Origin: Rhynchopus sp. YZ270_cl-10 | Taxonomy: Eukaryota | NCBI GenBank assembly: GCA_964035575.1 | Contig: OZ037834.1 | Span: 1,240,001-1,304,000 of the forward strand | DNA: 64,000 nucleotides | Direction of reading: 5' to 3' | In this document: positions 1 to 64,000 of the stretch, one piece after another | How positions within the stretch are numbered: the stretch's first letter is position 1 | How the letters are laid out: every line of letters starts with the position of its first letter | The notes under the pieces: model-generated | What the model was told of the DNA's origin: nothing | Seen by the model: the letters and a program-made list of their open reading frames with translations, nothing else | The model's database searches: none | Translations under genes and position numbers: made by a program

Positions 1-661
1 GGACGCTTTTTTTAAAAAAAGCAGGAAAAAGTCAAAAGTCTAAAAAGGACCAAAGATGAATATAGTGTGCCGCTCATTAGTTTCACACATCCATCCTTTG
101 AAAAAGAAAAAAAGCGAAGTAACAGTTGTATACCAAAAGGAGGGACCAAAAAAATCCAGACTTTTTTTTAAAATTCATTCCCAACAGATTTCTGCTAGCC
201 TTCAATTCAGTGCGAGGCTACTAAAATAACTGATGGGGATGCATTTTCTGCATATTTTTTTTTACCCTCTTTTTTTCGACAAAGCCTCTTGGTATAACCC
301 GGATGTGTTTGGACTAAGGTGGTATCAAACAACACCTTAAACCTAACAAAAAAATTGCTTTTTTAATATAGTTCCTTTCTCATACAAAGAACAAGATGAC
401 AGCAACAACAAAACAAAGAAAAGTATTTCAACAATACGCATTCAATAAATTGAGAGCATAGGTATAGGGACAAAATATATTCCCAAAAAGAAAAAAAAAA
501 TGAAAATACCCCACAGTGACGGGAAGAAGGGGTCGGGTTTAAAAGGGGGGGCGTTGTAATATATGAATGACCGTAGAGGTAGGTGAAGGTACCTCTCGTG
601 CACACAACAATAAAAAAAAATGCAAAGATAATGCGGAGCAAAATAAAGAAAACGTTTTTTT

Positions 662-726
662 GATAAATTGTTGGAGTAGTGTAGTTGCCTCGGGTTGTGT
701 TGCCACAGTTTGTGCAAATCTCCACT
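662..726 (-). repeat. Poly(A)-ended short retroposon-like repeat (family C)
   Basis: Ends ...CAACAATTTATC(A)n on the minus strand. Copies at ~23362, 25632, 28715/29355 (split), 59061 and 60087. Confidence 0.85.
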
Positions 727-1710
727 GTTTTTTTTTTGTGAGAAGATGATCCTAAGCCATAGTGGGCTGTGATAATTGCCTATCATAATACACAATACAG
801 CTTGCATTGTGATGTGCATTATGTATTATGATAGGATCCACTACTCATCCCTCTGGTGCTAGTCACCTGGATACAATGTTAGCAATGTGATAGTGTATGC
901 TAATCCATAGAGTACCAAAAGTAGTCAAAAAAAATCGTAGATTTTCTGCAAAAAAAAAAAAAGAACTAAATAACTCTTGTAGAGGGGAAAGGGGGGGAAA
1001 GGCGAAGCTGAAAAAGAACAACAACAAAGAAATAGAAAAAAAACCCCAGCGCCCTTCTCTCAGATGGGAGGCTTTTCGTGCATGATTTGGCCAAGGTGTG
1101 GCAACACCACCCCCTTCCCCTGGACAAATAATGAATATTTGAAATATTTGTTTGAAGTAGAGGGTTTGTATACTTTTTTTTCAGCTCCGACAGTGTTTTG
1201 TTATTTTGTTACAACAGAAAAACAGAAACCCCCACAACGGTACTCACCGGAAATAAAAACGCTCTTCAAAAAAAAAAATAGAAAAAAAAAATTATGACTC
1301 TAGCCTTTCTGTGAACAGTCTTCAAAAAAAAAAAACTAAGTCACATTACAAATGCCTTGAAATGTTGTCGACAAAAAAAATGTGTAGGTTTTCCCTCTAA
1401 AAAGAAATCAGTGTTTTTGAGCTGCGCAATAAGTGAAGCTGAACACTGGCTGAACAAAAAAGAAAGTTCGCAAGATGGATCTGCCTCTCGTACGACACCC
1501 ATCCTTTTAAAAACAACCAGCAAAGAGAGAGTAGGAACACATTTTAACGAAGAAAGACAACAAAACAAAACAAGAAAAAGCCATTTAGCCGTAAAAATAA
1601 GCACGATTTCCCCTTCATTCTAACACACCCCCATATCGATGGCTGAAGCCTGGGGGTATAAAAAGAAAAGAAGGGGCAAATCTTCTGGGGTGAATACCCA
1701 AAAGCAAAAA

Positions 1711-1778
1711 CTGTAGTTATAGATGCAGGCACCCCTCCGACTGACCTACGCACGATGCCAGCCATCCGGATGAAAGCA
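1711..1778 (-). repeat. ~65-nt dispersed element (family B)
   Basis: Further copies at ~22523-22576, 44457-44526, 51656-51716 and 52931-52990; degenerate copy at 49810-49864; same orientation. Confidence 0.88.
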
Positions 1779-1791
1779 ACAAAAAAAAAAA

Positions 1792-1860
1792 GTGAAGTTG
1801 ATAGTGCAAAACGCCCTCTGGGGCGCAGGGCACTGACACTCCGTGGGTTATCGAACCCCG
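1792..1860 (-). mobile_element. 69-nt 5'-truncated copy of the LINE 3' end (family D)
   Basis: Matches 37000-37065 including the last pol codons; A-tracts on both sides. Other copies at ~29961-30033, 44088-44142 and 54905-54960; variants at 53654-53714 and 60620-60668. Confidence 0.88.
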
Positions 1861-2326
1861 AAAAAAAAAAGGGGTTGGTATTAGATGATCACTCAATCCC
1901 TTTCTTGGTCACCTTATTTTCAATATTTTTTTTTTTGAATGAGCGCTTTTTTCTATGTATGATTTGCTTCTCGCATTTTTACCCCCCCCAAAATTGTCAA
2001 AAATGAAAAACTGGGGAGGTCACTGTGGGGGGCACCAAACCAATACAAAAAAAGGGGGGAAAAACAGTAATATGACATGATGTAGTGCAGGGAAAAAAAA
2101 GGTGCTTAAAAAAATGAAGCTTTGCAAAAAAGGGTAAAACGCCATTTGCAGACGAATTAAAACGAGAAAACTTTTCAAAAGGTTATAAGATGTACCCTAA
2201 GACTCTCATACGTATACAGCTTAGGTTGATAGGATGAGCTTAAGATTAGCCATCTAGAGAATGAGATCTCTCTTGTTTTCTTCTGCCAAAAAAAAAAAAA
2301 AAAACAACAAAGCAAATCCGGCACAT

Positions 2327-5300
2327 CTACTGCTTCTCCTCATTGTCAGATCCATCAGAGCTCCCTTCCGTCGAAGAAGCCTCTTCAACTGCCCTGCTTC
2401 TGTCCACCTTGCGAATCATAGAATTTGCTGCATGCCATGTTATGAAGAACGTTGCGTTCGAGATAAGAGCGCTTGCAAACAAAATCCAACACCCATCCAT
2501 CAGCTGCGTCTTCACACGGAAGCACTCCTTCGAAGGCAAGCCAATTGGGTCCGCGGTTGCGTCAATCATCCCTTGAATTCCCATGGACGTACACATTGAG
2601 GTTCCCATAAACTGCGCAAAGTTGGGCAGTTCCAATAAAGCAACGATTAACGCAACAACGAAGACCTCTAACGCACTCCACGCAGCGACAATCTCATTGA
2701 TAAAGAACAGAAGCTTTTGCCTTTTCCGGGTTAATGGTGCGGCCCAAAGAATTGCCAGGCTGATGTTCTGGATTAATGGCATCATGAAAGCGAAGATGAT
2801 GAAGGTGACCATAGTATAGCCGTATCCAATATGCTGCACTGCGCCGGAAGGGGCCTCTTCGTACATCGCCGTAGCGAGGGTTAAAACGGAGTGGGACGTC
2901 TTCAGATTGGGAGAATCGAAGAAGGTCAACACCATCCCCGCGATTGCTTCGAATTCAAACTGAAATGACTCAACGGACGCCCCCCAATACAGCAACGCAG
3001 TGCTAAAGAGAAGCAAGAACAAAACCCCTACCCCAACCCCACAGTCAGATTTAATGGAGCTCCAGCGGAAGATCGCAGCAAAGCTTGAAGTAGATTCGAA
3101 AACACCGTTGCTCTTTTCGCGGAACATACAGAGAACACGCTTTTCATCATCACCCTTCCCAATATCAAACCAAGAAGTATGGTGACGACGTGCAAATGAG
3201 TCGTTCGGGGTGTCGCTTTTGTGAAGCACCTTTCCATTATGCGTTGCTTTATACCGATCATCAAATGCAAGAGCATTTCTATGATACACAATCTGAACGT
3301 GGTTTAACAGCAAAGTAGAAATCGCTGCAGTTAAAAACGCGTAAACCCCCCAATCCGGCTGCACCTCAAGATCTGCTGCCAAAAAGTCTTTCGGCAAGAA
3401 TGACCAAACCTCCGGAGGAACCAAATGGAATCTAAACGAAACCATCATAATGGCCTGCAAGAAGTTGTCTGTCAGACTCCATTTTCCTAAGAAGTCGATG
3501 ATACGCAGCATGGTCCCTCTCCGTTCAGCAGGGAGCACGATGTCATCCGCAAACCAGCAGAACATCAACAAAAACAGCTTCATATACGGCCACACCCCGG
3601 AGGTAATCGAAATCACCACTGCAAGCAGCCTCGCGTTTCCGTTCCACGTATCTGTCACTGTAGACGCCAAATTGTAGGTATACACATTCTTAAAATCCAC
3701 CTCCGCCCCCGCAAGCTTAATCGACGCTGCAACAGACGCACCAAGGGTGATGTTTCCTGTGAAGAAGACTGTCACAGCAAGCAGCACTAAGAGGGGGAAA
3801 AGGTAGCGCATGGTGTCAGACATGGTTTCGTGGTGCACCAATGGGTCCACTTCCTCACTGCCACCATAGCGTGTGATGAGTCTCTGGAAGAGCCCTGTGT
3901 GGATGCGGTGCTTGGTGCGTGTAGAGAGCTCGCCTTCTGCGCCTTCGTCTTCATCGTCGACAATGAGAGAGGAGCATTCGTTGTTCTGCACAGCCTGTGC
4001 AGGGTTTGATGCCCTCCTTTCACGGTACTTCGCAACATTGCGTGCCCTAGTCTTCCTTGCAACCCTCCCACAAATGACAATCAACAACAAAATAGAGCCA
4101 CTGCTAATGACCAACCCATAAATCAACGTGTAGGTCTGCTTTTGAGTGATCTGCCCGCCATCAGGAACGGCAGGGGTCGGTGCTGGGGTGGGCGGGGTTG
4201 GGTCGGGTCCTCCGGTGCACTGTGCTCCTGAGGCTTGGATCGCTGTGTCGATGACGGCCTGCATTTGTTCCCGTCGAAGGACGGAGCCGATCAGGCCATT
4301 TTCGGAAAGAATCGCGGTGTTAAAGAAATCGGTCAGTTCCTTACGCCCTGCTTCTGAACGAAGCGATTCGGACAACGCATCCATTCCTGGGGTTCCATCT
4401 TCCTTGAGGACGTCGACGTCAATGAGCAGTTCTGTACCCAAATAAGCGGCAAATGAGGGTACAGCAAGCCCCTCCTGTGTTGCAAAGAGAGAGGCAGCGC
4501 AGCCAGCCTTCGCCAACCCATCTAATGTCATATCCGCAAGCCTCGTTTGCTTCACCTTTGTTTGTGTTGTCACATTTATCGCAAATTGCGCCAAAGAAAT
4601 GGACACATTAAGAATCGTATCGTAATGAGTGGTCTTCACATCAGCGCTCTTCGGCTGCAGCGATTTCATTGAAATTTGTGTGACCAAGGTAAGGTTTTGT
4701 AACACAATGTGGTGCTTCAATGCATATCCATTGCTTTTAACAGGGAGGAAGACCTGCATAACGTTTACCGCATCAAGCCCGGACACACGAATACCGTGTA
4801 CCCCTAATGCCATTGGACCTACCCCAGCATCAATTGAAACATTTGAATCGATAACCAAAGGAACATCAAGAGTTCCCTCAAAAAGCATGCGGGACACATT
4901 GTTTACGGTAGGCGAATACTGCTGAAGAACTCTGTCCGGTCCGATGGAGGGAAGCCCCCCCAAAAAGGTGTTCGCACCCCACGCTACGAGAGAGACCACC
5001 TTGCCACCTACTGTGGTAGAATCGTTGAAAAGGATGTACTCTGGTTCGGCTGTTGCCTGGAGGAGTCCTGATGAGGAGGATGGAATGCACTTCGCGCTTT
5101 TTGTGGTCTGGTTAATGTACTTCCCAAACTCCTCCTTCAAAAAGAAATCAACCAAAGGCACCATCTCAAAAGAAATCGCCGGAAGAGCCGGGAGCAGTAT
5201 CGGGCGAATCAAATAATCTTCCAAAAGGGTGCTAGCCTCATCGAACAGAGCCGACCCTTTGACAGCAATTTTTTTGATATCAGCGGTGGCAATGAAGAGA

Positions 5301-6589
5301 GAGGTGATACGAAGGTATTTAAGAGGGAACGTTGCGCATTCTGGGGTCGATGCGACATCAATGAGATTCTCAATCGTAAGGTTGCCGATGCCAGAAGTGT
5401 CAACCAAAAGCACTGCAGTGAAATTTGCCACAAAATTGGTGATCTCATCGACAGAAAGCGAAACCGTCTGGGTGGTGGTGTAGCCAGTCAAATCATTCTG
5501 CAGGCCAATCTCCACATCCACCTCGGCAGAGAGGTTCGCAAACCCAATCGACCCAAACACCGCATTCGGCGCCTCTCCAGGATACATCTTCAATACAAGA
5601 TTGTCGACAGACGCGAACCCCATCAAATCCGCGCTTTTCACTGCAAAATGTGTCACCGTAATTTGAGGTCCAACCTTCACCCCTAGAGGAAGCGCTGAAG
5701 ACGAAGACGAAGATGACACCCTCTGAGAGCTCTCAGACACTTCTTCGGACCCCCAGATGCCTTTGTTCAGTGCAGTGAGACCGAGCTCGGTGAGGGTGGA
5801 AGGGATGGGTGTTCCTAGAGCGGAGGAGATAGCATTGAGTGCATCAGGCCCGTTGAGGGTGGCCACCGAAGCACCAAAGAGGTCTGTGACCAAGTCTGCG
5901 GCACGCTCTGCAACAAGAGAATCGCTGAAGGCTGCAAAGTGTTTCATTGTGTCCGATCCGAGACGTGCCTCGAGGTCTGCCTCTTCAGATTTAACCAGGG
6001 TGACTTCGTTTTGCTCTCCAACGTTTGTTATGGCACCTTCCGCTTTGTTTACTAACGAATCCAACATAGATTCTACCTTTGCAGTAAGAAGGGTTGTCTC
6101 GCAGACCTTTTCTTTGACCTTCTTTTCGACTTCGCGGGCAACTTCGTAACGTACGATTCCGCCCATTTCTATGCCGTCGATGCTGAGGGTGTGGAGGGTC
6201 AGTTTCAACTCGCAGGTCACCACCTCAGCAGCAACGGAGGAGTTGGAGAAGAGGCGAGGGGGTGTGATGGAGAGGGCAATGTCGGTGTCGATCTTCATTT
6301 CGGCGGAGGCCTGTTGGAGGGTCGCGTTGTGCTTGTTGTGCAGATCCCCGGCCACAGAGATGTCAAAGACGGTCGCCACACCAACAGCGTTCTTCGCATC
6401 TGGGCCAGAGAGGACAGCAGACGTAACGGAAAGGTTCCCGATCAACCCTTCGAAGGTGTAGTCGCCAAGAAGGCCGAGGTTCAAGTCGTATTCGCCGGAG
6501 TCGAGTTCGACACCCTCAACGAGTTTGTCGAAGACCGTGAAGTCCTGTGCCGCTGCACATTGCGACAGCAATAAAACAATCAAATTCAT
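2327..6589 (-). CDS. Large membrane protein: signal peptide, BPI/LBP (TULIP)-like ectodomain, C-terminal tandem PqiA-like multi-TM modules
   Basis: 1420-aa ORF. Hydrophobic N-terminus; ...EVEKKVKEKVCETTL... resembles the BPI N-domain; PT-rich linker and TM; motifs GKWSLTD and AAWSALEVFVVALIV resemble the PqiA WSMxDVF motif twice. Confidence 0.7.
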   Translation of the reverse strand: MNLIVLLLSQCAAAQDFTVFDKLVEGVELDSGEYDLNLGLLGDYTFEGLIGNLSVTSAVLSGPDAKNAVGVATVFDISVAGDLHNKHNATLQQASAEMKIDTDIALSITPPRLFSNSSVAAEVVTCELKLTLHTLSIDGIEMGGIVRYEVAREVEKKVKEKVCETTLLTAKVESMLDSLVNKAEGAITNVGEQNEVTLVKSEEADLEARLGSDTMKHFAAFSDSLVAERAADLVTDLFGASVATLNGPDALNAISSALGTPIPSTLTELGLTALNKGIWGSEEVSESSQRVSSSSSSSALPLGVKVGPQITVTHFAVKSADLMGFASVDNLVLKMYPGEAPNAVFGSIGFANLSAEVDVEIGLQNDLTGYTTTQTVSLSVDEITNFVANFTAVLLVDTSGIGNLTIENLIDVASTPECATFPLKYLRITSLFIATADIKKIAVKGSALFDEASTLLEDYLIRPILLPALPAISFEMVPLVDFFLKEEFGKYINQTTKSAKCIPSSSSGLLQATAEPEYILFNDSTTVGGKVVSLVAWGANTFLGGLPSIGPDRVLQQYSPTVNNVSRMLFEGTLDVPLVIDSNVSIDAGVGPMALGVHGIRVSGLDAVNVMQVFLPVKSNGYALKHHIVLQNLTLVTQISMKSLQPKSADVKTTHYDTILNVSISLAQFAINVTTQTKVKQTRLADMTLDGLAKAGCAASLFATQEGLAVPSFAAYLGTELLIDVDVLKEDGTPGMDALSESLRSEAGRKELTDFFNTAILSENGLIGSVLRREQMQAVIDTAIQASGAQCTGGPDPTPPTPAPTPAVPDGGQITQKQTYTLIYGLVISSGSILLLIVICGRVARKTRARNVAKYRERRASNPAQAVQNNECSSLIVDDEDEGAEGELSTRTKHRIHTGLFQRLITRYGGSEEVDPLVHHETMSDTMRYLFPLLVLLAVTVFFTGNITLGASVAASIKLAGAEVDFKNVYTYNLASTVTDTWNGNARLLAVVISITSGVWPYMKLFLLMFCWFADDIVLPAERRGTMLRIIDFLGKWSLTDNFLQAIMMVSFRFHLVPPEVWSFLPKDFLAADLEVQPDWGVYAFLTAAISTLLLNHVQIVYHRNALAFDDRYKATHNGKVLHKSDTPNDSFARRHHTSWFDIGKGDDEKRVLCMFREKSNGVFESTSSFAAIFRWSSIKSDCGVGVGVLFLLLFSTALLYWGASVESFQFEFEAIAGMVLTFFDSPNLKTSHSVLTLATAMYEEAPSGAVQHIGYGYTMVTFIIFAFMMPLIQNISLAILWAAPLTRKRQKLLFFINEIVAAWSALEVFVVALIVALLELPNFAQFMGTSMCTSMGIQGMIDATADPIGLPSKECFRVKTQLMDGCWILFASALISNATFFITWHAANSMIRKVDRSRAVEEASSTEGSSDGSDNEEKQ

Positions 6590-7858
6590 GTTGTAGTTTT
6601 GTGTAGTTTCACACTATATTGGGTTGTGAGTTAGAGAGGAAACCTTCAGATGGTATAATAGAAAGAGAGTGGTGGTGGTGCCTTACTTTTTTTCCGTTTG
6701 TTTTCGCTATTTTCTCTTGTGCACTGGTAAACGTGTTAAAATAAATCCTTTTCTTTTTCGCAGCATTCGTCCCGCTGTGTTTTTTCACAGATGCTCTCTA
6801 ATCACCTTTGCTCCCTCCCCTCACACAGTGTGGTTCCTACTTTCGTTCTCGTTCTTTTTGTTCGTGTGTCTCTGCCTTCAAAAAGCAAGGACGCAGAAAA
6901 TTGGTTGATTTTGCACGCGTTTGTCGTCCCCGAAACATCAGATGGACAACAACACCGCACACAAAACCCAAACAGGAATAGGAACCGAGCTGTAGGGGGG
7001 TGGGTAAAAGAAGAGAACAACAACGACACACAGGACTGCATACAAAAACAGAGGTGGAACCCATACCATCCCAGCCCCACTGCCAGGGATATATGATCGC
7101 GACACACAATACGGGTGTGAAGACGACCGCTTGGGCACACGCGACAATGTCAAAAAAAGAGATGATAAAAAAGACGCAAAAACAACCAAAAATAACGACG
7201 TTAACAGATGCATGGACCCCGCGGACACATGCCATCTAAAATAAAATACAACAAAATAGAAAAAAAATAAGGCATAGTTGAAGCGGACGTGGATGTCTCG
7301 TGCTGATAAAGACAAGAAGAGGGACATGGGATGGGAAGGCAGCAAGGGTTGTTGTCGTCCTTTGGACAGGCTCAGGCATATGATATGATACATAACATAG
7401 CCTTCTCTCCTATTTCACGTTTCAGCCCCCAGTTGACACAGCATCGTCCGCACAAGCTTTGTGGGAACGTGTGTTGTGTGCAACAGGAAAACAGCAACAG
7501 ACAGGGATGGAGCGGGAGCGGGGACAGGGCCGGGGTACAACTGAACGCCCGGACATCTGTCCCACACACACTACACACATCCATCCCCACGTCTGTTGTG
7601 AAACGCTATCCAAAAAAACGCAGCTGCACTTCCCCAGCACAGTGGGCATCACAAAAGAAAGAAACAAAACAAAGGGGAAACAAAGAAAACGAAGAGACGG
7701 GCTGAAAACAAAGTGCAGGGCGCTTCTTTTGTTGCGGCACGAGACACTTGTCAACAGCAGAAGAAGATAACAACGCGTTTAATAAAAGAAAAGAGAAGCA
7801 ACAAAGACACAGCACAGTGTCGGTCAGTCACTCCCCGGACCCTGTGGACGCATCACAC

Positions 7859-9295
7859 TCACGCCAGGGCCGCGCTGTACGCACACCTCCCTGCCACACA
7901 CTGTGGCACGCGTGCGGGGCAGTCGCATGTGCTGATGAACCTGCTGCTGCCGAAGCACTCCACAAGGACATCCTTCTTCGCGCTGAATGCGGCCATCTCG
8001 GCGTCTGTCGCACGCACACTCGCAAGCAGGTTCCTGGTGCACCCACAGCTCGTTCCCACCAGCGGGCGTGCCGGCTCGCATTCGGCACTCTCCCTGCAGG
8101 TCTGCACGGTGGTGAGGGCGGCTTCGTACTCTGCCTCCGCGGTGCTGCAAACAGAAACAATAGGTGCGGGATGTGTGCCCACAAGGTTGTGCGCACACAT
8201 ACCCGCGTCCGTGCACCTGAAGCCGTCAGAGGCCGGGCAGTCGCAGATGGTGATCAGGGGTCCGTTGCAGGTCTGGTACTGTCCGAGCAGGGTGTTAAAC
8301 GTCGCCAGGTCGGTTGCACTCAGGTCAGCACGTGCCACCTTGTTGCGTGTGCATCCACAGCCGGTTCCGGACAGCACAGTGCCACAGTCGGCTGCTGCCG
8401 AGCAGGTCTGGATTCTCGCCAGGAATGCGGTGTAGTCGGCCGTGATCTCGTCACAGGTCGGCTCCGGCACAGGCACGGGCACAGGCGCAGTCACAAAGTT
8501 GTGTGCACACACACCCGCGTCCGTGCACCTGAAGCCGTCAGAGGCCGGGCAGTCGCAGATGGTGATCAGAGGGCCGTTGCAGGTCTGGTACTGTCCGAGC
8601 AGGGTGTTAAACGTCGCCAGGTCGGTTGCACTCAGGTCAGCACGTGCCACCTTGTTGCGTGTGCATCCACAGCCGGTCCCGGACAGCACAGTGCCACAGT
8701 CGGCTGCTGCCGAGCAGGTCTGGATTCTCGCCAGGAATGCGTTGTAGTCAGTTGTGATCTCGTCACAGGTCGGCTCCGGCACAGGAACGGGCACAGGTGC
8801 AGTCACAAGGTTGAACGAGCAGCGGTTCTCCGAGCACTTGAAGCCAGAGGCAGCCGGGCAGTCGCAGGTCGAGAGGAAGCTGCCACCACAGGCTGAGTAC
8901 TGCGCCTTCAGGGCCTCGAAATCTGCCACCTGCTGTGCGGTCAGGTCAGCACGTGCCACCAGGTTGCGTGTGCACCCACAGCTTGTTCCGGTCAGCACAG
9001 TGCCACACTCGCTCGCAGTGTCGCAGGTCTGGATGGTCGCAAGGTAGCTGGTGAAGTCGGCTTTGATCTCGTCACAGGTGGGTGCGGGCTCAGCACTCCA
9101 GTCGCAGAAGCCCGCTGCAGTGCACGTTGCGACACCACCGCAGAGCTGGACCCCAATGTGCCGCATGCACTTCGCATCGTTGTGGCAGCGCACCGTCGAC
9201 ATCAGGCGCGGCACCAACGACGTGCACAGGTGGCTTGCGCTCGCAACATCCACACACGCTGAGAGCAGCAGCACCGACGCAACTGTGGCACGCAT
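7859..9295 (-). CDS. Secreted cysteine-rich protein with four ~100-aa repeats
   Basis: 478-aa ORF with signal peptide. Repeated core GTxCGCTRN...TxCDCPA; repeats 2 and 3 are almost identical in DNA with a 312-bp period. Confidence 0.85.
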   Translation of the reverse strand: MRATVASVLLLSACVDVASASHLCTSLVPRLMSTVRCHNDAKCMRHIGVQLCGGVATCTAAGFCDWSAEPAPTCDEIKADFTSYLATIQTCDTASECGTVLTGTSCGCTRNLVARADLTAQQVADFEALKAQYSACGGSFLSTCDCPAASGFKCSENRCSFNLVTAPVPVPVPEPTCDEITTDYNAFLARIQTCSAAADCGTVLSGTGCGCTRNKVARADLSATDLATFNTLLGQYQTCNGPLITICDCPASDGFRCTDAGVCAHNFVTAPVPVPVPEPTCDEITADYTAFLARIQTCSAAADCGTVLSGTGCGCTRNKVARADLSATDLATFNTLLGQYQTCNGPLITICDCPASDGFRCTDAGMCAHNLVGTHPAPIVSVCSTAEAEYEAALTTVQTCRESAECEPARPLVGTSCGCTRNLLASVRATDAEMAAFSAKKDVLVECFGSSRFISTCDCPARVPQCVAGRCAYSAALA

Positions 9296-9699
9296 TGTAG
9301 ACTGGGGTGGAGGTATGTGTCTTTACGTTTTCAGATCTGTGGTGTGTAATGTGAGTTGGAAAATGACGATAAGACGGAGACGAAAACCTCGTACTACAAG
9401 CCAAGAAAAACCAAGTGAAATATGGCAATCAGGCGAAATCAATACTTGAGGGGGTTGGGGTGGAAACTACGCCATCCCAACACCCACAACGATCAGGGGC
9501 AAAACACAAAAGACTTAAGGGGGACAATCATGTTCTTTTGTTCAGTTCTCAGGTCCAAAAAATTCTTGTAAAAGAAAGGTTTTTTTTGGCAAGATTAAAC
9601 AATACTACAGCAAATCATTAACATCTAACCGGGGCCGATTCATCATTTTTTTAACCATGGCAACTCTCATCAGAACAACATCGTACACCCCCCCGCCCT

Positions 9700-11061
9700 T
9701 CACCCTACCGGCACCGACACAGCGTTCCGCCGCCCCCCCTTCTCCACCGCCACCTCTGGGAAGTGCTCCCCTATCAACTCCGACAGCGGCTTCTCAAAAT
9801 ACTCATCCAGCTGCACTATGCTCGTTAGTCGTGGTATCGCTTTGCCGCCACCACTGCTATTTGCCCCACCCCCTAAGCCGGGCGTGACGGAACAGACAAC
9901 GTTAACAATCGATTCATGCAACGACGCAGGAAGCATCGAACAGAGCACCGAGATCAACCCGAGAGGGTACGTACCTGTGTTTAGCATTAACGCGCTGAGT
10001 TGGAGGGAGACAAAACTCTCGGTTTTGACTAAGGAATGCCTGGGAAAGAGACAGGCCACTTTCAACACTGCTGCTGGGCTTGTAGATGCCTGCGCCAACG
10101 CAGAGAGCGACGTTACGTCAACATCAGTAGAAAGACATAATGGGTGTTCCAGCGCAGTGCACGCACGGTTCGGCATGACCCCCAACAAGGTGCTCAGGAT
10201 CACACACGATGGATTCACCTTCCCCCGAATCACCCTCGCCACCTCTTGAAACTGTGCAGGCAAACACCCTAATATCAACAAATCCACCGACTCCGCGATG
10301 GCTTCATTATTAAAACAAATTTTCACCCCCTCCTGAGCATACGCCGGAAGCGACGAAGGCTGTCGTGTCGAAACTGACAAACAGGTTGCGTGAAATAACC
10401 GCGATGAAACCAACCCTTCTAAAATCTGTGTCCCGATGGTTCCACACCCGATAATGCCTATACTCAGCTGAGAAGGGATTGCAACAGAAACAGACGGCCA
10501 GGTAGATGAATTAAACGCTTTTAATAGTCTCCCTGCCCGAACATCGGGGGGGATGGAACGATCGGTGCTGACTGCGAGGGCTTGGGTGAAACGGTGTTTT
10601 GCACCTCTCATGACGTTCGCTACATAACAACATTGATGTACTATCGTCTGCACCACCAATGGATGTAGTGGTACACACGTTGCCAACCCTTTATCTAACA
10701 TCGCTGACAACGCGCACTGTTTCAACAACTCAAAGCTGACAGCGCGATCTAAACGGAGTTCCTCCTTCTTTTTCGAGAATTTCTGCGGTTTGCGGTCGGG
10801 GATGTTGCTTCTCCCTCCCCCTCCCCCGGGTACCTTGCCACGCACTTCAGCGGCCCGCATCTCAGACACCATCGCAATAACAGGAGACTGCGTGATGTCT
10901 GCCGCAGCGTCGTCGGGGAGAGCTGGAGGAGGTAGTGTCGAGACCTCTGCTGTGTGTCCATGCTGGTGCATGTGGTCGGTGGGGGCGGCATGTGTGCATG
11001 TCCCATTATTCGCATTGACAACCCGAGGCACGTCAATAGACGCCTGTTGCGAGTTGCTCAT
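9700..11061 (-). CDS. NADP-dependent oxidoreductase, NOXRED1 / pyrroline-5-carboxylate-reductase-like
   Basis: Rossmann IGIIGCGTIG followed by VSTRQP, ICFNNE and LILGCLPAQF, the pattern typical of NOXRED1-like proteins. Confidence 0.7.
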   Translation of the reverse strand: MSNSQQASIDVPRVVNANNGTCTHAAPTDHMHQHGHTAEVSTLPPPALPDDAAADITQSPVIAMVSEMRAAEVRGKVPGGGGGRSNIPDRKPQKFSKKKEELRLDRAVSFELLKQCALSAMLDKGLATCVPLHPLVVQTIVHQCCYVANVMRGAKHRFTQALAVSTDRSIPPDVRAGRLLKAFNSSTWPSVSVAIPSQLSIGIIGCGTIGTQILEGLVSSRLFHATCLSVSTRQPSSLPAYAQEGVKICFNNEAIAESVDLLILGCLPAQFQEVARVIRGKVNPSCVILSTLLGVMPNRACTALEHPLCLSTDVDVTSLSALAQASTSPAAVLKVACLFPRHSLVKTESFVSLQLSALMLNTGTYPLGLISVLCSMLPASLHESIVNVVCSVTPGLGGGANSSGGGKAIPRLTSIVQLDEYFEKPLSELIGEHFPEVAVEKGGRRNAVSVPVG

Positions 11062-12307
11062 TTGCAGTAGGTAGGAGTAATTTTATTTTTTTTTGATCAA
11101 ATAGAAGTAAAATTCTATTATTTCAGGCACGATGTCACAGTAGGTAGGGGTAGTATTGATTAACAGTTTTGTAAAACAAAAAATTTGGCTGGTTCTCTCT
11201 GTATTGCTTTTGGCTTTTGTTTTTTGTGCCTTGTAGGGAGTAGGGGTAGGGGTGATACCTTTGAATGTAAACAGGTAGTATTAGGAGGTTAATTTAGGGG
11301 GAAGAGGAGGAAGGGAGGGGGTTTTTGTACCAAATGTGTTTTAGATCCCTGAAGAAAAAAATGGGGGAATATAGAAGTGAAGTGTGAAGAGGTGGAGGAG
11401 GAGGAGGGAGGGAAGAAGAAAAAAAATATTTCGCTTTTTTTTTCCTGCTTTCTGCATTTTTTTTTAAAGGGGGAGATTGGGGTAGGCGGGTAGGTATATT
11501 TGCTTTTTTATTTTTTTTTTTGGAAGATTGCTCTGGGTGTTTGTTTGCTGCTGTTTTAATCTGGAAAAAAAAAAAATATGGGTGTATTGACCACCTGGGA
11601 CCAGGGACAATTTTTTTTCCCCTCCCTAAGCTTTTCTCTCTTCCCCCCAAAAAAATACGAAAAAAGGAAACATAATTTTAGGAATAGAATCACCTCCCTC
11701 CCTGACACTCGGAATACACAGGGGGCATTTATACCAGCATAACTGGAATTATCCAAACAAAATCAAAAAAAAAATGGGGAAAACAGAAACTGAACAGCGA
11801 GGGCAAAGGACTTCTCCCTCTTGTGTTCTCAACATTTTTTTTCTGTTTTCGATATTGCAGGAACCATCCATTTTTTCCTTCCTTTTTTTTTGTTAATGTC
11901 ACTGACAGTCCCCCTCCCCACTCTCTGTTGGTTGGCTGAGCGAAACAGGCCCTACTCGTTGAAAATACCCTACAATTTCAAAAAAAAAAAAAAAAAAACA
12001 CGATTATGTTGCAAAACAATCGCCTAAGCACCGAATCGGTGGTACTAGGGTTGGCCGAAGCCTCTTTTTGTACGACGGAAGGTAAAGACGCTTTCTCTCG
12101 GGAGGGGAGGAGAGGGGGGGGGAATAGGGAAATACTAAACTCTCACACTAAGCACACAAAAAAAAAATTATAAGACATTTTTACCTCCCGTGTTGCGTCG
12201 CTCTGTCTCCAGCTGGGTTTTGTTTTATGATGTGATATGAGAGGGGGTATAATCACAGAAAAAAAACAAAATGTCAGCTGTTTTGATGGGACAAAAAAAA
12301 ATGAAAA

Positions 12308-12348
12308 GTTTATAAGATGACCCTAAGCCTCTCGTGCTTAGTCACCTT
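12308..12348 (-). repeat. 41-nt hairpin element (family A), representative of roughly 30 copies
   Basis: Minus strand AAGGTGACTAAGCACGAGAGGCTTAGGGTCATCTTATAAAC then T-tract. Clear copies at 12453, 26188, 28308, 32124, 49447, 52694, 55544, 61544 and 62133. Confidence 0.9.
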
Positions 12349-13141
12349 AAAAATTGGGGTAGTGCATTTCACCCAATATCTCACCCCTCCCAGAAGCAAT
12401 TCACATCCCTTTTTCATATTTAAAAAAAAAAAATAACAGAAAAACAAAAAAAGTTTATAAGATGAACCTAAGCCTCTCGTTGCTTAGCCATCTTTAAAAA
12501 AAAAGGTGGATTGAATGATAAGCAGTTGTGCTTAGTCACCCTAACTCCTCCTTGGTACCCCCCCGCAACCCAAAAATGAAAATACCCCATAAAAAAAGGT
12601 TGAAAGCGCACAACGCTCACTACAAAAAAAAAAAAATCCACAACGTGCTGCTTCCACCGTGAAACAGAGCGTCTCTAATCCTCCTTCTTGAACGACCGTC
12701 CAATGGCGTCGGGGGTCTTGATCGCGAGTATGCTTCCGAGTGCCATGTAAAGGCAGAACAGCAGGAACAGGCCAATAAAAAGCCCAGTTGCAGCGTCAGG
12801 TCCGATTGCCAGATCGGTGCTGGGGTCGGTCGGGTTGTATGCCATTTGTTGTAAAAGAAACTTTGTGTATAAAGGCCTCCTGTGTGCGGTGGGGGTTTGA
12901 AAAAAATAGCGGTTTTTGGAACGGAACTCACAAAGTACTAGTGTACAACTTGAGTGGATAATGCAAAATCTACGCCAGATATTGCGTGGTAATTAGTGGT
13001 TTTGGGGGAAATTCTGAGAGGAATATGGTCATTTTGTCAGAGTTGCTGAAACATTGAACACAACATGAAACAAAATCAAGAAAAATTCAAAACAAAAACA
13101 ACAAATCTATCGTGTAGATGCACCCCCTAATACAATTTCAT

Positions 13142-14082
13142 CAGTCCTATTCGTGGTCATTTACCCCCCCCCCTTTGGGTCGGTGAACCGGAAATTTTGG
13201 AAATAAGGGGGTAAAATAAGGGGGGGGGGTAAATGAGGGGGTAAGGGGGGGGGGGGGGGGGTAAATTACCATGTTATGGGTTAGGTCATGTTTTTGGGTG
13301 GGAAGGGGGGACTTTTTCATACACGGTGGGGTAAAATTTTGCACAACACAGTGTGACGACACATGCTCTCATGACAAATGTGTCATCTGAAAAAAATTCC
13401 TCACTTCCTTGCGACATCGCAAGCAGTCATGCATCATGGATCCACATCATCCACATCATCTTTCTGCCCGTGCCTGAACCATGACTGGTCAGGGATCACG
13501 GTGTTGCCTCAGATTCCGTGAGGTGTCCCAAACGTATCGCCCACGCAGCACAAACGTACCCACCTGCACCCATCTACCTGCACACGTGATGTAAAACAGG
13601 GTGAAAGATTATTTGCACTTTACCCCTTTCCTCATTTCGAGCTTGTCTCCAGCTTCAAATCAGACGAGTCCTACAGTCTCCGGATGTACGACCCGCTGAA
13701 CACATCAGCCCCTCCCAGCAAACCATAAAACAAAACAGGTATGCGCTGCACTAAGTGAAACTATTACCCCATAATTACACGCCAGGTGGTGTTTTGCCAC
13801 TCGTTCCCTGAACCCCCTCGCTTCGCTCGTGGGTTTAGGTCACTCGTGACAAAACACCACCTGGCGTGTTGCGGCGATAATTACCCAAAAATTACCTGGT
13901 GGCTGGTACTTTACCCCCCCAGGGGGGTAAAGTACCAGCCACAACAGGGTATTATAAGGGGGGGGGGTAAATTACCATGTTATTTTGGCCTGAACCGTTT
14001 TTTTCTGAAAAAGGGGGTAAAATAAGGGGGGGGGGTAAATTTAGGGGGGGGGGGGGGGGGTAAATGACCACGAATAGGACTG
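13142..14082. mobile_element. 941-bp non-autonomous TIR element (MITE) with AT target duplication
   Basis: Perfect 32-bp TIR CAGTCCTATTCGTGGTCATTTA(C)10; AT at 13140-13141 and 14083-14084; subterminal G-tract repeats; internal hairpin at about 13777-13869. Confidence 0.85.
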
Positions 14083-14123
14083 ATGCAAACTTTTTTTCAA
14101 AAAAAAAAAAGGGAAAAGTCACT

Positions 14124-16406
14124 TAGTGGCCAAGTTTGTTGTACCCATTTAGGATAATACCCAGTGGGTATTATCCTAAATTATTTGGGTATTATCCTAA
14201 ATTATTTTGGGTATTATCCTAAATTATTTTTGGGTACTGGGTACTGGGTACTGGGTACTGGGTACTGGGTACTGGGTACTGGGTACTGTGTACTGTGTAC
14301 TGTGTACTGCGCGAGCCACACTCCGGCTCAGGTGCAGGCCAACGCTGCAGGGAACCCGAGATGCTGGCTTGTTGAAGGACACCGTGGGGAAGTTTTCGTT
14401 GCTGGAAACACCTCTACACCGCCCACTTTACGGTACTCACCTCAAGAGAACCGTCGCGAAATTCGTGAAGGACACCGTGGAGAAGTTTTCGTTGCTGGAG
14501 CGTTGTACCCCCACAGTGTTTCGTGCATTTGCTGTGCGAAAGTATATTATGTATTGCATAATATTATGCTGCTCGGCCCTGAAAGCTGTCGACTCGTATT
14601 TCCTCCAAAAAGTCTCCAGAACAATATTTTAAACCCTCAAGCCAACTTATTTTTTTAAGAAGTCACCTTCTTTAATTTCCCCACCACTCACAACTTCACT
14701 TTTAAACAGGTATCGCGAGTGCAGCATCGAGAACCAACTGTGCAGAACGAGCGCATATGCGGTGGAAAGGGTGGTGGGAACACTCTGTCAGTCACTGCTA
14801 TAGCCATTTAACCCAGGGAGCATAGCTAGTGCAAGAAATTCGACTTTGGAAACCTTCCGGAAAGTCTGTCCTCTGCTTACGGAGGACGAGGCACAAGAAA
14901 ATATTGCGTTCCCCCAGAAAACCAGTGCACAATTCACACTCCTTGTGGGTGGTCTTGTTGCCTTTTTGTCACAGTAATTTTGGCCCAGGCATGCTCTTGA
15001 AGCATGACAATTTAGTGTGTATGGGGCAGGGTGTTGTTTTGTTCTGAATTCTCTTTGTTATAACATCTAAGTCAATCGCGGGTGGTGGTTTGTGTAGCGT
15101 GAGGCACTCTTTTTAATAAACTTCCTGCAGTTGCTATGCACTGTTATTTCTTCGGATTTATCATCATACAGCGTAACATAGTGGATTCGCCTGGTCGACA
15201 CAACCTTTGATAGATACGGGATAACCAACCCCCTTCGACCCCTTGTGGGTTCACTGAACAAGCCCTAGTGGTAGTTAAACGCGATTGACATTTACATTCC
15301 TAGAGATGAAAGAACAAGATAACACTTCTGTACCCGCGCATCAAAATTGTGGAAAACTTTGCACCCCAAACACCCTCAACAACGCCCGCCAAAAGGCGCC
15401 CCTTGTTGCTGGGAGTTGGTTCTCATGATACCTGCACAGCGGGCATTCCTCTGAGTCCAACGCATGTTTGGCCTGTCTGCGGCGTTGTACTTAAGGTGCA
15501 CGAAGACTGGGTCTGGTGGTAAATTTTGCGTAGTACTGCGACGTGGTACTGCGTGGGTCTGGGAATTTGGGTACCTGGGTACGGGAAATTTGTTGTGGAA
15601 GACATCAACCACCATGCATTGAGGAGGGTAAGACAGTGTTCGCAGTTTCTACCTGATAGCATTACAACATTTAACTTCTCCACGGGGGTCTTGGGCCGTT
15701 CACTCGGTTCTACCTTGACTACCGGAAGATATTCTTGAGGCCTTTTTGGTCTCTAGAATATCCGGTCTTCCCGAACGGAGGCACACTTTGTGTGTTACTA
15801 CGACCTGGCAATTTCCAGCAGTAGGTTAAGTAATCTTTCTTGTAAATTGTTGGATCATTATCTCCTCAGTGCATGAATGCCCCACGTGACTGGACACTTT
15901 TGTGTTTGTCATGTGGAGCTGTGGTTGCTCTTTCACGACTTTTTTCCTGTTCCTGGGTACCTGTTCCTGGACCTGGACCTGGGTACCTGGGTACCTGGGT
16001 ACCTGGGTACCTGGGTACCTGGGTACCTGGGTACCTGGGTACCTGGGTACCTGGGTACTGGGTACCCAGTACCCAGTACCCAGTACCCAGTACCCAGTAC
16101 CCAGTACCCAGTACCCAGTACCCAGTACCCAGTACCCAGTACCCAGTACCCAGTACCCAGTACCCAGTACCCAGTACCCAGTACCCAGTACCCAGTACCC
16201 AGTACCCAGTACCCAGTACCCAGTACCCAGTACCCAGTACCCAGTACCCAGTACCCAGTACCCAGTACCCAGTACCCAGTACCCAGTACCCAGTACCCAA
16301 AAATAATTTAGGATAATACCCAAAATAATTTAGGATAATACCCAAATAATTTAGGATAATACCCACTGGGTATTATCCTAAATGGGTACTAGAAACTTGG
16401 GTACTA
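14124..16406. mobile_element. Foldback-like element with long, internally repetitive inverted arms
   Basis: The arms are reverse complements. Each has 3 units of GGGTATTATCCTAAATTATTT and a TGGGTAC array (8 units left; 33 CCCAGTA units right). Confidence 0.8.
15979..16298. repeat. Head-to-head satellites (CTGGGTAC)x10 and (CCCAGTA)x33
   Basis: Read directly; the arrays meet at the palindrome ACTGGGTACCCAGT (16057-16070). Confidence 0.95.
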
Positions 16407-16533
16407 GCCTAATTACCCCAAAAAAAAATCTGATACCGACCACGCAGAGTAGTAGTTTCTGCATCCTATCCCACACCCTCCCCTATCTCCGTTTCGGGCA
16501 TCTCCCCCTTAGAACGTCAATAATTCCTTTTTT

Positions 16534-17718
16534 TCATGCCAACAATTTATTCAAAAAGCGGGTCGAACAGACGTGCTCTGCTCCGTAGTAAGCGTCTGCT
16601 GCAGTACCCTCTTCTGACACCATGACACGCGCACCTTGGAAGACGAGGGTGCACCGGACTCTGGGGACTATGTTAGCATCTCTGTGAAGGATTTCTACGC
16701 GCGAGGTTTTGCTGGACACACTGTGGAGGTCTGTTTGCGCGCCTGCTTCAGCACACCGCGCTACGAAGTGACGGACAATCGCAAAATGCTGCAGAAAGCG
16801 AAGTGCCGTGATCAATGCTGTCTCCGAACCTCCACCTCCACCTCCACCTCCTCCACCCAACCCCGCCGCCACCACCGCCCCCACCAAAAACCCTCCCACC
16901 CACCCCGAAGGCACACCAGGAAAGTTAATAGAAAACTCGACCCCATGCCCTTCCCTGCTAGACTCCCCTTGACACGCTGTCGCCTTTCCTGACAACACCC
17001 ATTCCATCTGATTCCATGGTAACAACGCAACCTGGATTTCATGAGACGAGACAGATTTGACGTTCACCGTGGTTTGCTCTGAGAGAACCCGCCTTGCGGT
17101 GTGCCAGGTTAGCCCTGCTGCTTCGAGAGGAGTTCCGGTGCTTTCTGGGCACAGAAGGGAGGCTTCTAATGTAAAGAGTGCGGTCTCCTTTTTCGGTGCA
17201 TTTGCAACAGTACGAAGCAGTGCTGCAGAGGGTTGAACCAAAAGCTGGCCTCGCCTCTGCTTTTCCAAGACCCCCTGCACACTACGTTGCGACCTCGCGC
17301 TTCGTCGACGGAGCAGTTCGCTGGTGGTTTTGAAGGTCTTTGCTGCGTCTAACAGCGCACCCACCCTTCGATCTTGAGACACCACACCTTCACTCCGCTC
17401 TTCAGGTGTAACAGAAGCTAAGGTAAAGGACTGCCCGCCACACACACCATCTAGTAAGGACATCATCCGTTGTACCTGGGTTTCTGCATTACGCAGCGAT
17501 GTGGTCTGTCCGTCACGGAGGCCCTGGGTTTCAGAGTATTGGGCTGAGGTGTCGGTGGGGGTGGTGGTGGTATCATCTAGCAATGCAGGTGCTGCAAGCC
17601 AGGAAAGGTCTCTCCGTGGGTTCGAAAGCTCTGCAACCGCAGATGAAGAGGAAGAAGGCACCCCCAAAGATCCATCAGGCAAGTTGGGGATGTCCATTAC
17701 ATTTACCGTTCGTCCCAT
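16534..17718 (-). CDS. Hypothetical protein, possibly Mediator subunit 17-like
   Basis: Likely ATG at 17718 (MGRTVNVMD). LRNAETQVQRMMSLLD and AKTFKTTSELLRRR resemble the Med17 N-terminal helices. The ORF is solid; the identity is tentative. Confidence 0.5.
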   Translation of the reverse strand: MGRTVNVMDIPNLPDGSLGVPSSSSSAVAELSNPRRDLSWLAAPALLDDTTTTPTDTSAQYSETQGLRDGQTTSLRNAETQVQRMMSLLDGVCGGQSFTLASVTPEERSEGVVSQDRRVGALLDAAKTFKTTSELLRRRSARSQRSVQGVLEKQRRGQLLVQPSAALLRTVANAPKKETALFTLEASLLCPESTGTPLEAAGLTWHTARRVLSEQTTVNVKSVSSHEIQVALLPWNQMEWVLSGKATACQGESSREGHGVEFSINFPGVPSGWVGGFLVGAVVAAGLGGGGGGGGGGSETALITALRFLQHFAIVRHFVARCAEAGAQTDLHSVSSKTSRVEILHRDANIVPRVRCTLVFQGARVMVSEEGTAADAYYGAEHVCSTRFLNKLLA

Positions 17719-17806
17719 TTTAGGGGGAGAGGGAGGGTGAGAGAGTCTGAATATTGAGGGTGTTTGAGAGGAACTGTAATGAGGTAAGGATATCAAAAAC
17801 ACTAAT

Positions 17807-17883
17807 TGGTGTGGTCGACGACCCCAAAATAGCAGAAAATAGCAGAAAGTAGCACAAAATAGCACTCCCTTTCAGCCACACCA
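17807..17883. mobile_element. 77-bp TGGTGTGG...CCACACCA MITE
   Basis: TG..CA termini; flanks CTAAT/CTACT; inverted relative of 62847-63002. Confidence 0.7.
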
Positions 17884-18419
17884 CTACTGTCATGGTAGTA
17901 ACTACGTTGCTGGGGTATGCGACAGAGCGAGAGGTAGGAAGCCTACGAAGCTAAGCAACCGCTCGGGTCCTCCTACGTCCTTTTTTTTTCAGGCGTTTAT
18001 TCACAGCGTTTTTGACAGATTGTATCTAAGGATAGGCGGGTGAAGAATAACCGGGTCCTGGGTCCTCAAGTCTAATTCTCTGCTGTGGGGGAGGGGTGAG
18101 AGAAGAGGGAGAAAATATTGGTTAAGGTGGGTTTTGTCTTTCTTCTTGGTGTCCCCCCCAAGATCCCGCCCAGGGTTTTTTGGATATAATGGAGGTTATA
18201 CACTGTCCTTTTTATATCAATCTGTCCCCCCCTCCCATTTTCCCCTCCCCCCTCCCAAGACCAGTTTGATCACCAGTCGAAAAAGAAAGTTACGTGAAGT
18301 GCACAAAATGCCTCGGATGGCATTTACAAAATGCCCGAAGGAGACCTCAATAAAGGTTCTGAGAGGTTAAAAAAGGCGTTTGTAAAGAATGTGTACAGAG
18401 ACAGCGCAGTGCATGTGGA

Positions 18420-20873
18420 TCAGGCGATTCGTCTCCGCAGGTCGGCTCGTGTCTCGAGAAGCTCGGCTTTCCTCTTCTTCATTGTACGACACTTATCTGC
18501 AGTGGCGTTGTTCTGTTCTTCAAGATGCCGTGCGAGTTGCGACTGTAATGTGAATGTTTTGTGGTGGTTTTGATTGTGTTTTTTTTTGTCTCGAGCGTTG
18601 CGTACCCTAGGGGCCTGCATTGACAGAGCTGGGTGAGGAAGGGGGGGGACAGTACCTCCTGGTCGAGCATGGCTTGCAGGATGTCTGCAGACTCGTTCTG
18701 CACCTCGAGCAGGTCGCTTAGCTTTGTACAGGAGTTTACGAGGGTCTTCCGCCAGTCGCGGAAGGCGCCGATCTCGAACTCTGTAATGCTGATCTCGACG
18801 TCCTGTGTGTTGGTGGTGTTGGCGGTGGTTATATGTATCATATGTACATCTACTTTTTCCAATGTTGGAAAATGCCAGCATTGAGGGAGATTCCCATCGA
18901 TTTTTTTGTTACAACATAGTCACACAAACCCTCCAAAACCCCACATTCTCCCCCATACCAGCTCATGCTTCTGCTGTCTGAACCCTTCCAACGCTTCGTC
19001 TATGCTGTCCACGTATTCTGCGAAGCTGTCCTTTGCTGCGGCTGCAGCTGCCTCTGCTGCGCGGACCTGCTCTGCAGCCTTGACACGCTCTGCTGCCAGC
19101 TCTGCCTCCTCTGCCGCAAGTTCCTCGTCACCATCACCCCCATCAGCACACCCCTCCAACTCCTCACGCAACCCACACAGCTCTGCCTCGCCCTTACGTA
19201 TCTCCTCTTGCAGTTCTGCGCACACTTCCCCTAACTGTACTCCCGCCTGCTGCAGAATACTCTCCCTCATTAATGGCGGTAGTGCACCTAGAGGTAATCC
19301 CTTAGTAGCGTTCCCTAACATCGGTGGTGGAGAAGAGGCCCCGCTGTTCACGCCAAGCCGTTGTAACAGCCGCCGTTTTTCTTCAAGGGAAACATCGTTG
19401 TAAGCGCTGCTCCACGCTCCGGATTGCGTATAGTTGGAGGAACCACCCATTTTGGCTTGATGTGCTGCTGTCGCGCGAGATGACAAATCAAACAATCCTT
19501 CGCCCACTACTATGCGGTCCTGCCGGTCATCCTCTTCGGAGGAGGATGAGGATGAGGAGGATGTGGATGGGGCACGTTCAGGGGCAGGTTCGTCCAATCG
19601 GGGTGCAGATTGGACGGTAGGTTTGAGAATAGAGGCAGCATCAGGAACGACAAGAGGTGGTGGCGGTGTAGGTGGTGGTGTCGGTGGTGGAGGGGGTGCG
19701 GGCACTGCAGAAAAACTGCTTGGTGGCAGACTACGGCCATCAGGGAGAACCGAATTCGGCAGAGACGGTGGAGGTGACTGTGGCTTTGTCACAACCTTCT
19801 TCAAAAGCCCTTTCAAACTGACAGTAGGCAACGGAGGTGGGGTAGGTGGAGTCGGTGGCGGCGCCTGCACGCCTGCACGAGGTACCACACTGCTCTGTTG
19901 CATCTGCTTTGCAAGAGGGTCCGCGAAGTAGCCAGTACCGCTGTAATTTTATTTTGTTGTTTTCTCGGAAAACCTTTTTTTTGGCATACCTGGTACCTGT
20001 TCCAAAGTAGTATCCCTCTTTTTGCCCGGTCCAGAATGCGCTGGGGATGAACGGGAGGGACGGTACTGTGGGAAGAGGTGCTGGTGGAGGCGGGGCTGAG
20101 AGGGGGGCGTCTTGCATCTGGGGTGGCGCGGGTGGGGGAGGTGGTGTCGTGGGCAGGGCGGGGATGGTGGGTAGGTGCTGCTGGTGATGCTGCTGCTGCT
20201 GCTGCTGAACCCCCATATGAGGCATTGGAGGAGTGAACCCAGAGGCAGGCACACCACTCTGCACAGCACCCGGCGCAGACACAGGCAACGGAGGAGGTGT
20301 CAACCCACCCCCTCCACCCCCCGTTTCCATCGGTGGAGAAAATGCCGGTGCCTGCTCCACCGCGCCACCTTGCTTCTCCAACGCACGCTTCTGCCGCGTT
20401 TCCCTCAGATTCTTGATCGCAATCCATTTTTGCAACACCCCCGATTTTGTTGGAAGGGTCTGAGGCGCACCCCCGGTCGGGTTTGTACTAAACGTCGCCA
20501 GCCACTGATCGAGGTCTGCCTGGGTGATCGCGGTGTCGTTTAATTGAGTCATCTTTACGGTGATAACCTTTCCAGAGAAGGTAATTTCGAGGAGCTTTGC
20601 TGTTGAAACTCCATCAATCTGATATACCTCACTGCCAGGAACCACTTTAACGATACGACACATCCGTCCCACCGCCTTTTTTACCCCATCAGTTGTAACA
20701 TTCACTTTCACCCTCGCAAAGGCCCCTGCAACATTGCTCTCGAACGCCGCCTCTGTCAACATCCGCGCACTGTCACCACCCCCCACCTCCCCACAACAAT
20801 CTGCAAGCATCCCTGCCAACTCAGGCTTCTTCAGCTGCATATACAACACATCTTTCAAGGTAATAGGCGCCAT
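18420..20873 (-). CDS. Plus3-domain (Rtf1-like domain) proline-rich coiled-coil protein, 4 exons, ~711 aa
   Basis: Exons 20873-19990, 19940-18959, 18802-18656 and 18542-18420 join in frame through GT..CAG introns. The N-terminal FESNVAGAFARVKV...ITQADLDQW...LPTK matches the Plus3 pattern. Splicing completes an FxGxKxGYxFxTGxxGxGYFxD motif. Confidence 0.7.
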
Positions 20874-23800
20874 AGTTTAGAGGGCCAACACCACCCTTTT
20901 TCCCCAACGACCTTTTTGATATGAGGGTGGAATGGGGTGTGAGGGGATGGGGTGGGAGAGAAGGAGGAGGAGGAGGGGGATGAAGGTGGGTGTAGTATCT
21001 GGTTGGTGGGTTTGAAGGGTGGGTGGAGGGTTTTGATAAGTTGTAGTAAGAAGAGGTTGGAGGAGGAATTTTTTTTTTGGAATAGTGTAATTTTGCCGTA
21101 CAATGCGCAAAATATCTCTCCAATTTTTATAATCTTTTTTGCTGTTGTTGTCTCGACATCTCCCGAGAACCCAAAAAAAAACAAAACATAAGGGGTGGGA
21201 TTTACGTATGGGCTTTGCTTCGCTGTGCTACACATATTTCTTTTTTTTCTTTGTCTTTTTTTTTTGTGCAGCAAAAAACCTCCTGCTTTTCTTTGCTCGA
21301 TTTTTTTTTTCTTCCAACGATTGTATCGACAATCATTTTACATCAGCTGGGTAAAGCTCTCTGCTGTCGGCTGAAAGCCTCTGTACTTTTTTTTTTTTTG
21401 TGTGTGCTTGTCTCCAAACACCCCCCCTACACTATCGCTGTATCTTTATTTTAATTTGCAATGTTTTCTGAGTTATATTTCTGTTATGAGATTCAATACC
21501 CCCCCATACACACACAACACGCACACAACACATCCTATCATTTAACAACCAAGAACTGTTTTTTTCCCCCTTTTTAACGGTTAGAGGAACTTTGAGATAT
21601 AACTAACTAAAGAGTTGCCCCACAAAAAAAACCCCACAAAACACAAAACACAAACCTGATAACTAACACACATAACTTCACCCCCCACAGCGACCCAAAC
21701 AGACTCTCCTCCTTTTTTTTTTTGAAAAAAATTGATGACAGTCAGCCACCACACGAGTGGTCTGTCACGCAGCCGTCATCTCTCCCCTTATCTCTGTTGT
21801 GTGGGTTCTCCGCTGCTTCCTCTTTTCGTCCCCACCTTTTTTTTTGAAAATACCTGCAGCGGTATGATGAAACATACAGTCTGATTAGATTACTTAATGT
21901 TTTGAACATTGGTTATTCAATCAATCTTTTTTGTTGATGAAATATGCAGTCACAATGACAGCACAAAAAAAGGGAAAGAACACCTCAATCCCGAAAGAGC
22001 GTTTACAGACATGAGACAGTTACGAATTCTCGTCTGACACTCCCTCCTCTTTGGGTTTATCGGCAACTACCCATGCATGAGAAGCGCGACACAAAATAAA
22101 ATAAAAAAAAAGCATCGTGTTCTGTTGTGCTGGGGTAATAATGCACGTTGCGCTAACCGTGAGGAGGGGAGAGAGAGAAAAAAGAAAGGTGAGCACAGCA
22201 GGTCCCTTCACTCAAAGCCATGTAAAAAATTGATTTTATTCTCTTTTTCCCCCCCTGCAAGTTGCAAGCTGCTTCAATCAAGAATCAGTGCAGGGGGGTG
22301 AAGAACTACCCATGTATCCCGTCTTCTCCTTCTGCAAGAGAAGAGGGAGGGTATTTTTGGAGGAAACTGAAGGGAAAAACCCTGAAAAAATGAATGTACG
22401 TCACTGTGTACACATCTTTAAAAAAAAGGGGGGGACTTTCACTCAAAAACTTCGACAAAAAATCAATCAAAAGATATAACCAAACCGAGGACTTTGCTAA
22501 GTCACCTTGAAAAAAAACAAAATGGTGCAGGCACCGACTGACCCACGTACGATGCCAGCCATCTGGATGAAAGCACAAAAAAATAAATGGCTAAAACTTT
22601 CGTGACAAAAAACCCCCGTTTTTTTTCACTAAGGTCAAAGAAAATGCACCACAAAAGACCAAAAAAAGCCAATCGTTGGGCTGTTGTTGGCCACCAAAAC
22701 AAAAATCTTGAGAAAAAAAAAATGGGTTTGCACACTTTTTTTTTTGTTTTCTTGCCCATAACAAAGGTGCAAAAAGAACAGATCTCACGGGCATCACACA
22801 TAACAAGAAAAAGGGTGGCCGTTCTCTAGACTAGACGTATCACTTCCCCTACCCCGTTTCCCCCGAAAAGGCTAGCAATCACATGTTTTTTGTTTGTTTT
22901 TGAAAACTTGGTTGTATTAGTGTAGCCACCCTAGAGTGTGCTCCACTATACTTTGTTTTTTGTTTTTAAGTAGACAGGGAACCTGCCACTGCTTGTTTTT
23001 TCCTTTTGAAAAAGGGGTCGGATCAGCTAATTTGTCAGCTAATTTTGGGTTAAAATTCGAAAAATTAGCTAACACCCTCGATTGGAGGCACATGATAGAA
23101 GCTGCCCCCATGCAACCACACCCAAACTCACACCATATTCCAAAGAAAAACAAAAATATAAGATAACCTCACATTTGCTTAGTCACCTGGGGGGAAAATG
23201 GCTTTTGCTTTCGGCCAAAAGCCACGATTTGACAAGAGGTTATATCACTTTGTCCATTTGAATGTCCCCCATACCCTAACAGCGATTCCCAACACAGTGA
23301 AAGGTGTGTGTTGTGAACCCAAAGCGACCTGCGCAGAACCCTGGTCTCTCAGTTTTTTTTTGATAAATTGTTGGAGTAGTGTAGTTGCCTCAGTTGTATC
23401 TAAATTCACCTCAGCTACCCCACATGAGGTAAATTAGGGTCAGTACTCAGTATTGGCCGAAGCCTTTGTACTACGGAAGGTAGACGCCTTTTTTTTTTTT
23501 GCGAACAAAGGCTAAACCAGCTAAATGAGAGTTTGGGTGAGGCTGGGGAGGGGGAGGGGGGGGAAAGGGAAAGAGGCAAAAACAAACAAACAAACGCACA
23601 GAACAGCAACAACACAAAACACCCGCCTTGCAAAGCAGAAAACCCCATGGGAAAAAAAAACAAACAAAAACAAAACAATGAAACTAGGGCGTAACCCCCA
23701 TTTCCCCCATTTTTTTTACGTTGGCCCGAAAAAATGGGATTTTTTTTTTTTTTTGTGAGAGACGAGAAAGATAAAATATCCCTACATTTTTTTTTTTTGT

Positions 23801-23887
23801 GATAAACCGAGGATGTGGCTTCTTCACAAAAAAACCCCCTTCCTTCATTTCTTCCTTTTTTTCTTCCTATTCTTCTTCCCGCTTTTT

Positions 23888-25348
23888 TTAATGCAACTTT
23901 TTCAACTTCAGCTTTTTCGCGTGCATTTCATTGATTTTTGAGACCCAGAAATGTGCGTGGCATTGTGTGTCTTGAAAGTGGTAGGTGCGGGACTTGGTTA
24001 TCACTTTGAAGTCTTTTTGGTTGACAACTTGGGCAGAGAGGTCGTCTGTCCAGTCGACGTGGTCTTTAATGCTGTGAGACTCAAGCGTTTCGACGTAGAA
24101 GAGACGCGGGTAGGAAGTGAGAATGAGATACCTCTGCTTCTTCGAGAGCAGATGCCGGGTCTTGATGACCGGCGAGGCAAAGATCACTTCCTCCTCGGCA
24201 AGCAAGAACTTAGACCAGTCGTCGCTGTGGTCTTTGTGGATCGGCGTCTCAGGCTGGATGTTGTGGATGTTCGCGAAATCAACCTTCGCAAAGAAAGGGT
24301 GCCGCTTCAACGTCGCAAACCCCCCTGCCGCAGGCGACCCGATCCGCTTCTGCGGATCCCGCTCGAGAAGCTTGCTGATGAGGTCCTTCGCCTCTTCGGG
24401 CACGAATGGGGGGTAGTCCAAGGTGGTGTTAAGAATGCTCTGGAAGACGAGATAGCTCGTCATCCCGTTGAACGGCGGACGTCCACAGAAGAGCTGGAAG
24501 ATGATGCAGCCCAGCGCCCACAGATCCGACTCATACCCAGCACGCCCGCCCCCGACCTTGTCCTGCAGCATCTCAGGTGCCATGTATTTATCCGTCCCCG
24601 TAAACTTCCTGCTGTCCTCGTCGTCCTTATCCGCCCAACACGCTGTCCCAAAGTCCGCCACTTTCACATGAAACTCGCGTGTCAAAAGAATGTTCTCCGG
24701 CTTAAGGTCTCTGTGCAGCACACCTTGTTCACGGAGGTACTCCAAGGCCAGTACAATCTCGCCGACAAAGTGCGGGGCAACAACAGGCATATGCGCAATG
24801 TCGTATTTCTTCATGTATTTGAACAGCTCCCCTCCTTCGCAGTAGTCCAGGACCTGGTAGGGTGGTGGGGTGGGGGTGGGTGGTGGTGGGTGTGCATACC
24901 AAGCAAGTGTCCTCCTCTGTCACCCAGTGTGCCTGCATGTTCACGATGTTAGGGTGCCCCAGCTGCTCCATGATGTCGATCTCAAGCTTCACGTTCACAA
25001 AGTTTGACTTCGAGAAGATCGCGTTCTCCATCTTTTTGACTGCTACCGACACCCCGTCATGCCGGCGGGTTCCTATGTAGACCTGTTGGGGTGGTTGTTG
25101 TTGCGGTGCAACAGTCTGCACGATGAATATGCCTTTCATGCACACACATCGTCACCACTGTCGTTAATGTGCGCCGGGTTTGAAAAATTGACCATATCTT
25201 CAGAAACGGTTGTTTCGGATGAGGTTGTCGTAGACACATTTGACATCTGGCACCCATCCTGGCATACCTTTGCATACGACCCGTCACCAATCATCTTCGT
25301 CCCCACCTCGAAGTCATCCTCCGTGAGCTGAGCCGTCCCTCCCGCCAT
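23888..25348 (-). CDS. PDK1: PDK1-like AGC Ser/Thr kinase with C-terminal PH domain, 3 exons, 409 aa
   Basis: Exons 25348-25268, 25082-24900 and 24853-23888; introns GTATGC..CAG of 185 and 46 nt. Motifs IGDGSYAKV, VAVKK, HRDLKPEN, DFG, APE, then the PDK1-type PH segment KQRYLILTSYPRLFYV. Confidence 0.9.
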
Positions 25349-26252
25349 TTCACCCTGTGCGGCCCGCTAAAGGGGACGGTGCTGTGTGTTTGTTTGTTTT
25401 TGACAAAAGGAACTCCGCTGCCTTCAAGACCCTCACCCCGGGTTGCCTTCGGTGCGTGTGTTGTTGCCTTTGTTCTGATTCTCCTGACCCAAAAAGGGTG
25501 GGATGTGTGTGTGTGTGTTGTGTACGTTGCGTTCTGTAGTGTGCAAATGGTCGGGGATATTTGGAGTGAAATCTACGGGTTTGAGTCAAAACAAGAGGTA
25601 CTGAGTACAAAAAAACACCCATATTTTTTTTGATAAATTGTTGGAATAGTGTACTTGCCACCTGACAAAGCTCCACTTTTCAACTTTTTTTAGTATCGAT
25701 TTTTTGCCAATAAGGCTTCTGTGCACACAGCGAAGGGAGAGAAGATGGGAACTATGCGTAGCCACACACAGGCATAAGGACCGACCCCCTTTTTTTCCCT
25801 TCCTCAACATTGAGAAGGGGGAAAGACTAGGTTTGGAAAGAAAAGAGAAAAATGTTGAGAAATAATACGCCAACAAACAAAGACAACTCAAAAAAAAAAA
25901 AAGTCTGACTCCAGGATATAACAAATGAAAAGGCTATCAAAGGGACTAGGACAGTTCTAGCACTCAGAGTGTGACCACATCCACATGCGGTATGATGTGC
26001 CCATTCCGAAGAGTGTGGGTGTGGTCATATGAGGCTGGACCACCCAGGTACTGACTCTGCTCTGCGCCGTCTGGTGGACGGATGCATCCTTCTCTAGTTC
26101 GGCTTAACGTAGGTACGTTTTATTTCTTAGGTACTGTACACATGTTATGTCAAGACCCAAAACTCAGGAGTAAAAAAGAAAAGAAAATTTTATAAGATGA
26201 CCCTAAGCCTCTCGTGCTTTTCAGTCACCTTTTAAAAAAAAGGTGAGAAGAT

Positions 26253-26377
26253 TGGTGTGATCACCAAACCGATTCTCCGTTGTTCTCCCGAAGGTGTCTC
26301 CGTTAAGGGGTGCTATACCCCCTAGCAGTTCTCCGTGGTTCTCCCGCGGGTTGTTCCGTGCCCCCTGAATCACACCA
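26253..26377. mobile_element. 125-bp TG..CA element with 5-bp TSD
   Basis: TGGTGTGAT...ATCACACCA; TSD AAGAT on both sides; homolog at 49020-49144. Confidence 0.85.
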
Positions 26378-26620
26378 AAGATGTAAGATGAACGTAAGCC
26401 TTCATTACTTAGTCAACCTCAGGAAAAAAAAAACAAACTTGACTTGAAATACAAAGCCCTCTCGTGACAGTGTACAACAAAACAGACAGAACGTTGTTTG
26501 TGGAATCAAAGACTGGGGGGGGATCGCAAGATGCCGGTCAGTTCACAATCCAAAAAAGCTGTCCATATTTATATCGAACAAACAATTCTGTCGAAACAAA
26601 ACAAAAAATAAAAACACAAA

Positions 26621-27990
26621 TCCACCTGAATTAGCTGGGTGTTGGGAGGTGTTGGGAGGCGTTGGGGGGCGTTGGGGGGTGTTGGCGGGCGTTGGGAGGT
26701 GAGGCACTTTTTTCCCCACCGGCGTGAGCCTTTTTCTCGTTGGTGAAGTTTTTTAAACACCTGCATTGTCATTTCCGGAATCCGTCCTCGCTGTGGTGGG
26801 GTCAATTTGCCGAAATGGACAAGTTCTGAGTACATACGTGATCAATTTTCTCACACTGCACAGTATACACAGTATACACAGTATACACAGTATACACAGT
26901 ATACACAGTATACACAGTATACACAGTATACACAGTATACACAGTATACACAGTATACACAGTATACACAGTATACACAGTATACACAGTATACACAGTA
27001 TACACAGTATACACAGTATACACAGTATACACAGTATACACAGTATACACAGTATACACAGTATACACAGTATACACAGTATACACAGTATACACAGTAT
27101 ACACAGTATACACAGTATACACAGTATACACAGTATACACAGTATACACAGTATACACAGTACAGTACAGTTCTCGTTTTTGGTCAATTTCCGCACAGTA
27201 CACAGTACACAGTACACAGTACACAGTACACAGTACACAGTACACAGTACACAGTACACAGTACACAGTACACAGTACACAGTACACAGTACACAGTACA
27301 CAGTACACAGTACACAGTACACAGTACACAGTACACAGTACACAGTACACAGTACACAGTACACAGTACACAGTACACAGTACACAGTACACAGTACACA
27401 GTACACAGTACACAGTACACAGTACACAGTACACAGTACACAGTACACAGTACACAGTACACAGTACACAGTACACAGTACACAGTACACAGTACACAGT
27501 ACACAGTACACAGTACACAGTACACAGTACACAGTACACAGTACACAGTACACAGTACACAGTACACAGTACACAGTACACAGTACACAGTACACAGTAC
27601 ACAGTACACAGTACACAGTACACAGTACACAGTACACAGTACACAGTACACAGTACACAGTACACAGTACACAGTACACAGTAGCAGTACAGCACCAGAG
27701 GTCGGGATTTTCCCTTGGAGGGCGTCTACATTAATACATTTTTCGCTTTTTTCCCAAATTTCCACTTTGCCTTTGCCACTATTTTTTTGTTTGACTTGGA
27801 ACCGGGACCCCACCCTGGAACCCCCTCCAGAAGGGGGTACAGAACACCCTCAAAAAAAAAAAATCCCAAAATTCGGGCTAAATTGGAGGGGTGTTGGGAG
27901 GTGTTGGGAGGTGTTGGGAGGCGTTGGGAGGTGTTGGGAGGGCGTTGGGAGGCGTTGGGAGGGTTTGCCGTTTTTTGCAAATCAGGTGGA
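26621..27990. mobile_element. TIR element (TCCACCTGA termini, 4-bp TSD) carrying satellite arrays
   Basis: TCCACCTGAATT ... AAATCAGGTGGA; CAAA on both flanks; subterminal GTTGGGAGGY repeats near both ends. Confidence 0.75.
26861..27678. repeat. Satellites (CAGTATACA)x33 at 26861-27157 and (CAGTACA)x69 at 27196-27678
   Basis: Perfect tandem arrays, each preceded by a similar TCAATTT...GCA header. Confidence 0.97.
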
Positions 27991-28725
27991 CAAAGCAAGA
28001 AAAAGAACAGAACAGAACAAAACAGCATGCCAAGGTGAGTAGGGTTGCACACACCTACAAAAACTGGGGCGATAATTCCTTTTTAAAAAGGCACAGTCAT
28101 TCCAACTTTTATTTTTTCTTTTATTTTTTGTGCGGGAAATACGTTCAGGGATAGCAGCCTGTCTTTTTTATTATTTGCACAAAACACCTAGAAATAGTAA
28201 CGAGGACTTGCCGAAAGGAGAAGAATCCGGCTGGGCCCTTTTTAAATACATCAAAGGGTTGTTTAAGGCTGAATCGTGAATCTCACCGATTAAAAAAAAA
28301 AAGAAAAGTTTATAAGATGATCCTAAGCCTCTCGTGCTTAGTCACCTTAAAAAAAACTTTGAAAGATGGACACTAATCTTACAACACAACTGCAAGAGCA
28401 AAACCACAGAAAGAGAATAGCTAGTTTCTTTTTGATGAGATTAAGTCTCAAGTACTTAGTCACCAAAAGGGAAAGTTGGATAAGGTGGACACCCTCCCAC
28501 CCAAAAGAAAATTGCAAGACGGATTGAAGCCCGTCGCCTATCGAAGCCCAAATGGACCTGTATGAATTTACTGAGAGCATTGGTTTACCATTCGTTTTTT
28601 TTGTTGTATCGACAATCACCTTTACGCCTACTGGTATAAAGACATGTACTCAATGGCCGAAGCCTGTACTACAGAAGGAATAGATGCAAATCGCCCGTTT
28701 TTTTTTTTTTTTTTGATAAATTGTT

Positions 28726-29354
28726 CAGGGTATTAGTTAGCTTTTTTTTTTCCAGCCAAATTCTGGTTATCTGGTTTTTTCCCTCCCCCAGCAGGAATCG
28801 CTATTTTTTCTTGTGGTCTGCCAAAAAAAAGGGTCAACAAAAAATTTTCCGCGCTCCGCGCGAAAAGGTCCGTTCATTTCGCGTCAAAACGTGATGACGT
28901 GGGATGGTAACGTACTTCAAGAACCAAACTAACCTGCACTGAGCTCTCTCTAGCAACAAAACCTTCCCTTAGTACAAGAAGAAACGGTGGACATGGCATC
29001 AAAACTGTTCTGGCGAAGCCACGGTACGCAACATTTCAAAAATTGTGATATAAAATCGAACATTTTTACAGCCAAACCATGGCATGGTAGGGCTACTGCG
29101 CATAATTTTTGGCTGCGCCACAGGCGCAGCCACGGTACGCTACTTTTTTATGATCGTCGATCCCTTATTCTCGCTCGATACGAGGAGGTTGGGCTGCTGG
29201 GGGGGTGGGTGGGAACCGAACTTCCTTCGGGCCCCTGGCCAAAAAAATTTTTTTTTGAAAAATCCCGAATCTCGTTTTTTTTTTTTTCTCGAATAACCAG
29301 AATTGGGGAATTCTGGTTTTCAAAACCAGAATTTGTACGGTAACTAATACCCTG
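28726..29354. mobile_element. hAT-like MITE inserted in a family-C retroposon
   Basis: TIR CAGGGTATTAGTTA / TAACTAATACCCTG; AATTGTT duplicated; the flanks rejoin into one family-C copy. Confidence 0.8.
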
Positions 29355-30746
29355 AATTGTTGAGTAGTGTAGTTGCCTCGGTTGTGTTGCCACAGTTGCG
29401 CAAATCTCCACTTTCCAAAAGTTTTTTTTCTGCCGTTTTCATGGACACATCTGGACCCCCTCACCTGTTGCAAAAAAAAGATTTGTAAGGTAAAACCTAA
29501 GCTCCTGTTACGTTACCGTTGAAACAAAACAAAAAATCTTGTTTAATTTTAGACTACTATCGTGGGATAGCAGCCAATTTTTCTTCAAAAAAAAGAAGCA
29601 AAAAACAAAACAAAAACAACAATGCTAACATGCAGACACCTCTTTTTGAATGCAGGCACGTGAAGAATAAAGTAAAAACAAAACAAAACAAAAAATAAGG
29701 GGGAGGGAGGGTTGTTACAAAGGCACCTTTCGCGTGGCTTTGTGGTGTTGAAGAAAAGACAACCGTAGGCAGTACACGAGCTTCCAGAAGACACGTCTCA
29801 ACTCGGGCAAGGCTAAACCAGTAAGGGAGGGATTAACGTCTTGCGGGTAGGGATGTGGTCTGGAAAGCGTGTGCACTTTTGTTGTGTCGACAAAATCACC
29901 TGCTAGTGCAGGATCTGTACTCAATGTCGCCCGAAGGCTACTGTTTTTTTAAAAAAGAAAGTGAGGTTGACAGTGCAGCTGCGCTTCTGGGACGCAGGCA
30001 CTGACACTCCGCGGGTTATCGGATCACGGAGTGTTCCACTTTGGAAGAAAAACAAAATGGTAGAATGTGTGATGGAAGTCAAAAAAGAAATGGGCAAAAT
30101 AAAACAAAAACCCCAAAACCAAAACAAAATCGCAAAAAGTATTTCCACAAAAAAAAAAAAAACATCCCCCCTTCCCCCTCCCCCTTTGCCCCCGCTCCGC
30201 CATGAAGGCAGAGACAGCAACAAGGTGCCCTGCGCCTGGTCTGTGTCAGGTCAAAAGCACAACTGCAGCAAAACAAAACACAAAAAAAAAAACAACACGG
30301 ATCTCAAAAGTAAAGAAATACGCACATAACATCACACATACAATGGGCGATGCTTCGCTCTTAGGAACTACCCGCATTTGCTTTCAAATGCACACATCGG
30401 TAGTGGCCAGTCTACAAGCAACCCCCGACTCTTTCGGACATTTTGAGTGCATCTATTATTATATTTTTTTTTGACAAAAAAAAAAACATTTTGTCAAAAA
30501 CTAGATTATATAAAGTGAAGTTCATAATGAACAATTATTTGTATTAAAAATTCATGTGCTTTTGATTCAAGAGAACAGAAAAGCATCTTCACGTAAAACA
30601 ATGCGCTCCGTGGCTACCGGATCTCCACGGGAGAGCGTGCGAAAAAAAAAAAAGAAGTAATAAAACGAGATGTGGGTCACCATTTCCCACCTTCAATTTG
30701 TTCTTTTTTTTTCCTTTTTCTTCTTTTCCTTGAAAACTTTTTTTTT

Positions 30747-30929
30747 TACCATTCCTTTTGAGGGAACGGAGCATTGTACGGTCCTGGAAACTCCAAGAAA
30801 ATGGAGTCGGCAGAGCCAAAGAGCAAGTTGCCTTTCCTAAACGTGTACACAACTGGCAAAAAAAAGGGGGAGGTGTCGTCACTCACCTATATCATTGAAA
30901 TAACATTGCTTTACCAATGGTACACTCCG
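30747..30929 (-). repeat. ~190-bp dispersed poly(A)-ended repeat (family I), second copy at ~46698-46880
   Basis: Two highly similar copies, both ending ...GGAATGGT(A)n on the minus strand. Confidence 0.8.
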
Positions 30930-32236
30930 ATGCAAAGCATTTTTCGTTTTCTTGCATTTTTTGACAACCATCCCACCCAGAGAGATGGGTTATATGTTGC
31001 CATATCCAAAAGGCATGACATTGTACCTGCTCACTCCCCCCTTGAGAGAGAATGCAAGAGAAAGAACAAAAAAAAAAACTAAACAAACATTTTTGCCATT
31101 GATTTGTCACCAATCTACTGACATACGGATACCTCAAGGTGGATGCAGGCACCTAAATATGCCATCTTCTACCAATATGTCCCGAGTACAGTACACACGA
31201 CGGTGAAGTAAATGACTTGGCATGTGGTTTTACTTCTGGTTTCACTGTTGCAAAGCTAACAATGAAATTAGAAGTAAAACCACAAAATCAAGCCATTCAC
31301 TTCACCGGCATGTATGTAGGTGAAGAGGAGGGGTGGGGGACAGGAGAGGGGGGGAAAGGACCTGACAATACCTGGTTGCTCATGTGAACCAATGGAATTT
31401 AACTTTATTTTTGCGCGCCAAAACCGCAAACCAAAAAACCTGCAGGCACAGGGTGGTTGTGGATTAGTGGCGGTAGTCAGGATCCTTCCCCCAAAATGGC
31501 AAATAATTTTGTTGTGAACAAAAAAAAAAAAAAAAAAATGCGACGAGCAATTTCGTTAGCGCAAAAAAAATACGTAGGGGAAATCAGGGGGGTTACGGGC
31601 ACGACTCATCTGAAGTGAAGTAGATCGGTGGCCAAAAAAAGGGGGTTTTTTAAAAGAGTACTTCGATGGATTCAGCGGAGTCTTTCTGTGCAAGTGTGGG
31701 ATCACACCATGTGTCGGAAAAATGTGCTGAGTACCCCAAAGGTCGGTGTGAGGTTTTCTTTAATCCTTTAATGGCCCCACACTGGGATTGCTCTGGAAAT
31801 GCGCCAGAACGTATTTTTTGTGTGGACAGATTGTTCGGATTTTCGAGGGAGCAAGTATGACCCCCTTGTTGGAGAATTAGCAAATATTGATGAAAAGCTG
31901 AAGTGCTAAAATTTTGGCCATTTTGTTTTTTCCGAATTGACCCCACCACAGGCTGGGATTGTTCCGGAAATGTAACAATTTGGGCGGCGAAAACCCACAA
32001 AAGCCCCAAAAAAGGGTGCAGGCTCAGCGCACTTTTGTTGTTGTGTTTTTTATATAATTTTTTGTAGTTCGTTCTTACGAATTTTTGAAAAAGTGAAGCT
32101 GATAGAATGAACAAGAACAGATTCTAAGATGAACTACGCCTCTCGCGCTTAGCCACCTCAACAAATAATACACCCTCACACACAAAAGGTACCCCACGAG
32201 AGACAATTTATGGGTTGGAAAAAAAAAATCACCCCT

Positions 32237-34990
32237 TCAGTGCAGAATTGGGATGTCCTCTATTTGCTCACCACCATTTTGCTCAGCATCGAGCACTTGG
32301 TACGACCCGCCTCCGGTGTGCAGGTCGAACACCGTTTCGAGTCCTGCTGGCTTGTCCACCGTTCTCACCTCGTCCTCCACCACTACCACGTCCACCTCTT
32401 CCGACACATCCACCACATCCACCACCTCCGCCACGTCCTCTACTTCGTTCACAACAAACTGTCCCATCTCGCTTTCCTTGCTCTCTGTGTCCTCGCAGTC
32501 TTGACAGAGGCGCTCCTCATGTCTATGGCAAGCACCACGTCGCCTCCAACGTCTTCGCACAACGCACACAAACGCAACAATGCATATCACCAACAGCAGC
32601 CCGGAGCACACCTCGGCCACCACCACTGCCACGTCGCTGCCGTTCTCCGCCGACACCCCCTGGTCCACGCTTTGCTCGGAGAGTTCGACGTGTACAGCGC
32701 AGACGCGGTCGATGTTTTGCACCAACACCTCCTCCGCACACTCCACCTCCACCGTGTCCCCAACGTTCAACACCTGCACCGCATCCGCTGCCGCAGTCTG
32801 CACCAGGATCGCGGCAGGGATGATCTTCTCCTCCCTCCCGCACCCCGCATCCACCAGACTCGCTGCCAGCCACACCGACCTCCCAGGGGTGGCCACGAAC
32901 CGCAGCACTGCCTGCGCCCCTGCAGGCAAATCCGCCTCAGACGAAGCCTCCGTCATGGCTAACGGTGGGTCCGTTGCGAGAGGAGCTGGCGACACACTGG
33001 GCACTCCCAAAGGCTGTGCCGTGTCAGGAGAAGACGGAGGAGCAGACGGAGGAGAAAACGAAGGAGCAGCAGACCCACCCTCCCACGGCAGGGAGATGAC
33101 AGGAGCGTCAGAGCGAGGCGGCTCTGTAGGCGGGGACGCCGTTGTTGCCTCAACCTCGGGCAACGTGCTACCTGGGGCATCTGTTAGTGTCTCGGTTGGT
33201 GTCACGCTTAACGGTGTCTCGCTTAGAGGCGTCGCGCTTAACGGTGACGGTGTTTCGTTTAACGGTGTCTCGCTTAGAGGTGTCTCACTTAGAGGTATTT
33301 CGCTTAACGGTGTTTCGCTTAACGGTGCCTCGCTTAGAGGTGTCACGCCGAGAGTAGGCATGAGGGTAGGGATTTCGGTCGGGGTGGGGTCCATTTGCAG
33401 GCGGGTTCCTACCATTGTGTCCCACGAGGATACGATCACGTCCGTGGTTCCTTCTAGTGTGTAGACCTCGTATGTGACACGCATCATCCTTTTGCATCGG
33501 TTCTTGTGCCAAATGAGTTGCAGTGAACGGCAGTTTGGACAGCCAAGGACTAATGCTCGATTTAACGCGGTCCACCCTTCAGTCCGCCCACAACTCGCCT
33601 CACCTCCTAAAATGTACGAAATCGACCGCCCAGAAAGGTCGCCCCGAAAATGACAGTCCCCAGGGTTCTCCTCAGCAATGAACGCCCGCGATGCAATCAG
33701 AGTACCCGGACGGGGGATATGCGTGAAGGAGATTTGCCCACTTTCTGCGGAACGGCCTTCCCCGATTTCGAAGGCGTCAGAGGTGATGTTTTGTGGGGTT
33801 GCAGATACCCCGTAATAAGACGTGGTGATGTAAGCGTATAATAGGCACGAAGGGTTTTCTGCGGTAAAAACTGCGACAAGGTTGCGACCGCGTCCTAAAA
33901 ATAGTCGGTTGATCGGGAGAATAATGGAGCCATCATGCCGTTCTACTGCAAGAGTCACCGCGACCTGCTCCGATGCACCTTCTAAAGTAAACAAAACGTA
34001 CGAAGTATCGTCGCATTCTGAGGACAACCCCACACTAAATTCCATTTGTAAAAGAAAAATGTCTGTCTTTGTCGTCGTAATCTGCGCGTACGGTTTCTTT
34101 GGATTCCCTACCGTCGATGTTATATCACGCGCAGCTAAAATCTCATTAGAACCTGGAATGTTTATCGGAATACCAGGCAACGCATTCGCTTCTGCTCCAA
34201 CAATAAAGGCAGCTTCTTGACCTTCCGAGGTACCTTCAATTTTTCTGTAGAACGTCCGAATCGAAGCTTTGTACGCACAACGATATTCTGTTTGAACAAC
34301 AAGACGGCGGTGGTCTGGATCGACCCTCCTCCCCACCGGAATTCCTATCAGCTCACCATACGCAAAATCCACCGCCCCTACGTGAGTATGGTTACACACC
34401 ACCACTGCGACCCCACGACTCAACTCTACCCCTGTATCGTACATACATTGATGCCTCTTTTGAACCAACCCCAACTCTACCCGAGACAACACCCACATCT
34501 CCCCGGGCACTGCAAACACTGCCTCCGACATGATAAACGCAAATTCTGACAATCCGTAACCTAGCAGCTCGGTCGCCTCTTGACGCACCTCGTCGGAGAG
34601 AGTGTTGTGTTCTAATGAGGTTTCAACCCAATGCGCACAATGCGCAAGGTTTTCTGTCGAAAGGGAAAGATCTTCTACAGGAACCTCTCTCAAAAGGTGC
34701 AACGTTCCGGTTAAATTCCCTTTCGGAAAGGTAATTGAGACGTCATCAGTCGCAGGGCACCGTGCAGTGAGCTTTATATATGGTGGACAGCCGTCCACAT
34801 CTCCTGGGGGACGGGGTTTTACTGCAAAAGAGATGGTCCACACAAAATGTCTGCCCTTCCCTTTGATAGGGATCCATCCAATTGATTCGCCTGATCCGAT
34901 ATGTGCAAGACCGGAATGAATCTTAACGCTACTTCCCCTCACTAAAGAACTGAAATCCATCACACAAAGTAGCATCAGGAGCAATCGCAT
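32237..34990 (-). CDS. Type I membrane protein with mucin-like ETPLS-repeat stalk and acidic tail
   Basis: 917-aa ORF; signal peptide, P/T/S-rich repeats, TM followed by RRRWRRR. Confidence 0.85.
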   Translation of the reverse strand: MRLLLMLLCVMDFSSLVRGSSVKIHSGLAHIGSGESIGWIPIKGKGRHFVWTISFAVKPRPPGDVDGCPPYIKLTARCPATDDVSITFPKGNLTGTLHLLREVPVEDLSLSTENLAHCAHWVETSLEHNTLSDEVRQEATELLGYGLSEFAFIMSEAVFAVPGEMWVLSRVELGLVQKRHQCMYDTGVELSRGVAVVVCNHTHVGAVDFAYGELIGIPVGRRVDPDHRRLVVQTEYRCAYKASIRTFYRKIEGTSEGQEAAFIVGAEANALPGIPINIPGSNEILAARDITSTVGNPKKPYAQITTTKTDIFLLQMEFSVGLSSECDDTSYVLFTLEGASEQVAVTLAVERHDGSIILPINRLFLGRGRNLVAVFTAENPSCLLYAYITTSYYGVSATPQNITSDAFEIGEGRSAESGQISFTHIPRPGTLIASRAFIAEENPGDCHFRGDLSGRSISYILGGEASCGRTEGWTALNRALVLGCPNCRSLQLIWHKNRCKRMMRVTYEVYTLEGTTDVIVSSWDTMVGTRLQMDPTPTEIPTLMPTLGVTPLSEAPLSETPLSEIPLSETPLSETPLNETPSPLSATPLSETPLSVTPTETLTDAPGSTLPEVEATTASPPTEPPRSDAPVISLPWEGGSAAPSFSPPSAPPSSPDTAQPLGVPSVSPAPLATDPPLAMTEASSEADLPAGAQAVLRFVATPGRSVWLAASLVDAGCGREEKIIPAAILVQTAAADAVQVLNVGDTVEVECAEEVLVQNIDRVCAVHVELSEQSVDQGVSAENGSDVAVVVAEVCSGLLLVICIVAFVCVVRRRWRRRGACHRHEERLCQDCEDTESKESEMGQFVVNEVEDVAEVVDVVDVSEEVDVVVVEDEVRTVDKPAGLETVFDLHTGGGSYQVLDAEQNGGEQIEDIPILH

Positions 34991-37052
34991 TTTTTGCTTT
35001 TTTTAGAGAAAATGTTGCATAAAGAGAAGCGAGACTGCGAGAAGGGGTATAGGGGATTGGGGGAAAGCACGGAAAAAAAAATCAAAACTGTGTATGAAGA
35101 GAGAGAGAGATGCCGGTAGGGGGGGGAGAAATGTGTGTGGGTGTGTTTTTTTTTGCTAGGGTGGTGTTGTGGGGGGGTATTCTGGGAGGGGATGAATACA
35201 AAAAAAAGTGTGAAGAGGGCAATGAGAGTCTCAGAGTAAACCTTTCATTCCCCCTAACCATAGTAAAAGTAGAGTTGAAATACAACAGCCCTCTCATGAA
35301 CAGTGTACCTTTGGTATGACTGGCTGTACCGGGAGGTGGACACCCCCAACCATGCAGTCCTACATTCCATTTCGTGGTTTATATCTGAAAGAAGGGAGGG
35401 TGTGAAACACTGCGAAATGAGAAATAAGGGAGGGGCTTTTTTTTTTTTTTTTTTGAGATTTGGAGACAATGGAAGGTACTATGCTCCTTTTTTTTTTTTG
35501 AAAACTTTGACAACGTGTACCCCCACCAACGGGCAATCCACGTGACCCGCCCTCCCTTGTTCACGTTTCGTGGAAACCACTGACAATGGAAGGTATTATG
35601 CTCCTTTTTTTCTGTTTTGGGTTTTGGATTTTTTTTTTTTTTTTTTTGTTTTGTTTGTGTTTGGTACTAAAACCATCCCTTCCCTCCACTACTAAGGGGA
35701 TATAATAAAAAGGGGGGCTTTCCGTCCTCGCTCTTCGTCATGTTAGGCGTGTTGTTTGCATGCATTGGGCGTTTGCGTGCAAAGGAAAAGGATTTTTGTG
35801 ACCACAGAACAGCCCTCACAAATTAAAGAAAATGCTATCAGAACAAAACATAAAGCCCTCTCCCGTGCTCCTAGTCGCCTCGGAACATAATAAATATTGA
35901 TTTGAAATACAAAGCCCTCGAATATTGTACCTTGGTATGACCGGCTGTACCGGGGGGGTGGACACCCCCCAACTATGCAGTCCTACATTCCATTTCGTGG
36001 TTTACATCTGATACAATAAAATACATCTGTTTTTTTTTTTTTCAATTCAGGAGAACAGTAAGTACTTGTGAGGGGGAGAAAAAATAAGGTGTGCAGTTTC
36101 AGTCACATCCCCTGACGGTAAGGAATAGAAGTGTTTCGTATACTTTCAAAGTCAAACAAGAGAAAGTACAAAGAACGTTATATACCCCCTACAAGAAAAA
36201 TAGCAACTCTGATAAGTAAAAGCACGTTGATTGCTCAATTACCCTGTTGGAGGGGGTGGGTGATTTGGCGACCGTATATCAGTGTATATCGGAAGAAACT
36301 ATTTCTCCTTTTAAGCTACACTTTGTAGAAGGAAAAGGCTGAGAGACGGAGCGGGAAAAAAGGGGGGTGGGACAAAAACACACAAAACAAAACCTTTGAA
36401 AAATGCATGATCATCGCTGTGCACACATATCTAGATACAACAAAAAAAAAGAACGACACAAGCACAACGTAACCCGTACCAAACACCCCCCATTTTATTT
36501 TGTTTTGCTAGAAACGTAACAGCAAAGGCTTTTGCAGCTCCAATAATAGAGACCCAATTTCTTTTTTTCTCGCGATTCTTTTTTTTGTATTTTTATATGT
36601 CCCCCGGCACAGCTTCTATCAATTACGGAGAATTTTGTTTTGGAATTAACTCGTTCGTTTTAATCTCTCGCTCCATCTTCGTAACATAACATTCTCAGAA
36701 AAATCGGCAGGAATAGCAGAGTTGCCGTGCACGACAGTCTTTGCACTTTTTTTTTCTTTTTTTTCAAAAAAAAAAGGGGGGTATCAAATATGGGAGGCAA
36801 GCCATTTGTGGTCTGTGGTTTTGTGGGTCAAATTCACCCGTTAAACACATGGTTCTGCACTTTAAAAAAAAATATGTTAGGACGATGAATCTAAGACTAG
36901 TATGTTTTAGTCCACCGTACCAAAAAAAAACCAAAAAAAATTCTGATAGACTACTCTCACTCACGGACTGCTATCACCCCACCTTTCGACCAAAAAAAAG
37001 TGAAGTTGATAGTGCAAACGCCTCTGGGACGCAGGCACTGACACTCCGCGGG

Positions 37053-40000
37053 TTATCGAACCCCGGAGTGATGTGCATGGGTGTGGTTTACAGGGAAGCT
37101 GTAAGCAGGTATACAGTCATTACCCCACCCTGATCGGGAAGGGGGGACAGCATGATTTAAAGATTCAAGAAAAGCACGTGTTTTGGCACACAACACTGGG
37201 CGTCTGCTGAATCCGATGAGCGCCGGGGCGCCGACGGAACGGAGGGAGTGCACACGATCCCTCTTCACACCAGGGAATGGGGCGCGGCGGAGATTCGCTG
37301 TTAAAGCTCGCATGTTAGCCTTGACGATGAGCCTTTGCATGACCCGCCCACGTTCACGGATATTAGAGGTCTGTTTGGCGAGGAAGACCCTTGTGCGCAA
37401 TTCGAAGTCGACCGCGAGCTCGACACACGACACGTCGCGGGGTTCTTTGCTCCACTCGAGCGTAATCACCCACCACAGGAAAGCTTTCAAAGTGAACGCC
37501 TCCCTATAGCTGGAGGAAAAACTAGGCCGTAGCTTGGTCAGGTAAGTGCGGAAGGGGGTATCGCGTTTAGAGGCAGCAAATGTGAGATTCCAAGGATGTA
37601 CAGCCGGGGCCACATCCGTTGGATTTGAGAGGGTCGTGTCGATCGTGGTGACGGCATCGAGGAGAAGAGACTGTACCGCCTTCACCGCCACCTTGTTCAC
37701 ATTGGAGGGCACAATGCCGTGCAGCACAAATCAGGTGGGCAGCCCCTTGCCATAGAGGCTGATGGCCGACGCATGTAAGGCAGTGAACGCCGCTGTGTGG
37801 ACAATGCTGCAGTGCCACAGTAGGTGGCGTGTGTGGCATGTAACCTGGATGAGGCACAAGGGGCATTTATCGCTGAAGTCTGCCTCGGGTAAGCCACTGC
37901 GCTTGAGCCCTGCTGGATGGCAGAAGAGGACTCCGCCACACAGAACACGTCGCATCCGGAAAGCCTTGAGGGGGTCGTGGTACTGTAGGGTGTGCCACAG
38001 GGCATTGGTGGCGCGGGTGTCAATGCCGTCGCTTATGCCGTCGTACGTAGGGCGTTTACTCTGCAGATCATCCCAGACCGCCGTACGCGCCAGAGCTCGC
38101 ACTTCATGGGCCCTCTTGGCTTTGTCTGTCCCGATGATGGGGATAGTCTTCGCGGTTGCAGACGTAGACGTCACTGCCCTCATCTCAGGGTCCCAACTCA
38201 CGTCACATCTGCGGGAGGCGGCGAGGACAGACCCCACTGGACCAACTGCATGCATAGGTGTACCCCGGGTTGCCAGGGTCTCGTACCTCTCTCTGATGCT
38301 CATGCACCTCTGGCGTATGGCGTCATTGCGTTCCACACTGGCGGCGTAAGCTCTGAACGTCCTGCATATTGCACTCGAGAGGGGGTGTGCCACGTGCGCC
38401 TTCAGGCAGAGTGTGAGCAGTGCATCCACTGAACGAGTAAGGTAGGTGGGGCCCCAGCAGCACATCGCCACCGCCGTCGATAATTCATTCATCACTGACT
38501 GAGGGGGCATGTTGAAGGCGGACTCATATAACACTGAAGGGAGGATGGCAGAAGTGGCGATAGACACCTTCTGGGAGAAGGAGAGCTGTGTCGCACCCAA
38601 ACATGAGAGCGCCCTAATGGCTGACTGGTATACCGTAGCGTTGTAGCGCCCCTTGCTCCGTAGGGAGCTGTACATCATCACGCCAAGTGAGCGAAGCGAC
38701 TTAGTTGTCTGGAACACATGATTGTCCTCAGACTTCAGCGTGCATTTGTGGTTCTTCAGCGATGAGAAGGCAAAGGTCTTCGCCATGTTGAGGCGCATGC
38801 CTGTGAGGCGGCAGAAGTCCTCCACTCGCAACAGACACGCCCCCACCGAAGCTTCGCTATGGCGAGACAGAAGGTATGCGTCGTCAGCAAACGACCGTAC
38901 AAACGCCTCAGGTACCTCCGCCGTGATGCAGTGCGTCAGGACCGACATCAAGGCGTTGATGAGCACCACAGAGAGTGGGCACCCCTGCAGGATCCCATTC
39001 GTCACGGAGTACGCCTCTCCTACGCCGGAGGGCAGCTTGAACCGCCGTCTCAACGTGGCGTACATCGCTCGTATAGGTGTCATGATCCTGGGGTGAAGCC
39101 CCATCTTTTCAACAAGATCTAAGGTGAGGCCTTGCGGTACGCGATCGAAGCATTTCGCAAAGTCTAGTGCCAGTCCGTGTAGCGGTTCGCCACCGAGCAG
39201 AGCGTCCTCCATCTGTGTGAAGACGTCATACAGGACATCGTTCGTGCTGTGCTTTGGGCGGAAGCCATGTTGCGACGGGTGTGCCCATTGTTCCTGCCAT
39301 TGTTGAACTGCCTGCAGGCGTGCGCAGGCCCATAACCGGTATACCGCACTGGTCACAGTCACAGGACGTAGCTTCAAGGGGGACTGGTCTTCGCCTTTGG
39401 GAAGGAGCGTCACCAGGGCGGTCAACAAGGCTTGTGGCCACACACCGTTCGTTTCTATCGTGTTGAACACTCGAGCAAAACCTTCCAGTATGCATAGGGG
39501 CATCGCATGAAGTTCCAATGAGCGCCAGCCATCAGTTCCGCAGGCGTCCGTGCGCTTACCTTTCCTGTCGAGCGTTCTACGCAAGTCAGCACCACTTAGT
39601 GGGTCTAGGGACATCGGGGAATTTGCGACGAAGCTGCCGAAACGTTGCTCGAAAGAGGCGAGAGTTGGCTCGGGATGGTCGTGGTCGTATAGGTTGAACA
39701 CTGACTTCCACTCATCACGCAGTAGTTTGTCCATCTCCCTGTGATTGGCCGTAAGCACACCGTCCTCTCCCCGAAGGGCGGAAATAGGAACACCCTGTTT
39801 CCCCATGCACCACGCTGTGAGTTTCCGTCGCTCGCTGCTAAAATCCACCTTCAGCTTGGTGGTGTACTGCTTCTCGCGTTGTAGCCGGGTATTGCGTATC
39901 TCGAGGTTCATAAGCGCCTTGGACTTGTTCAACAGAGAGTTAAGGATCTGTAGCTGCTTTTCGAGCGCGGGTGGGACTGTCGTCTCCTCGGACCTCAGCA

Positions 40001-41495
40001 ACTTGAGCGTGACTGCGGTGCGGAACACTTTACCCCAGGCGTTACGCACAGGATTCTCCATCACCCCACCAGGACAAGATTCTGTCTTCGCAATGAGGTC
40101 CGTGAGCTTATACTCAAATTTGGCAAGTTGGTCCTGTCGGGGGGAAGACCCACCAACAGACGCCGGTCGCGTAGGTGCACACACCGGTTTCAGCACAGGA
40201 TGGGGGATCTTGGAGCGGCCGCAGAACCCTTTGGAGAGCGTGTCACCAGCTGCCTTTGCCGCGAGCAGGAGAAACTCTTCCCCAGCCAGCGCGATCGCTT
40301 CCCACGCATCGTCAATGTCACCGGACGCAAGTGTAGCGGCACAGTTGTGTTGTTGTAGAAGGTTCTTGCCGACTGTCTCAGCATTCGCCACCGTCCCAAG
40401 TTCCGGCATCTGTTTGGGGATGGTATACCGAAGTGTCGACTCTGTAAACACAGAGAGGCAGAGTCGCACGTTGACGGACTTGTGGCTGGGGATGCAGTTG
40501 ATACGATGTGTCCAACAGCTATGGACGGCATGTGCAGCGACGCTGTTCAGCAAGATGTAATCGATACGGGTCCCTGCTGAGTCTTTGCGGGTGAACGTGG
40601 CAGGGGGCTTGCCGTCATCCCCAGTGCTGCCCAGGAGCGCGACGTCGCACCAGTCCTTGGCGAGTGCTTTCCGCAATGTTGGTGATCTTTCCACATCAGT
40701 GTTGAGGTCGCCGCACACAATCAACGGAACGTTACCCAGGGTTTCTCGAAACTTCACAAGCACTGTGTGGAGGAGTTCTTCGCGTGCAGCAACTGTAGCT
40801 CTTGGCGTGTCACCTGACGGGGCGTACACATTCACCACATGCAGGAACAGACGGCCGGAACCAAGCGCTACGCGCGTGTGCACCACACGTTTCCTCAGCT
40901 CGGGCTTCAGAGAAGACGTCAGTTCGGTGTCCAGGAACATGATGCCCGGTCTCTTCAGCATGGTGGCCACTCCCCCACGTTCCCCAATGTGTGGACTGCG
41001 GAGGCCATGGACGAGTGTGCCATCCATGGGGGGGCCCCATTCTGGAGACCAGACTGTGGTGAAGAAGTCGTTCATCTCCAAGATCTTGGACTCGGTCAAC
41101 TTTGTCTCTTGTAGACACACTATATCGCACTTCAGGTCGCGTATGATATGTGCGTAGTTCTGTAGGGATGTGCAGTTGATGGTGGTTAGCGTGAGGGTGT
41201 TCTCAGCAGCGGAGCAGCACGTACGCGAGGAGGAGGATCTATCCGTTGAAGAGGAAGAAGAAGAAGCAGAGGTAGAAGAAGATGTGTCTGAGAGTGACGG
41301 GGGGAAAACGGGGCGAGGAGAAAACGATGCCAAGGATGATGATGATGATGATGATGATGAGGAGGAGGAGGAGGAGGTACGGTTTGGGAAGTGGCGGGGA
41401 CCAGGGCGCGTTTCGATGCACTCGCGAGGAAGCTGCTCGTAGTTGTAGGCGGCGAGTGATTCCGGAAAACGCTTCGTGCTGTTGGTGTGGGGGAG
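37053..41495 (-). CDS. LINE pol region: APE endonuclease + reverse transcriptase + C-terminal domain (one internal TGA at 37731-37733)
   Basis: APE motifs TINC, CLQETK, GDLN, RIDY. RT motifs LRPV, QHGFR, LDFAKCFDRV, GILQGCPLS, FADD. CPLC...HLLWHC. The same frame continues past the TGA as FVLHGIVP to the TAA at 37053. Confidence 0.9.
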
Positions 41496-43127
41496 TCAGT
41501 CGCGCTTAGGTGACGAGGCCGCCCCGGTGAATTGAGGGCGGGAGTAGTCGTGGGATTTACCGTCCTGCGCATTCGGGATGTGGATGGCTCCCTTGAACTG
41601 CCTCATCTTGCGTGTGGGCCGGTCCTCCGGGACCGTCTCGCGAATGAGCAGGGGTTCGTGATAGTCCCCTCGCGCTATCTTCGTGAACTGGGGTCGTTCC
41701 TGTGCGCACACGATGATCACATGCTGGCGTTTCTTTTTGTATGAGGAGACACACTTGCAGTCGAATCCCGAAGCCTGGAGGGTTTTGACGATGTCCTCCC
41801 TCAGCTCGTACTGGCGCGCTCCGAGGACGGTGTACTTCATCGCCCGAGGGTCCATCAACGGCGTCACATTGTTCACCCCAATGTCGTTGACCGCCTCCGC
41901 TGTCGCGTAGTTGTTGGTGAGGCGGATGCCGAGGCCCCCCCCGCTGCCGATCACCAGTCCCAAGGTGGTTTCCTCATGGGAGTTGCAGAACTCCCACGCG
42001 TGGTCCATTGTGAGGGCCCGGTCAAGCCACACCACTGCGTAGAGGTCCGGCTGATACGGTACGTGGGACACGGCTGTCATGAACAGCCCCTCATGGCCGG
42101 AGAGACGTAACAGTGGTGCCAGGCGTTCGTTCTTAACCCTCAGCTGGATCGACAGCTGGTAGTCGTTGGTCCTCACCTTCCAGACGTCCCTAGGCCCCGG
42201 GGAGAAGCCCGCTTGTTTGCAGCGGGTGGTGACGAGTGAGCCGAGCTCAGCAGTCGGATTCGCCACTGCTCGCGTCCACACATCCGCGTGCACTACGTGG
42301 GCCTTCGACAGGATGAGTGCTACGATCGTTGTAGACGTCTGGTTGTTCACACTGGTCTCGCGGCATACCTCTGGGGCCCATGTCCAGGTGGGGGTGCGGC
42401 ACACGAAGAACTGCCTGCGGGTGTAGCCGGTTTCGGCGTCGGCTTTTCCCTGTACAAGGGTCGTCACAGCGTCGGCGCAGAACTTCGTCTCGCAGAGGAC
42501 GGCGCACGCAATGCTCTCCTTGCGGTCGCAGCGCCTCTTCACGCGTTCCCACGCCTCTTGCGCGCTCTTCTTGTTGGTGGCGAGGAAGGTCCCCGCTGGC
42601 TGCACGTCCAGCTCTGCCGCATCAGACACGATGGCGGCGCCGAACTGTTTCGGCTGGACCATCCACAGAGGGGCGGGGGTGGCGAACGGCCCCTTGCGGC
42701 GTCTGACCACGTCGGTCCACGTCCCGTTCTGCAAGTGCACGGTGCCTTTGTGCTGCTTGCTGGTGTCGCTGTTGTTGCGGTAGTTGTTGTTGTTGTTGTT
42801 ACTGTTGTTGTTGTTGTTGTTGCGGTGGTTATTGTTGTCGTTGTTGTTACTGCCGTTGTTGTGTTTGGCACTGTTGTTGCTGTTGTTGTTGCTGTTGGTG
42901 TTGCGGTTGATGTTGTTCGCGCTGTGTTTCATTGCATTGGTGGTGGTGGTGGTGGTAGCGGCGGCGCCCTCCCTCGTCACAGGCACCTCCGTCTTCGTCG
43001 TCGTACCCCGGGCCCCAATCATGTCCAACATGATATCTAGGATTTGCAGAATCCTGTCCCGGTCTTCGTCCGTCCTTGCGCTCTTACTGAAGCGCCTCGC
43101 CTTCTCGAGCATAGCTTCATAAGACAT
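41496..43127 (-). CDS. LINE ORF1-like protein (543 aa, Asn-rich low-complexity segment)
   Basis: ATG at 43127 (MSYEAMLEK) downstream of a C-rich CAG; directly upstream of, and in frame with, the pol region. Confidence 0.75.
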   Translation of the reverse strand: MSYEAMLEKARRFSKSARTDEDRDRILQILDIMLDMIGARGTTTKTEVPVTREGAAATTTTTTNAMKHSANNINRNTNSNNNSNNSAKHNNGSNNNDNNNHRNNNNNNSNNNNNNYRNNSDTSKQHKGTVHLQNGTWTDVVRRRKGPFATPAPLWMVQPKQFGAAIVSDAAELDVQPAGTFLATNKKSAQEAWERVKRRCDRKESIACAVLCETKFCADAVTTLVQGKADAETGYTRRQFFVCRTPTWTWAPEVCRETSVNNQTSTTIVALILSKAHVVHADVWTRAVANPTAELGSLVTTRCKQAGFSPGPRDVWKVRTNDYQLSIQLRVKNERLAPLLRLSGHEGLFMTAVSHVPYQPDLYAVVWLDRALTMDHAWEFCNSHEETTLGLVIGSGGGLGIRLTNNYATAEAVNDIGVNNVTPLMDPRAMKYTVLGARQYELREDIVKTLQASGFDCKCVSSYKKKRQHVIIVCAQERPQFTKIARGDYHEPLLIRETVPEDRPTRKMRQFKGAIHIPNAQDGKSHDYSRPQFTGAASSPKRD

Positions 43128-43236
43128 ATGATGATTGATTTTTTTTTTTGTTTTGATTGATCTGTGAGGGGGGGGGAGGGGGGGGGAGACCCCACGGCCG
43201 ACACGCCCGAGCGGAACAGCAAGCGTATTTGACGAC

Positions 43237-43275
43237 CAATGAAGTACAGAAACTGTAGCTTTAGAAATCGTTGGT
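43237..43275 (-). other. Genomic copy of a diplonemid-type spliced-leader exon
   Basis: Minus strand reads ACCAACGATTTCTAAAGCTACAGTTTCTGTACTTCATTG, close to the Diplonema SL as I recall it (AACCAACGATTTAAAAGCTACAGTTTCTGTACTTTATTG). A partial duplicate CCAACGATT precedes it. Confidence 0.9.
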
Positions 43276-45569
43276 AATCGTTGGAAAAAAAAGAAAAGAA
43301 AAAAGGCTGACAAGATGAATCCAAGTCTCTCAGCTTTGCCACCTTTGTCACCTTAAGAAACACAGAAAAAAGTTTGTAATGTTTAGTCACTAAACAACAC
43401 ATCATCTTTCGGCTAATTGACCCGAAAAAAAAAAAAAAAAGCTCCACTTCACTATCGACAATACACAACACTGCAACATTCAGACGCAGATAACGGGTTC
43501 TGCTTCGGGATGCCAAAATACAGTCAGAGAAGAAGAATAAAAAGTTGAAAAAAGGAATGTGCCTTGATGTACACACATTTTTAATAGACGCAGAATTTCT
43601 TTTTGATACAACAGTTCAAGGAGAGCGAAGATAAAAAAGACTAATTTCATTACTTTCCGTTCAAAGAAGAGAAAGCAGAGAAAAAAAAAAAAAAACGGTA
43701 AAGATGGAAAACCCGACTCACCTAAAAAAACTGTAGCGAGCAAAAAAAAAAAAAAAAAAGAAAAAAAGAAAATTGTAAGATGCATGTGCCTCTCATGCAC
43801 ACACACATCTAATAATCGCAATAAGCCTAGAACAAAGTCTACCCCATTGTACTTCCCCCCGTTTTTGAGTTTTTTTTTTGGGGGGGGGACATTCTGAGGG
43901 GTTCCTTTCCAATTATTTAAAATAGTTGGGGCTAAAGGGTGGATTTGTTTGCCACTATCACGTACATTTTTTTTTACGTCCTCCATCATGCACTGATTTA
44001 AAAAAAACGATTTGAAAGCGAGACTGATGGAAAGATAACGACACATACTTTTGGAATATGGTGGAAGGACACACAAAAAAAAAAAAGGTGAAGTTGATAT
44101 GTGCAAAAACGCCCTCTAGGATGGACACTGACGCTCCGTGGGAAAATAGCAAACTGTCTCCACCCCCCTGAGGGCTGTACTTAGTGAGTTGGTTGCAGGT
44201 GGATGTAAAAAAAAGTGTCACTTGTCGTTCCCTCACCCCCCTTCTTGTAGTTGTTTGATGCGTTGACGCTTCCACACACACTAAAAATCACCTGTTGGGT
44301 GGTGGTGTTGCGGAGCACGGTTGGGTGAGTGAACGACGTGACACTTTCCGCTCACAAAGTAGTGTGCGTAAAAAAAAAAAAAAAAAAATGGACAAACAAA
44401 CAAACAAAACTTGCAAGATGAATATAGCCTCTCATGCACACACATCTTTCACAAAATGGTAGTTGTTGCTGCAGGCACACCTCCGACTGACCTACGTACG
44501 ATGCCCAGCCATCCGGATGAAAGCACAAAGAAAAAAAAGCAGGGTTTTGGGAAATGAAATTTATCAAAAAAACTGGGTCTGTGTTTTCTTTCATTATTTT
44601 TTTTTTTTAGGGTACTCTCACTTTTTCTTTTGTTTCTTGTCCCCGCCCGCTCGGATTTTTCAGGGAGGGAAAAAAAAAAAAGTGGGCAAAAAAAAAAAGT
44701 GTACAGGGTTTCCACCAAGGTGGACCGGGGTGGGACCATGCCCACCCCATTATTTTTTCCAGAAAAATCCGGATTTTCACAGGGTTCGGGGGGTATATGG
44801 TGACCCCCGAGAAAAATGGGGTTTGAAGGTTGTAGATGACCCCCCGTGGTCATGCGACCAGAGCATTTGGCACGTTGTAGCCGGGCAAGTAGTGGAGTTC
44901 ATCCTCGGGTGTCTACACTAATACAACCAAGTTTTCAAAAAAGAAAAAAGTAGTGTACCGTGCGCCTGCGGCGCTGTGTTGCTGACTACTGCAACATCCC
45001 CGCAAGGTAGAGAACTGCACGCTCCAATCTGAGCCCCACGGTGGAGAGCAATCAAAAGAAAATGGCACGAGTAAAAAAAGTTGGTAACGTGAGCCTGCGG
45101 CGCTGCCCCCCCTTTACCTTACACTGACGGGTTTTGACCAAAACCAAAAACTTGTCCATTTTGGCAAATTGGCCCCACCACACAACGGACGGATTCCGGA
45201 AATGCAAATGCCGGTGTTTTCGGGCACTTTCGTGTTTTCAGACGTCAGGATCAGGGAGAGAAAATCTGGATTTGGTCAAGGACAAGAAACAAAAGAAAAA
45301 GTGTGAGTACCCTTACCTACATTCTAGGACAGTTCATGTCGAAGAGGGGGGAGGGGATATTCATTTCTTTTTCTTTCGTCGAAAAACCAAAGCAAAGAGA
45401 AGCGGTACATCTCTTGCTTGGCGTTCTAAAGGGGTGAGTCAGATGCCAAATTCCTTTCTTTTCCCTTTTGTTTCATTTTTTTAGTTCGCCACATTCCTCG
45501 CAAAAAAAAAAATTTAAAAAAAAAACAAAGAACAGCCATTTTTTTTAAATTTTTGCAAGAACAAAAAAA

Positions 45570-45690
45570 TCCACCTGATTTTTACCCCGCGTACAAGCGC
45601 GTAAAGGCCCGTATAGGCCAAACCCCACCCATTTTTCCCCAGCCTTTACGCGCTTTTCGCGCATTTTCGCGGGTGTAAAAATCAGGTGAA
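45570..45690. mobile_element. Short TCCACCTGA-family MITE
   Basis: TCCACCTGATTTTTAC ... GTAAAAATCAGGTGAA. Confidence 0.7.
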
Positions 45691-47319
45691 AAATACGAGG
45701 AACCGAAAAGGCGAAAAAAATAATATAAAAACAGGGGGAGGCAATCTTTACTCTTGTTCTGTCTGGGGGAGGTGGGGGGTAAACTTTTCTGAGGGAGGGG
45801 AAAGAGGGAGGCGGAGATACAAAAAAGGGTTGACTTTTGAAAAACACAAATCCCTCGCGTGACTGTGTACCTCGGTGCGTCAACAGTACACGGGGGAGTG
45901 GACCCGAAACCATGCTCTCACGATACTACATACTCCCGTGGATACAATAGTTGGGTAAGATGAGCCTGAACCTTTCGTGCATAGCCACTTTGAAAAATAC
46001 AGTCAATACAACAAACATCGGTAGAATAAAAAACCCTTCTTGTTGCGTGACTGCATATCTCATAACAAACACCCTTTGTATTGAAGTGTTGGCAAACACG
46101 AAACCAGAAAAAAATAAATAAAATGAAATGAAAATTTGAAAAGATGGGATGTGTCACCACGTCACACATATGGCAATATCCGAATTTAAGGAAAAATACC
46201 TTTAAAAAAAAATCGGGTTTTCAAACACACATTCACACATCTTTTCTTGAGGAATTTATGCCCTCTTATATCCCCTTACTTTTTCTTTTGCACAAAAAAA
46301 ACAAAAAACAAAACAAAAAACTTGTAAAAATGATGTACCTTCTTGTACACACACACATCGAGGAAAGTCGGAAAACTTGAAAATAGCACCCCGCTCTCTC
46401 TCTCTCTCTCTCTCTTTCTTCACCACACATTTCGAAAGCTTGAGTTCACGGGGTGCATGGAGCAAGCTATGTACAACACACGCGAAACACGCGCACACCC
46501 ACCGGACAAGCAGAATTCAGCCAGACCGGTTCTTTTGAATTACGAAAAATTCACGCACGAGGGGAGGGGATATTGAATGGGCTTTTTATGAAGTTTTTTT
46601 TTTGTTATGTTTTGCTTTGTGCTCTTGAGGGGAGGACATAGTGATAACTGTTGGTAATCACCACTTGGGAGAAACTGTTTTGACAAACTTTTTTTTTACC
46701 ATTCCTTATAGGGAACGGAGCATTGTACGGTCCTGGAAACTCCAAGAAAAATGGAGTCGGCGGGAAACCAAAGAGGAAGTTACCTTTTCCTAAACGTACA
46801 CACAACTGGCAAAAAAAAAGGGGGGAGGTGTCGTCACTCACCATCATTGAAATAACATTGCTTTACCAATGGTACACTCCAATACTGCTCAAGGGTGTGT
46901 CGGGTTTCCCCCCTCCCTCTCAATACACAAAGACAACGACACACTGCGACTTTGCGTTGGGCTGCAATGAGAGCAAATATACAAAACGTACGCAGGAAGA
47001 AGACACCACGCCCTCTCTTCTTATGTTGTTCCAACAAATGTGTTGAGGGGTATGAGTTTCTTTTTCTTCTTTTGGAAACTTGCTTGTATTAGTGTAGCCA
47101 CCCTAGAGTGTGTGCTCCACTATACTAGATATTCTTTTCTTCATGAATCGCAAAAAAAAAAAATACAAAGCGCGCAAAGAGCCAAAAATAATGCAACGAG
47201 GCTTTTCCCTTTTTTTCGAAAAAGAAACAAACAAAAAAAATTCGTCTGTGATAGACACAGAGAGAGTGGCTATATTTTTTTTTGTAACTTTTAAGATATT
47301 TTTTTGCCAGTTTTTTTTT

Positions 47320-47399
47320 GTTGTGTCGACAATCACCTGCTAGTGCAGGATCTGTACTCAATGTCGCCCGAAGGCTATTGTACTTAAAAGATATAGACG
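47320..47399 (-). repeat. Poly(A)-ended structured repeat (family E)
   Basis: Ends ...GATTGTCGACACAAC(A)n on the minus strand. Relatives at ~12008, 21321, 23393, 28603, 29881, 54616 and 55815. Confidence 0.75.
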
Positions 47400-47666
47400 G
47401 AGGTCGTCCTCAACTCTGGAAAGTCGCTTTTATTTGTTGTTTATGCATTCGAGTGCTGTAATATACACAAAAGTTGCATCATCAAAGTTTGGGGGATAGG
47501 GTGGGTTAAAGGGGTCACGTGAGAAAATAAAGTAGTTGGTTTAGAAATTCAGTACATCATGTTTCAGTCCTAACTGCATACATTGGTAGCATCAGAGGGG
47601 GACATCGTCAGACAAACCTTATCCTATCCCTCCCCAATATCCCCTAACACACCTCCCTTTTTCCTA

Positions 47667-48698
47667 TCACTCTGCAACACTTGGGAGAAGGGGGTGTGGT
47701 GCCTTTCCTGTTGCCTGTTCTTGGAGAGGGGAAAAACGTTCAGGCTTGCGAGAACGCCACCAACAGAATACGCCAAGGAGGACTACAACGAGCCATACAA
47801 AGCCTGCCAAGGCACTGAGGTACACTCCGGGGAGCACCCCACCCCATCGCTTATATTTCGGGGCCGGGGTTGGGGTGCTGATGGTGAGGACACCATCGCA
47901 GGGGTCCACCCCTGAGCGCATCGCGTTTGTTACTAAGAGGTGGGTAACGTTCTCCAGCTTGAATGCCAGCAACGATTCGCCTCCTGCGTTAACATCCAAT
48001 ACGGCCACTTTCTTATTCGCACTGTACATAGTCTCTGCGATCAACACTACCGCACACCCGGCATCATTCTTCACAACAACATACTCCTCCTTCTGCAACG
48101 CCTCTGGGATTAAAAAGATCCGTTGCGAATCCGCCTTCAACTGCACCCCAGCGATACTATGCTTCTCCTCTAAGCTGACAAGACTAAAGGGAAATGGGGG
48201 TGTTTGGAGCGCATTTTTGAGTGCATCTTCTCCAGAAAAGCTGAGAAGAACAGAGGTGTTGAGCAGGGTACGGGGTATTTGCGCGCGGAGTACGGTCGCA
48301 CCGTGTTCAAACGAGAGAGAGGAGGTGATCAACTCTAGACCACGTGGCGAGCATTCTGCTGTGTATCCTAGAGAAGCGCTGTAGGTGCAGGTGACGGAGT
48401 GTGCGCCGACCGCAATGGAGAGGGACTGCCAGAAGCCGGTGGCGGCGAGCGCGAGGGAGACGGTTTCGTTTCCTTCCTCCTCCGAGCCAGCGCTCCAATG
48501 CAGTGCGCAGGTCGCATCGATTGGTGCGTAACATTCAAACATCGCCCCCGCAGTGCTATTAGATCCTGCCCCCGCCACAGCGTTCCCATAATACAGAGAA
48601 TACAAATCCTGCTCGTAAACAAACGATGGTGTACACAACGGCCCATCCCCAAGCGAATCTGCCAAAGCAAGAACCGAGGCAAAAAGGACAACAGTCAT
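47667..48698 (-). CDS. Type I membrane protein (signal peptide, C-terminal TM); faint DOMON-like start
   Basis: 343-aa ORF; N-terminal hydrophobic stretch; TM YLSALAGFVWLVVVLLGVFCWW followed by a basic stop-transfer segment. Confidence 0.8.
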   Translation of the reverse strand: MTVVLFASVLALADSLGDGPLCTPSFVYEQDLYSLYYGNAVAGAGSNSTAGAMFECYAPIDATCALHWSAGSEEEGNETVSLALAATGFWQSLSIAVGAHSVTCTYSASLGYTAECSPRGLELITSSLSFEHGATVLRAQIPRTLLNTSVLLSFSGEDALKNALQTPPFPFSLVSLEEKHSIAGVQLKADSQRIFLIPEALQKEEYVVVKNDAGCAVVLIAETMYSANKKVAVLDVNAGGESLLAFKLENVTHLLVTNAMRSGVDPCDGVLTISTPTPAPKYKRWGGVLPGVYLSALAGFVWLVVVLLGVFCWWRSRKPERFSPLQEQATGKAPHPLLPSVAE

Positions 48699-49019
48699 TT
48701 TTTTTAAGGATATTTGGGGGGGGTATGAGGGGGGAAAAGGGGTGTGGGTGGTGCCCGTTGTGTACCTTATGGGGGGAGGGGGGGTTTTGAATTGAAGTTT
48801 TGTTGTGGAGGAGGGGGTGGAGGAAAAAGTGGAGGAGTTGGGGTAGAGGTGTGATAAAAAAAAAGGGGGAAATTGGGAGAATGGAGACTGTCTTGAATTC
48901 TATTGTACTATGTGTTGATCTAAAATACGTTCTAGGATGGGAGGGATTGGGTAGGGAAGGGGGGTCGGGGGGTTATTTTTATTTTTCAAAAATAAAAAAA
49001 AATAAAAGGGTAGTAAGGA

Positions 49020-49144
49020 TGATGTGATCACCCAAACGGATTCTCCGTGGTTCCCCCGAAGGTGCTCCGCAAAATCTTAATATAGCCCGAAACAGTTCTC
49101 CCGTGGTTCTTCCGTGGGTTGTCCGTACCCCTTGAATCACACCA
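49020..49144. mobile_element. 125-bp TG..CA element with 5-bp TSD
   Basis: TSD AAGGA on both sides; homolog of 26253-26377 with identical length. Confidence 0.85.
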
Positions 49145-49525
49145 AAGGACCTGCAAAGTCCCTGATTATGGTACCTACCCCCCCCAATACCATTTATAAT
49201 TTCCTTTTCAATAATTTTGTTGGTTGAGTGCAACTGCCATACGACAGCCTTTCACCTTTTTTGAAGTGGTGTCTAATCACCACTGCAAAACTTTGTGCGT
49301 AAAGTGTGTAGCGTATATTCTGTGTTGATATTTTTTTTTGCAATACGCTCCCACTGACTACCTGGCCGTGAAGAGGAAACCTCTTTCAGGCTTCAAATAA
49401 AAATTGAAATACAAAGCCCTCTCTTGGCAGTGCAGCTAAAAGAAGGGTTTATAAGATGAACCTAAGCCTCTCGTGTTTAGTCACCTTTTAAAAGACCACT
49501 TTGTGGTTGGGAAGAGGGGGGAGGG

Positions 49526-49659
49526 TAATGGTGGCAGTATTGTGGCGGGAGCCCATTGGAATACGCAAAAATACATCAAAATACAACATGTGTATTGTGA
49601 TGTATTTTGCTGTATTTTACGTATTCCAATGGACTCCCATCACAATACTGCCACCATTA
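49526..49659. repeat. Long imperfect palindrome (MITE-like)
   Basis: TAATGGTGGCAGTATTGTG ... CACAATACTGCCACCATTA. Similar stand-alone hairpins at 31201-31307 and 53803-53946. Confidence 0.75.
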
Positions 49660-50023
49660 GGGCAGAGGGAAGGAGTTTGGATGGAAAAGGAAGCGCTTCT
49701 GTTAGTGCATTCACACTGTTTCGCTGGGAGGGGAAGAGCTGCCGCGTAGTTTAAATACCACACTACACCATACCACCAAAAGACGCCCGCTAGCAAAAAA
49801 AAAGAAGAAGTGAAATTGTTAATACAACGACTGACCCACAATGTCAGCCCCTGATGAAAAGCACAAAGGATCCAATAAAGTACTAAATTTTTCGTCATGG
49901 ATCTGCACAGACAGGCGCAAAGTTACAGTAAAATACGTCGGCTCATCGGTGACTTACAACGCCTTTTTACACTGCATTATTTTCCCTTTAAAAAAAAGCA
50001 AGAAAAAGCAAAAGAAAACACAT

Positions 50024-51334
50024 CTACTCCCCTTCTGAGTCACCTAGCCTTTCAGACTCACAGGACATATCATCAAAGCTAAACAACGGGTCTCCCTTCT
50101 TCTTCTTCGCCGCAGCCTTCTTCACCGTCTTTTTCACCGCCTTTTTGCCACTCATCTTCTTCTTCTTCCCCTCCACTTCTATCTTCCGTTTTTTCTTTTC
50201 TGGTGCTTCCTTAGGTTCTTCCGCACCCCGCTTTACTCTGGGAATCGCTCCGGCTGCGGAAAGGAATGCAAGATTTCTTCCAACCGGGTTGGAATTGACT
50301 GAGAAGAGATCGGTGTCGAGTTGATCTTCCTTCTTTGCCCTGCTTTTTGCTGGAATGAGACCCCTTTCAGTGAGCGCTGTGTTCAGAGCCTCGTCTGAGA
50401 GCTCTTCGGGGTCAATCTCATCTGGGTTGAGGTGGAGTTCCATTCTGTTGTGCAGATCTTCTAAAGAGCCTTTGATGGGCAAATTCGCGTCGAGCATTAC
50501 CTTAACCAATGATGAGCGACTGATTTTCCTGATATCTACCCTTGGAGCCACGTAGCCAAATGGTCCGGTAGGTGCGGCTGCATAAGGTGACCGCAGTGCC
50601 TTCGGTTTGGTTGTCTTTACGACAGCTTCTTCGGAAGAATCATCATCAAAGCGGAGAGACGACACTACACCATGCAAATGATTCGTCAACCGTTCACGCA
50701 CCTCTTTAATGAGACCGTCTGTAGAAAGCCCAGCCTCCTTAAGATGCTCTCGAACCGTAAGATGCGGTAGTGCACGAATCGCGCTTTTTGTCAGCTTCGT
50801 TTTCTTCTCCGGAGTATCAAACAACGGTGCAGGGGAGTACAAACCTGTTGTCCCCTTTTCCGGTTTTTTTCCAATCAAAGCTTTTTCAAGGCGATTTCTA
50901 AGGGCAACGACTCCCCCGGTTGTTGCCAAACCCCGTGCACGCAGCTCCACCCGCAGCTCCGTCACAGAAAGCTGCGTGGTGTCCAGATTCACCGGGGTTG
51001 TAGTAAAGATTGATGCCGTCGCGTCCCCTTCCTTCACCCTCTCCTGTGCAGCCTTGATGCGCGCCTGGACAACCGCCTCTTCCTCTTCTCTTTGCGCAGC
51101 CGCGTAGTCGAAGGCCTCAGTACCCCATACGTTAGAAGGATTTCCTGGACGGAACGTCGCCGTCTCCGTCGGCGAGGAAACAATCCGCACCGACTTCTTC
51201 CGCCCAACAGGGGTCCCCGGGGTCCCAGGAGGGGACAGAATTGAGACCGGTACCCTCACTGCAGACGGCGCTGGGGTTGAAACACGTTGGTTCTCCTTTC
51301 CAGTCTTCACAGATACATCGCCTTTTGACTCCAT
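50024..51334 (-). CDS. Multi-SAP-domain protein with Lys-rich C-terminus
   Basis: Likely ATG at 51334 (MESKGD). LSVTELRVELRARGLATTGGVVALRNRL is a canonical SAP motif; three weaker repeats follow. Confidence 0.8.
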   Translation of the reverse strand: MESKGDVSVKTGKENQRVSTPAPSAVRVPVSILSPPGTPGTPVGRKKSVRIVSSPTETATFRPGNPSNVWGTEAFDYAAAQREEEEAVVQARIKAAQERVKEGDATASIFTTTPVNLDTTQLSVTELRVELRARGLATTGGVVALRNRLEKALIGKKPEKGTTGLYSPAPLFDTPEKKTKLTKSAIRALPHLTVREHLKEAGLSTDGLIKEVRERLTNHLHGVVSSLRFDDDSSEEAVVKTTKPKALRSPYAAAPTGPFGYVAPRVDIRKISRSSLVKVMLDANLPIKGSLEDLHNRMELHLNPDEIDPEELSDEALNTALTERGLIPAKSRAKKEDQLDTDLFSVNSNPVGRNLAFLSAAGAIPRVKRGAEEPKEAPEKKKRKIEVEGKKKKMSGKKAVKKTVKKAAAKKKKGDPLFSFDDMSCESERLGDSEGE

Positions 51335-54300
51335 TTTCTTTTGTGAAAGTTTTGCGGGAAGAGAGGGGGAAGGGGGAAGGAGGGAAGGGGAAGGGGGGTT
51401 TGAGTAAACCCGCAAAGATCTGAAGGGTGCGAAAAAAGGGTGGTGGTGGTGAGGGATTTGATGCATCAAAAAGTGAATTTGCCGTGAATAGAGAAGCTCT
51501 GGGGGTTGTGGAGGTACAGAACAAAAAAAGTTGGCTTGAAATACAACACAGCCCTCGGTGAGAAGGAGTACGGTGCCACGAGGCAATCCAGGGTGGTTTT
51601 GGAGTCTCATCAAGAGGGCGAATGTATTTTTTTTTTGTTTCGGTAGTAAAACAAAGTGAAGTCATGCAGGCACACCTCCGACTAACCCACAGTACGATGC
51701 CATCTGGATGAAAGCACAAAAACTACCCTGCGGCCAACAGAAGAAGAATAAAGATTAAGATATCATTTTCAATCGAAAAGATGGAGTTTTATCAACAGAA
51801 GAAGAAGAAGAAGAAGAAGAAGAAATAACAAAATGGGGGTGTCCTTGCATTTGAGTTTAAGATTCTTGGATTTTTTTTTTAGGAGGTTTTTTTTTTCTTC
51901 TTTTTTTTTTTTTTTTTGCCTTGGGGAAGAGCACAAAGGGGGGGGAAAAGAAAAGACTATAACAACAGTTGGAAAGGTTGAAGAAAAGAAAAGAAAAAAC
52001 AAAAAAACCAAAACGGAAAACTTTTTTTTGAAATGAATGGATGCGGTCTTGATACTAGACTTGACACATCTGAACGACGATGATATAAAAGCGAAGAAAT
52101 AAAACTGTAGCGCACCACCAAAAAGGGTTTTTTGAAAGATGAATTCTGCCTCATCTACACCATCCTTCAAAAAATTTGACAAATCTTGATTTTTAAGACT
52201 CACGAAAATAGCATCCAAAACTTCAAAAAAAAAAAAGGGGGGGAAACGTGGACACGATGGCCAGTTTGATGTGGGAGAGCGTCAAAAAAAAAAAAGTGGA
52301 CGAAAATACTGGTTGAGAATTACTCTCCAAAAAAACGTCAAAATTTTTTATGCCCTCCCGCTCAAACTGGCCACCGTGGAGGGGGGGGCGGAGAAGGGGG
52401 AATGAAGAAAGGTTTTATAGGAATCTATCTAAGCCTCTCATGCTTAGCCAACCTGATCACGAATCGTTGTCGAACGAACTAGCAATGGTAATCAATGGAA
52501 AATGCTCATCCTATACGAGGGGAAAAGACGGTGGGGAAATCGAAGGGGTGTCGGAACACCCGTGTAGTGGGGGAATTGACAAAAAATCGTCAAGAGAAAA
52601 GGAAAAAGAAAAAAGAAAAAAAAAAAAAAAAAACTAAATTTCATATACTTTCTTCAAAGAAAGAGAAAGCACACAAAGAAGAAAAGAGAAAAAGTTTATA
52701 AGATGAACCTAAGCCTCGTGCTCAGTCATCCTGGGAAGAAAAAAAAAATTAGATTCATGTACTTTCCATTAGAGAAATAGAAAAGCAGTTGAGAAAGAAA
52801 ATACCATACTTAAAAGATGAATCTAAGCCTATCACGCTATAGTCACCCAAAAGAAGAAAATAAAAAAAAAAATCTGAAAGTGCGAGCATCTCTGCAGACA
52901 CAGGCACTGCTGAAAAAAAAAATAAGGGAATGGTTATTAATGCAGACACCCCAACTGACCCACGTACGATGTCGGCCATGGATGAAAGCATAAGTACCCT
53001 CAAAAAAAAAGGGGGGGTAGAACGACAAAATGCTCGTGGACCCACCTTCAAAAGAGAGAGAGAAAAGTTTAACAATCCCAAGCAAAAGGCGATCTGTAGG
53101 GTAGAGAACTAATACCGTATTCGTAAAAGAATTATCGATCGTAACAAAGGCTGAACTACCAGAAAAATCTTGAAAAAGGTCGCACATTTATACGATTGAT
53201 ATAATTTTTGTACGAATACTGTAAAAATAACAAAATAACAAAATAACAAAATGCAATTTAAATACCAACTCATTCTTGACCTTTTGGGTAACCAGGCGAC
53301 GCCGGCCAAAAGTAACAACCCAGAATGAGAGCAGTTTACCCCCCTTTTTTTTTCAAAAAATAAACAAATAAGGAAATTCATCCCTTTCCTCTCATCACGC
53401 TTATGCTTTTCCCGGTCTGTACTGAACGGGAAATATGCTTGTATACCAAGCGCATGCTGAGACATACGGTGGAAAGGGTTTAGTCTCCTTAACACGAAGC
53501 GCACACAGAAACAAGAACCATACGTAGAGAAAGAAATAAAAAGAAAAAGAGAGAGAGAAAGAGAGAGAGAGAGTGTGTGTGTGTTCTCTATAAAAGCGAA
53601 GGGTACAAATGTTTTGTCACGTTTTGCAAAAAATGAAAAATAAAAAATAGAGAGAAGTTGAAAGTGCAAGCGCCTCACCGTATATCGGCGGACGCAGGGC
53701 ACTGGTTCTCTGGGTAAAAAAACAAAACAAAACAAAACGAGACGTGCTTTCAAAAAAAAAAAAAAAAAAAAAAAACATTTTTTTTTTGCTAATACCAATG
53801 CACACCATGGATTCATCAGGACAATACGAGCGTTATGACGTCGTAATTACGAGGGGGGTGCCCGCGTCATGACGACGTATTGCGATAATTTCCCCACGTT
53901 TTTTCCTTCGTCGCTCGTCACGTAATGTCCTTACGAGTCCATGGTGCAAACACCCCGAGGGGTGGTGCACTAATACTATTTAAAAAAAATGCGCTTTTAT
54001 GAGATGTTGTGATTGATTTTTTTTTTTTTTTTTTTTTCTCTCCTCCTCTTTGCTTTTTTTTTTTTTGAGATCGCGTTCTATACCATATCAGAAAAGGGTA
54101 ATATTACACAGGGAAAAAGAAGAAGAAGAAGAAGAAGAGGAAAAAAAGGGTTGTAAGATGAATGTGCCTCTCGTGCATACACACATCTACAAAAAAAAAA
54201 AACAACCGCAACAGCAGTTGAGAGTATTGCCTTGGATGTGTCAAGAATCAGATTTAAAAAAAAAAGAAGAAAAAGAAAACGACTTCAGGATATGACAATT

Positions 54301-55039
54301 TAACGAAAAAGAAAAAAAAAACACTTTTTTTTTTTCGGTTATCGCACCGCAAAAGGCTTTGTGCATTTTTTTCACTGCAGAATAATGTGTGAGGTATGCG
54401 TCAGTGAAGAAAAAACCCAATCCTCTTAGACGGGCACGCACCATCCGTCGTTTTCCATTTCTATTTCGGCAATGTTAGATAAACCCCCCCCAAAAAAAAA
54501 ATTTGTGTTGTCAACCGCTCAAAGCATAGGGAGGGGAGGGAGCAAAGCGAAAGCCTTGTTCCTAGTCAGAGTGCTCTGCGGAGTGAAGGTGTTTTGTTTT
54601 TTTTTTTTTGTTTTTGTTGTGTCGACAATCGCCGAGTAAACCCACCAGGTGGGAGAATTCGGGTCTGTACTATTTTTTTTTTTACATTTTATTTTGCAGT
54701 GTCCCCCTCCCCCCCCATCCAAGAGACGTTGATTTTTTTTTTTTTTGTGCAAAACCCTTCATCGGATCAACAAAACAAAGTGAAGTTGATAACGTACAGA
54801 GACACCTCTGGAACCTCATCCCACCTTTATAACAAGCTGCAAAAAACCTGGAAAAGGCTCCGTTCAAAAAAAAAATTCGCAATAGAAAAGAAGAAAAAGA
54901 AGAAGTGAAGTAGATACTGCAAGACGCCTGTAGGGGGACGCAAGCACACCAACATTCTGTAGAGGTTCTCGAAACCCCCCAGAGTGCTGCGAGAGCTGTA
55001 CTATCCCCCCCACCAGAGCGCTGTATTACAGATTTGCTT

Positions 55040-55077
<38 letters not shown>

Positions 55078-56500
55078 GAAAGCAGGCACAGTCATTTCCC
55101 CCAATCCGCTTGGGAAGGGGTGATTACATGTTTTTTTAAAAGACTCAAGAGAAAGAAAAAAACAAGAGAAAGCTTATTAAGACGAACTTAAGCATCACTG
55201 TGCATAAGCCATCTAAAAAGACCTCACCCAAATCTCCTCTGGGTCTTAGGGAAGAAATGGGGAGAAAAATCAGGAAAGAACAGTTTTAGGTGTGGAACCT
55301 AAAAACTTTGCGGGGTTGGTCGCCTTAAGAGGAGGGGGGTTTTTTGTGAGGGGTGAGTTGACTGAAATACAATACCCTGTGCCCATATCCTATAATAGGA
55401 TCTAGGCAGACGAACTGAGCTAGCTCAACGTCTTCTTGTGTAGACAACCCCACTCACCGTGTCGCAATAAAGTTCGCAGTAACTTCCAACAAAATAAAAA
55501 TTAAAAAACAAAAAACAAAAACCATACACAAAATAAAAAAAAAGTTTATAAGATGAACCAAGCCTAACATGCTTAGCCACCTTTAAAAAGAAGAGAAAAC
55601 TCCAAAGGGGGGAAACGTGCTTCCTCGGCACAAAAAAAAAACATTGCTTTTTATGGGAATCTTTTGGTTTAGCATTTCGTACAGTTTGTCTTTTTAGAAA
55701 GAAAAAAACTGTACGAACTGGCCGCTTTGGCTTGCGTCTGTAAGGACTGCCTTGAGTAGATACTTTCTGTATTAGCGCACGATTGATCGCCTTTTTAGAA
55801 GGCACGCAACTTACTGTATCGACACTCTGCCTAAGTACCTACCCCCCAGATGGGGGTAGCTATTCATAGACAAAGCGCGATAGGTCTTTTGTGCCGTACG
55901 GAAGGTATAGACGTAGGTTTTCGTCCTGAGCTTCTTCGAGAAGCTTAAGAAAAAAAAATTTTTAATTGTTTGGTTCTATCAGATGTCATGTGAAACACAC
56001 ATCATCATGAATGTGTTTCACTGTACCATACACGCAAAAAAAAAAAGGTGGACCAAAAAAAAAAAAAAAAAAATCACCTAGATGGTGCTCCGGGAGGGGT
56101 CGATATTGACAGGCCGCTGACACAGGGACTCTATACACACACCCCCTGATATTGACAGGTCGCCGACAGGTCACTGACAAAGGTCGTTGACCGACTTCCG
56201 AAAGCACCACTAGAGGGGAAAAAAAAAAGTGGTGCAGTCCATATCTTACAGTGTACGATAACTATTTTATTTTGGTCGTTTGAATGCTCCACTCTGCTAC
56301 GGGTGGACGCATTAGTGAAAGGTGTGGAGGTGTAAATATAAAGGTGGTATTTGACGGTGGGGCTAAGAGAGAAAAAATCACTCAACGAAAAAAGTGCACA
56401 GAGATAGAAAACCTGTACCATGAGCTACGCCTTTTACATCTCGAGGTGCACAATACGTCTCTTAAAAAAGACGCACGTCAAAAAAAAAAAGGAAAAAAAA

Positions 56501-56940
56501 CAAGTAATTGCTATCGGAAAAAAAACGGGGTGTGATGTGGAACTCCATCCTGTAGAAATAATCTACAACACGCCCAGCATTCTGCTCTTCTGCAGGTATG
56601 CTAACGCTCTTCGTACGCTGCCAGACCCACTGGGACGCCAGCATCTGAAACGTTCAAGAAGAGGGGGCTGTCCTCTTCGTCCAGCACCATCTGCTCGATA
56701 GCGTTGTTGGACGTCGGCTCGGCAGGCTCGGCGTGTTCCAGCTCGTTTTTGTCCACAGGCTCCCCACATTGTCGTCGTCGTTGGAGCAGTGCGGAAGGAA
56801 CACAGAATGCACAGACTACAACACATCGATCACACCAGGCACATCAGCACCTCCAGCAAATCGCCAGGATGCTACGGTGGTTTCGAAAAGCGCGCGGAGT
56901 TTTCCACAGCACACCCCGCTTTTTTCTTAGCAATTACTTG
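56501..56940. mobile_element. 440-bp element with ~47-bp imperfect TIRs
   Basis: CAAGTAATTGCTA...GGGGTGTG.TGTGGAA.CTCC is mirrored at the right end; TSD not resolved. Confidence 0.7.
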
Positions 56941-57046
56941 TCCTTGTTGTTATTGTTGTTTTCAACCACCTTCCTTCAACCCTTGTAGGATCAGTTGGTA
57001 TTTTTTTCGCGAAAACATGAAATTACACATTTCAAGAGAACAAATT

Positions 57047-57577
57047 AAAAAGGGTCCTTATTTGCATTTTTGGGCTCCGCCCGTGCAGTGGTGGGGTCAA
57101 TCTCGAAAATTGGACAATTTTTTGAGCACTTAAATTTTGAGAAATATGAGCCCGGTTCCTTATACGTGGGGCCCATTTTCAGCTAAAATTTTCCTCAAAA
57201 TCTGGTTTTGTAAAATTGACCCTTTCCCCCCCCCCCCACATCGATTTCAATACTATACCTTACTTCACCTACGGTTCCCCTTACAGGGGGGGTGAAGGAA
57301 GGTAAGTTGAAAAAAGGGTCCTTATTTGCATTTTTGGGCTCCGCCCGTGCAGTGGTGGGGTCAATCTCGAAAATTGGACAATTTTTTGACCACTTAAATT
57401 TTGAGAAATATGAGCCCGGTTCCTTATACGTGGGGCCCATTTTCAGCTAAAATTTTCCTCAAAATCTGGTTTTGTAAAATTGACCCTTTCCCCCCCCCCC
57501 CACATCGATTTCAATACTATACCTTACTTCACCTACGGTTCCCCTTACAGGGGGGGTGAAGGAAGGTAAGTTGAAAA
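57047..57577. repeat. Tandem duplication, 264-bp period
   Basis: Two copies, with one substitution seen (GAGCAC/GACCAC). Confidence 0.95.
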
Positions 57578-57627
57578 GGGAAAAGTTTATCATATGACCC
57601 TAAGCCTCTGAATAATGTAATTATATT

Positions 57628-58826
57628 GTTAAATAAAGTATACGAAAGGATTTGGCACTTTTAGTGGACTCATTGCGATAACTGACGATGTGAATTTTTG
57701 GTGGTGGTAAGTGAGTGTTCGAAAGTTAAAAAGGGGGTGGTGGTGTGTGTCTTTTTCTTGATCAAGTAAGAAACAAACAACAAGAACAACACACAAGGTT
57801 GGAACTGGATGAAAGTAAAGTTGAATGGTAAGCAGGTAAAGGTATATAATGTCAGAGCGATTATGCGGGAAGAAGAACAAGGAAGCCAATATGCTGAGCC
57901 GTCTGCAGCGATGCAGTTCATGCAACAAATGAAAGAAACGAGTTAATCAGGTGTGAGCCGCACGTCGTGCTCAGACACCTAGCAAAATACTGACAACTTG
58001 GCTGTGTGAGCAAGGCTACATCACGCCAAGGTCGTCAAGGGGGCGCAAAAAAAATTTTTTCTTTTGCACCCAAAAACATTTATAAAAGTGGAGGGGGGGG
58101 TGCAAAAATATTCTTGCACCCCACTCCAAAAGAAAAAATCTGGAGGGGAAAGAGGGCCCCGAGGGGCCTGTTGGGCCGTACCCAAAAAAACAAAAACAAA
58201 AACAAAAAAAAATAGAATTCTTTCGGAATTCATTGTAATCTTTTTTGCAAATTCCCTGCAGAGCTTTTTCATTCACCGTTTACCACATAAACCAAAGTGA
58301 GCAACTATGCCTTGACTGGGGTCTGCTCCTCTGGTATTGATGTTGGTTCGGACGGCGGCACCTCCCCACACACAGCGTGTAAGGGAGCAAGGATGTTTTC
58401 ATCCGCGGCGTCACAGTAACGCATGGCCATTTGCGTACTGGCCCAGCCTGAGTGCAGCTGCATCTGAACTGCGCTCAGATCGCTCGCAAACATTTTTAAA
58501 ATCTGTCTGTGAAAAAAAGTGGGAGTTCTTGTGAAGTTCTGTTCCAATCCGAGTTTGACAGTGTTTTTGCCTTCCAACGCGGATGTGAGTAAGATCATCA
58601 TTTTTGTACCCTCTGTGATTCGTGTGTCATGTGCAACTTTTTCGCGCGCAGCGCAAAAAAAAAAAAAATCCCACCCAAAAAGCTCAGACCGGGTCAGACC
58701 GGGGTCTTTTTTGAAAAGACCCAAATCGATCTCCATCTCTGGTGTCAAAAAAATAAAACAAAAACATAAAAATAGGGAAAGCGTTACTGACTAAAAGTGC
58801 CAAATCCTTCGTATACTTTATTTAAC
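57628..58826. mobile_element. 1.2-kb element with 37-bp TIRs and a possible tyrosine-recombinase relic
   Basis: TIR GTTAAATAAAGTATACGAA(A)GGATTTGGCACTTTTAGT; internal minus-strand HR-x20-W-x8-Y (LHSGWASTQMAMRY). Confidence 0.6.
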
Positions 58827-61800
58827 TTTGGAATATTTAAAAAACACTCTGTCCCAGTACTATTGTTTTTTTCTTTAGATTTTGTTCTCAACTGCAAAAA
58901 ACATTTCACTTCAAGAGTAGTTGATCTTCAAAAAAAAAAAAAAAAAAAAAATGCTGCGATAGATTCACAGAACAGCTCCTGAGCCATAGAAAAGCAGAAG
59001 AAGACCCCCATGAGATTCAGTCAAAGCAAAGATGCATTTTTTTTCTTTTTCTTTTTTTTTGATAAATTGTTTGAGCAGTGCAATTGCCTCAGGTTGCCAC
59101 AGTTGTTGCAACGAACAAAAATGAACAAAAATATATCTGGGTAGAGGGCTAAGAGGAGGGGGGCTTTATTTATTTTTTTTAAATCAAGTAGAAATTTAAA
59201 TCTGTTATCAATCAGGCACTATGTCATCAAAAACGCAAAAAGAAGGGTAAAAAAAAAAGAAAAATAGTTTCGGCCCCTGCCTCGAGACTATAAAATACCA
59301 CGGGGGCCTTCTCAATAGGCCGTAGGTAAAAGCAAAAAAAGGAAAAGTAAAAATGATGACGTAAGTTGGTGTCTCAAAGTGTCTCTTAACTGGAAGATCA
59401 TCCAGTGGCGAACGCACCATGCCTGTTATGTTTCTTTCATTTTTGTATAGCGGGTACTATTTGAGGTACTGGTTTGCAGCAGGAGGGGGGATACCTGACT
59501 ACTTTGTCGGTCGAATTCGAGAGAGACATAGTAGTTTACGGTAACTTCTTTGTAGTCTGTACGCCGAAGTGTTAACAAGAGAAGCCAAGGAGGAAAAATA
59601 TGAAGAAAAAACAAAAAAAGCAAAAAAAAAAAAAAAAAAAACAACAACAAAAAAAAAAAAACGAAGTACAAATACAAAACAAAGCAGGTTCAAGAAAGGG
59701 GTTTTTGGGTTGGGTGCTGTGCTCGCCTCTCTCTCTCTCTCTCTCACACTTCTCCCATAAAATACGGAGAAAAATTGTCGCCGGAAAACATTTGAGTTTT
59801 GTTGTTGGTTTTGTTTTCTTACAGGGAGAGAAAAAAGAGCGAAAGAAAAAGGGAGTCACTATCACAAGAAAGAAAAAAAAGGCAGCTTTTTTTTGTCTGC
59901 AAAAAGAATTTATTTAGAAACAAGAAAGGTTGTAAAATGAATATGCCTCACGTGCATACACATCCCCCATTCCCATAAAAAAAAGCATCGTCTTTTGCAC
60001 CAAACGTTACTGTAGGCCATGAGACAGTAGTATCATGTTTTGTGTGCCACGCGTTAGGTGTGTTGATGGTTTCTTTTTCCTTTTCTGATAATTTGTTGGA
60101 TTAGTGCACCAGATAGACAGTCTTCAAGGCACTTCCAACTAAATATCATATTAAGGAAAAGTTGTGGGATGAGCCCAAGCGTGACTGTGCTTGGTTTACC
60201 AGGAAAGAACGTATATGTTTCATTACCGGGTTTCTATTACCCCGGTTGGGTAATGAAAAAAAAGCTAAAACCCCGGTAATTCCCGGTACCCGGTAATGGG
60301 TGCCCGTCCATGATAAATAAATAGTTTTTTTTTTTTACAGAATTGCCAAATCCGCTTGCCCAATAAATATCGCCCACACCACAATCGGAGGGGGGGTGAA
60401 CCTAAAATACACGACAGACTAGTCAGGTTGGACTACCAGTTGAACTACTAGTCGTAACGACTAGTGGTGAACTAGTAGTGTTACTGGTGAAAACACTAGT
60501 TATTTGGCCTAGTAGAAACTGCTAGTCGTCCCCTTGATTAGCCAGCCGTGTCTGATCTGTGAACCACAAACCACAGGGGTTTTCGCAATCAAAAAAAAAA
60601 AATCAGAAAGTAAAGAGAGAAGCTAATGCAAACGCCTCACCGTTCATCGGCGGACGCAGGGCACTGTCAAAAAAAAAAAAAAAAAAAAAAAAGAAAGGGA
60701 AACAAATCATGTATTTAATGAGGCTTGGGTTGGCGGGGGTAAATGACGGTTAATTTTTGTTCGATTTTTAGACTACTAAAATACGGGATAGCAGCCACTA
60801 ATCAGAATTTTTTTTCTTCTTCGGTTCAGGGTAGTCATGGGGTATAGACCAATCGACTACCCTATTATTCCGGTTCGCATTTTGCTCTCTTGTTTATTTT
60901 TGTTGTGTATCATATCAGCATTCAAAAAAAAATGAGCATATTTTTTTTTGAGTGAAACACACAAATAACGAGGTCTGGGTTTGGGTGAAGTTAAAAAGCG
61001 ATCGTGTGTTTTCACAAACGGATGGGAACCTGAAGGGAAAGGGAAAAAAGAAAAGAAAAAAAGAATCTGAACAGAGGACTTAAGGTGGTCCGTCCCCCCC
61101 ACTAAGGGGTACACGCACACAAATTTCAAAAAAATTAATAGAAATGTTGATAGATCAGTGAAGGTGTTTTTTGTCACATAAATCCCAAATCTGCTGTGCT
61201 TAGTCACACCTCCGAGAAAGACACGCCTGGTGTGGCTGAAGGGGGGTGATTCGCACTTCTTGTGCACTTTTTTCACACCCCCATTCAGTCATCCAACGGA
61301 AGGGCAATTTTTTCGGCATACAAAAAGAAAGGTATATAAGACCCTAAGCCTCTGGTAGCTTAGCTTAGCCACCTTGCTGCAAAAATTTAAAAAAAAGGAA
61401 AAACGGTGTGAGGAATATCCTGGGGTTTCTGACATCAATGTAAAACGTTAAAAAAACACACAAAATTTGACGGCACGTGGAGAGATCACATACGTTAATA
61501 TGATACACACAGGGGTGAGCTATCAATCTATTTCGTTAAGAACGTTTATAGGATGAACCTAAGCCTCTCGCTGCTTAGTCAACCAGAAAGAAGAAATAAA
61601 GCCTTTTTTTGACGAAAAAATAGGCAGTTTCTTTTGGTGAGATGAACCTAAGCATATATTAGGTCACCTTCAGTTAAGATGAACAGACGAAGAGCTTCGA
61701 GGATTACCATACATTGTGGCAGCGTCCACGAAAAGGCCCCCTTAAAGCATCCGTGATTATTGGTATTTCAATAAGCATGGATGTTAGCTTTAGGGCGTCT

Positions 61801-61928
61801 TTCGTGGACGCTGCCATATTTCACATAAACAAAGATAAGACCAATGAGTACGGAAAAAGGGTTTCTTTCATGGTGGCTATTAGATGGGCAAATTCTGATA
61901 AAGAAAAATACATCAAAACACTACCACA

Positions 61929-62085
61929 ACCACCTGATCTTTTTTTTTTTTTTTTTTTTTTTTTTGCTTGAAATTTTTTGATGATGTTTAGCAGAGTGTG
62001 GTGGTATTTAAACTCCCCCCCAACCTAACTAAACTCCATCAAAAAAAAATTCAGGCAAAAATTTAAAAAAAAAAAATCAGGTGGA
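61929..62085. mobile_element. TCCACCTGA-family MITE with 4-bp TSD CACA
   Basis: CACA|ACCACCTGAT ... ATCAGGTGGA|CACA. Confidence 0.7.
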
Positions 62086-62346
62086 CACAGCCAAACACTA
62101 GAAGGGGTTTTATTTGAGAAAAGAGAAAAATCTTGTAAGTTGAAACCTAAGCCTCGCTTAGTCACCTCATGAATGAATGTGCAAAAGCACAGCGGACGAT
62201 GGAAGGGGATGGAGTGGATAAGGCGTGGGGGGAGGGGGATGGGGGGATAAAAAAACAACAAAAAACAACAAGGCAAAAAAAAAAAAAAGAAAATAACCTC
62301 CAAGAAAACAATATGGTTCCCTTTTTAAAAGGGGAAAAAAAATTTT

Positions 62347-62658
62347 TTAGACATTCAGTTCGTCGACGTTCAGCTTCTCGTCATTCTCTTCGTCTAGGTG
62401 GGTTTCAGCGAGGGGTTCCATGAGGGATGAGTTATCAATGGTACGCCCTGCGGCCATGCGACGTGAAACCTTCAGCACCACAAACGCGAGAAGAACAAAC
62501 AGCGACATGCCTGTCACACCGATCACCAGAACACCAATGGTGGTTCCATCCGTATCGTTGCCGTCGGCGCCGTTCGTTCCTGGCGGGGCAAACGGCGGGG
62601 GGGTCGGCGGCGGGGTTGGTGGGGGTGTCGGGATTCCACCGCCTCCTCCCCAAGACAT
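62347..62658 (-). CDS. Small Pro-rich single-pass membrane protein (103 aa)
   Basis: ATG at 62658; PPPT repeats, TM IGVLVIGVTGMSLFVLLAFVVL, acidic tail; GC-rich coding-like composition. Confidence 0.65.
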   Translation of the reverse strand: MSWGGGGGIPTPPPTPPPTPPPFAPPGTNGADGNDTDGTTIGVLVIGVTGMSLFVLLAFVVLKVSRRMAAGRTIDNSSLMEPLAETHLDEENDEKLNVDELNV

Positions 62659-62846
62659 AGCTAAGAGTGGGTGTGGGGGGGGGGGTGTTTTTGAAGAAAA
62701 GAAAGAGTGAAAGTGGAAAAAGGCAAAAGGCAAAAAGGCGGAGTTGGTTTGAGAGTAGAGGGGGGGTTTGTGTTGGACAAAAAAAGGTCTGGATTTGGTG
62801 ATGTGGTTGAAATATAAAGTAATAATTAAAATTTGACTTGAAATAC

Positions 62847-63002
62847 TGGTGTGGCTGAATGGGGGGGTGCTATTTTTGTGCTACTTTCTGCTATTTTCTG
62901 CTATTCTGGGCATCTGGGTTTTTTGGTGCGGCTGAAGGGAGGTGCTATTTTGTGCTTTTTTTTTTGCTACTTTCTGCTATTTTGGGGTCGTCAGCCACAC
63001 CA
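62847..63002. mobile_element. TG..CA MITE with 5-bp TSD AATAC, inserted in a family-F hairpin element
   Basis: TIR TGGTGTGGCTGA / TCAGCCACACCA; internal TGCTA(T/C)TTT repeats. Confidence 0.85.
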
Positions 63003-63239
63003 AATACAAAAAAACGCCCTCTGCACCTTGGCGTACGAGGTACATCTTGAAATGGACCCTCAACCTCCTACAATCGAGTTCGAGGTTAACATCTGAGCCC
63101 CTAGGCATACCCCGAAGGCGAATATGAATTCGCTTTCGCGGTATGCCTAGGGTCGTGAGAATGGGGGGAGAAAATCGGGAAGGGTAGTGGTTTATCCTTT
63201 TTTTTTGTTTTGTTTTTTTTTGAAAAACTTGGTCGTATT

Positions 63240-63959
63240 CAGGGTTTCCGCGTTCTTCCGGTGTTTTCGAAGGGGGCGGACGAGTTTTTTTTTCCCCCCA
63301 AAAAAAAATTTTTTACTAGTGCTTAACACAATACAGGTCGAGCCCGGCGCGCTTCGCGCGCCGGGTCGGGGACCTCCGGCGGAGTTGTCTCGCCTCACGG
63401 TCTTTCGTGAGACACAACGGGTGAGAAACTCACATTACGAGCTAGTCCCGGTCGGGAGCTTCAAGCTCCGGAGCTTGGCCTGCTCCAGGCAGACCTGCCC
63501 ACTCCACGCGCTGTAATCGAAGCGCTTCTTAGGAGTAGGGGGGGGCGCTCATACTGCCAAATAGCGTCATCTGGCGGAGTCCTTTCTTTGCGGAAGGCTT
63601 TTTAGCCGGCATGGTTGAAAAGTTAAATATAAATTTCTGTTTGGTGATTTCAGTAGGGAGTGGGGTAGGTGGGGGACAGGGGATGCCAGGGGAATGATAG
63701 AGGGGGATACCATAAGTGCGGCCGCAGATCTGCGCGACGCCAAAGAGGGGAGGCCTTTATTTTTCTATACGGGGTGGGGTGCGTCCCCTGCGGGGCCGCA
63801 CCCCACCTCGTCCACTTTACAATGTACCCCGGGCCCTCTCCCCACCCATTTTTCCCACTCCCCGGATGAACTTCGTCCGGACGAACTTCGTCCGGCAGTT
63901 TTTTTTTTTTTTTTTCTACCGGACGAACTTCGTCCGATTTTTGGGTCGCGGAAACACTG
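63240..63959. mobile_element. 720-bp hAT-like MITE with 8-bp TSD, inserted in a family-H repeat
   Basis: TIR CAG(G/T)GTTTCCGCG; TSD GTCGTATT at 63232-63239 and 63960-63967; subterminal CGGACGAACTTCGTCCG near-palindromes. Confidence 0.88.
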
Positions 63960-64000
63960 GTCGTATTAGTGTAGCCACCCTAGAGTGTGCTCCACTATTG

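Follow-up and report, generated by a model that had tools for sequence, protein, structure and literature searches.

What are the short hairpin-bearing repeats that recur along one strand of this DNA, and how are they related to the LINE that lies among them? In the window, by which we mean the whole 64-kb stretch analysed, a preliminary description had singled out six isolated LINE 3′ termini, here called family D, and attributed them either to extreme 5′ truncation or to independent mobilisation of hairpin-sized RNAs. The reading we favour, with a probability of about 0.58, is that family D consists of 40-70-nt terminal-hairpin copies of an endonuclease- and RT-encoding LINE, likely generated by TPRT that stops at an upstream hairpin (H1) and probably re-copied from polycistronic RNA. 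Direct support exists for four parts of this reading, namely that the copies descend from the LINE end, that T-runs flank them, that they are co-oriented with host genes and that they greatly outnumber LINE bodies.

The parent LINE and its two ends

The LINE from which the short copies are judged to descend has the following features.

37000..43275, minus strand: full-length APE-RT LINE, parent type of family D; the same 5′ end occurs at two other loci
43237..43275, minus strand: 39-nt spliced-leader exon with which the LINE begins; in front of it, a 9-nt repeat of the exon's first letters and a T-run
41496..43127, minus strand: ORF1, 543 aa, no Pfam match, in a cluster of 6 members
37053..41495, minus strand: ORF2, with endonuclease (PF03372), RT (PF00078) and a C-terminal Cys/His motif; broken here by a TGA
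37042..37070, minus strand: H1, upstream hairpin (predicted fold) that extends over the final codons of ORF2 and its TAA stop
37000..37039, minus strand: core common to all D copies, comprising the terminal hairpin H2 (37011-37039) and an 11-nt spacer
36992..36999, minus strand: T8 run behind the LINE 3′ end

The nearest named relatives of this LINE are Diplonema proteins, with 30-37% identity across most of the length; together with the euglenozoan spliced-leader sequence of the LINE, they give the window a diplonemid look. The LINE's protein cluster (P0001) has 37 members; a second LINE family (cluster P0003, 44 members), found on contigs of matching sizes, probably comes from the same genome, in which at least three variants of the ORF2 C-terminus occur. 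ORF2 ends in VR-stop or MR-stop in three LINE families that are 42-53% alike. No RNase H match was obtained in the window's LINE copy, a profile search yielded no additional LINE family, and viral contigs held no relatives. Metagenome contigs gave no match with P0001 and 10 distant loci with the alignment as query. One of the eight loci examined (L005) extends past the ORF2 stop, and its 3′ end has no significant fold (z −0.93 and −1.52). The TGA at 37731-37733 breaks ORF2 only in the window's copy. Selenocysteine insertion or read-through at this codon was ruled out by the Cys found there in sister copies and by contig depth, since at position 37731 in run X3 the other letter accounts for 3424 of a depth of 3522, leaving the stop about one copy's worth.

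The last 76 nt of the LINE are predicted to fold as H1 and H2, followed by 11 unpaired bases and the T8 run (z −4.26; 0/200 shuffles as stable). The lower stem of H2 shows no covariation, with no pair varying on both sides. Loose ends that run into an A-run at 36992 (212, 159 and 151 contigs in runs X1, X2 and X3) are the dominant 3′ loose end. In a sister copy (P0065), which reads through the 3′ end, the T stretch that follows is short, and a long T-run is therefore not obligatory.

At its 5′ end the LINE begins with a block of 39 nt, the usual length of a spliced leader. This block (43237-43275), present once within the 64 kb, matches 16 of the 17 letters of the spliced-leader motif printed in PMC7859406. 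The same block joined to the same 5′UTR was seen in both ORF1 members that read in from upstream (2/6 members; P0088 and P0093, on other contigs), each with its own F-run before it. The three full-length copies seen thus begin exactly with a single leader, without tandem relics. In run X6, one contig diverges at the end of the block and its new letters begin like a splice donor, as would be expected of a leader RNA gene. Judged from these junctions, the full-length copies most likely arose as cDNA from trans-spliced RNA, so the LINE would seem to rely on host read-through. A repeat at 43239 and 36993 also raised the idea that the LINE had inserted into leader sequence and duplicated 7 nt; we rejected it because the same leader junction is present at two other loci with other flanks.

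Short copies of the LINE 3′ end

The last 76 nt of the LINE (37000-37075, minus strand) were used as a query for local scoring, with 40 block-wise dinucleotide shuffles of the window as the reference (maximum 40, mean 32.9). The loci discussed below are these.

1792..1860, minus strand: D copy with its 5′ start inside H1 (LINE 37065); T10 before, T11 after
29961..30033, minus strand: D copy with its 5′ start at the foot of H1 (LINE 37070)
44088..44142, minus strand: diverged D copy with its 5′ start in the 3′ arm of H1 (LINE 37052)
52868..52912, minus strand: D-like copy, H2 only, with the same fold; score 36, not above shuffles
53647..53704, minus strand: D′ copy with an extended upper stem and its own 3′ spacer
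54905..55155, minus strand: old 5′-truncated LINE fragment with about 175 nt of LINE sequence and an internal T-run
60613..60669, minus strand: D′ copy with a long T-run before it

The copies at 1792-1860 and 29961-30033 score 112 and 105 and are young, with about 90% identity or more to the LINE end; as described earlier, they carry the hairpin together with the last ORF2 codons and the stop. Scores of 71 (54905-54989) and 64 (44088-44142) also place both copies that had been called diverged above the shuffles. Neither folds better than shuffled sequence (z −1.0 and +0.69 respectively), and the first is more than a hairpin: its similarity continues as far as about 55155, which corresponds to LINE position about 37174, with a score of 70 where 1083 other windows reach at most 31, and we therefore take it to be an old LINE fragment of about 175 nt. 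The weaker copies at 53654-53715 and 60624-60669 score 47 and 36. Significance against shuffles thus holds directly for five of the six copies named; the one at 60620 (36 against a maximum of 40) is secured only through its score of 79 against the copy at 53654, in a scan whose top 12 windows are all D loci. The additional CCG..CGG noted in these two is confirmed and lengthens the upper stem by 5 bp in the predicted fold. The two copies, here D′, have in common a loop insertion and a 3′ spacer that the window's LINE lacks, and could equally be the tail of the second LINE family (P0003 cluster). The locus at 52868..52912 is probably a further D copy; a weaker look-alike at 54780-54825 (score 37) matches only in its 3′ 30 nt. 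A covariance model built from eight copies recovered only those eight (at least 46 bits; next 16.5).

The short copies begin at LINE positions 37070, 37065, 37052, about 37043 (twice) and about 37040, so that six of the seven D copies end 41-71 nt from the LINE 3′ end, staggered across H1 and the foot of H2. They contain no LINE 5′ sequence. The D copies match, in nested fashion, the very 3′ terminus of a LINE that encodes an RT, with variable 5′ ends and a fixed 3′ end, and this comparison of sequences supports descent of family D from the LINE terminus. The direct link that had been drawn between the LINE and the tiny repeats of the window accordingly stands, by sequence, for family D only; the other families share the architecture alone. 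All six named copies are on the minus strand, as stated. The A-rich tracts said to adjoin them are present, but they are A on the plus strand only and are T-runs on the element's own strand. These T-runs directly follow the 3′ end and usually also precede the 5′ end, and target-site duplications are not separable from them; no empty site was seen.

Orientation, flanks and copy number

Profiles of 11 small hairpin families were compared with the window (E ≤0.05, seeds included), giving 68 copies, 67 of them on the gene strand. Every D copy is oriented like the host genes, and the bias is shared by T-tailed (51/51 sense) and A-tailed families (14/15). The host genes that match Pfam (PqiA, F420 oxidoreductase, Plus-3, a protein kinase with a PH domain, and SAP) are without exception on the minus strand, and three long plus-strand frames that were tested gave no match above the curated cut-off. 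For T-runs, the share of long runs on the coding strand is only 221/372, so the supply of targets does not explain the sense bias (P 3e-12 for T-tailed and 3e-5 for A-tailed families), and one mechanistic step, or selection, must still be accounted for. Such a bias could arise if integration favours the template strand, or if antisense copies are purged. In Diplonema, genes form one-way clusters that are probably co-transcribed and trans-spliced, and RNAi genes are present in D. papillatum, according to the accessible part of PMC10161547.

The 5′ flanks of T-tailed families are T-rich (0.48 T against a background of 0.32; 30 copies with D left out; 0/5000 draws), and those of A-tailed families are A-rich (0.50 against 0.26; 9 copies). 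LINE proteins point the same way: among the members listed, of which 29 were aligned, six of the seven with unaligned N-terminal residues enter from a stretch rich in F, L and V, and therefore from a T-rich 5′ flank. Family A has sharp 5′ ends, unlike family D, with 20/23 copies starting at profile positions 2-9, the hairpin foot. Its T-run loose ends at 28348-28356 are among the best supported in three runs. Within the window it has no longer form, and its covariation does not exceed that of shuffles (203/500 as high). Hairpins nested in each other's tails are visible but not enriched (9/67 gaps are no longer than 60 nt, where random placement averages 11.4). For hairpin families other than D, no LINE partner was found when the C-terminal 60 aa of 87 proteins were compared with the window.

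Contig depth rises steeply toward the LINE terminus. In run X3, single-copy DNA has a depth of about 100, ORF1 374-584, mid-ORF2 3177 (one contig), position 37731 3522, 37356 5579, 37049 777197 and 37015 1603313, where depth is summed over overlapping contigs and overstates copy number, most of all at diverged repeats. The ratio of depth at 37015 to that at 37356, which compares the hairpin with sequence about 340 nt upstream, is 287 in X3, 31 in X1 and 25 in X2, counting matches of at least 82% identity and thus leaving older LINE bodies below 82% uncounted. In each of the three runs, depth drops by about half from 37015 to 37049; the runs may come from the same source or strain as the window and do not count as independent evidence. 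Over 1-1.5 kb, the LINE body declines only from about 35 to about 32 copies. With so slow a decay, fall-off at a constant rate would leave tens of hairpins; the 64-kb window alone has six to eight short copies, and steady truncation cannot explain the numbers. To reach the excess, synthesis must halt near H1, short copies must be re-copied, or copies must build up over a long time, or all of these must hold.

Origin of the short copies and known elements

In the scheme that we consider best, the LINE would be transcribed together with a cluster of host genes, and trans-splicing would supply the 5′ end of its RNA; the ground for this is that the spliced leader stands at the very start of three full-length copies. 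The ORF2 protein would bind H2 and nick the A-rich template strand of a T-run; priming would use the U-run that follows the stem after 11 nt, which inverts the customary pairing of an A-tail with a T-primer. Synthesis would often halt 41-71 nt in, at H1. Sense copies could then be transcribed for free within host polycistronic RNA, and a cDNA reaching the U-run before the hairpin could pair with the T-run of a new target, yielding a unit of the same length without promoter or head; these last two steps are the least certain. The D′ pair and the excess of depth point toward such repeated copying from masters of their own, and the independent mobilisation of hairpin-sized RNAs proposed earlier is plausible. 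We put forward more tentatively, as something possible though doubtful, that the window contains a headless, promoterless class of 40-70-nt retroelements: bare RT-recognition hairpins riding polycistronic RNA, using U-run/A-run pairing with an APE-type LINE and regenerating their length through flanking T-runs.

Other histories can be set against this scheme. The short copies might all be dead-on-arrival truncations of full-length RNA from several LINE subfamilies, formed over a long time without re-copying and accumulating since longer copies were deleted or decayed beyond recognition. The 5′ ends staggered within H1, the old 175-nt fragment, the several ORF2 C-terminal variants alongside a second LINE family, and the lack of covariation all fit such a history, and to that extent the extreme 5′ truncation invoked in the preliminary description is sustained; truncation at a steady rate misfits the hairpin excess. 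Two young copies (1792 and 29961) in 64 kb against about 32 LINE bodies genome-wide, and a family A with uniform ends and no longer form in the window, argue against truncation as the whole story, which we regard as unlikely, if the most serious of the competing accounts.

Retention by the host appears less probable still. Former LINE tails would in that case be kept in untranslated regions as RNA signals for stability, 3′-end processing or translation, with selection explaining both strand and shape. The almost complete sense orientation of T-tailed and A-tailed families alike would be expected, the copy at 1792 lies about 470 nt downstream of a gene's stop codon, and Leishmania SIDERs are sense and located in 3′UTRs (available text of PMC2689281). 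The folds of several D copies have decayed, however, as at 44088 and 54905, and no pair-preserving signal rises above shuffles; moreover, the portion of PMC5814959 at hand reports sense bias for intact L1Tc as well, and purging of antisense copies alone could suffice. The reverse order of events, capture of a separate small element (MITE-like or a small-RNA gene) by the LINE at its end, is very improbable. As capture would suggest, the window has many hairpin families for which no LINE partner is visible, but H1 overlaps the last codons and stop of ORF2, whose VR-stop or MR-stop ending recurs across the three LINE families compared above; the copies are nested 3′ fragments of the LINE, and they have no terminal inverted repeats, tRNA similarity or Rfam match.

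Comparison with known elements places family D, as a copying product of the LINE, close to several groups. Its 3′ end derives from a partner LINE, as in SINEs, and resembles the tail of a stringent-type SINE: in the accessible parts of PMC3747384 and PMC5786205, stringent-type LINE/SINE tails likewise have a 3′ stem-loop shortly before the tail, common to the LINE and many short repeats. These SINEs, as presented there, differ in having a tRNA, 5S or 7SL head and a body, whereas family D is the tail alone, 40-70 nt. It is not a SINE by definition, because it has no head and no Pol III boxes: the window contains no tRNA genes and no Rfam matches, and the B box is absent in 7/7 loci, with one lone A-box-like match (consensus from general knowledge). 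Truncated LINE copies are given in the same sources as 100-1,000 bp; family D is shorter.

EhLINE1/EhSINE1 of Entamoeba resemble family D in their T-rich 3′ tail and in a T-rich stretch upstream of the insertion, and the T-rich tail is modelled as pairing with an A-rich bottom (primer) strand (PMC1635306, available text). By analogy, pairing of the T-tail with an A-rich primer may be the simplest mechanism here. The EhLINE1 endonuclease is restriction-like, whereas that of the window's LINE is APE-type, and neither polycistronic co-orientation nor a spliced leader is among the features described in that part of PMC1635306. The trypanosomatid sets L1Tc/NARTc, ingi/RIME and SIDERs are alike in combining a euglenozoan host, an APE-RT LINE with short derivatives and a strong sense bias in polycistronic clusters (accessible parts of PMC5814959 and PMC2689281). 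As described there, these elements share a 5′ 77-79-nt promoter/ribozyme hallmark and have a poly(A) tail; family D lacks this combination and instead shares a 3′ hairpin and has a T tail. L1Tc has its own promoter and ribozyme and an unspliced RNA (PMC5814959, same portion), whereas full-length copies of the window's LINE start with a spliced leader.

The literature consulted contained neither headless LINE-tail hairpins in diplonemids nor a LINE with a spliced leader, and the Diplonema repeat supplement (PMC10161547) may describe such repeats. What we did not find there is the combination of headless 40-70-nt units, T polarity with an APE enzyme, a leader-capped LINE and near-total sense bias, ingredients that each have precedent. 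The system bears on the minimum size of a non-autonomous retroelement where the host transcribes everything and trans-splices 5′ ends, so that promoter and head are dispensable. It also provides an APE-type LINE whose priming seems to take place on U-runs at A-rich strands, and thousands of natural variants of a 40-nt recognition hairpin as a resource for studying the RT's choice of RNA. If the headless class is real, insertions from a dozen T-tailed and A-tailed families would be spread through untranslated regions at roughly one per kilobase of this genome, all sense. An origin of this kind may apply to some diplonemid dispersed repeats described without obvious origin (PMC10161547, accessible part). 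As with SIDERs, such copies could supply material for post-transcriptional control.

Dinoflagellate retrogenes with relict spliced leaders are reportedly genomic copies of trans-spliced RNA that keep the leader. That case concerns host genes; here the LINE itself carries one leader, with no tandem relics in the three copies seen.

Family A and the A-tailed hairpins

The commonest hairpin family of the window, family A, has 23 copies (12302-12352 and 22 other places), with uniform 5′ ends and with T-runs at either side. A search for a partner LINE of this family found none, and of all the families it is the strongest candidate to be a separate unit that propagates itself. Four further hairpin families are A-tailed and are set in A-rich flanks; they comprise the following, with their relatives.

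662-726, A-tailed hairpin
22890-22952, A-tailed hairpin
47320-47380, A-tailed hairpin
60077-60121, A-tailed hairpin

Fourteen of these 15 hairpins lie in sense orientation, on the same strand as the host genes, and the A-tailed copy at 44890-44946 is the sole antisense hairpin of the window. At 54780-54825, the 3′ 30 nt match family D, the short copies of the LINE 3′ terminus, and the 5′ arm resembles family A; this hairpin is possibly a chimera or a member of another family.

Ends and copy depth of the LINE

At its 5′ end the LINE carries an entire spliced-leader exon, and in this copy a 9-nt repeat of the start of the leader stands before it (43237-43284 in all); two further copies likewise carry a T-run followed by the spliced leader at their 5′ end. 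Near the start of ORF2 (41227-41250), contig depth, which overstates copy number at diverse repeats, falls from about 32 copies to about 6; many copies stop there or have another 5′ part. ORF2 terminates in VR-stop or MR-stop (37053-37061) in three LINE families just 42-53% alike (this one, P0002 and P0003), and also in the distant locus L005, perhaps because these codons belong to the RNA hairpin.

Longer repeats and other features

Three two-copy repeat pairs, of 125-185 nt, are longer than the tiny hairpins.

35259-35388 and 35886-36011, ending in the family E hairpin
26253-26380 and 49020-49147
30748-30931 and 46698-46883

The first pair may represent longer truncations of a different LINE.

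A predicted secreted protein of 487 aa, built of Cys-rich repeats (7859-9322, minus strand), had no match in a Pfam search. Nested inverted repeats with 7-bp tandem arrays (14124-14309 with 16221-16406) occupy 13136-16406; this structure differs from the hairpin families and is possibly of DNA-transposon origin. The window has a further 7-bp array, related to these, at 26859-27691.

Follow-up and report, generated by a model that had tools for sequence, protein, structure and literature searches.

As far as the excerpts of the papers cited here go, the closest described counterparts of the elements reported below, a set of 41-nt hairpins that we call family A, are the 3' tails of stringent-type LINEs. 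In zebrafish, the tails of ZfL2-1/2 and of the SINEs derived from such LINEs consist of a short stem-loop at the terminus and, 3' of it, a simple tail (PMC4176376, PMC3747384), the stem-loop of these L2-clade LINEs being recognised by the ORF2 protein (PMC4176376), and the LINE resident at our locus is built in the same way. Family A differs from these LINE-derived SINE tails in that it has no tRNA, 5S or 7SL head, in that the whole element is tail-sized, in its T-rich tail and in that its cognate LINE was not found (PMC4176376, PMC3747384). EhSINE1 of Entamoeba, which has about 70 bp of 3' end in common with its LINE, EhLINE1, is also a non-autonomous element of a protist, sits at T-rich sites (flanks 55% and 52% T) and has target site duplications (TSDs) that are hard to see; it is, however, 451-684 bp long against 41 nt, and the excerpted text describes no polycistronic strand rule for it (PMC2996970). 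The SIDER, RIME and NARTc elements of trypanosomatids are likewise euglenozoan short retroposons in the intergenic DNA of gene arrays with a T-rich upstream motif, but are defined by a 79-bp ingi signature, whereas family A is shorter than that signature and hairpin-only (PMC2323293, PMC2689281). Plant p-SINE and Au-like SINEs end in a 3' poly(T) comparable to the T-tract of family A; the poly(U)-recognising LINE that would serve them is left unidentified in the excerpted text of PMC3747384, whereas here a T-ended LINE is present, as a candidate partner only. Family A works like the tail of a SINE, yet falls outside the SINEs in the classical sense because the 41-nt element has none of the Pol III heads (tRNA, 5S, 7SL), and ARAGORN predicted no gene. 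SIDER, RIME and NARTc are, moreover, much longer than family A.

The stretch of DNA analysed here (the window) is 64,000 nt long, and every long open reading frame in it that has a Pfam match is encoded on the minus strand. Since the best named relatives of its PDK1 kinase are EukProt entries labelled Hpha and Sspe, which we take to be Hemistasia and Sulcionema, and its LINE protein matches many proteins of Diplonema papillatum, the coding content points to a diplonemid gene array, presumably transcribed polycistronically. In D. papillatum, arrays are unidirectional, transcripts undergo trans-splicing and repeats account for 52% of the genome, and the authors of the genome paper state that the non-coding parts of its transposons have yet to be rigorously identified (PMC10161547). 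No element like family A was found described in the open-access literature on diplonemid repeats, SINEs and retrotransposons, nor did the open-access literature on short SINEs, Platy-1 among them, list one under about 100 bp, neither of which proves absence; the repeat supplement of PMC10161547, possibly not searchable and able to bear on novelty, gave no match for 28S, SINE or hairpin. Other genes of the window include one for a protein of 1420 aa with PqiA domains (2327-6589, minus), one for a Cys-rich repeat protein of 478 aa with no Pfam match (7859-9295, minus) and a Plus-3 domain gene (18420-20873, minus) split over overlapping frames by frameshifts or assembly errors.

A sequence-only reading of the window had reported about 30 same-strand 41-nt hairpins pairing AAGGTGA with TCATCTT and CTAAGC with GCTTAG, together with a subfamily A' of altered inner stem, and had placed none in coding sequence and none on the plus strand; this description, which applies to the minus-strand sequence, is borne out. 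Iterated nhmmer searches gave 25 matches at E<0.01 among 39 listed at E<=10, against a best E of 0.5 on the reversed window. The Infernal-type check suggested by that reading, a covariance model built from 26 aligned copies of A and A', returned 27 matches at E<=0.011, all on the minus strand, among 40 listed at E<=10; just three matches fell on the plus strand, all at E>3 and two of them the self-complement of minus copies. All 27 span the whole model, so that length is near-constant, the best A copies stand 1-4 bases apart, and none overlaps a coding sequence or the tandem arrays that together make up 39% of the window. Adding seven decayed copies gives a working list of 34.

Copies of A itself, all located by the covariance model on the minus strand, lie at 12307-12351 (near consensus, E 5e-10), 12452-12497 (178 nt past the stop of a small ORF), 26187-26234 (with an insertion of 3 nt), 28307-28351 (identical to the 12307 copy at 41 of 42 positions), 28425-28469 (decayed, the inner stem having one two-sided change), 32119-32162 (75 nt past a stop), 43305-43348 (divergent and just 5' of the LINE, E 0.011, outside the training set), 45950-45994, 49446-49490, 52412-52457, 52693-52735 (2 nt deleted from the loop), 61543-61588 and 62130-62171 (loop mostly lost, 176 nt past a stop), with altered loops at 26378-26422, 52807-52852, 55172-55218 and 55543-55586. 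The same model places A' on the same strand at 43770-43812, 44408-44451, 54148-54190 and 59927-59969, in decayed form at 22380-22421, 36393-36434 and 46319-46362, and, as A'-like copies, at 1465-1508 and 52129-52169. One further A' copy (25113-25155) sits within a GT-AG intron of the PDK1 gene (185 nt, 25267-25083), whose flanking exons align to the relatives P0002 and P0003. The decayed copies on the working list, found with nhmmer and the covariance model, also on the minus strand, are at 2180-2225 and at 23155, 36875, 43542, 57584, 61331 and 61632.

Each unit has two stems, an outer one of 7 pairs and an inner one of 6, with a small bulge on the 3' side between them; its loop of 7 nt is able to form a closed GAGA tetraloop, and a tail of 6 nt leads into a run rich in T. 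The AYGAGAG loop, previously called invariant, is intact in only 10 of the 27 copies, and its conservation in subfamily A (77%) is below that of the stems (88%), the 3' tail standing at 75%. The claim of compensatory stem changes survives in part. Across A and A' together, 87.5% of cells pair and every one of 500 shuffles falls below the covariation score of 0.293, but 35 of them have at least as many pairs changed on both sides as the real alignment, under a control that in both cases ignores relatedness, and RNAalifold returned no consensus structure from the mixed alignment. Most two-sided changes divide A from A'; within A (16 copies, 208 cells) there are 163 unchanged cells, 18 with a one-sided and 5 with a two-sided change that keeps the pair, 20 broken and 2 gaps, and of the five two-sided cells four fall at the two outermost pairs and three come from one copy. 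Structure has therefore been kept between the subfamilies while single copies erode. All 36 copies folded fold better on the minus than on the plus strand, partly owing to G-U pairs: G-U and A-C cells stand at 47:9 in the MAFFT alignment, at 22:9 without three 5' columns and at 10:6 for A alone without those columns. A mutational bias between the strands of transcribed DNA would produce an excess of the same sign.

The resident LINE, of the endonuclease-RT (APE-RT) type, occupies about 43127-36992 on the minus strand. Its presumed ORF1 (41496-43127, 543 aa), so named from its position, has no Pfam family; ORF2 (37047-41075) carries endonuclease and RT domains, the only ones that Pfam recognises in the element, and is interrupted by a premature stop at 37731, beyond which the frame runs on to the same natural end as that of P0121, a family of 37 member sequences to which the LINE is 96% identical over the RT region. 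Two further families, P0122 and P0123 (58% and 52% over the RT region), have the same end position and the same last two residues as P0121. After the natural stop come 55 nt (36992-37046), the 3' UTR, which as read and folded form an outer and an inner stem separated by an internal loop, capped by a loop that ends in AGA-G and followed by a short tail and the T-run; since hairpin and T-run follow the ORF2 stop, the T-ended orientation is the sense one. This tail, family C, occurs at nine places in the window, the LINE's own included, all on the minus strand (the others at 1782-1860, 29951, 44078, 52862, 53642, 54772, 54900 and 60604). Its 5' ends vary and reach into the LINE body, forming a series from full LINE to hairpin-only copies, some of which are lone tails between T-runs.

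Several observations on the LINE stand apart from its relation to family A. Its natural stop codon lies within a first hairpin (37047-37070, minus) whose loop we find reminiscent of a tRNA T-arm, and the Val-Arg terminus common to P0121-P0123 suggests that nucleotides are conserved at this hairpin. A pyrimidine tract followed by AG just 5' of ORF1 (43127-43200, minus) is as expected if the LINE were trans-spliced from read-through RNA. Two tail copies (53642-53711 and 60604-60668, minus) have in common an extra small loop hairpin that the resident LINE lacks and that may reflect either a sister LINE or an independent spread of the short form.

Family B combines the loop of A with the architecture of C; its six hairpins (26441-26476, 35272, 35899, 45842, 49401 and 51533) are all on the minus strand, and two of them extend 5' into long forms (35259-35388 and 35886-36011). 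Family D (1713-1783, 22523-22580, 44459-44530, 49828-49867, 51661-51721 and 52931-52993, minus) is a sense hairpin of ~65 nt in three parts followed by T-rich sequence, and begins, by eye, like the 5' arm of A (A-D p=0.38). Family A and the LINE tail have shape, size, T-rich flanks and orientation in common, while their similarity in sequence is marginal: uncorrected over 28 comparisons, and against shuffles that ignore shared hairpin bias, the pairwise links are A'-C2 (p=0.002), B-LINE (0.010), A-B (0.018) and A-LINE (0.030), with A-D, A-B2 and A-C2 not significant. The covariance model of A and A' matched neither B nor C at E<=10 in the window.

The sequence-only reading had taken the hairpin for an RT-recognition signal acting as a minimal SINE, and had proposed looking for a LINE that ends in it. 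None was found, either in the window or among metagenome LINE loci. Nor was there an ORF2 remnant 5' of any copy in the window, a match to the exact 25-nt pattern of A in JGI metagenome and IMG/VR contigs, or a tail HMM match at E<0.2 at 38 related metagenome LINE loci, which are distant (best segments mostly 21-46%, one 54%) and of which 22 had their 3' sequence inspected. What speaks for an RT-recognition hairpin is that the tail of the resident LINE is a hairpin of matching build with a T-run, and that this tail also occurs alone. P0122 and P0123 are candidate partners of family A.

The flanks of the copies are rich in T: the T fraction is 0.54 in 5' flanks and 0.59 in 3' flanks against 0.32 (3' p=4e-10), and in the 3' T-run tail and target sequence are indistinguishable. 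The 5' end is fixed, none of the 27 copies having a 5' extension with shared sequence. The contigs of run X3 bear on the same point, 93 of them matching the copy at 49446 and departing at 49487, where the outer stem begins, into flanks whose minus strand is rich in T; so many contigs with one break show many loci with a fixed 5' end, although X3 may be the window's own source. Flanks of the 34 copies have only short, mostly T-rich matches, and TSDs are inseparable from T-runs. No empty site appeared among the joints listed, which come from contigs of four runs on 43200-62240 and are mostly of high-copy repeats. T-tailed families do not cluster with one another (13 observed against 12.7 expected, p=0.50).

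The strand bias is common to the tailed repeats of the window. Six other short families contribute 37 minus-strand matches out of 38 in the window, without control matches (minus to plus: C 9:0, B 6:0, D 6:0, E 6:0, F 5:0 and T 5:1, one weak match being common to E and T), and several tail-less two-copy repeats are found in both orientations. Families E, F and T, short repeats with A-runs at the gene-strand end and nearly all sense (minus at 655-726, 23355-23417, 25625-25662, 29355-29412 and 59054-59111, at 29877-29944 and 47316-47381, and at 22890-22952, 47062-47126 and 63950-63998, the last group having a plus-strand copy at 44890-44946), are likely passengers of another, A-tailed LINE. One short family was at first read as of the terminal inverted repeat (TIR) type; being A-tailed and 5:1 sense, it cannot serve as a DNA-transposon control. 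The supply of T-rich targets was rejected as the only reason for the orientation, since T-runs on the minus and plus strands (124:82, or 1.5:1) do not account for 27:0. The purging of antisense inserts and transcription-linked insertion are candidate causes. With the bias common to all tailed families and the loop variable, the earlier argument from invariant loop and strand bias to selection on every copy fails.

We put the probability at roughly two in three that family A is a promoterless retroposon of the LINE-tail type, copied by a LINE reverse transcriptase into T-rich sites; that it has a retroposon origin of some kind, plain truncation from LINE RNA included, is a broader claim that we hold with good confidence. 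Polycistronic read-through would place sense copies in pre-mRNA, introns and spacers, so that no promoter would be needed. The ORF2 protein of a sister LINE might then bind the stem-loop, by analogy with the zebrafish system, and use the U-rich tail for priming where the target is rich in T, reverse transcription would end at the base of the hairpin, and selection on source copies would maintain the structure while inserted copies mostly decay. A bolder version, which we offer tentatively and think rather less likely than not to hold in full, is of a guild of self-seeding hairpin RNAs of 41-60 nt in diplonemid arrays, their sense copies read through, bound by a cognate LINE enzyme primed at the U-tail and precisely reinserted, with the loops and stems of A, A', B, C and D diverging to suit different LINEs. 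Were it true, these would possibly be the smallest mobile elements known.

Foremost among the alternatives, though unlikely, is a host cis-acting RNA element, in which a GAGA-loop hairpin and U-rich tract guide polyadenylation, trans-splicing or decay, whether native or co-opted like the SIDERs of Leishmania. All 27 copies are sense, the stems are conserved more than loop and tail (88% against 75-77%), a copy lies within 200 nt of 4 of 11 gene ends, and SIDERs too are enriched in the sense direction, both across gene arrays (about 4:1) and within 3' UTRs (PMC2689281). The proximity to stop codons noted by the sequence-only reading is real for individual copies (75 and 176 nt, for example) but not significant overall, 1.7 gene ends being expected (p=0.068), and nearest copies range from 75 to 7475 nt from stops. 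Co-option in mRNA processing, also raised there, sits poorly with an intergenic distribution of 0 to 13 copies per interval, 4 of 11 intervals having none and one having 13, and with an intronic copy; about one copy per gene at a set distance is not what is seen. The loop, intact in a minority of copies, and the same strand bias in six unrelated families weigh against the cis-element too. An obligatory processing signal is unlikely, while co-option of single copies is possible.

Quite unlikely as well is that the copies are plain 5'-truncated ends of a sister LINE, made from full-length RNA by reverse transcriptase dropping off at the hairpin base, the short copies never being sources; this differs from the promoterless retroposon only in whether short copies are sources. 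Family C, with its series from full LINE to hairpin, and the long and short forms of B are what truncation would produce, and the sister ORF2 families P0122 and P0123 have the end position and final two residues in common. Against it stand the lack of any shared 5' extension in the 27 A copies and the single base at which the 93 contigs break.

Much less probable is a tiny DNA element, of MITE or Helentron-like kind, whose imperfect inverted ends form the stem. The conserved stem would then reflect terminal recognition or quasi-palindrome repair. The outer arms are indeed inverted repeats, some copies are bordered by TA at either end, and T is abundant in the flanks; but orientation is 27:0, sequence is conserved 3' past the stem (75%), the 5' TA is not conserved, and G-U exceeds A-C on one strand. 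The combination of TIRs, a fixed TSD and both orientations that marks a MITE was not seen. Least probable of all is a dispersed fragment of the sarcin-ricin loop of large-subunit rRNA, for although D. papillatum has about 3600 28S pieces (PMC10161547) and the 8-mer round the GAGA loop is shared in full with the loop of E. coli 23S rRNA, beyond the 8-mer agreement falls to 3 of 13 and 5 of 15 bases (p=0.086, with E. coli rather than host 28S as reference), and Rfam, where a match would have told against the sequence-only reading, gave none at gathering score and, on 12250-12600, seven at chance level and no rRNA match at E<=10.

If family A is indeed a promoterless retroposon, it shows how short an RNA can suffice for a LINE enzyme acting in trans where polycistronic transcription makes a promoter unnecessary, and offers a natural series of tail variants for studies of stem-loop recognition. 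The T-ended LINE would then be the kind of partner only supposed, in the excerpted text, for poly(T) SINEs (PMC3747384). For scans of euglenozoan arrays there is also a caution, namely that same-strand covarying hairpins can be retroposon tails and not regulatory RNAs.

Other repeats lie in the same window. Tandem arrays with units of 7-9 nt occupy 13950-16400 and 26770-27700, with a large inverted arrangement in the tandem-array region around 14160-14330 and 16000-16400, and contig depth marks 44470-45740 and 55900-57800 as very high-copy repeats. Two dispersed repeats of 150-200 nt are each present in two copies, all sense (minus strand), at 26168-26380 and 49000-49147, and at 30730-30931 and 46680-46883.

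Follow-up and report, generated by a model that had tools for sequence, protein, structure and literature searches.

The ingi/L1Tc elements are euglenozoan LINEs with an APE endonuclease and a reverse transcriptase (RT) that lie, mostly in sense, within polycistronic gene clusters (PMC12278014; PMC5814959; PMC2323293). As described in these sources, ingi/L1Tc together with RIME, NARTc and SIDER combine T-rich upstream DNA with a 2A-like motif ahead of the endonuclease and many short non-autonomous relatives, and ingi/L1Tc have a Pr77 promoter and ribozyme, an unspliced RNA free of spliced leader (SL), one ORF, RNase H and poly(A). The CRE/SLACS/CZAR and NeSL elements are also non-LTR elements, joined to SL sequence (PMC12278014; PMC5814959; PMC4640811). 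They encode an RLE and insert into SL genes, and CRE elements end in poly(A). In dinoflagellates, the SL has become fixed in DNA via reverse transcription of trans-spliced RNA (PMC3229502; PMC12014239). LINE ORFs similar to those described below occur in diplonemids, namely the unclassified D. japonicum transcript P0004, D. papillatum DIPPA_15848 and DIPPA_24879, and the 'LINE-1' gene models of PMC10161547. The available text of that paper defers rigorous element identification to later work and leaves the ends of these ORFs undescribed; the term 'spliced leader' is absent from seven of its supplements, and Additional file 1, whose repeat and SL sections are perhaps relevant, lay outside the search.

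The element analyzed here occupies positions 37000-43284 on the minus strand of the window, the whole 64,000-nt stretch of DNA under study. It is an APE- and RT-encoding LINE, likely from a diplonemid (a marine flagellate), with a 39-nt SL exon at its head, a 3' hairpin and a run of eight T (T8) on either side. With ingi/L1Tc it shares the APE-RT organization, a position within polycistronic clusters, sense orientation, T-rich upstream DNA and many short relatives, and it has a degenerate motif resembling 2A ahead of the endonuclease. Unlike ingi/L1Tc, the family has an SL head, two ORFs, a predicted RRM-type ORF1, a T tract and no RNase H match; where ingi/L1Tc have their 5' signature (Pr77/79-bp), the SL exon forms the 5' end. 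Unlike CRE/SLACS/CZAR and NeSL, the LINE encodes an APE endonuclease and takes the SL along to T tracts at dispersed sites. Dinoflagellate retrogenes are host genes with nested truncated SL relics, as opposed to an autonomous LINE whose SL is whole and single. R2 RNA is released by a ribozyme. R2 has no promoter, is co-transcribed with host rDNA, and has a 3' structure that is read by its RT (PMC2881922); the LINE would resemble it in both its putative reliance on host transcription and its 3' structure, and R2 differs in being RLE-type and rDNA-specific. No SL-headed or T-tailed LINE was found described in the literature searched, with subscription papers and Repbase outside that search.

Layout and coding capacity of the LINE

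The features of the element and its surroundings are as follows.

36992..36999 (-), 3' flanking T8, no poly(A)
37000..37070 (-), LINE 3' end: small hairpin containing the ORF2 stop, and 53-nt 3' UTR with terminal stem-loop
37053..41495 (-), ORF2, 1480 codons in the frame of ORF1: APE, RT, C-terminal Cys/His motif
37731..37733 (-), nonsense codon (TGA) private to the window copy, Cys in other copies
about 39380-38679 (-), RT, part of ORF2
about 41165-40533 (-), APE endonuclease, part of ORF2
41397..41420 (-), degenerate 2A-like motif CIETRPGP, 26-33 codons past the ORF1 stop
41496..43127 (-), ORF1, 543 aa: two predicted RRM-like domains, family-wide TGA at its end
43128..43236 (-), 5' UTR, 109 nt, with internal acceptor-like site
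43237..43275 (-), SL exon, 39 nt, without SL intron; head also in frame in P0069 and P0074
43276..43284 (-), 9-nt repeat of SL start, present in the window copy, absent from P0069 and P0074
43285..43292 (-), 5' flanking T8, closing a longer pyrimidine tract, itself the tail of a degenerate family-B hairpin
43305..43354 (-), that degenerate family-B hairpin, its T tail harboring the LINE

The element is an APE-type non-LTR retrotransposon. In a profile scan, an endonuclease domain (PF03372, E 1e-14) lies ahead of an RT domain (PF00078, E 5e-22), and the closest PDB match of ORF2 is human L1 ORF2p (E 1e-20). Copies are dispersed, with a common 3' end and variable 5' truncation; a 37-member ORF2 cluster spreads over many contigs. 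In a tree of 19 fetched RTs, the family joins P0002 and P0003 (97/94); the same tree, which holds no named-clade references, places it in a weakly supported enclosing group of 12 (94/90). An alignment search for named RT relatives returned distant, uninformative matches only, and a search of the ESM Atlas gave no clade. The family may be linked to dinoflagellate LINEs and to Ambal. P0077 was set aside as a repeat-driven match. These data fit a young two-ORF APE-RT LINE family, a new variety of APE-type LINE, and the 'new retro-system' of the preliminary description is an overstatement. The T8 runs claimed there are present on both flanks, at 43285-43292 and 36992-36999. They are possibly a target-site duplication, but both lie inside homopolymer.

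The claim of a single reading frame holds in that all coding sequence is in one frame, and fails in that this frame is split into two ORFs by a TGA at 41498-41496, which closes ORF1 in 6/6 ORF1 records. Five of the six records are 100% identical in ORF1 and the sixth has one substitution. A second TGA (37733-37731) is private damage of the window copy; TGC stands there in about 99% of the depth in sequencing run X1 and in all of the depth in X2, X6 and X7. Recoding of TGA as sense was ruled out, given that host ORFs stop at TGA, TAG and TAA. The first in-frame ATG of ORF2 is codon 141, within the endonuclease. For ORF1, RRM-like folds are predicted at residues ~265-356 and 424-505 (best Z 7.7 and 7.5 across 71-77 residues, middling values short of the clear range); a Pfam scan gave no match, and Foldseek gave nothing at E<=0.001. 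RNase H had no match in the window ORF2 or in the intact P0001, and P0009-P0011 matched in the same scan. The 2A-like motif reads NIETNPGP and DIHPHPGP in relatives, and P0002 is closer to the consensus DxExNPGP, which lies before the endonuclease in ingi/L1Tc (PMC5814959). ORF1 has homologues in D. papillatum, and ORF2 is 36% identical to the D. japonicum transcript P0004.

The spliced-leader head

The LINE begins with a 39-nt SL-like sequence (43275-43237, minus strand) preceded by a 9-nt copy of its own start (43284-43276). This head is the host SL, as the preliminary description had it. It stands in SL-gene context in short-read contigs (Logan) from X1, X2 and X7, and run X3 has many long contigs terminating in it (type of run unrecorded for all four). 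After the SL, the SL-gene contigs read into an intron (GTATGG...) and the LINE reads GTCGTC... instead. The LINE head is exon-only, as expected from trans-splicing.

The SL was also expected on other full-length copies, and P0069 and P0074, both on other contigs, have it, starting after T-rich DNA. It heads 3/3 full-length copies with a readable 5' end (the window copy, P0069 and P0074), a count that excludes a more numerous sister subfamily (94% ORF2 identity) whose 5' ends are unreadable. Unitigs spanning the SL/UTR junction with 0 differences have a depth of 2028 in X1, where the ORF1 start has 1598 and 1395, and of 622 in X2, against 299 at the ORF1 start. Unique flanks have depths of ~290 and 105-156 against these X1 and X2 junctions, depth being a rough guide. 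The SL head is a trait of the LINE family, with junction depth equal to or above ORF1 depth in two runs. The 9-nt repeat of the SL start is likely the result of RT slippage or a template jump at the RNA 5' end.

No nested truncated SL was seen behind the 5' SL in 3/3 copies or in the junction unitigs; a single SL abuts the UTR. Among the matches listed, which include loose contig ends, no source copy without the SL was present. The 5' UTR, much of whose 109 nt is made of C and A runs, contains an internal site in which 24/25 pyrimidines are followed by an AG ending at 43162, 34 nt upstream of the ORF1 ATG. This AG is a putative splice acceptor. Joints near it in run X3 (sides of 20-23 nt, at many positions) were taken as chance. 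An Rfam scan of the 5' UTR found no ribozyme and no other match of note, and an HDV-like ribozyme was dropped for want of a convincing P2 by eye and of an Rfam match.

The 3' end and the short T-flanked elements

The claimed 3' hairpin is confirmed as a predicted fold. Folding of the terminal 83 nt gives -31 kcal/mol (z -4.4, 0/200 shuffles as good), and the last 58 nt alone give z -2.15 (9/200 shuffles as good). Among 11 short copies folded, four were no better than shuffles or marginal (z above -2), and compensatory changes in the hairpins are scarce (0/8 pairs in family A, 1/6 in B+C). Poly(A) is absent, again as described before, and a T tract forms the 3' flank. Contigs leaving the LINE 3' end number 220 in X1 and 170 in X2, and their flanks are T-rich on the element strand. 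Between the 3' end and ORF1, summed depth drops over a hundredfold, the pattern given by 5' truncation. Copies were examined via protein read-through and Logan contigs. Junction peptides read through from truncated copies are Phe/Leu-rich in 4/4 cases for the LINE family, 2/3 for a sister family and 0/2 for an RNase H-bearing family; the peptide of P0024 has room for about three T at most past the 3' end. Neither protein nor junction-pattern scans of metagenomes gave a match.

A profile search of the window gave 41 matches in five T-flanked families, with 0 in six control sequences: A 7 (the LINE's own end included), B 16, C 7, G 6 and D 5.

1792..1860 (-), family A short copy, T tract either side
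29961..30033 (-), family A short copy, likely of the sister subfamily
44088..44142 (-), family A short copy
53653..53713 (-), family A short copy, longer-loop variant
54905..54977 (-), family A short copy, degenerate
60624..60668 (-), family A short copy, longer-loop variant
12307..12348 (-), family B example, 42-nt hairpin unit with nearly fixed 5' end; other starts at 12452, 26189, 26384, 28307, 32119, 45956, 49447, 52429, 52693, 52814, 55543, 57584, 61335, 61544, 62134
54151..54184 (-), family C example, ~40-nt hairpin akin to B; others at 582, 1470, 25117, 43773, 44411, 59929
35886..36011 (-), family G example, ~130 nt; others at 26436, 35259, 45829, 49402, 63003
1716..1778 (-), family D example, ~60 nt, fixed 5' end, T-flanked; others at 22523, 44462, 51664, 52933

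The preliminary description spoke of dozens of 40-70-nt elements with the LINE's 3' architecture. There are indeed 40 short, co-oriented, T-flanked elements, but only six come from the LINE 3' end (family A), 29 share a short core only and five show no evident core, and family G reaches about 130 nt. Families B, C and G have in common with the LINE an AGAGG(G)C core and the core-to-T-tract spacing (by eye). The LINE 3' tail is found in family A, partly in G, as the core only in B and C, and not evidently in D, which has no evident core (unaligned). The family A copies resemble normal LINE ends cut short at the 5' side to varying lengths, rather than a separate passenger. Sharp family A 5' ends at 37070 in Logan were rejected as a sign of a minimal master because the loose letters match coding sequence of the sister subfamily. 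A tRNA search and Rfam scan of families A-G found no tRNA and no Rfam match; the Pol III head (tRNA, 5S or 7SL) of a SINE was not found, and B and C are ~40-nt hairpin-only units. A MITE origin of B and C was ruled out because the tail is asymmetric and the orientation single. Short elements chained in one another's tails numbered five, against 5.3 expected (p 0.63).

A run of at least four T lies within 15 nt of the 3' end in 24/34 short elements and at the 5' end in 22/33, against 20% in the intergenic background in each case (T-fraction enrichment, p 2e-13 for 3' and 6e-8 for 5'). All 41 matches follow the gene strand; from the supply of T tracts, 60% would be expected to do so (p about 1e-9). 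This orientation had been taken as a sign of riding host transcription, a claim now weakened. The A-tailed families E and F are co-oriented in 8/9 cases, so orientation is no proof of host-transcription use, and L1Tc, with its own promoter, lies about 10:1 in sense (PMC5814959).

A proposed copying route and its alternatives

We favor, with a probability of about 0.6, a route in which the LINE RNA would be cut from a host polycistron by SL trans-splicing and copied by priming at T/A tracts. In D. papillatum, essentially all mRNAs receive the SL, from polycistronic clusters (PMC10161547). Judged from the sequence features above, the RNA would arise by host read-through and gain a capped SL by trans-splicing. 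ORF2p might be made via UGA read-through or AUG-independent re-initiation, perhaps plus a 2A-like skip. ORF2p would bind the 3' hairpin, cut a T/A tract on its A-rich strand and prime on the U run that follows the hairpin, so that no poly(A) is copied. Few cDNAs would reach the cap and fix the SL in DNA, and most would halt early, leaving the 45-85-nt ends of family A. The B, C and G hairpins may be copied from intergenic RNA by the LINE's RT or that of a sister family. One counterpoint is that the upstream T tract of a daughter, with the first AG in the SL, should yield nested SL relics, which are known in dinoflagellates (PMC3229502) and number 0 in three copies. Because such relics are unseen, the sequenced copies are most simply siblings of a source copy still holding a normal acceptor.

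Trypanosome LINEs escape trans-splicing by their own promoter and ribozyme, and this family seems to exploit the SL instead. SL use would be a further answer, beside promoter and ribozyme, to 5'-end definition inside a host transcript. With this family, target-primed reverse transcription in the absence of poly(A) becomes open to testing, and the family's RT is a candidate enzyme behind SL-tagged retrocopies. Hairpin-plus-T-tract modules could also reshape trans-splicing signals in diplonemids, an abundant marine group with a transformable model species.

The missing nested relics would also be accounted for if a single capture had made the SL a fixed part of the element. Read-through RNA would then be copied through the SL into the donor T tract and annealed to the target T tract, or the SL-terminal TG would serve as acceptor, with each new SL replacing the old exactly; a TG acceptor has been proposed for dinoflagellate SL relics (PMC12014239). 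T-tract annealing would also account for families B, C, D and G having fixed 5' ends at upstream T tracts, and P0069 and P0074 may have a common C directly ahead of the SL. Nevertheless, we consider a single capture unlikely, as the window copy's junction differs, its SL-start repeat fits an RT running off a real RNA end, and some SL-bearing contigs in X1 and X2 (not assignable to the LINE family) stop 1-2 nt within the SL. It is quite improbable that the LINE carries an internal promoter or a signal for 5' processing, as L1Tc does with Pr77, and that the SL is incidental to one recent burst from a copy that chanced to be trans-spliced. The near-identity of the SL-headed copies (ORF1 100% in 5/6) may indicate one burst, and most characterized LINE 5' UTRs hold promoters (PMC2881922), but runs of C and of A make up much of the 109-nt UTR, which includes an acceptor-like AG and has no Rfam match of note. 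A further reading takes the SL for a target or an artefact, through insertion behind a stray SL or into an SL gene or through a chimeric contig; it is highly improbable in general and refuted for the three copies read. SL genes are targets of CRE, SLACS, CZAR and NeSL (PMC12278014; PMC5814959; PMC4640811), and SL-headed pieces of other kinds occur in the same genome. However, neither flank of the LINE carries SL-gene DNA, both differing from the SL-gene flanks of X1, X2 and X7, one and the same SL/UTR junction is present at separate loci and in unitigs from two short-read studies, and the endonuclease is of the APE rather than the RLE type.

A broader version of the favored trans-splicing route is doubtful. 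It would have a LINE lineage that gave up promoter, ribozyme and poly(A), built its own trans-splice signal by landing in sense behind T tracts, took a capped SL every generation, primed on U tracts and copied bare 40-nt hairpins from polycistronic RNA. If true, these hairpins would count as head-less SINEs and rank with the smallest retroelements that move, each kilobase of intergenic DNA having received about one. Alternatively, families B, C, D and G may belong to other LINE families, as their ends or SINE partners, or may be old elements that the host retains as UTR signals, as with the SIDERs of Leishmania, an explanation to which we give slightly less than an even chance. BLAST of the LINE against these four families finds no match, the common core is only 6-7 nt, and at least two further LINE families (the clusters of P0003 and P0009) sit on contigs with the same lengths as those that carry this family. 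Against this, strand and T flanks are alike, core-to-tail spacing is similar in A, G, B and C, and family G has an end much like that of the LINE.

Structure of the LINE and its spliced leader

All Pfam-matching host ORFs and nearly all long ORFs of the window lie on the minus strand, as does the LINE, a non-LTR retrotransposon with the following parts.

Features of the LINE
37000-43284, minus: LINE, bounded by two T8 runs
36992-36999 and 43285-43292, minus: flanking T8 runs, a possible target-site duplication
43276-43284, minus: leader-start repeat, 9 nt, 5'-most part of the LINE
43275-43237, minus: leader (SL exon), 39 nt, one occurrence in the window
between leader and ORF1, minus: 5' UTR, 109 nt
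43162, minus: acceptor-like AG in the 5' UTR
TGA at 41498-41496, minus: end of ORF1, 543 aa
same frame as ORF1, minus: ORF2, 1480 codons, APE and RT by Pfam
37733, minus: internal TGA of ORF2
3' end, minus: small hairpin containing TAA, then 53-nt 3' UTR with stem-loop, then T8

The preliminary description had proposed an SL 5' end, T8 on both flanks and a 3' hairpin. Both T runs were located, folding recovered the stem-loop in the 3' UTR, and the leader agrees with the SL exon of SL-gene contigs. Logan contigs of sequencing runs X1, X2 and X7 carry these 39 nt in the SL gene, bordered by a fixed upstream flank and an intron beginning GTATGG.... The LINE continues with GTCGTC... in place of this intron, and its head is, by sequence, the host SL, exon only. 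Many long contigs of run X3 terminate in the leader, from which we infer a transcriptome-like pattern. In Diplonema papillatum, the SL exon is likewise 39 nt long and genes form polycistronic clusters (PMC10161547).

The ORF1 cluster comprises six records on six contigs, with P0072 matching the window copy. P0069 and P0074 were called with N-terminal extensions that translate through the UTR (...LFFVS-PTISKATVSVLHW and ...VAFFFFF-HQRFLKLQFLYFIG, respectively) and correspond to the SL in two frames, with T-rich DNA ahead of it; the other three records stop short of the 5' end. The SL head is present in 3/3 copies with a readable 5' end and is, on these copies, a family trait. Zero-difference unitigs across the SL|UTR junction reach depths of 2028 (X1) and 622 (X2). 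The ORF1 start has depths of 1598 (X1) and 299 (X2), and unique flank about 290 (X1) and 105-156 (X2). These depths suggest about 4-7 SL-headed copies without a large SL-less class, a rough guide from the unitigs listed, X1 or X2 possibly being the window's own source.

Other joints were seen. X1 contigs, their intervening letters unread, bring the 3' 70 nt of the LINE together with the SL (37070->43238) or the 5' UTR (37070->43135), and X2 contigs show the first joint only; these are possible SL-headed, internally deleted derivatives. One X1 contig (depth 796) holds two tandem SL copies separated by a short A run (43275->43235). The repeat at 43276-43284 extends to position 10 of the SL, or to position 11 when counting starts from the A that precedes it in the SL gene. 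The insertion site of CZAR and SLACS lies between SL exon nt 11 and 12 (PMC5814959), a closeness that may be coincidence.

Coding capacity

A single reading frame had been described, and all coding does lie in one frame. However, the ORF1 stop position is identical in 6/6 ORF1 records, and most of the 23 ORF1 homologues matched elsewhere stand alone as proteins of about 480-760 aa; the element therefore has two ORFs. ORF1 contains two predicted RRM-like domains (middling Z, 7.5-7.7), and the named relatives of both ORFs belong to D. japonicum and D. papillatum, which makes a diplonemid the most likely host. In Logan contigs, the internal ORF2 stop is private to the window copy, and records P0023 and P0028 have an intact ORF2. 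Because the first ORF2 ATG is codon 141, downstream of the endonuclease motifs, yet the 30 codons past the ORF1 stop are kept in P0002 and terminate in a 2A-like motif, ORF2 is likely translated via read-through or AUG-independent re-initiation. In SART1 and L1, translation of ORF2 is described as dependent on ORF1 (PMC2881922).

At the nucleotide level, the Ser-rich linker downstream of the 2A-like motif (41239-41340) forms one long stretch of pyrimidines that includes acceptor-like AGs at 41288 and 41239, and no ATG lies between there and the endonuclease. Val-Arg-stop terminates ORF2 across P0001, P0002, P0003 and P0067 (31-51% identity to P0001); in the window, these codons (37053-37061) sit in a hairpin loop similar to a tRNA T-loop.

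The 3' end and short elements

Contigs exiting the LINE 3' end number 220 (X1) and 170 (X2), with flanks T-rich on the element strand and no poly(A) class among those listed. The absence of poly(A), noted initially for the window copy, extends to the contigs listed. Toward the 5' end, summed depth declines steeply. Where truncated copies are translated in frame from the flank into the element, the junction peptides are Phe/Leu-rich in 4/4 cases for this family, 2/3 for the sister family P0003 and 0/2 for the RNase H-bearing sister P0009 (drawn from 15/37, 15/44 and 15/17 members, respectively). The P0024 copy has a short T run at most. The P0009 cluster (17 members), apparently on the same assembly as the window, encodes an OTU protease ahead of APE-RT, plus RNase H, and its junctions are not T-rich.

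A profile search returned 41 T-flanked matches in five families, 41/41 on the gene strand, and none in six control sequences. T runs at both ends are far above background, and the strand bias exceeds what T-tract supply explains. The preliminary claim that dozens of elements share the LINE's 3' architecture thus stands for flanks and orientation, but only family A derives from this LINE's 3' end (six copies, 45-85 nt, variable 5' ends). Family G has a similar 3' end, families B and C have a short core in common, their 5' ends being fixed at the hairpin foot, and D shares the setting only. Covariation support for the hairpins is slight. Conventional poly(A) retroposons coexist with these T-tailed elements.

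A-tailed elements
662-726, 23362-23398, 25632-25662, 29354-29412, 59061-59111: family E, 5' ends varied
22902-22952, 44890-44936, 47074-47126, 63951-63998: family F

Because 8/9 of these are also on the gene strand, and even the promoter-bearing L1Tc shows a roughly tenfold sense bias (PMC5814959), orientation is not specific to, or diagnostic of, the proposed mechanism.

Proposed mechanism and known kin

We favor, at a probability of about 0.6, a cycle in which trans-splicing would free the LINE RNA out of a host read-through transcript, ORF2p would bind the 3' hairpin and prime at a T/A tract, using the U run that follows the hairpin, and reverse transcription would rarely reach the cap. The exon-only SL, taken at face value, shows at least one event of trans-splicing and copying, and the repeated SL start of the window copy fits reverse transcription at the template end. 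A daughter copy has a T tract upstream and an AG within its SL, which should lead to nested SL relics like those described for dinoflagellates (PMC3229502), and use of AG 43162 would shorten the LINE; neither form occurs in the three SL-headed copies read. Either these copies descend as siblings from a single source that has a normal acceptor or, in an alternative we consider unlikely, the SL has become a fixed part of the LINE, copied through T-tract annealing or a TG acceptor.

The SL-headed LINE is a real, family-wide, new variant of APE-type LINE. It partly resembles ingi/L1Tc, in setting, a degenerate 2A-like motif and short relatives, but differs in Pr77, RNase H, poly(A) and ORF number. 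It would share host transcription with R2 and is unlike CRE/SLACS/NeSL in endonuclease and target. Searches of open-access literature listed no such element.

The window also contains a host ORF with PqiA domains, a family that is mostly bacterial, and several repeats.

Other features
2327-6589: host ORF, 1420 aa, PqiA (paraquat-inducible) domains
779-835, 13777-13869, 31195-31313, 49526-49659, 61717-61816, 63099-63152: single long inverted repeats (fold-back), MITE-like, intergenic
15967-16407, 26778-27900: tandem repeats with unit lengths of 14, 9 and 10 nt, the 14-nt one present in both
26253-26380 / 49020-49147; 30748-30931 / 46698-46883; 29881-29943 / 47320-47380; 17803-17886 / 62844-63006: low-copy dispersed repeats, 60-190 nt

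Follow-up and report, generated by a model that had tools for sequence, protein, structure and literature searches.

In a 64,000-nt stretch of the genome of Rhynchopus sp. YZ270_cl-10 (contig OZ037834.1, 1,240,001-1,304,000; hereafter the window, whose numbering is used throughout), we identified an APE- and RT-encoding LINE on the minus strand, at about 43284..36992, whose sense strand ends in a hairpin and a T-run. Judged by sequence, the T-run replaces the A-tail in every copy examined, that is, in all seven copies in the window and in the flank consensus of public contigs. In the textbook scheme, LINEs integrate when an A-tail, or a 3' end that matches the target, pairs with nicked DNA. 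We propose, with a probability of about 50%, that here reverse transcription is primed by an A-run of the nicked target paired with oligo(U) copied from the T-run of the source copy, beside a hairpin that the reverse transcriptase would recognise.

The element is an APE-type non-LTR retrotransposon

ORF2 encodes an APE endonuclease domain (PF03372, residues 111-321, 1.1e-14) N-terminal to a reverse transcriptase (PF00078, residues 706-939, 5.1e-22) within a single reading frame, which identifies the element as an APE-type non-LTR retrotransposon; the frame closes on the minus strand with GGG GTT CGA TAA (stop codon at 37055-37053; Table 1). Pfam detected no RNase H domain. ORF1 contains an Asn-rich low-complexity stretch and matched no Pfam family above the cut-off. 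A 2A-like motif lies near the N-terminus. The top match of ORF2 among solved structures was human L1 ORF2p (3.8e-18). Apart from P0001, a 96% copy, the relatives of the element were 36-56% identical to it, many of them from Diplonema papillatum, and none of the 77 protein matches was trypanosomatid. The three nearest relatives (P0001, P0002 and P0003) all have the C-terminus ..VR. In the window's full-length copy, ORF2 is broken by a TGA at 37733-37731 that aligns with a Cys of all three; this copy is defective, with the TGA replacing a conserved Cys.

Table 1 Features of the element and its copies in the window
Feature	Position	Strand	Basis
T8 directly upstream of the element 5' end, possible target-site duplication	43285..43292	-	
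Additional, incomplete copy of the SL 5' part (CCAACGATT), ahead of the full SL	43276..43284	-	read directly
39-nt spliced-leader sequence ACCAACGATTTCTAAAGCTACAGTTTCTGTACTTCATTG at the element 5' end	43237..43275	-	
5' UTR, SL to ORF1 ATG	43128..43236	-	
ORF1 from first ATG (43127-43125), 543 aa	41499..43127	-	
In-frame TGA separating ORF1 and ORF2 (same reading frame)	41496..41498	-	
ORF2 (APE endonuclease, reverse transcriptase, C-terminal part)	37056..41495	-	Pfam
Hairpin 1, CACUCCGGGGUU-CGAU-AACCC-G-CGGAGUG, covering the final codons and the TAA stop	37070-37042	-	RNA folding
53-nt 3' UTR CCCGCGGAGTGTCAGTGCCTGCGTCCCAGAGGCGTTTGCACTATCAACTTCAC, directly after TAA	37000..37052	-	
Hairpin 2, AGUGC..GCGUC-CCAGA-GGCGU..GCACU, then ATCAACTTCAC	37039-37011	-	RNA folding
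T8 immediately past the element's last conserved base (plus strand: A8)	36992..36999	-	
Shortened copy 1792-1865 between T10 (1861-1870) and T11 (1781-1791)	1781..1870	-	
Shortened copy, 86% identical, then TTTCTTTTTT	29951..30033	-	
Shortened older copy, 81.5% identical, then C+T12	44075..44146	-	
Diverged copy, T-rich directly up- and downstream	53654..53716	-	nhmmer E 5.4e-5
Diverged fragment, last 34 nt of the unit, then TTTGTTTTGTTG	54780..54813	-	E 0.007
Diverged copy, downstream TTCTTCTTTTTC	54905..55041	-	E 8e-4 for 54905-54977

The full-length copy opens with a spliced leader

Because the full-length copy opens with a complete spliced leader (SL), its template was likely a trans-spliced mRNA. 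In a local alignment with the 39-nt SL termed 'Euglenozoa 14' (PMC3795323), ACCAACGATTTCTAAAGCTACAGTTTCTGTACTTCATTG showed 36 identities in 39 aligned columns; the two differ by a substitution next to a one-base insertion and by a second substitution. The 13-mer CAGTTTCTGTACT occurs exactly once in the window, and Rfam gave no match near threshold at the 5' UTR of the element. Where the element begins and that it carries an SL were both read from a single copy, the full-length one in the window. The T8 that the initial annotation had placed ahead of the 5' end is present (Table 1). Insertion of the element into an SL RNA gene was considered and rejected: the 3' flank carries no SL remainder, the endonuclease is of the APE type and a full SL exon heads the element.

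The 3' end is predicted to fold into hairpins ahead of a T-run

The initial annotation had described a LINE whose 3' end is a hairpin followed by T8, and the minus strand bears this out, with TAA, the 53-nt UTR and T8 at 36999-36992 in succession. The stems listed there exist, and folding yields hairpin 2; in the full-length copy, hairpin 1 competes with the outer GGAGU/ACUUC pairing. In the DNA itself, hairpin 2 is no inverted repeat, since its inner stem requires two G.U pairs. Within hairpin 1 lies GGTTCGATAACC, which we take to be B-box-like. Relative to shuffled sequences, three of the four best window copies gave folding z-scores of -3.0, -3.6 and -4.1, and the fourth (+0.4) does not fold. 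The RNAalifold consensus from a MAFFT alignment of six copies was poor (-3.4 kcal/mol, with one compensatory pair of 12 and an invariant outer stem) because loop indels misalign the stems, and covariation support for the hairpin is weak. The UTR segment is conserved in the copies at 1792-1865, 29961-30033 and 44088-44146. Rfam returned no matches at the gathering threshold, and within 36850-37120 no candidate came close to it.

Copies share one 3' end and differ at the 5' side

Searching the window with the ~70-nt 3' unit (nhmmer, E<0.01; also blastn) yielded seven copies, the full-length one and six shortened ones, all on the minus strand, which is the coding strand for a cluster of co-directional genes. 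All seven share ...ATCAACTTCAC, and their 5' sides differ. This constant 3' end with varying 5' truncation, as in LINEs, fixes the polarity of the element, and from the sequences compared we take the hairpin end to be its genuine 3' end in the sense of the ORFs. The unit overlaps the ORF2 stop codon and the conserved C-terminus. A plus-strand reading, in which A8 at 43285-92 would be the A-tail of an antisense element, was rejected: in all shortened copies it is the hairpin end that stays constant, and the variable one faces into ORF2.

The copy at 1792-1865 is 93.5% identical over a 77-column match (1784-1860). In the copy at 54905..55041, the likeness seems to reach a T34 run (55042-75), the part beyond 54977 being judged by eye. 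The unit pattern had no matches in metagenome, genome or viral contig collections, and of 110 pattern matches to the ORF2 C-terminus profile in metagenome contigs none was confirmed by tblastn. An unrelated second family of hairpin and T-run mini-units has the same strand bias (24/24).

T-runs adjoin the 3' unit far more often than the background predicts

At least nine T's occur among the 12 nt after the unit in 7/7 copies. The background is 4.9% among 40,590 minus-strand positions in intergenic sequence, and 3.1% when every position is counted. The initial annotation had allowed that such adjacency might not exceed that expected in a homopolymer-rich background; runs of T8 or longer number 124 and 85 on the minus and plus strands, respectively, of the 64 kb, but the adjacency is far higher than this background (7/7 versus 4.9%). 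Its other reservation was that element RNAs and young copies might carry A-tails; as to the copies, no window copy (0/7) has an A-run after the unit, window copies up to 93.5% identical have T-runs, and the contig flank consensus is T. Upstream T-runs would agree with a T-run as the target or, as the initial annotation suggested, as a target-site duplication. A T-run lies directly upstream of four of the seven copies, namely the full-length copy and three of the six shortened ones, which suggests insertion into T-tracts; nothing but T-runs repeats on both sides (T8/T8 at the full-length copy, T10/T11 at 1792-1865). The upstream run is absent at the other three shortened copies, so that a T-only duplication is either not general or not visible.

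The public Logan contigs, many of them at least 99% alike to the stretch, gave a similar picture. With 1 kb as query, 4657 contigs matched in run X1 and 8221 in run X2, and matching breaks off at 36992 in 161 contigs of X1 and 211 of X2. Beyond this point the plus-strand consensus is A at 30/30 (X1) and 29/30 (X2) places, which shows a tendency and not a length, because agreement is low (0.40 and 0.44). The variant ends CTTCTC+T10 and CTTCACC+T12 also occur. Two runs that bear the labels of other organisms, X6 and X7, match through A8. Summed word depth in X1, which is not a copy number, was 1.79 million in 37006-37039 versus 78-361 in the flank; that of the last ~70 nt, again not a copy number, was 15-100 times that of the LINE body. 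Depth rises steadily toward 37000, as with 5'-truncated LINE copies, and loose contig ends fall at 37052, 37064 and 37070. The faint 5' flank consensus at 37064 and at 37070 (agreement 0.43-0.51) was not taken for a SINE head. Empty sites were found for none of the LINE copies, so T's borne by the RNA are indistinguishable from T's of the target.

A candidate priming mechanism and its alternatives

The initial annotation had already suggested that an A-rich DNA end primes on a U-ending RNA, with the U's owed either to read-through or to uridylation. In the priming mechanism that we favour, the template RNA would arise by polycistronic Pol II transcription, be trans-spliced, and carry oligo(U) just 3' of the hairpins because transcription reads through into the T-run that follows the source copy. 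Cleavage by the endonuclease would fall on the A-strand of a T.A homopolymer tract. The A-run 3' end released in this way would anneal to the oligo(U), and the hairpin module would position the reverse transcriptase, with synthesis starting there. The new copy would be a hairpin and T-run inside a T-tract, with duplications consisting of T only. A coding-strand T-tract may double as a pyrimidine tract used when the element and the gene that follows it are trans-spliced, which would explain the strand bias. For R2Ol, a read-through 3' end that anneals to the target raises retrotransposition, according to the accessible text of PMC6530143. On the other side, trans-spliced mRNAs would normally bear a poly(A) tail, which counts against a U-ended template; the U-run would have to be used internally or become exposed.

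A broader view, which we hold only tentatively and think somewhat more likely to be wrong than right, is that diplonemid LINEs run target-primed reverse transcription (TPRT) in mirror image, borrow host transcription and trans-splicing, and spread tail-only copies. Oligo(U)-ended, hairpin-marked RNA would be primed by the A-strand of genomic T-tracts. Sense landing in polycistronic pyrimidine tracts would borrow host transcription and SL trans-splicing, which would account for the SL fossil at the 5' end, and the downstream gene would receive a fresh pyrimidine tract. Tail-only copies in the thousands, and perhaps further hairpin and T mini-units, may be products of the same machinery, so that the genome would be homopolymer-rich in part because of such copies.

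The T's might instead belong to the target only, if the RNA ends in ...CUUCAC without U, a T.A tract is cut, and a hairpin-held reverse transcriptase starts without pairing, as in R2, next to T's that were already there. The abundance of T-runs in the window and the T-runs on both sides of several copies agree with this. However, the 3' T-run is constant (7/7) and the 5' one is not (3/6 shortened copies), a pattern more in keeping with a tail than with a split target, and the extra C or changed base between CAC and the T-run in some copies shows a junction that varies as tails do; we consider this explanation unlikely. Euglenozoa are rich in uridylyl transferases, which counts in favour of non-templated tailing, whereby a terminal uridylyl transferase would add a U-tail after the hairpin that then pairs with A-tract DNA. 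The T-run lengths in the window do vary between copies (8, 10, 11 and 12), but homopolymer slippage by itself yields length variation, and uridylation restricts retrotransposition in human L1, as the available part of PMC6191937 has it; we give this route distinctly poor odds.

More improbable, in our judgement, is that the very numerous 65-80-nt units are a Pol III SINE-like family in which the T-run is the terminator and gives the transcripts their U end, with the LINE sharing or having donated the tail. A B-box-like 12-mer, GGTTCGATAACC, lies in the 5' part of the unit, the last ~70 nt have the raised summed depth described above, and a run of at least four T's ends Pol III transcripts. Poly-T tails are also found in 26 of 61 grass SINE families (accessible text of PMC5585668). 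Against this, ARAGORN found no tRNA-like genes and Rfam no matches, the units start 1-6 nt before the B-box-like motif and thus leave no room for an A box, and their 5' ends (37052, 37064, 37070) vary in a truncation-like manner. The tRNA-like head with A and B boxes that defines a tRNA-derived SINE is not seen. The SL of the full-length element points to Pol II, and the element has seven internal runs of T4 or longer, against about 7.6 predicted from base composition, so that there is no depletion of such runs. Pol III transcription of the full-length element was rejected on the SL at its 5' end and on these seven runs plus one T5. Finally, the T-run may be no retroposon tail at all, by chance adjacency or because the LINE carries a host signal of hairpin and pyrimidine tract. 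The background is rich in homopolymers, and the same bias in the second hairpin and T-run family could indicate a host function. But the probability of 7/7 by chance is about 0.049^7 if the copies are independent, the unit overlaps coding sequence and stop codon of the LINE, depth climbs toward the 3' end as in 5'-truncated LINE copies, and the units have no fixed position relative to host ORFs; we therefore regard this as very improbable indeed.

Implications

An autonomous LINE family with all copies T-ended would show that the homopolymer rule is invertible. We know of no identified LINE partners for many T-tailed SINEs; a T-ended LINE would be a candidate type of autonomous partner for them, and the first if the mirror-image reading is true. 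The short hairpin module with its U-run would offer a ready system for the choice of start site by reverse transcriptase, and the 5' SL and the strict coding-strand orientation link retrotransposition with the polycistronic transcription and trans-splicing of Euglenozoa, an area with few descriptions so far. In the literature searched, which left most subscription journals and Repbase outside, we found T-tailed SINEs and no T-tailed autonomous LINE. The accessible part of the D. papillatum genome paper states that rigorous identification of transposable elements is still to come (PMC10161547); its supplementary text contained no SL or repeat terms, and its repeat and SL sections possibly lie outside the text searched.

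Comparison with known systems

Like human L1, the element has an ORF1 followed by an ORF2 with APE and RT, leaves 5'-truncated copies with one 3' end, and has a homopolymer tail that abuts a homopolymer-rich target. Unlike L1, it has a conserved hairpin module before the tail, and its sense-strand tail is T and not A, which would call for an A-rich primer strand in place of a T-rich one; the A-rich sense 3' tail of A-tailed L1-like elements is absent. For L1 itself, terminal U's are reported to restrict retrotransposition (PMC6191937, available part). With R2, R1 and the microsatellite LINEs the element would share a logic in which a structured 3' UTR positions the reverse transcriptase and target-like RNA pairs with the nick; in the accessible text of PMC6530143, LINE targets include rDNA, telomeric repeats and microsatellites. 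It differs from these in that its target, as read from the flanks only, would be a genome-wide mononucleotide T-tract and not one gene or a 2-5-nt repeat. Its endonuclease is APE, as in R1, whereas R2 has a restriction-like enzyme.

INGI/L1Tc and CRE/SLACS/CZAR resemble the element in their Euglenozoa host and spliced-leader link, and INGI also in having APE and RT. L1Tc, too, has a 2A-like motif. The element nevertheless departs from the INGI/L1Tc set of APE, RT and RNase H with a Pr77 5' signature and poly(A): Pfam showed no RNase H, the tail is T and, judged by description, the 5' end is an SL rather than Pr77. CRE/SLACS/CZAR elements have a restriction-like endonuclease and lie inside SL RNA genes; neither applies here, where a whole SL exon stands at the element's own 5' end. 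The INGI and CRE clades both have poly(A) tails, according to the part of PMC12278014 available.

L2 and UnaL2 offer a parallel at the 3' end. As in these, a conserved 3' hairpin directly precedes a short terminal repeat, and very short or non-autonomous copies share only the tail; their terminal repeat is a short oligonucleotide repeat, whereas here it is a T-run, and recognition by the reverse transcriptase is predicted. L2 and UnaL2 are stringent-type LINEs whose reverse transcriptase recognises the 3' stem-loop. T-tailed plant SINEs, such as Au and p-SINE, are alike in that the sense strand of the retroposon ends in poly-T, as in the grass families. SINE-Finder takes either six A or six T for a tail (accessible text of PMC7315354). 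The T-tailed plant SINEs are tRNA-headed, non-autonomous and transcribed by Pol III, whereas the element described here, which has no tRNA head, is an autonomous, protein-coding LINE with a spliced leader.

A LINE that ends in hairpins and a T-run

The element is encoded on the minus strand, in three stop-to-stop frames that form a single reading frame split by two TGA codons. Its middle frame contains an APE endonuclease domain (PF03372, 1.1e-14) and a reverse transcriptase domain (PF00078, 5.1e-22) in Pfam, and the closest solved structure to the middle part is human L1 ORF2p (3.8e-18). ORF1 (543 amino acids, ATG at 43127) matched no Pfam family above the cut-off. A sub-threshold Ashwin match reached 18.8 bits (cut-off 27), and ORF1 also contains a long Asn/Thr-rich low-complexity stretch (NNNSNN...; 42700-42850, minus strand). 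A protein search returned 77 matches, among them P0001, which is 96% identical, and the relatives P0002 (56%) and P0003 (45%). Many of the matches were Diplonema papillatum LINE proteins (30-48% identity) and none of the 77 was trypanosomatid, so the host is most likely a diplonemid. Because the second TGA replaces a cysteine kept by P0001, P0002 and P0003, we read it as a nonsense mutation of a slightly decayed window copy, with the true end of ORF2 at the TAA (37055-37053) that closes the frame as ...GGG GTT CGA TAA; the C termini of all three relatives end in VR. A 2A-like 'ribosome skipping' motif is present in the N-terminal region of ORF2 (residues ~25-32, window ~41400-41420, minus strand). 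It reads CIETRPGP (Asn to Arg) in the window copy and NIETNPGP in P0002, and the pattern D/N-[VI]-E-x-NPGP is present in the further matches P0005 (two copies), P0006 and P0017.

When the last 86 nt were folded as RNA, two hairpins formed, followed on their 3′ side by ATCAACUUCAC and then the U-run, with an energy of -31.3 kcal/mol compared with -21.9 ± 3.1 for shuffled sequences (z = -3.0). Hairpin 1 takes in the final codons and the stop, so the 3′ module belongs to the LINE and not to a neighbour. The initial annotation had correctly described this end as a TAA, a 53-nt UTR, a hairpin and T8, and the second T8 that it placed at the 5′ end lies directly upstream, at 43292-43285. Its stems were borne out in part: the inner stem is present, but only with two G.U pairs, and the outer GGAGU/ACUUC pairing, which the shortened copy at 1777-1865 does form, has hairpin 1 as a competitor in the full-length copy.

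Features of the LINE, its 3′-unit copies and neighbouring mini-units
Feature	Position	Strand	Basis or remark
Stop-to-stop frame	43352-41499	minus	same reading frame
TGA 1, ORF1/ORF2 border	41498-41496	minus	P0002 begins with Met here
Stop-to-stop frame	41495-37734	minus	same reading frame
TGA 2	37733-37731	minus	Cys in P0001, P0002, P0003
Stop-to-stop frame	37730-37056	minus	same reading frame
Partial repeat (9 nt) of SL 5′ part, CCAACGATT, ahead of full SL	up to 43284	minus	read directly
Spliced leader (SL), complete, 39 nt	43275-43237	minus	aligns to 'Euglenozoa 14' SL, PMC3795323
Hairpin 1, CACUCCGGGGUU-CGAU-AACCC-G-CGGAGUG	37070-37042	minus	RNA folding; spans stop codon
Hairpin 2, AGUGC..GCGUC-CCAGA-GGCGU..GCACU	37039-37011	minus	RNA folding
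3′ UTR, 53 nt	37052-37000	minus	read directly
T8 directly after 3′ UTR	36999-36992	minus	read directly
Shortened copy	1784-1860	minus	blastn, 93.5%
Upstream T10 of this copy	1861-1870	minus	
Shortened copy	29953-30033	minus	blastn, 86%
Shortened copy	44080-44142	minus	blastn, 81.5%
Diverged copy	53654-53716	minus	HMM, E<0.01
Upstream T6 of this copy, after T-rich stretch	53717	minus	
Diverged copy	54780-54813	minus	HMM, E<0.01
Diverged copy	54905-54977	minus	HMM, E<0.01
Upstream T34 of this copy	55042-75	minus	if by-eye extension of copy is right
Second-family mini-units, examples	12295-12352, 28295-28352, 49434-49492, 43293-43347	minus	nhmmer
Degenerate second-family mini-units	36941-36991, ~36880-36925	minus	

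Copies of the 3′ unit are followed by T-runs

When the element was compared with the window by blastn, its last ~75 nt recurred three more times, all on the same strand. An HMM built from these three copies and the full-length one, and searched against the window at E<0.01, added three diverged copies, every one on the minus strand; the plus strand gave no match. All seven copies share the 3′ end ...ATCAACTTCAC and differ in their start points; this combination is the signature of 5′-truncated LINEs, and the 3′ end of the element is thus the hairpin end. The 12 nt after the unit contain 9-11 T in 7/7 copies, as against at least 9 T at 4.9% of 40,590 intergenic minus-strand positions (3.1% of all positions), giving a chance of ~0.049^7 on the assumption of independent copies.

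Logan contigs of four public sequencing runs were aligned on 36700-37700, with 4657 matching contigs in run X1 and 8221 in run X2; the unit was also present in X6 and X7, which are labelled as other organisms. Of these contigs, 161 (X1) and 211 (X2) lose their match at 36992, and the plus-strand consensus of the next 30 letters is A at 30/30 and 29/30 positions, respectively, which corresponds to T on the element strand. Agreement with this consensus is low (0.40 and 0.44), so that it marks a tendency rather than a length; T-runs that differ in length and run out into unrelated flanks would give such values. Variant termini, CTTCTC+T10 and CTTCACC+T12, were seen at contig loose ends at 37016. 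No copy in the window had an A-tail after the unit, and the consensus of the contig flanks showed none. The initial annotation had named A-tailed copies, or T-tract adjacency no higher than in this homopolymer-rich background, as grounds for abandoning its reading; neither was found at the sequence level.

Summed word depth in X1, which is not copy number, was 78-361 in the flank, 1.79 million at 37006-37039, 0.80 million at 37040-37073, 0.19 million in the next bin and ~0.01-0.12 million deeper in ORF2. We take this only as a sign that the unit exists in very many copies, most shorter than ~80 nt, with which the density of 7 copies per 64 kb in the window agrees. A search of three contig collections found no relatives of the element.

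Sequence surroundings

The ten large host-like ORFs of the window are all encoded on the minus strand, in the co-directional manner of Euglenozoa. Pfam recognised domains in five of them: PqiA, oxidoreductase, Plus-3, protein kinase plus PH, and SAP. Within the 64 kb there are 124 runs of T8 or longer on the minus strand (A8+ on the plus strand) and 85 on the plus strand. Given these numbers, the probability that 7/7 copies lie on the coding strand is ~0.025, which hints at an orientation bias.

Homopolymer content is very high, with G runs and C runs also present. Long arrays of 9-nt and 14-nt (possibly 7-nt) tandem repeats occupy 26750-27750, 15967-16407 and 14124-14309; complementarity is 96% between the arms 14124-14309 and 16221-16406 and 89% between 14231-14313 and 27192-27274. 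Dispersed repeat pairs lie ~16-17 kb apart (29877-29967/47314-47404, 79% identical; 30740-30801/46689-46750, 87%). The window also holds an exact 264-nt tandem duplication (57047-57574) and, within an ORF region, a three-copy ~310-nt repeat (8180-9100).

A second family of ~45-nt mini-units, Tn-AAAGGTGACTAAGCACGAGAGGCTTAGGTTCATCTTATAAAC-Tn, gave 24 nhmmer matches in the window, 24/24 on the minus (coding) strand. In one sub-type the GAGAG loop and the CATCTTACAA tail are unchanged and the stem is a different, still complementary one. Such mini-units flank the LINE at both ends, and in some contigs 36940 is followed directly by 36992, the 51-nt unit being absent.

A spliced leader at the 5′ end

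Next to the upstream T8 the element opens with CCAACGATT-ACCAACGATTTCTAAAGCTACAGTTTCTGTACTTCATTG-GTCGTC..., and contains a complete spliced leader that aligns to the 'Euglenozoa 14' SL, which we take to be that of Diplonema, with 36 identities in 39 columns (two substitutions, one of them next to a one-base insertion). The 39-nt reference appears in a table of PMC3795323. A conserved SL 13-mer occurs once in the window and, among the literature matches listed, all papers concerned trypanosomatids or SL trans-splicing. The SL exon is followed by 109 nt, which matched no Rfam family, and then by the ORF1 ATG. This arrangement suggests, as the simplest reading, that the full-length copy was retrocopied from a trans-spliced mRNA; a rival origin of the SL is a template switch to SL RNA. 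That the element landed in an SL gene is unlikely, as the 3′ flank lacks the SL remainder. The first 1-2 nt are absent from both SL pieces, as if reverse transcription had stopped near the cap.

A model for insertion into T-tracts

We propose, at roughly even odds (about 0.5), a mirror image of target-primed reverse transcription directed into T-tracts. The element RNA would bear a U-run just beyond the hairpin module, templated by the source copy's own T-run; APE would nick the A-strand of a T.A tract, whose A-run 3′ end would pair with the U-run; and reverse transcriptase, placed by the hairpins, would begin at the U-run, leaving sequence past it uncopied. Landing in pyrimidine tracts may benefit the element. 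A precedent for the principle is R2Ol, whose retrotransposition rose from 12% to 96-98% through pairing of its read-through 3′ end with the target (PMC6530143).

The sequences fit an element that enters T-tracts and has a tail-like 3′ run, whether the T's came from the target or from the RNA. About half of the copies have T on both sides: the full-length copy has T8 on each side, and a T-run lies directly upstream of three of the six shortened copies and is absent from the other three. The 3′ T-run is constant among copies and the 5′ T-run is frequent; that the target alone supplied the T's we consider unlikely. Non-templated uridylation of the RNA, distinctly doubtful in our estimation, would likewise supply U's after the hairpins; for L1, uridylation of the mRNA is reported to restrict retrotransposition (PMC6191937). 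The short units might instead stem from SINE-like Pol III transcription. For the full-length element, the SL points to a Pol II template from a polycistron, in which case its T-run would be no Pol III terminator. Internal runs of T4 or longer number seven in that element, about as composition predicts. We hold a Pol III origin of the short units to be improbable. Chance or a host signal, set beside the T-run in 7/7 copies, is scarcely credible.

Comparison with known elements

Rigorous identification of transposable elements in D. papillatum awaits a better assembly, according to a statement in its genome paper (PMC10161547). For kinetoplastid LINEs of the CRE and INGI clades, poly(A) tails are described (PMC12278014); those elements and L1 end in A-tails, whereas the LINE described here ends in a T-run. 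The literature searched, which excluded Repbase and most subscription journals, yielded no autonomous LINE with a T-run tail. Among plant SINEs, poly-T tails are a familiar feature: 26 of 61 grass SINE families carry one (PMC5585668), and SINE-Finder accepts T6 as a tail (PMC7315354). Those plant SINEs are tRNA-headed and non-autonomous, whereas the present element is an autonomous-type LINE with APE and reverse transcriptase. We therefore rate a T-run tail on a LINE as a variation on known retroposon types rather than as something categorically new.

Follow-up and report, generated by a model that had tools for sequence, protein, structure and literature searches.

How did the exon of a spliced leader (SL) come to form the first bases of a retrotransposon copy? 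The question is raised by an element on the minus strand of the window (the whole 64-kb stretch of DNA analysed here), which the original prediction explained by reverse transcription of an SL-capped RNA to its very end. The order of features it gave for the minus strand, T8, then CCAACGATT, then a 39-base leader, was found correct on re-reading. Two features had been overlooked: the absence of leader base 1 from this copy and the presence, directly behind the leader, of a 75-base GT...AG segment with a strong acceptor. The 5' end is made up as follows.

43285..43292, minus strand: T8 run at the 5' junction, read from the sequence; the flank is similar to repeat family C
43276..43284, minus strand: 9-base duplicate of leader bases 3-11, CCAACGATT, private to the window copy
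43237..43275, minus strand: spliced-leader exon, bases 2-40 of a 40-base diplonemid-type leader (39/39 identity to the SL RNA gene of contig L001)
43162..43236, minus strand: 75-base GT...AG segment with a GC-rich part, a C-rich pyrimidine tract and CAG; the same peptides are found in sister copies
43162, minus strand: predicted internal splice acceptor, with 24/25 pyrimidines before AG
43128..43161, minus strand: A-rich 5' UTR from the internal acceptor to the ORF1 ATG, read from the sequence

The leader was matched to L001, the sole locus returned by one leader-pattern scan of metagenome contigs. There the SL exon is 40 bases long (one extra A in front) and is followed by a GT intron, with donor GTATGG, and a T run. 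Because this locus is clustered with U5, U1, U2 and U4 genes, behind which it is located, and has the order exon, GT intron and T run, it was taken as a real SL RNA gene. The 39 bases in the window are bases 2-40 of this exon and the 9-mer corresponds to its bases 3-11; L001 is an environmental contig and may be from another species than the window's host. The U5, U1, U2, U4 and SL RNA genes of L001 lie head to tail, all inside 1.5 kb (positions 163-1617), unlike the SL-5S-U2 units described for Diplonema papillatum (PMC10161547). Within the 64-kb window the leader core has a single exact match (mean chance expectation 1.38 when up to three mismatches are allowed). Named relatives of ORF1 and ORF2 of the element come from Diplonema japonicum and D. 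papillatum, and since the relatives of both ORFs and the leader type are diplonemid, the host was taken to be a diplonemid. A euglenozoan leader with the same start is presumably that of Diplonema. The published sequence of that leader differs in length by one base and by two substitutions (PMC3795323).

A continuation of the leader into the SL intron would have pointed to a chimera with an SL gene, as the original prediction had pointed out. Only the GT matches the L001 intron: the leader at the 5' junction ends at the exon border, as in an SL-tagged retrocopy. The idea that the 75-base segment is a diverged SL intron was dropped, as 117 of 500 shuffles score equally well against the L001 intron. 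The 3' junction contains no SL sequence, as had been claimed, and consists of T8 (36999-36992) behind two hairpins. With a 3' side free of SL and with T tracts of intergenic repeats as flanks, the element is not an SL-gene insertion of the SLACS/CRE/CZAR kind, again in agreement with the first reading. The T8 at 43285-43292 forms the end of a T-rich tail belonging to an older, short repeat of family C and is likely the left copy of a target-site duplication; T8 is found on both sides of the element, where tail and target-site duplication are indistinguishable from one another.

The element spans 43284 to 37000 (6.3 kb), with two ORFs and T8 on each side. The remainder of its sequence contains the following features.

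41496..43127, minus strand: ORF1, 543 aa, N-terminal part Asn-rich; distant relatives include Diplonema papillatum proteins
37053..41495, minus strand: ORF2 frame of 1480 codons, continuing the ORF1 frame after one TGA codon
41397..41465, minus strand: degenerate 2A-like peptide at the ORF2 start, RPGP in the window copy and NPGP in the relative P0002
40533..41165, minus strand: APE-type endonuclease domain (PF03372, E 1.1e-14)
38679..39380, minus strand: reverse transcriptase domain (PF00078, E 5.1e-22)
37731..37733, minus strand: premature TGA in ORF2, read through in sisters
37000..37070, minus strand: 3' terminal segment with two predicted hairpins, common to short 5'-truncated copies in the window
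36992..36999, minus strand: T8 tail or right copy of the target-site duplication, read from the sequence

The order of an APE endonuclease and then a non-LTR reverse transcriptase identifies the element as a LINE. The best solved match in a profile search with the reverse transcriptase region is human LINE-1 ORF2p (E 2e-44), a match that gives no clade placement. ORF1 matched no Pfam family above the cut-off. Its terminal TGA (41496-41498), present in all six members of its cluster, separates it from the same-frame ORF2, in which no ATG precedes the endonuclease domain; from the sequence, production of the ORF2 protein would need stop read-through or reinitiation. We take the RPGP/NPGP peptide at the start of ORF2 to be a 2A-like motif. 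The premature TGA probably makes the window copy inactive. Nine longer sister proteins continue past this position, and since sisters have Cys there, a recoding of TGA as an amino acid is unnecessary to account for the stop. No RNase H match was obtained at E up to 1 in P0028, P0031, P0002 and P0045; one was found only in the distant P0009, whose cluster (17 members) represents a distant LINE, 1991 aa long, in which an OTU protease domain is followed by APE, reverse transcriptase and RNase H domains.

The ORF2 cluster comprises 37 members. Among the 15 listed, four are at least 99.2% identical to the window copy, one of these probably being the window copy itself, and most others are near 94%. 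Searches for related proteins found no close ORF1 for the 94%-identity subfamily (P0001, P0015-P0018), whose 5' half may have been swapped. Copies with the common 3' end are dispersed and many are 5'-truncated, the truncated proteins having foreign N-termini.

Sister copies were read via predicted proteins whose gene calls run through the 5' end. The ORF1 cluster has six members, including P0068, which equals the window ORF1 and is probably the window copy itself. The predicted proteins P0065 and P0070 extend across leader, 75-base segment and UTR, each starting from a flank of its own that is absent from the window; P0066, P0067 and P0069 start at internal methionines and, being uninformative on the leader, are outside the counts of three given here. 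The same leader head and GTCGTC junction are present in 3/3 readable full-length copies (window, P0065 and P0070). As the same leader stands behind unrelated flanks in the sisters, it was not part of an empty site, contrary to a possibility that the original prediction had allowed for. The 9-base duplicate is missing from both P0065 and P0070 and therefore arose in the window insertion; its restriction to one copy rules out a CRE-type cut behind base 11 as its origin. It is compatible with slippage at the 5' end, in line with the earlier suggestion of re-priming. In both sisters, the residue ahead of the leader peptide rules out leader base 1: the position is occupied by C in P0070 and probably also by C in P0065. 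What stands of the proposal that an SL-capped RNA was copied to its very end is that the template was headed by the leader; copying itself stopped at base 2. ORF1 is identical across the three full-length copies, which therefore stem from one recent burst, and the leader-headed copies possibly descend from a single source copy. The window element can be described as a full-length member of an APE-type LINE family that is young and dispersed and has a spliced-leader head.

Further searches for the leader head were negative within their scope. A leader-derived peptide query (3 candidates) gave no match at E up to 10, in a low-power search of cluster representatives only; the leader peptide was not found in the 40 proteins P0071-P0110, each of which begins at its own Met; and no related elements with DNA context were found in the viral contigs searched. 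A 3.8-kb fragment of a related LINE (L133; 33% identity), lacking the 5' end, occurs in an archaeal genome bin, most likely as eukaryotic contamination.

The 3' terminal segment of the element is also found alone, at the following places in the window.

1784..1860, minus strand: copy of the 3' end only, flanked by runs of T10 and T11
29953-30033, 44080-44142, 54897-54947 and 53644-53676: further tail-only copies

The last 70 bases of the element fold better than any of 200 shuffles (z -3.88). All five tail-only copies in the window are on the host gene strand and are followed by T-rich runs. At protein level, 8 of 9 junctions, picked by eye, have at least two Phe among the last six flank residues, compared with 10% of background windows; three truncated proteins of a distant RNase H family, which lack a Phe-rich junction, are excluded from this count as belonging to another family. 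Several families of dispersed repeats of 40-90 bases, nearly all on the gene strand (e.g. 12293-12353, 28293-28353, 1707-1792, 44453-44539, 655-726 and 22898-22952), are present in the window and are probably tail-only copies of other retroelements. One of them, family C, has 13 T-tailed copies, all in the sense of host genes (P 0.0009 when compared with how T runs are divided between the strands), and the full-length element is inserted into one of these tails. Tandem arrays of a 7-base unit with a common palindromic end (14120-14312, 16004-16406 and 27193-27683, two of them inverted) are possibly DNA transposon ends or satellite. A frame of 1428 codons at 2327-6613 on the minus strand includes, in this eukaryote, two stretches of PqiA (paraquat-inducible protein A), a family that is mostly bacterial.

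The segment between leader and UTR bears directly on the nature of the copied RNA. The 24 pyrimidines out of 25 ahead of the predicted acceptor at 43162 are reached by only 5 of 3395 AG sites on the minus strand, and its CAG, 34 bases ahead of the ORF1 ATG, resembles C-rich candidates upstream of host genes. This acceptor is retained in 3/3 full-length copies; the copied RNA was therefore unspliced at that site. In other words, the reverse-transcribed template began with the leader and kept the internal acceptor. The GTCGTC behind the leader is a poor donor, unlike the GTATGC of two host kinase introns. The exons after both of these introns begin with GTC (n=2), and that following one further candidate host intron, from a heuristic scan, with GAC; the GT behind the leader is compatible with the start of an acceptor exon. 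Shuffled versions of the 75-base segment fold as well as the segment itself (z -1.5). The SL intron of D. papillatum is also 75 bases long (PMC10161547). None of the three copies contains a leader relic, such as would remain had a DNA-borne leader been spliced at either of its two internal AGs.

The reading to which we give a probability of about 0.5 is that a single source copy, trans-spliced at an upstream site, gave the copied RNA its leader. It is favoured because the junction is the exact exon end and because trans-splicing is the ordinary route to translatable RNA in such cells. The source would be a single recent copy, oriented with host polycistronic transcription and having an acceptor just before GTCGTC, and its RNA would have been trans-spliced 75 bases ahead of the internal acceptor that the element itself carries. 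The leader-capped RNA would have been translated and then reused as a template, primed at a genomic T tract. The reverse transcriptase would stall at leader base 1: the first base of the trypanosome cap is hypermethylated and blocked in base pairing, and the diplonemid cap is assumed to be similar. Four bases of trypanosome leaders are methylated (PMC4783070). During the window insertion, the stalled cDNA end might have moved back by 10 bases and copied bases 11 to 3 a second time before being joined to the T8 target: a cDNA stopped at base 2 could re-pair at bases 13-16 through four contiguous pairs (one wobble) with a terminal mismatch, and synthesis resuming at base 11 would give exactly the duplicate observed. 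Of 38 slip registers within the exon, the one at base 12 shares the top rank, and it comes third when all 117 over the leader are compared; this supports such an origin of the duplicate without being unique to it. By keeping the internal acceptor, daughter copies could yield leader-capped ORF1 mRNA from read-through transcription, with a promoter of their own unneeded.

A trans-splicing source fits the identity of the exon with that of a real SL RNA gene, with no SL intron continued beyond the GT, and the finding of leader, 75-base segment and UTR behind unrelated flanks in P0065 and P0070, with leader base 1 excluded in both. It also fits the GT as the start of an acceptor exon (host kinase introns having GTC behind them and GTATGC as donors, n=2), the host gene sense of the five tail-only copies and 13 family C repeats, and the slip register at base 12 being among the best. 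Leader-tagged retrocopies provide a precedent (PMC5585692), and a similar proposal has been made for flatworm retrotransposons (PMC12582326). Several observations weigh against it, however. No source copy with an AG ahead of GTCGTC was seen. A source resembling the daughters would need to use as acceptor the TG closing its own leader copy and to pass over two AGs inside, and no leader relic is visible in 3/3 copies; the strong internal acceptor, which simple trans-splicing would often use, is unused in 3/3 copies. A GT after the exon is equally expected from a cut-off SL gene or a splice donor. The C at the position of leader base 1 in P0070, and probably in P0065, hints at a shared start encoded in DNA; and with ORF1 identical, the three copies represent one burst, not independent tests of the route, and are so similar that a leader gained anew in each round would look the same as one passed on in DNA. 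Finally, giant viruses demonstrate that a DNA-encoded leader is a workable strategy.

This last point comes from viral contigs found to contain leaders. A contig of 237,777 bases (L002-L005, L033, L135, L139, L144 and L145) has at least 10 full leader exons of diplonemid type, a count that rests on the stretches fetched. These leaders start with both A bases, have no intron and stand behind an AAAAT(T)GA motif, at 17-18 bases in the copies measured, and mostly 34-64 bases ahead of a long ORF; a VLTF3 gene adjoins the leader at L003. AAAAT(T)GA is the early promoter of Bodo saltans virus, for which independence from trans-splicing has been inferred (PMC5871332). The contig suggests that a giant virus infecting diplonemids carries the leader of its host in hard-coded form. 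The leader-headed gene at L003 (about 590 aa), with a weak C-terminal methyltransferase match, may encode a capping enzyme. One diplonemid-type leader is present in a second viral contig (L129/L137), and one full leader of kinetoplastid type, without the AAAATTGA motif, precedes a 242-aa ORF in an AT-rich viral contig of 110,227 bases (L131/L141, about 1480-1540 of L141). Two further leader matches, in phage-like contigs, were discarded as chance matches.

By analogy, the leader could be an inherited head encoded in the LINE's DNA, with an internal promoter driving transcription from the leader onwards; transposition would then use the unspliced RNA as its template, and the mRNA would arise by use of the internal acceptor, either in cis with the GT behind the leader or in trans. 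This would account for the kept acceptor, the GT, the missing relics and the common start in 3/3 copies (for the acceptor and the GT, at least as well as a trans-splicing source does), and the internal Pol II promoter of L1Tc is known to work in a euglenozoan LINE (PMC1874656). Against this, GTCGTC poorly matches both the host donors (GTATGC, 2/2) and the SL gene donor (GTATGG), the 75-base segment shows no folding beyond that of shuffles, and the leader peptide appears in no more distant relative, though none of these reads upstream of its own start. We consider the idea unlikely but keep it because the giant-virus contig, with the same leader type hard-coded behind promoters, shows such leaders to be viable. 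Equally doubtful is its fuller version, a self-renewing LINE in which the host SL exon, as a DNA-encoded head, is fused via the 75-base intron-like segment to the element's own acceptor. The kept acceptor and the GT would be explained at least as well, again, by a source copy sitting inside an SL RNA gene behind exon and GT and co-transcribed from the SL promoter, whose daughters would carry a 5' transduction. The 41 consecutive bases of exon plus GT matching L001 agree with this, as does insertion of the element at T runs that frequently precede a G (TTGGT forms the exon-intron border), and a strong promoter would account for one dominant, near-identical burst. The intron match, however, ends after 2 bases, the enzyme is of APE type, the copies are dispersed in T tracts and none of those read is joined to SL intron, and we would give such a source only a rather small chance.

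The duplicate shows that the enzyme is able to re-prime on leader sequence, and end-to-end template jumps are known for R2-type enzymes. The reverse transcriptase might accordingly reach the 5' end of the element RNA at GTCGTC and jump, at every insertion, to a free SL exon or SL-capped RNA. A junction that is base-identical in three copies would be rare for chance jumps, however, and no self-cleaving ribozyme to generate such a 5' end was found with Rfam or with our own descriptor, used without a positive control; this route appears improbable. It is hardly credible, lastly, that the leader already existed in the target and that TTGGTCG, which occurs at both junctions (43239-43233 and 36993-36987), is the true target-site duplication. 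Sisters at other loci (P0065 and P0070) have the same leader and GTCGTC junction, both of which consequently belong to the element, and this rules out TTGGTCG as a target duplication; moreover, T8 flanks both ends, and the 3' flank is unlike an SL intron (455 of 500 shuffles score equally well).

Whichever way the leader was acquired, the family differs from known systems. The SL-tagged retrocopies of dinoflagellates (DinoSL relics) likewise have a 5' DNA copy of the leader that marks a reverse-transcribed mature RNA; they tag host genes and their leaders are mostly worn or stacked relics (PMC5585692), whereas here the autonomous LINE itself is tagged, with a leader that is intact from base 2, free of relics and followed by the kept internal acceptor. 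L1Tc, ingi and RIME are likewise dispersed euglenozoan LINEs with APE and reverse transcriptase domains and a 2A-like peptide, and likewise must preserve their 5' end in a trans-splicing cell. Their RNAs are unspliced, with a Pr77 promoter/ribozyme start and a poly(A) end, and RNase H is encoded (PMC1874656, PMC5814959, PMC12278014); the unspliced state has been termed general for trypanosomatid LINEs (PMC1874656). In the window family, by contrast, a leader forms the head, there are two ORFs, the tail consists of T and no match to RNase H was obtained; the first bases are the SL exon where the INGI clade has Pr77 as the first 77 bases. An HDV-like ribozyme was found at the element neither with Rfam nor with our own descriptor, which was not validated by a positive control. 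In the CRE clade (SLACS, CZAR and CRE1/2), too, SL sequence adjoins a non-LTR element. CRE elements have a restriction-like endonuclease, lie inside SL genes and end in poly(A) (PMC12278014, PMC5814959), whereas the present element has an APE enzyme, T-tract targets, a T8 tail and a 3' side without SL. CZAR and SLACS insert after leader base 11 (PMC5814959), the base at which the window duplicate ends; its presence in one copy only fits slippage. Judged by these sequence features, the window element is neither an ingi/L1Tc nor a CRE-clade element.

SL fragments have been reported beside retrotransposons in Perkinsela (PMC5601477), and SL pieces with retroelements in flatworms, where integration of trans-spliced retrotransposon RNA was suggested (PMC12582326); neither report, as far as covered here, describes a base-exact, full-length junction common to sister copies, as found in the window family. 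LINE-like ORFs are listed in the D. papillatum genome paper, which leaves their analysis for later, and no SL text was found in seven of its supplements (PMC10161547). No description of a leader-headed LINE in diplonemids was found in the literature covered, which mostly excludes subscription journals. The family is a clear departure from the euglenozoan LINEs studied so far, built from a known process.

Trans-splicing removes everything 5' of the acceptor, so that a LINE risks losing its 5' end in each round. The studied trypanosome LINEs escape this loss through unspliced RNAs; the window family, with a leader-headed template, a kept acceptor and insertion into sense-strand T tracts, represents another outcome in the sister group and a concrete, testable case of retroelement persistence in polycistronic, trans-splicing genomes. 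In diplonemid assemblies, such copies are at risk of being misread as SL genes or mRNA contamination. The heads of the copies would also record where, in vivo, a LINE reverse transcriptase stops on a leader cap, at base 2. Should the LINE instead prove self-renewing, its unspliced RNA would be the genome and its spliced RNA an ordinary-looking mRNA, a retrovirus-like switch made from host trans-splicing parts, and it would be using the same trick as the giant viruses of these protists.
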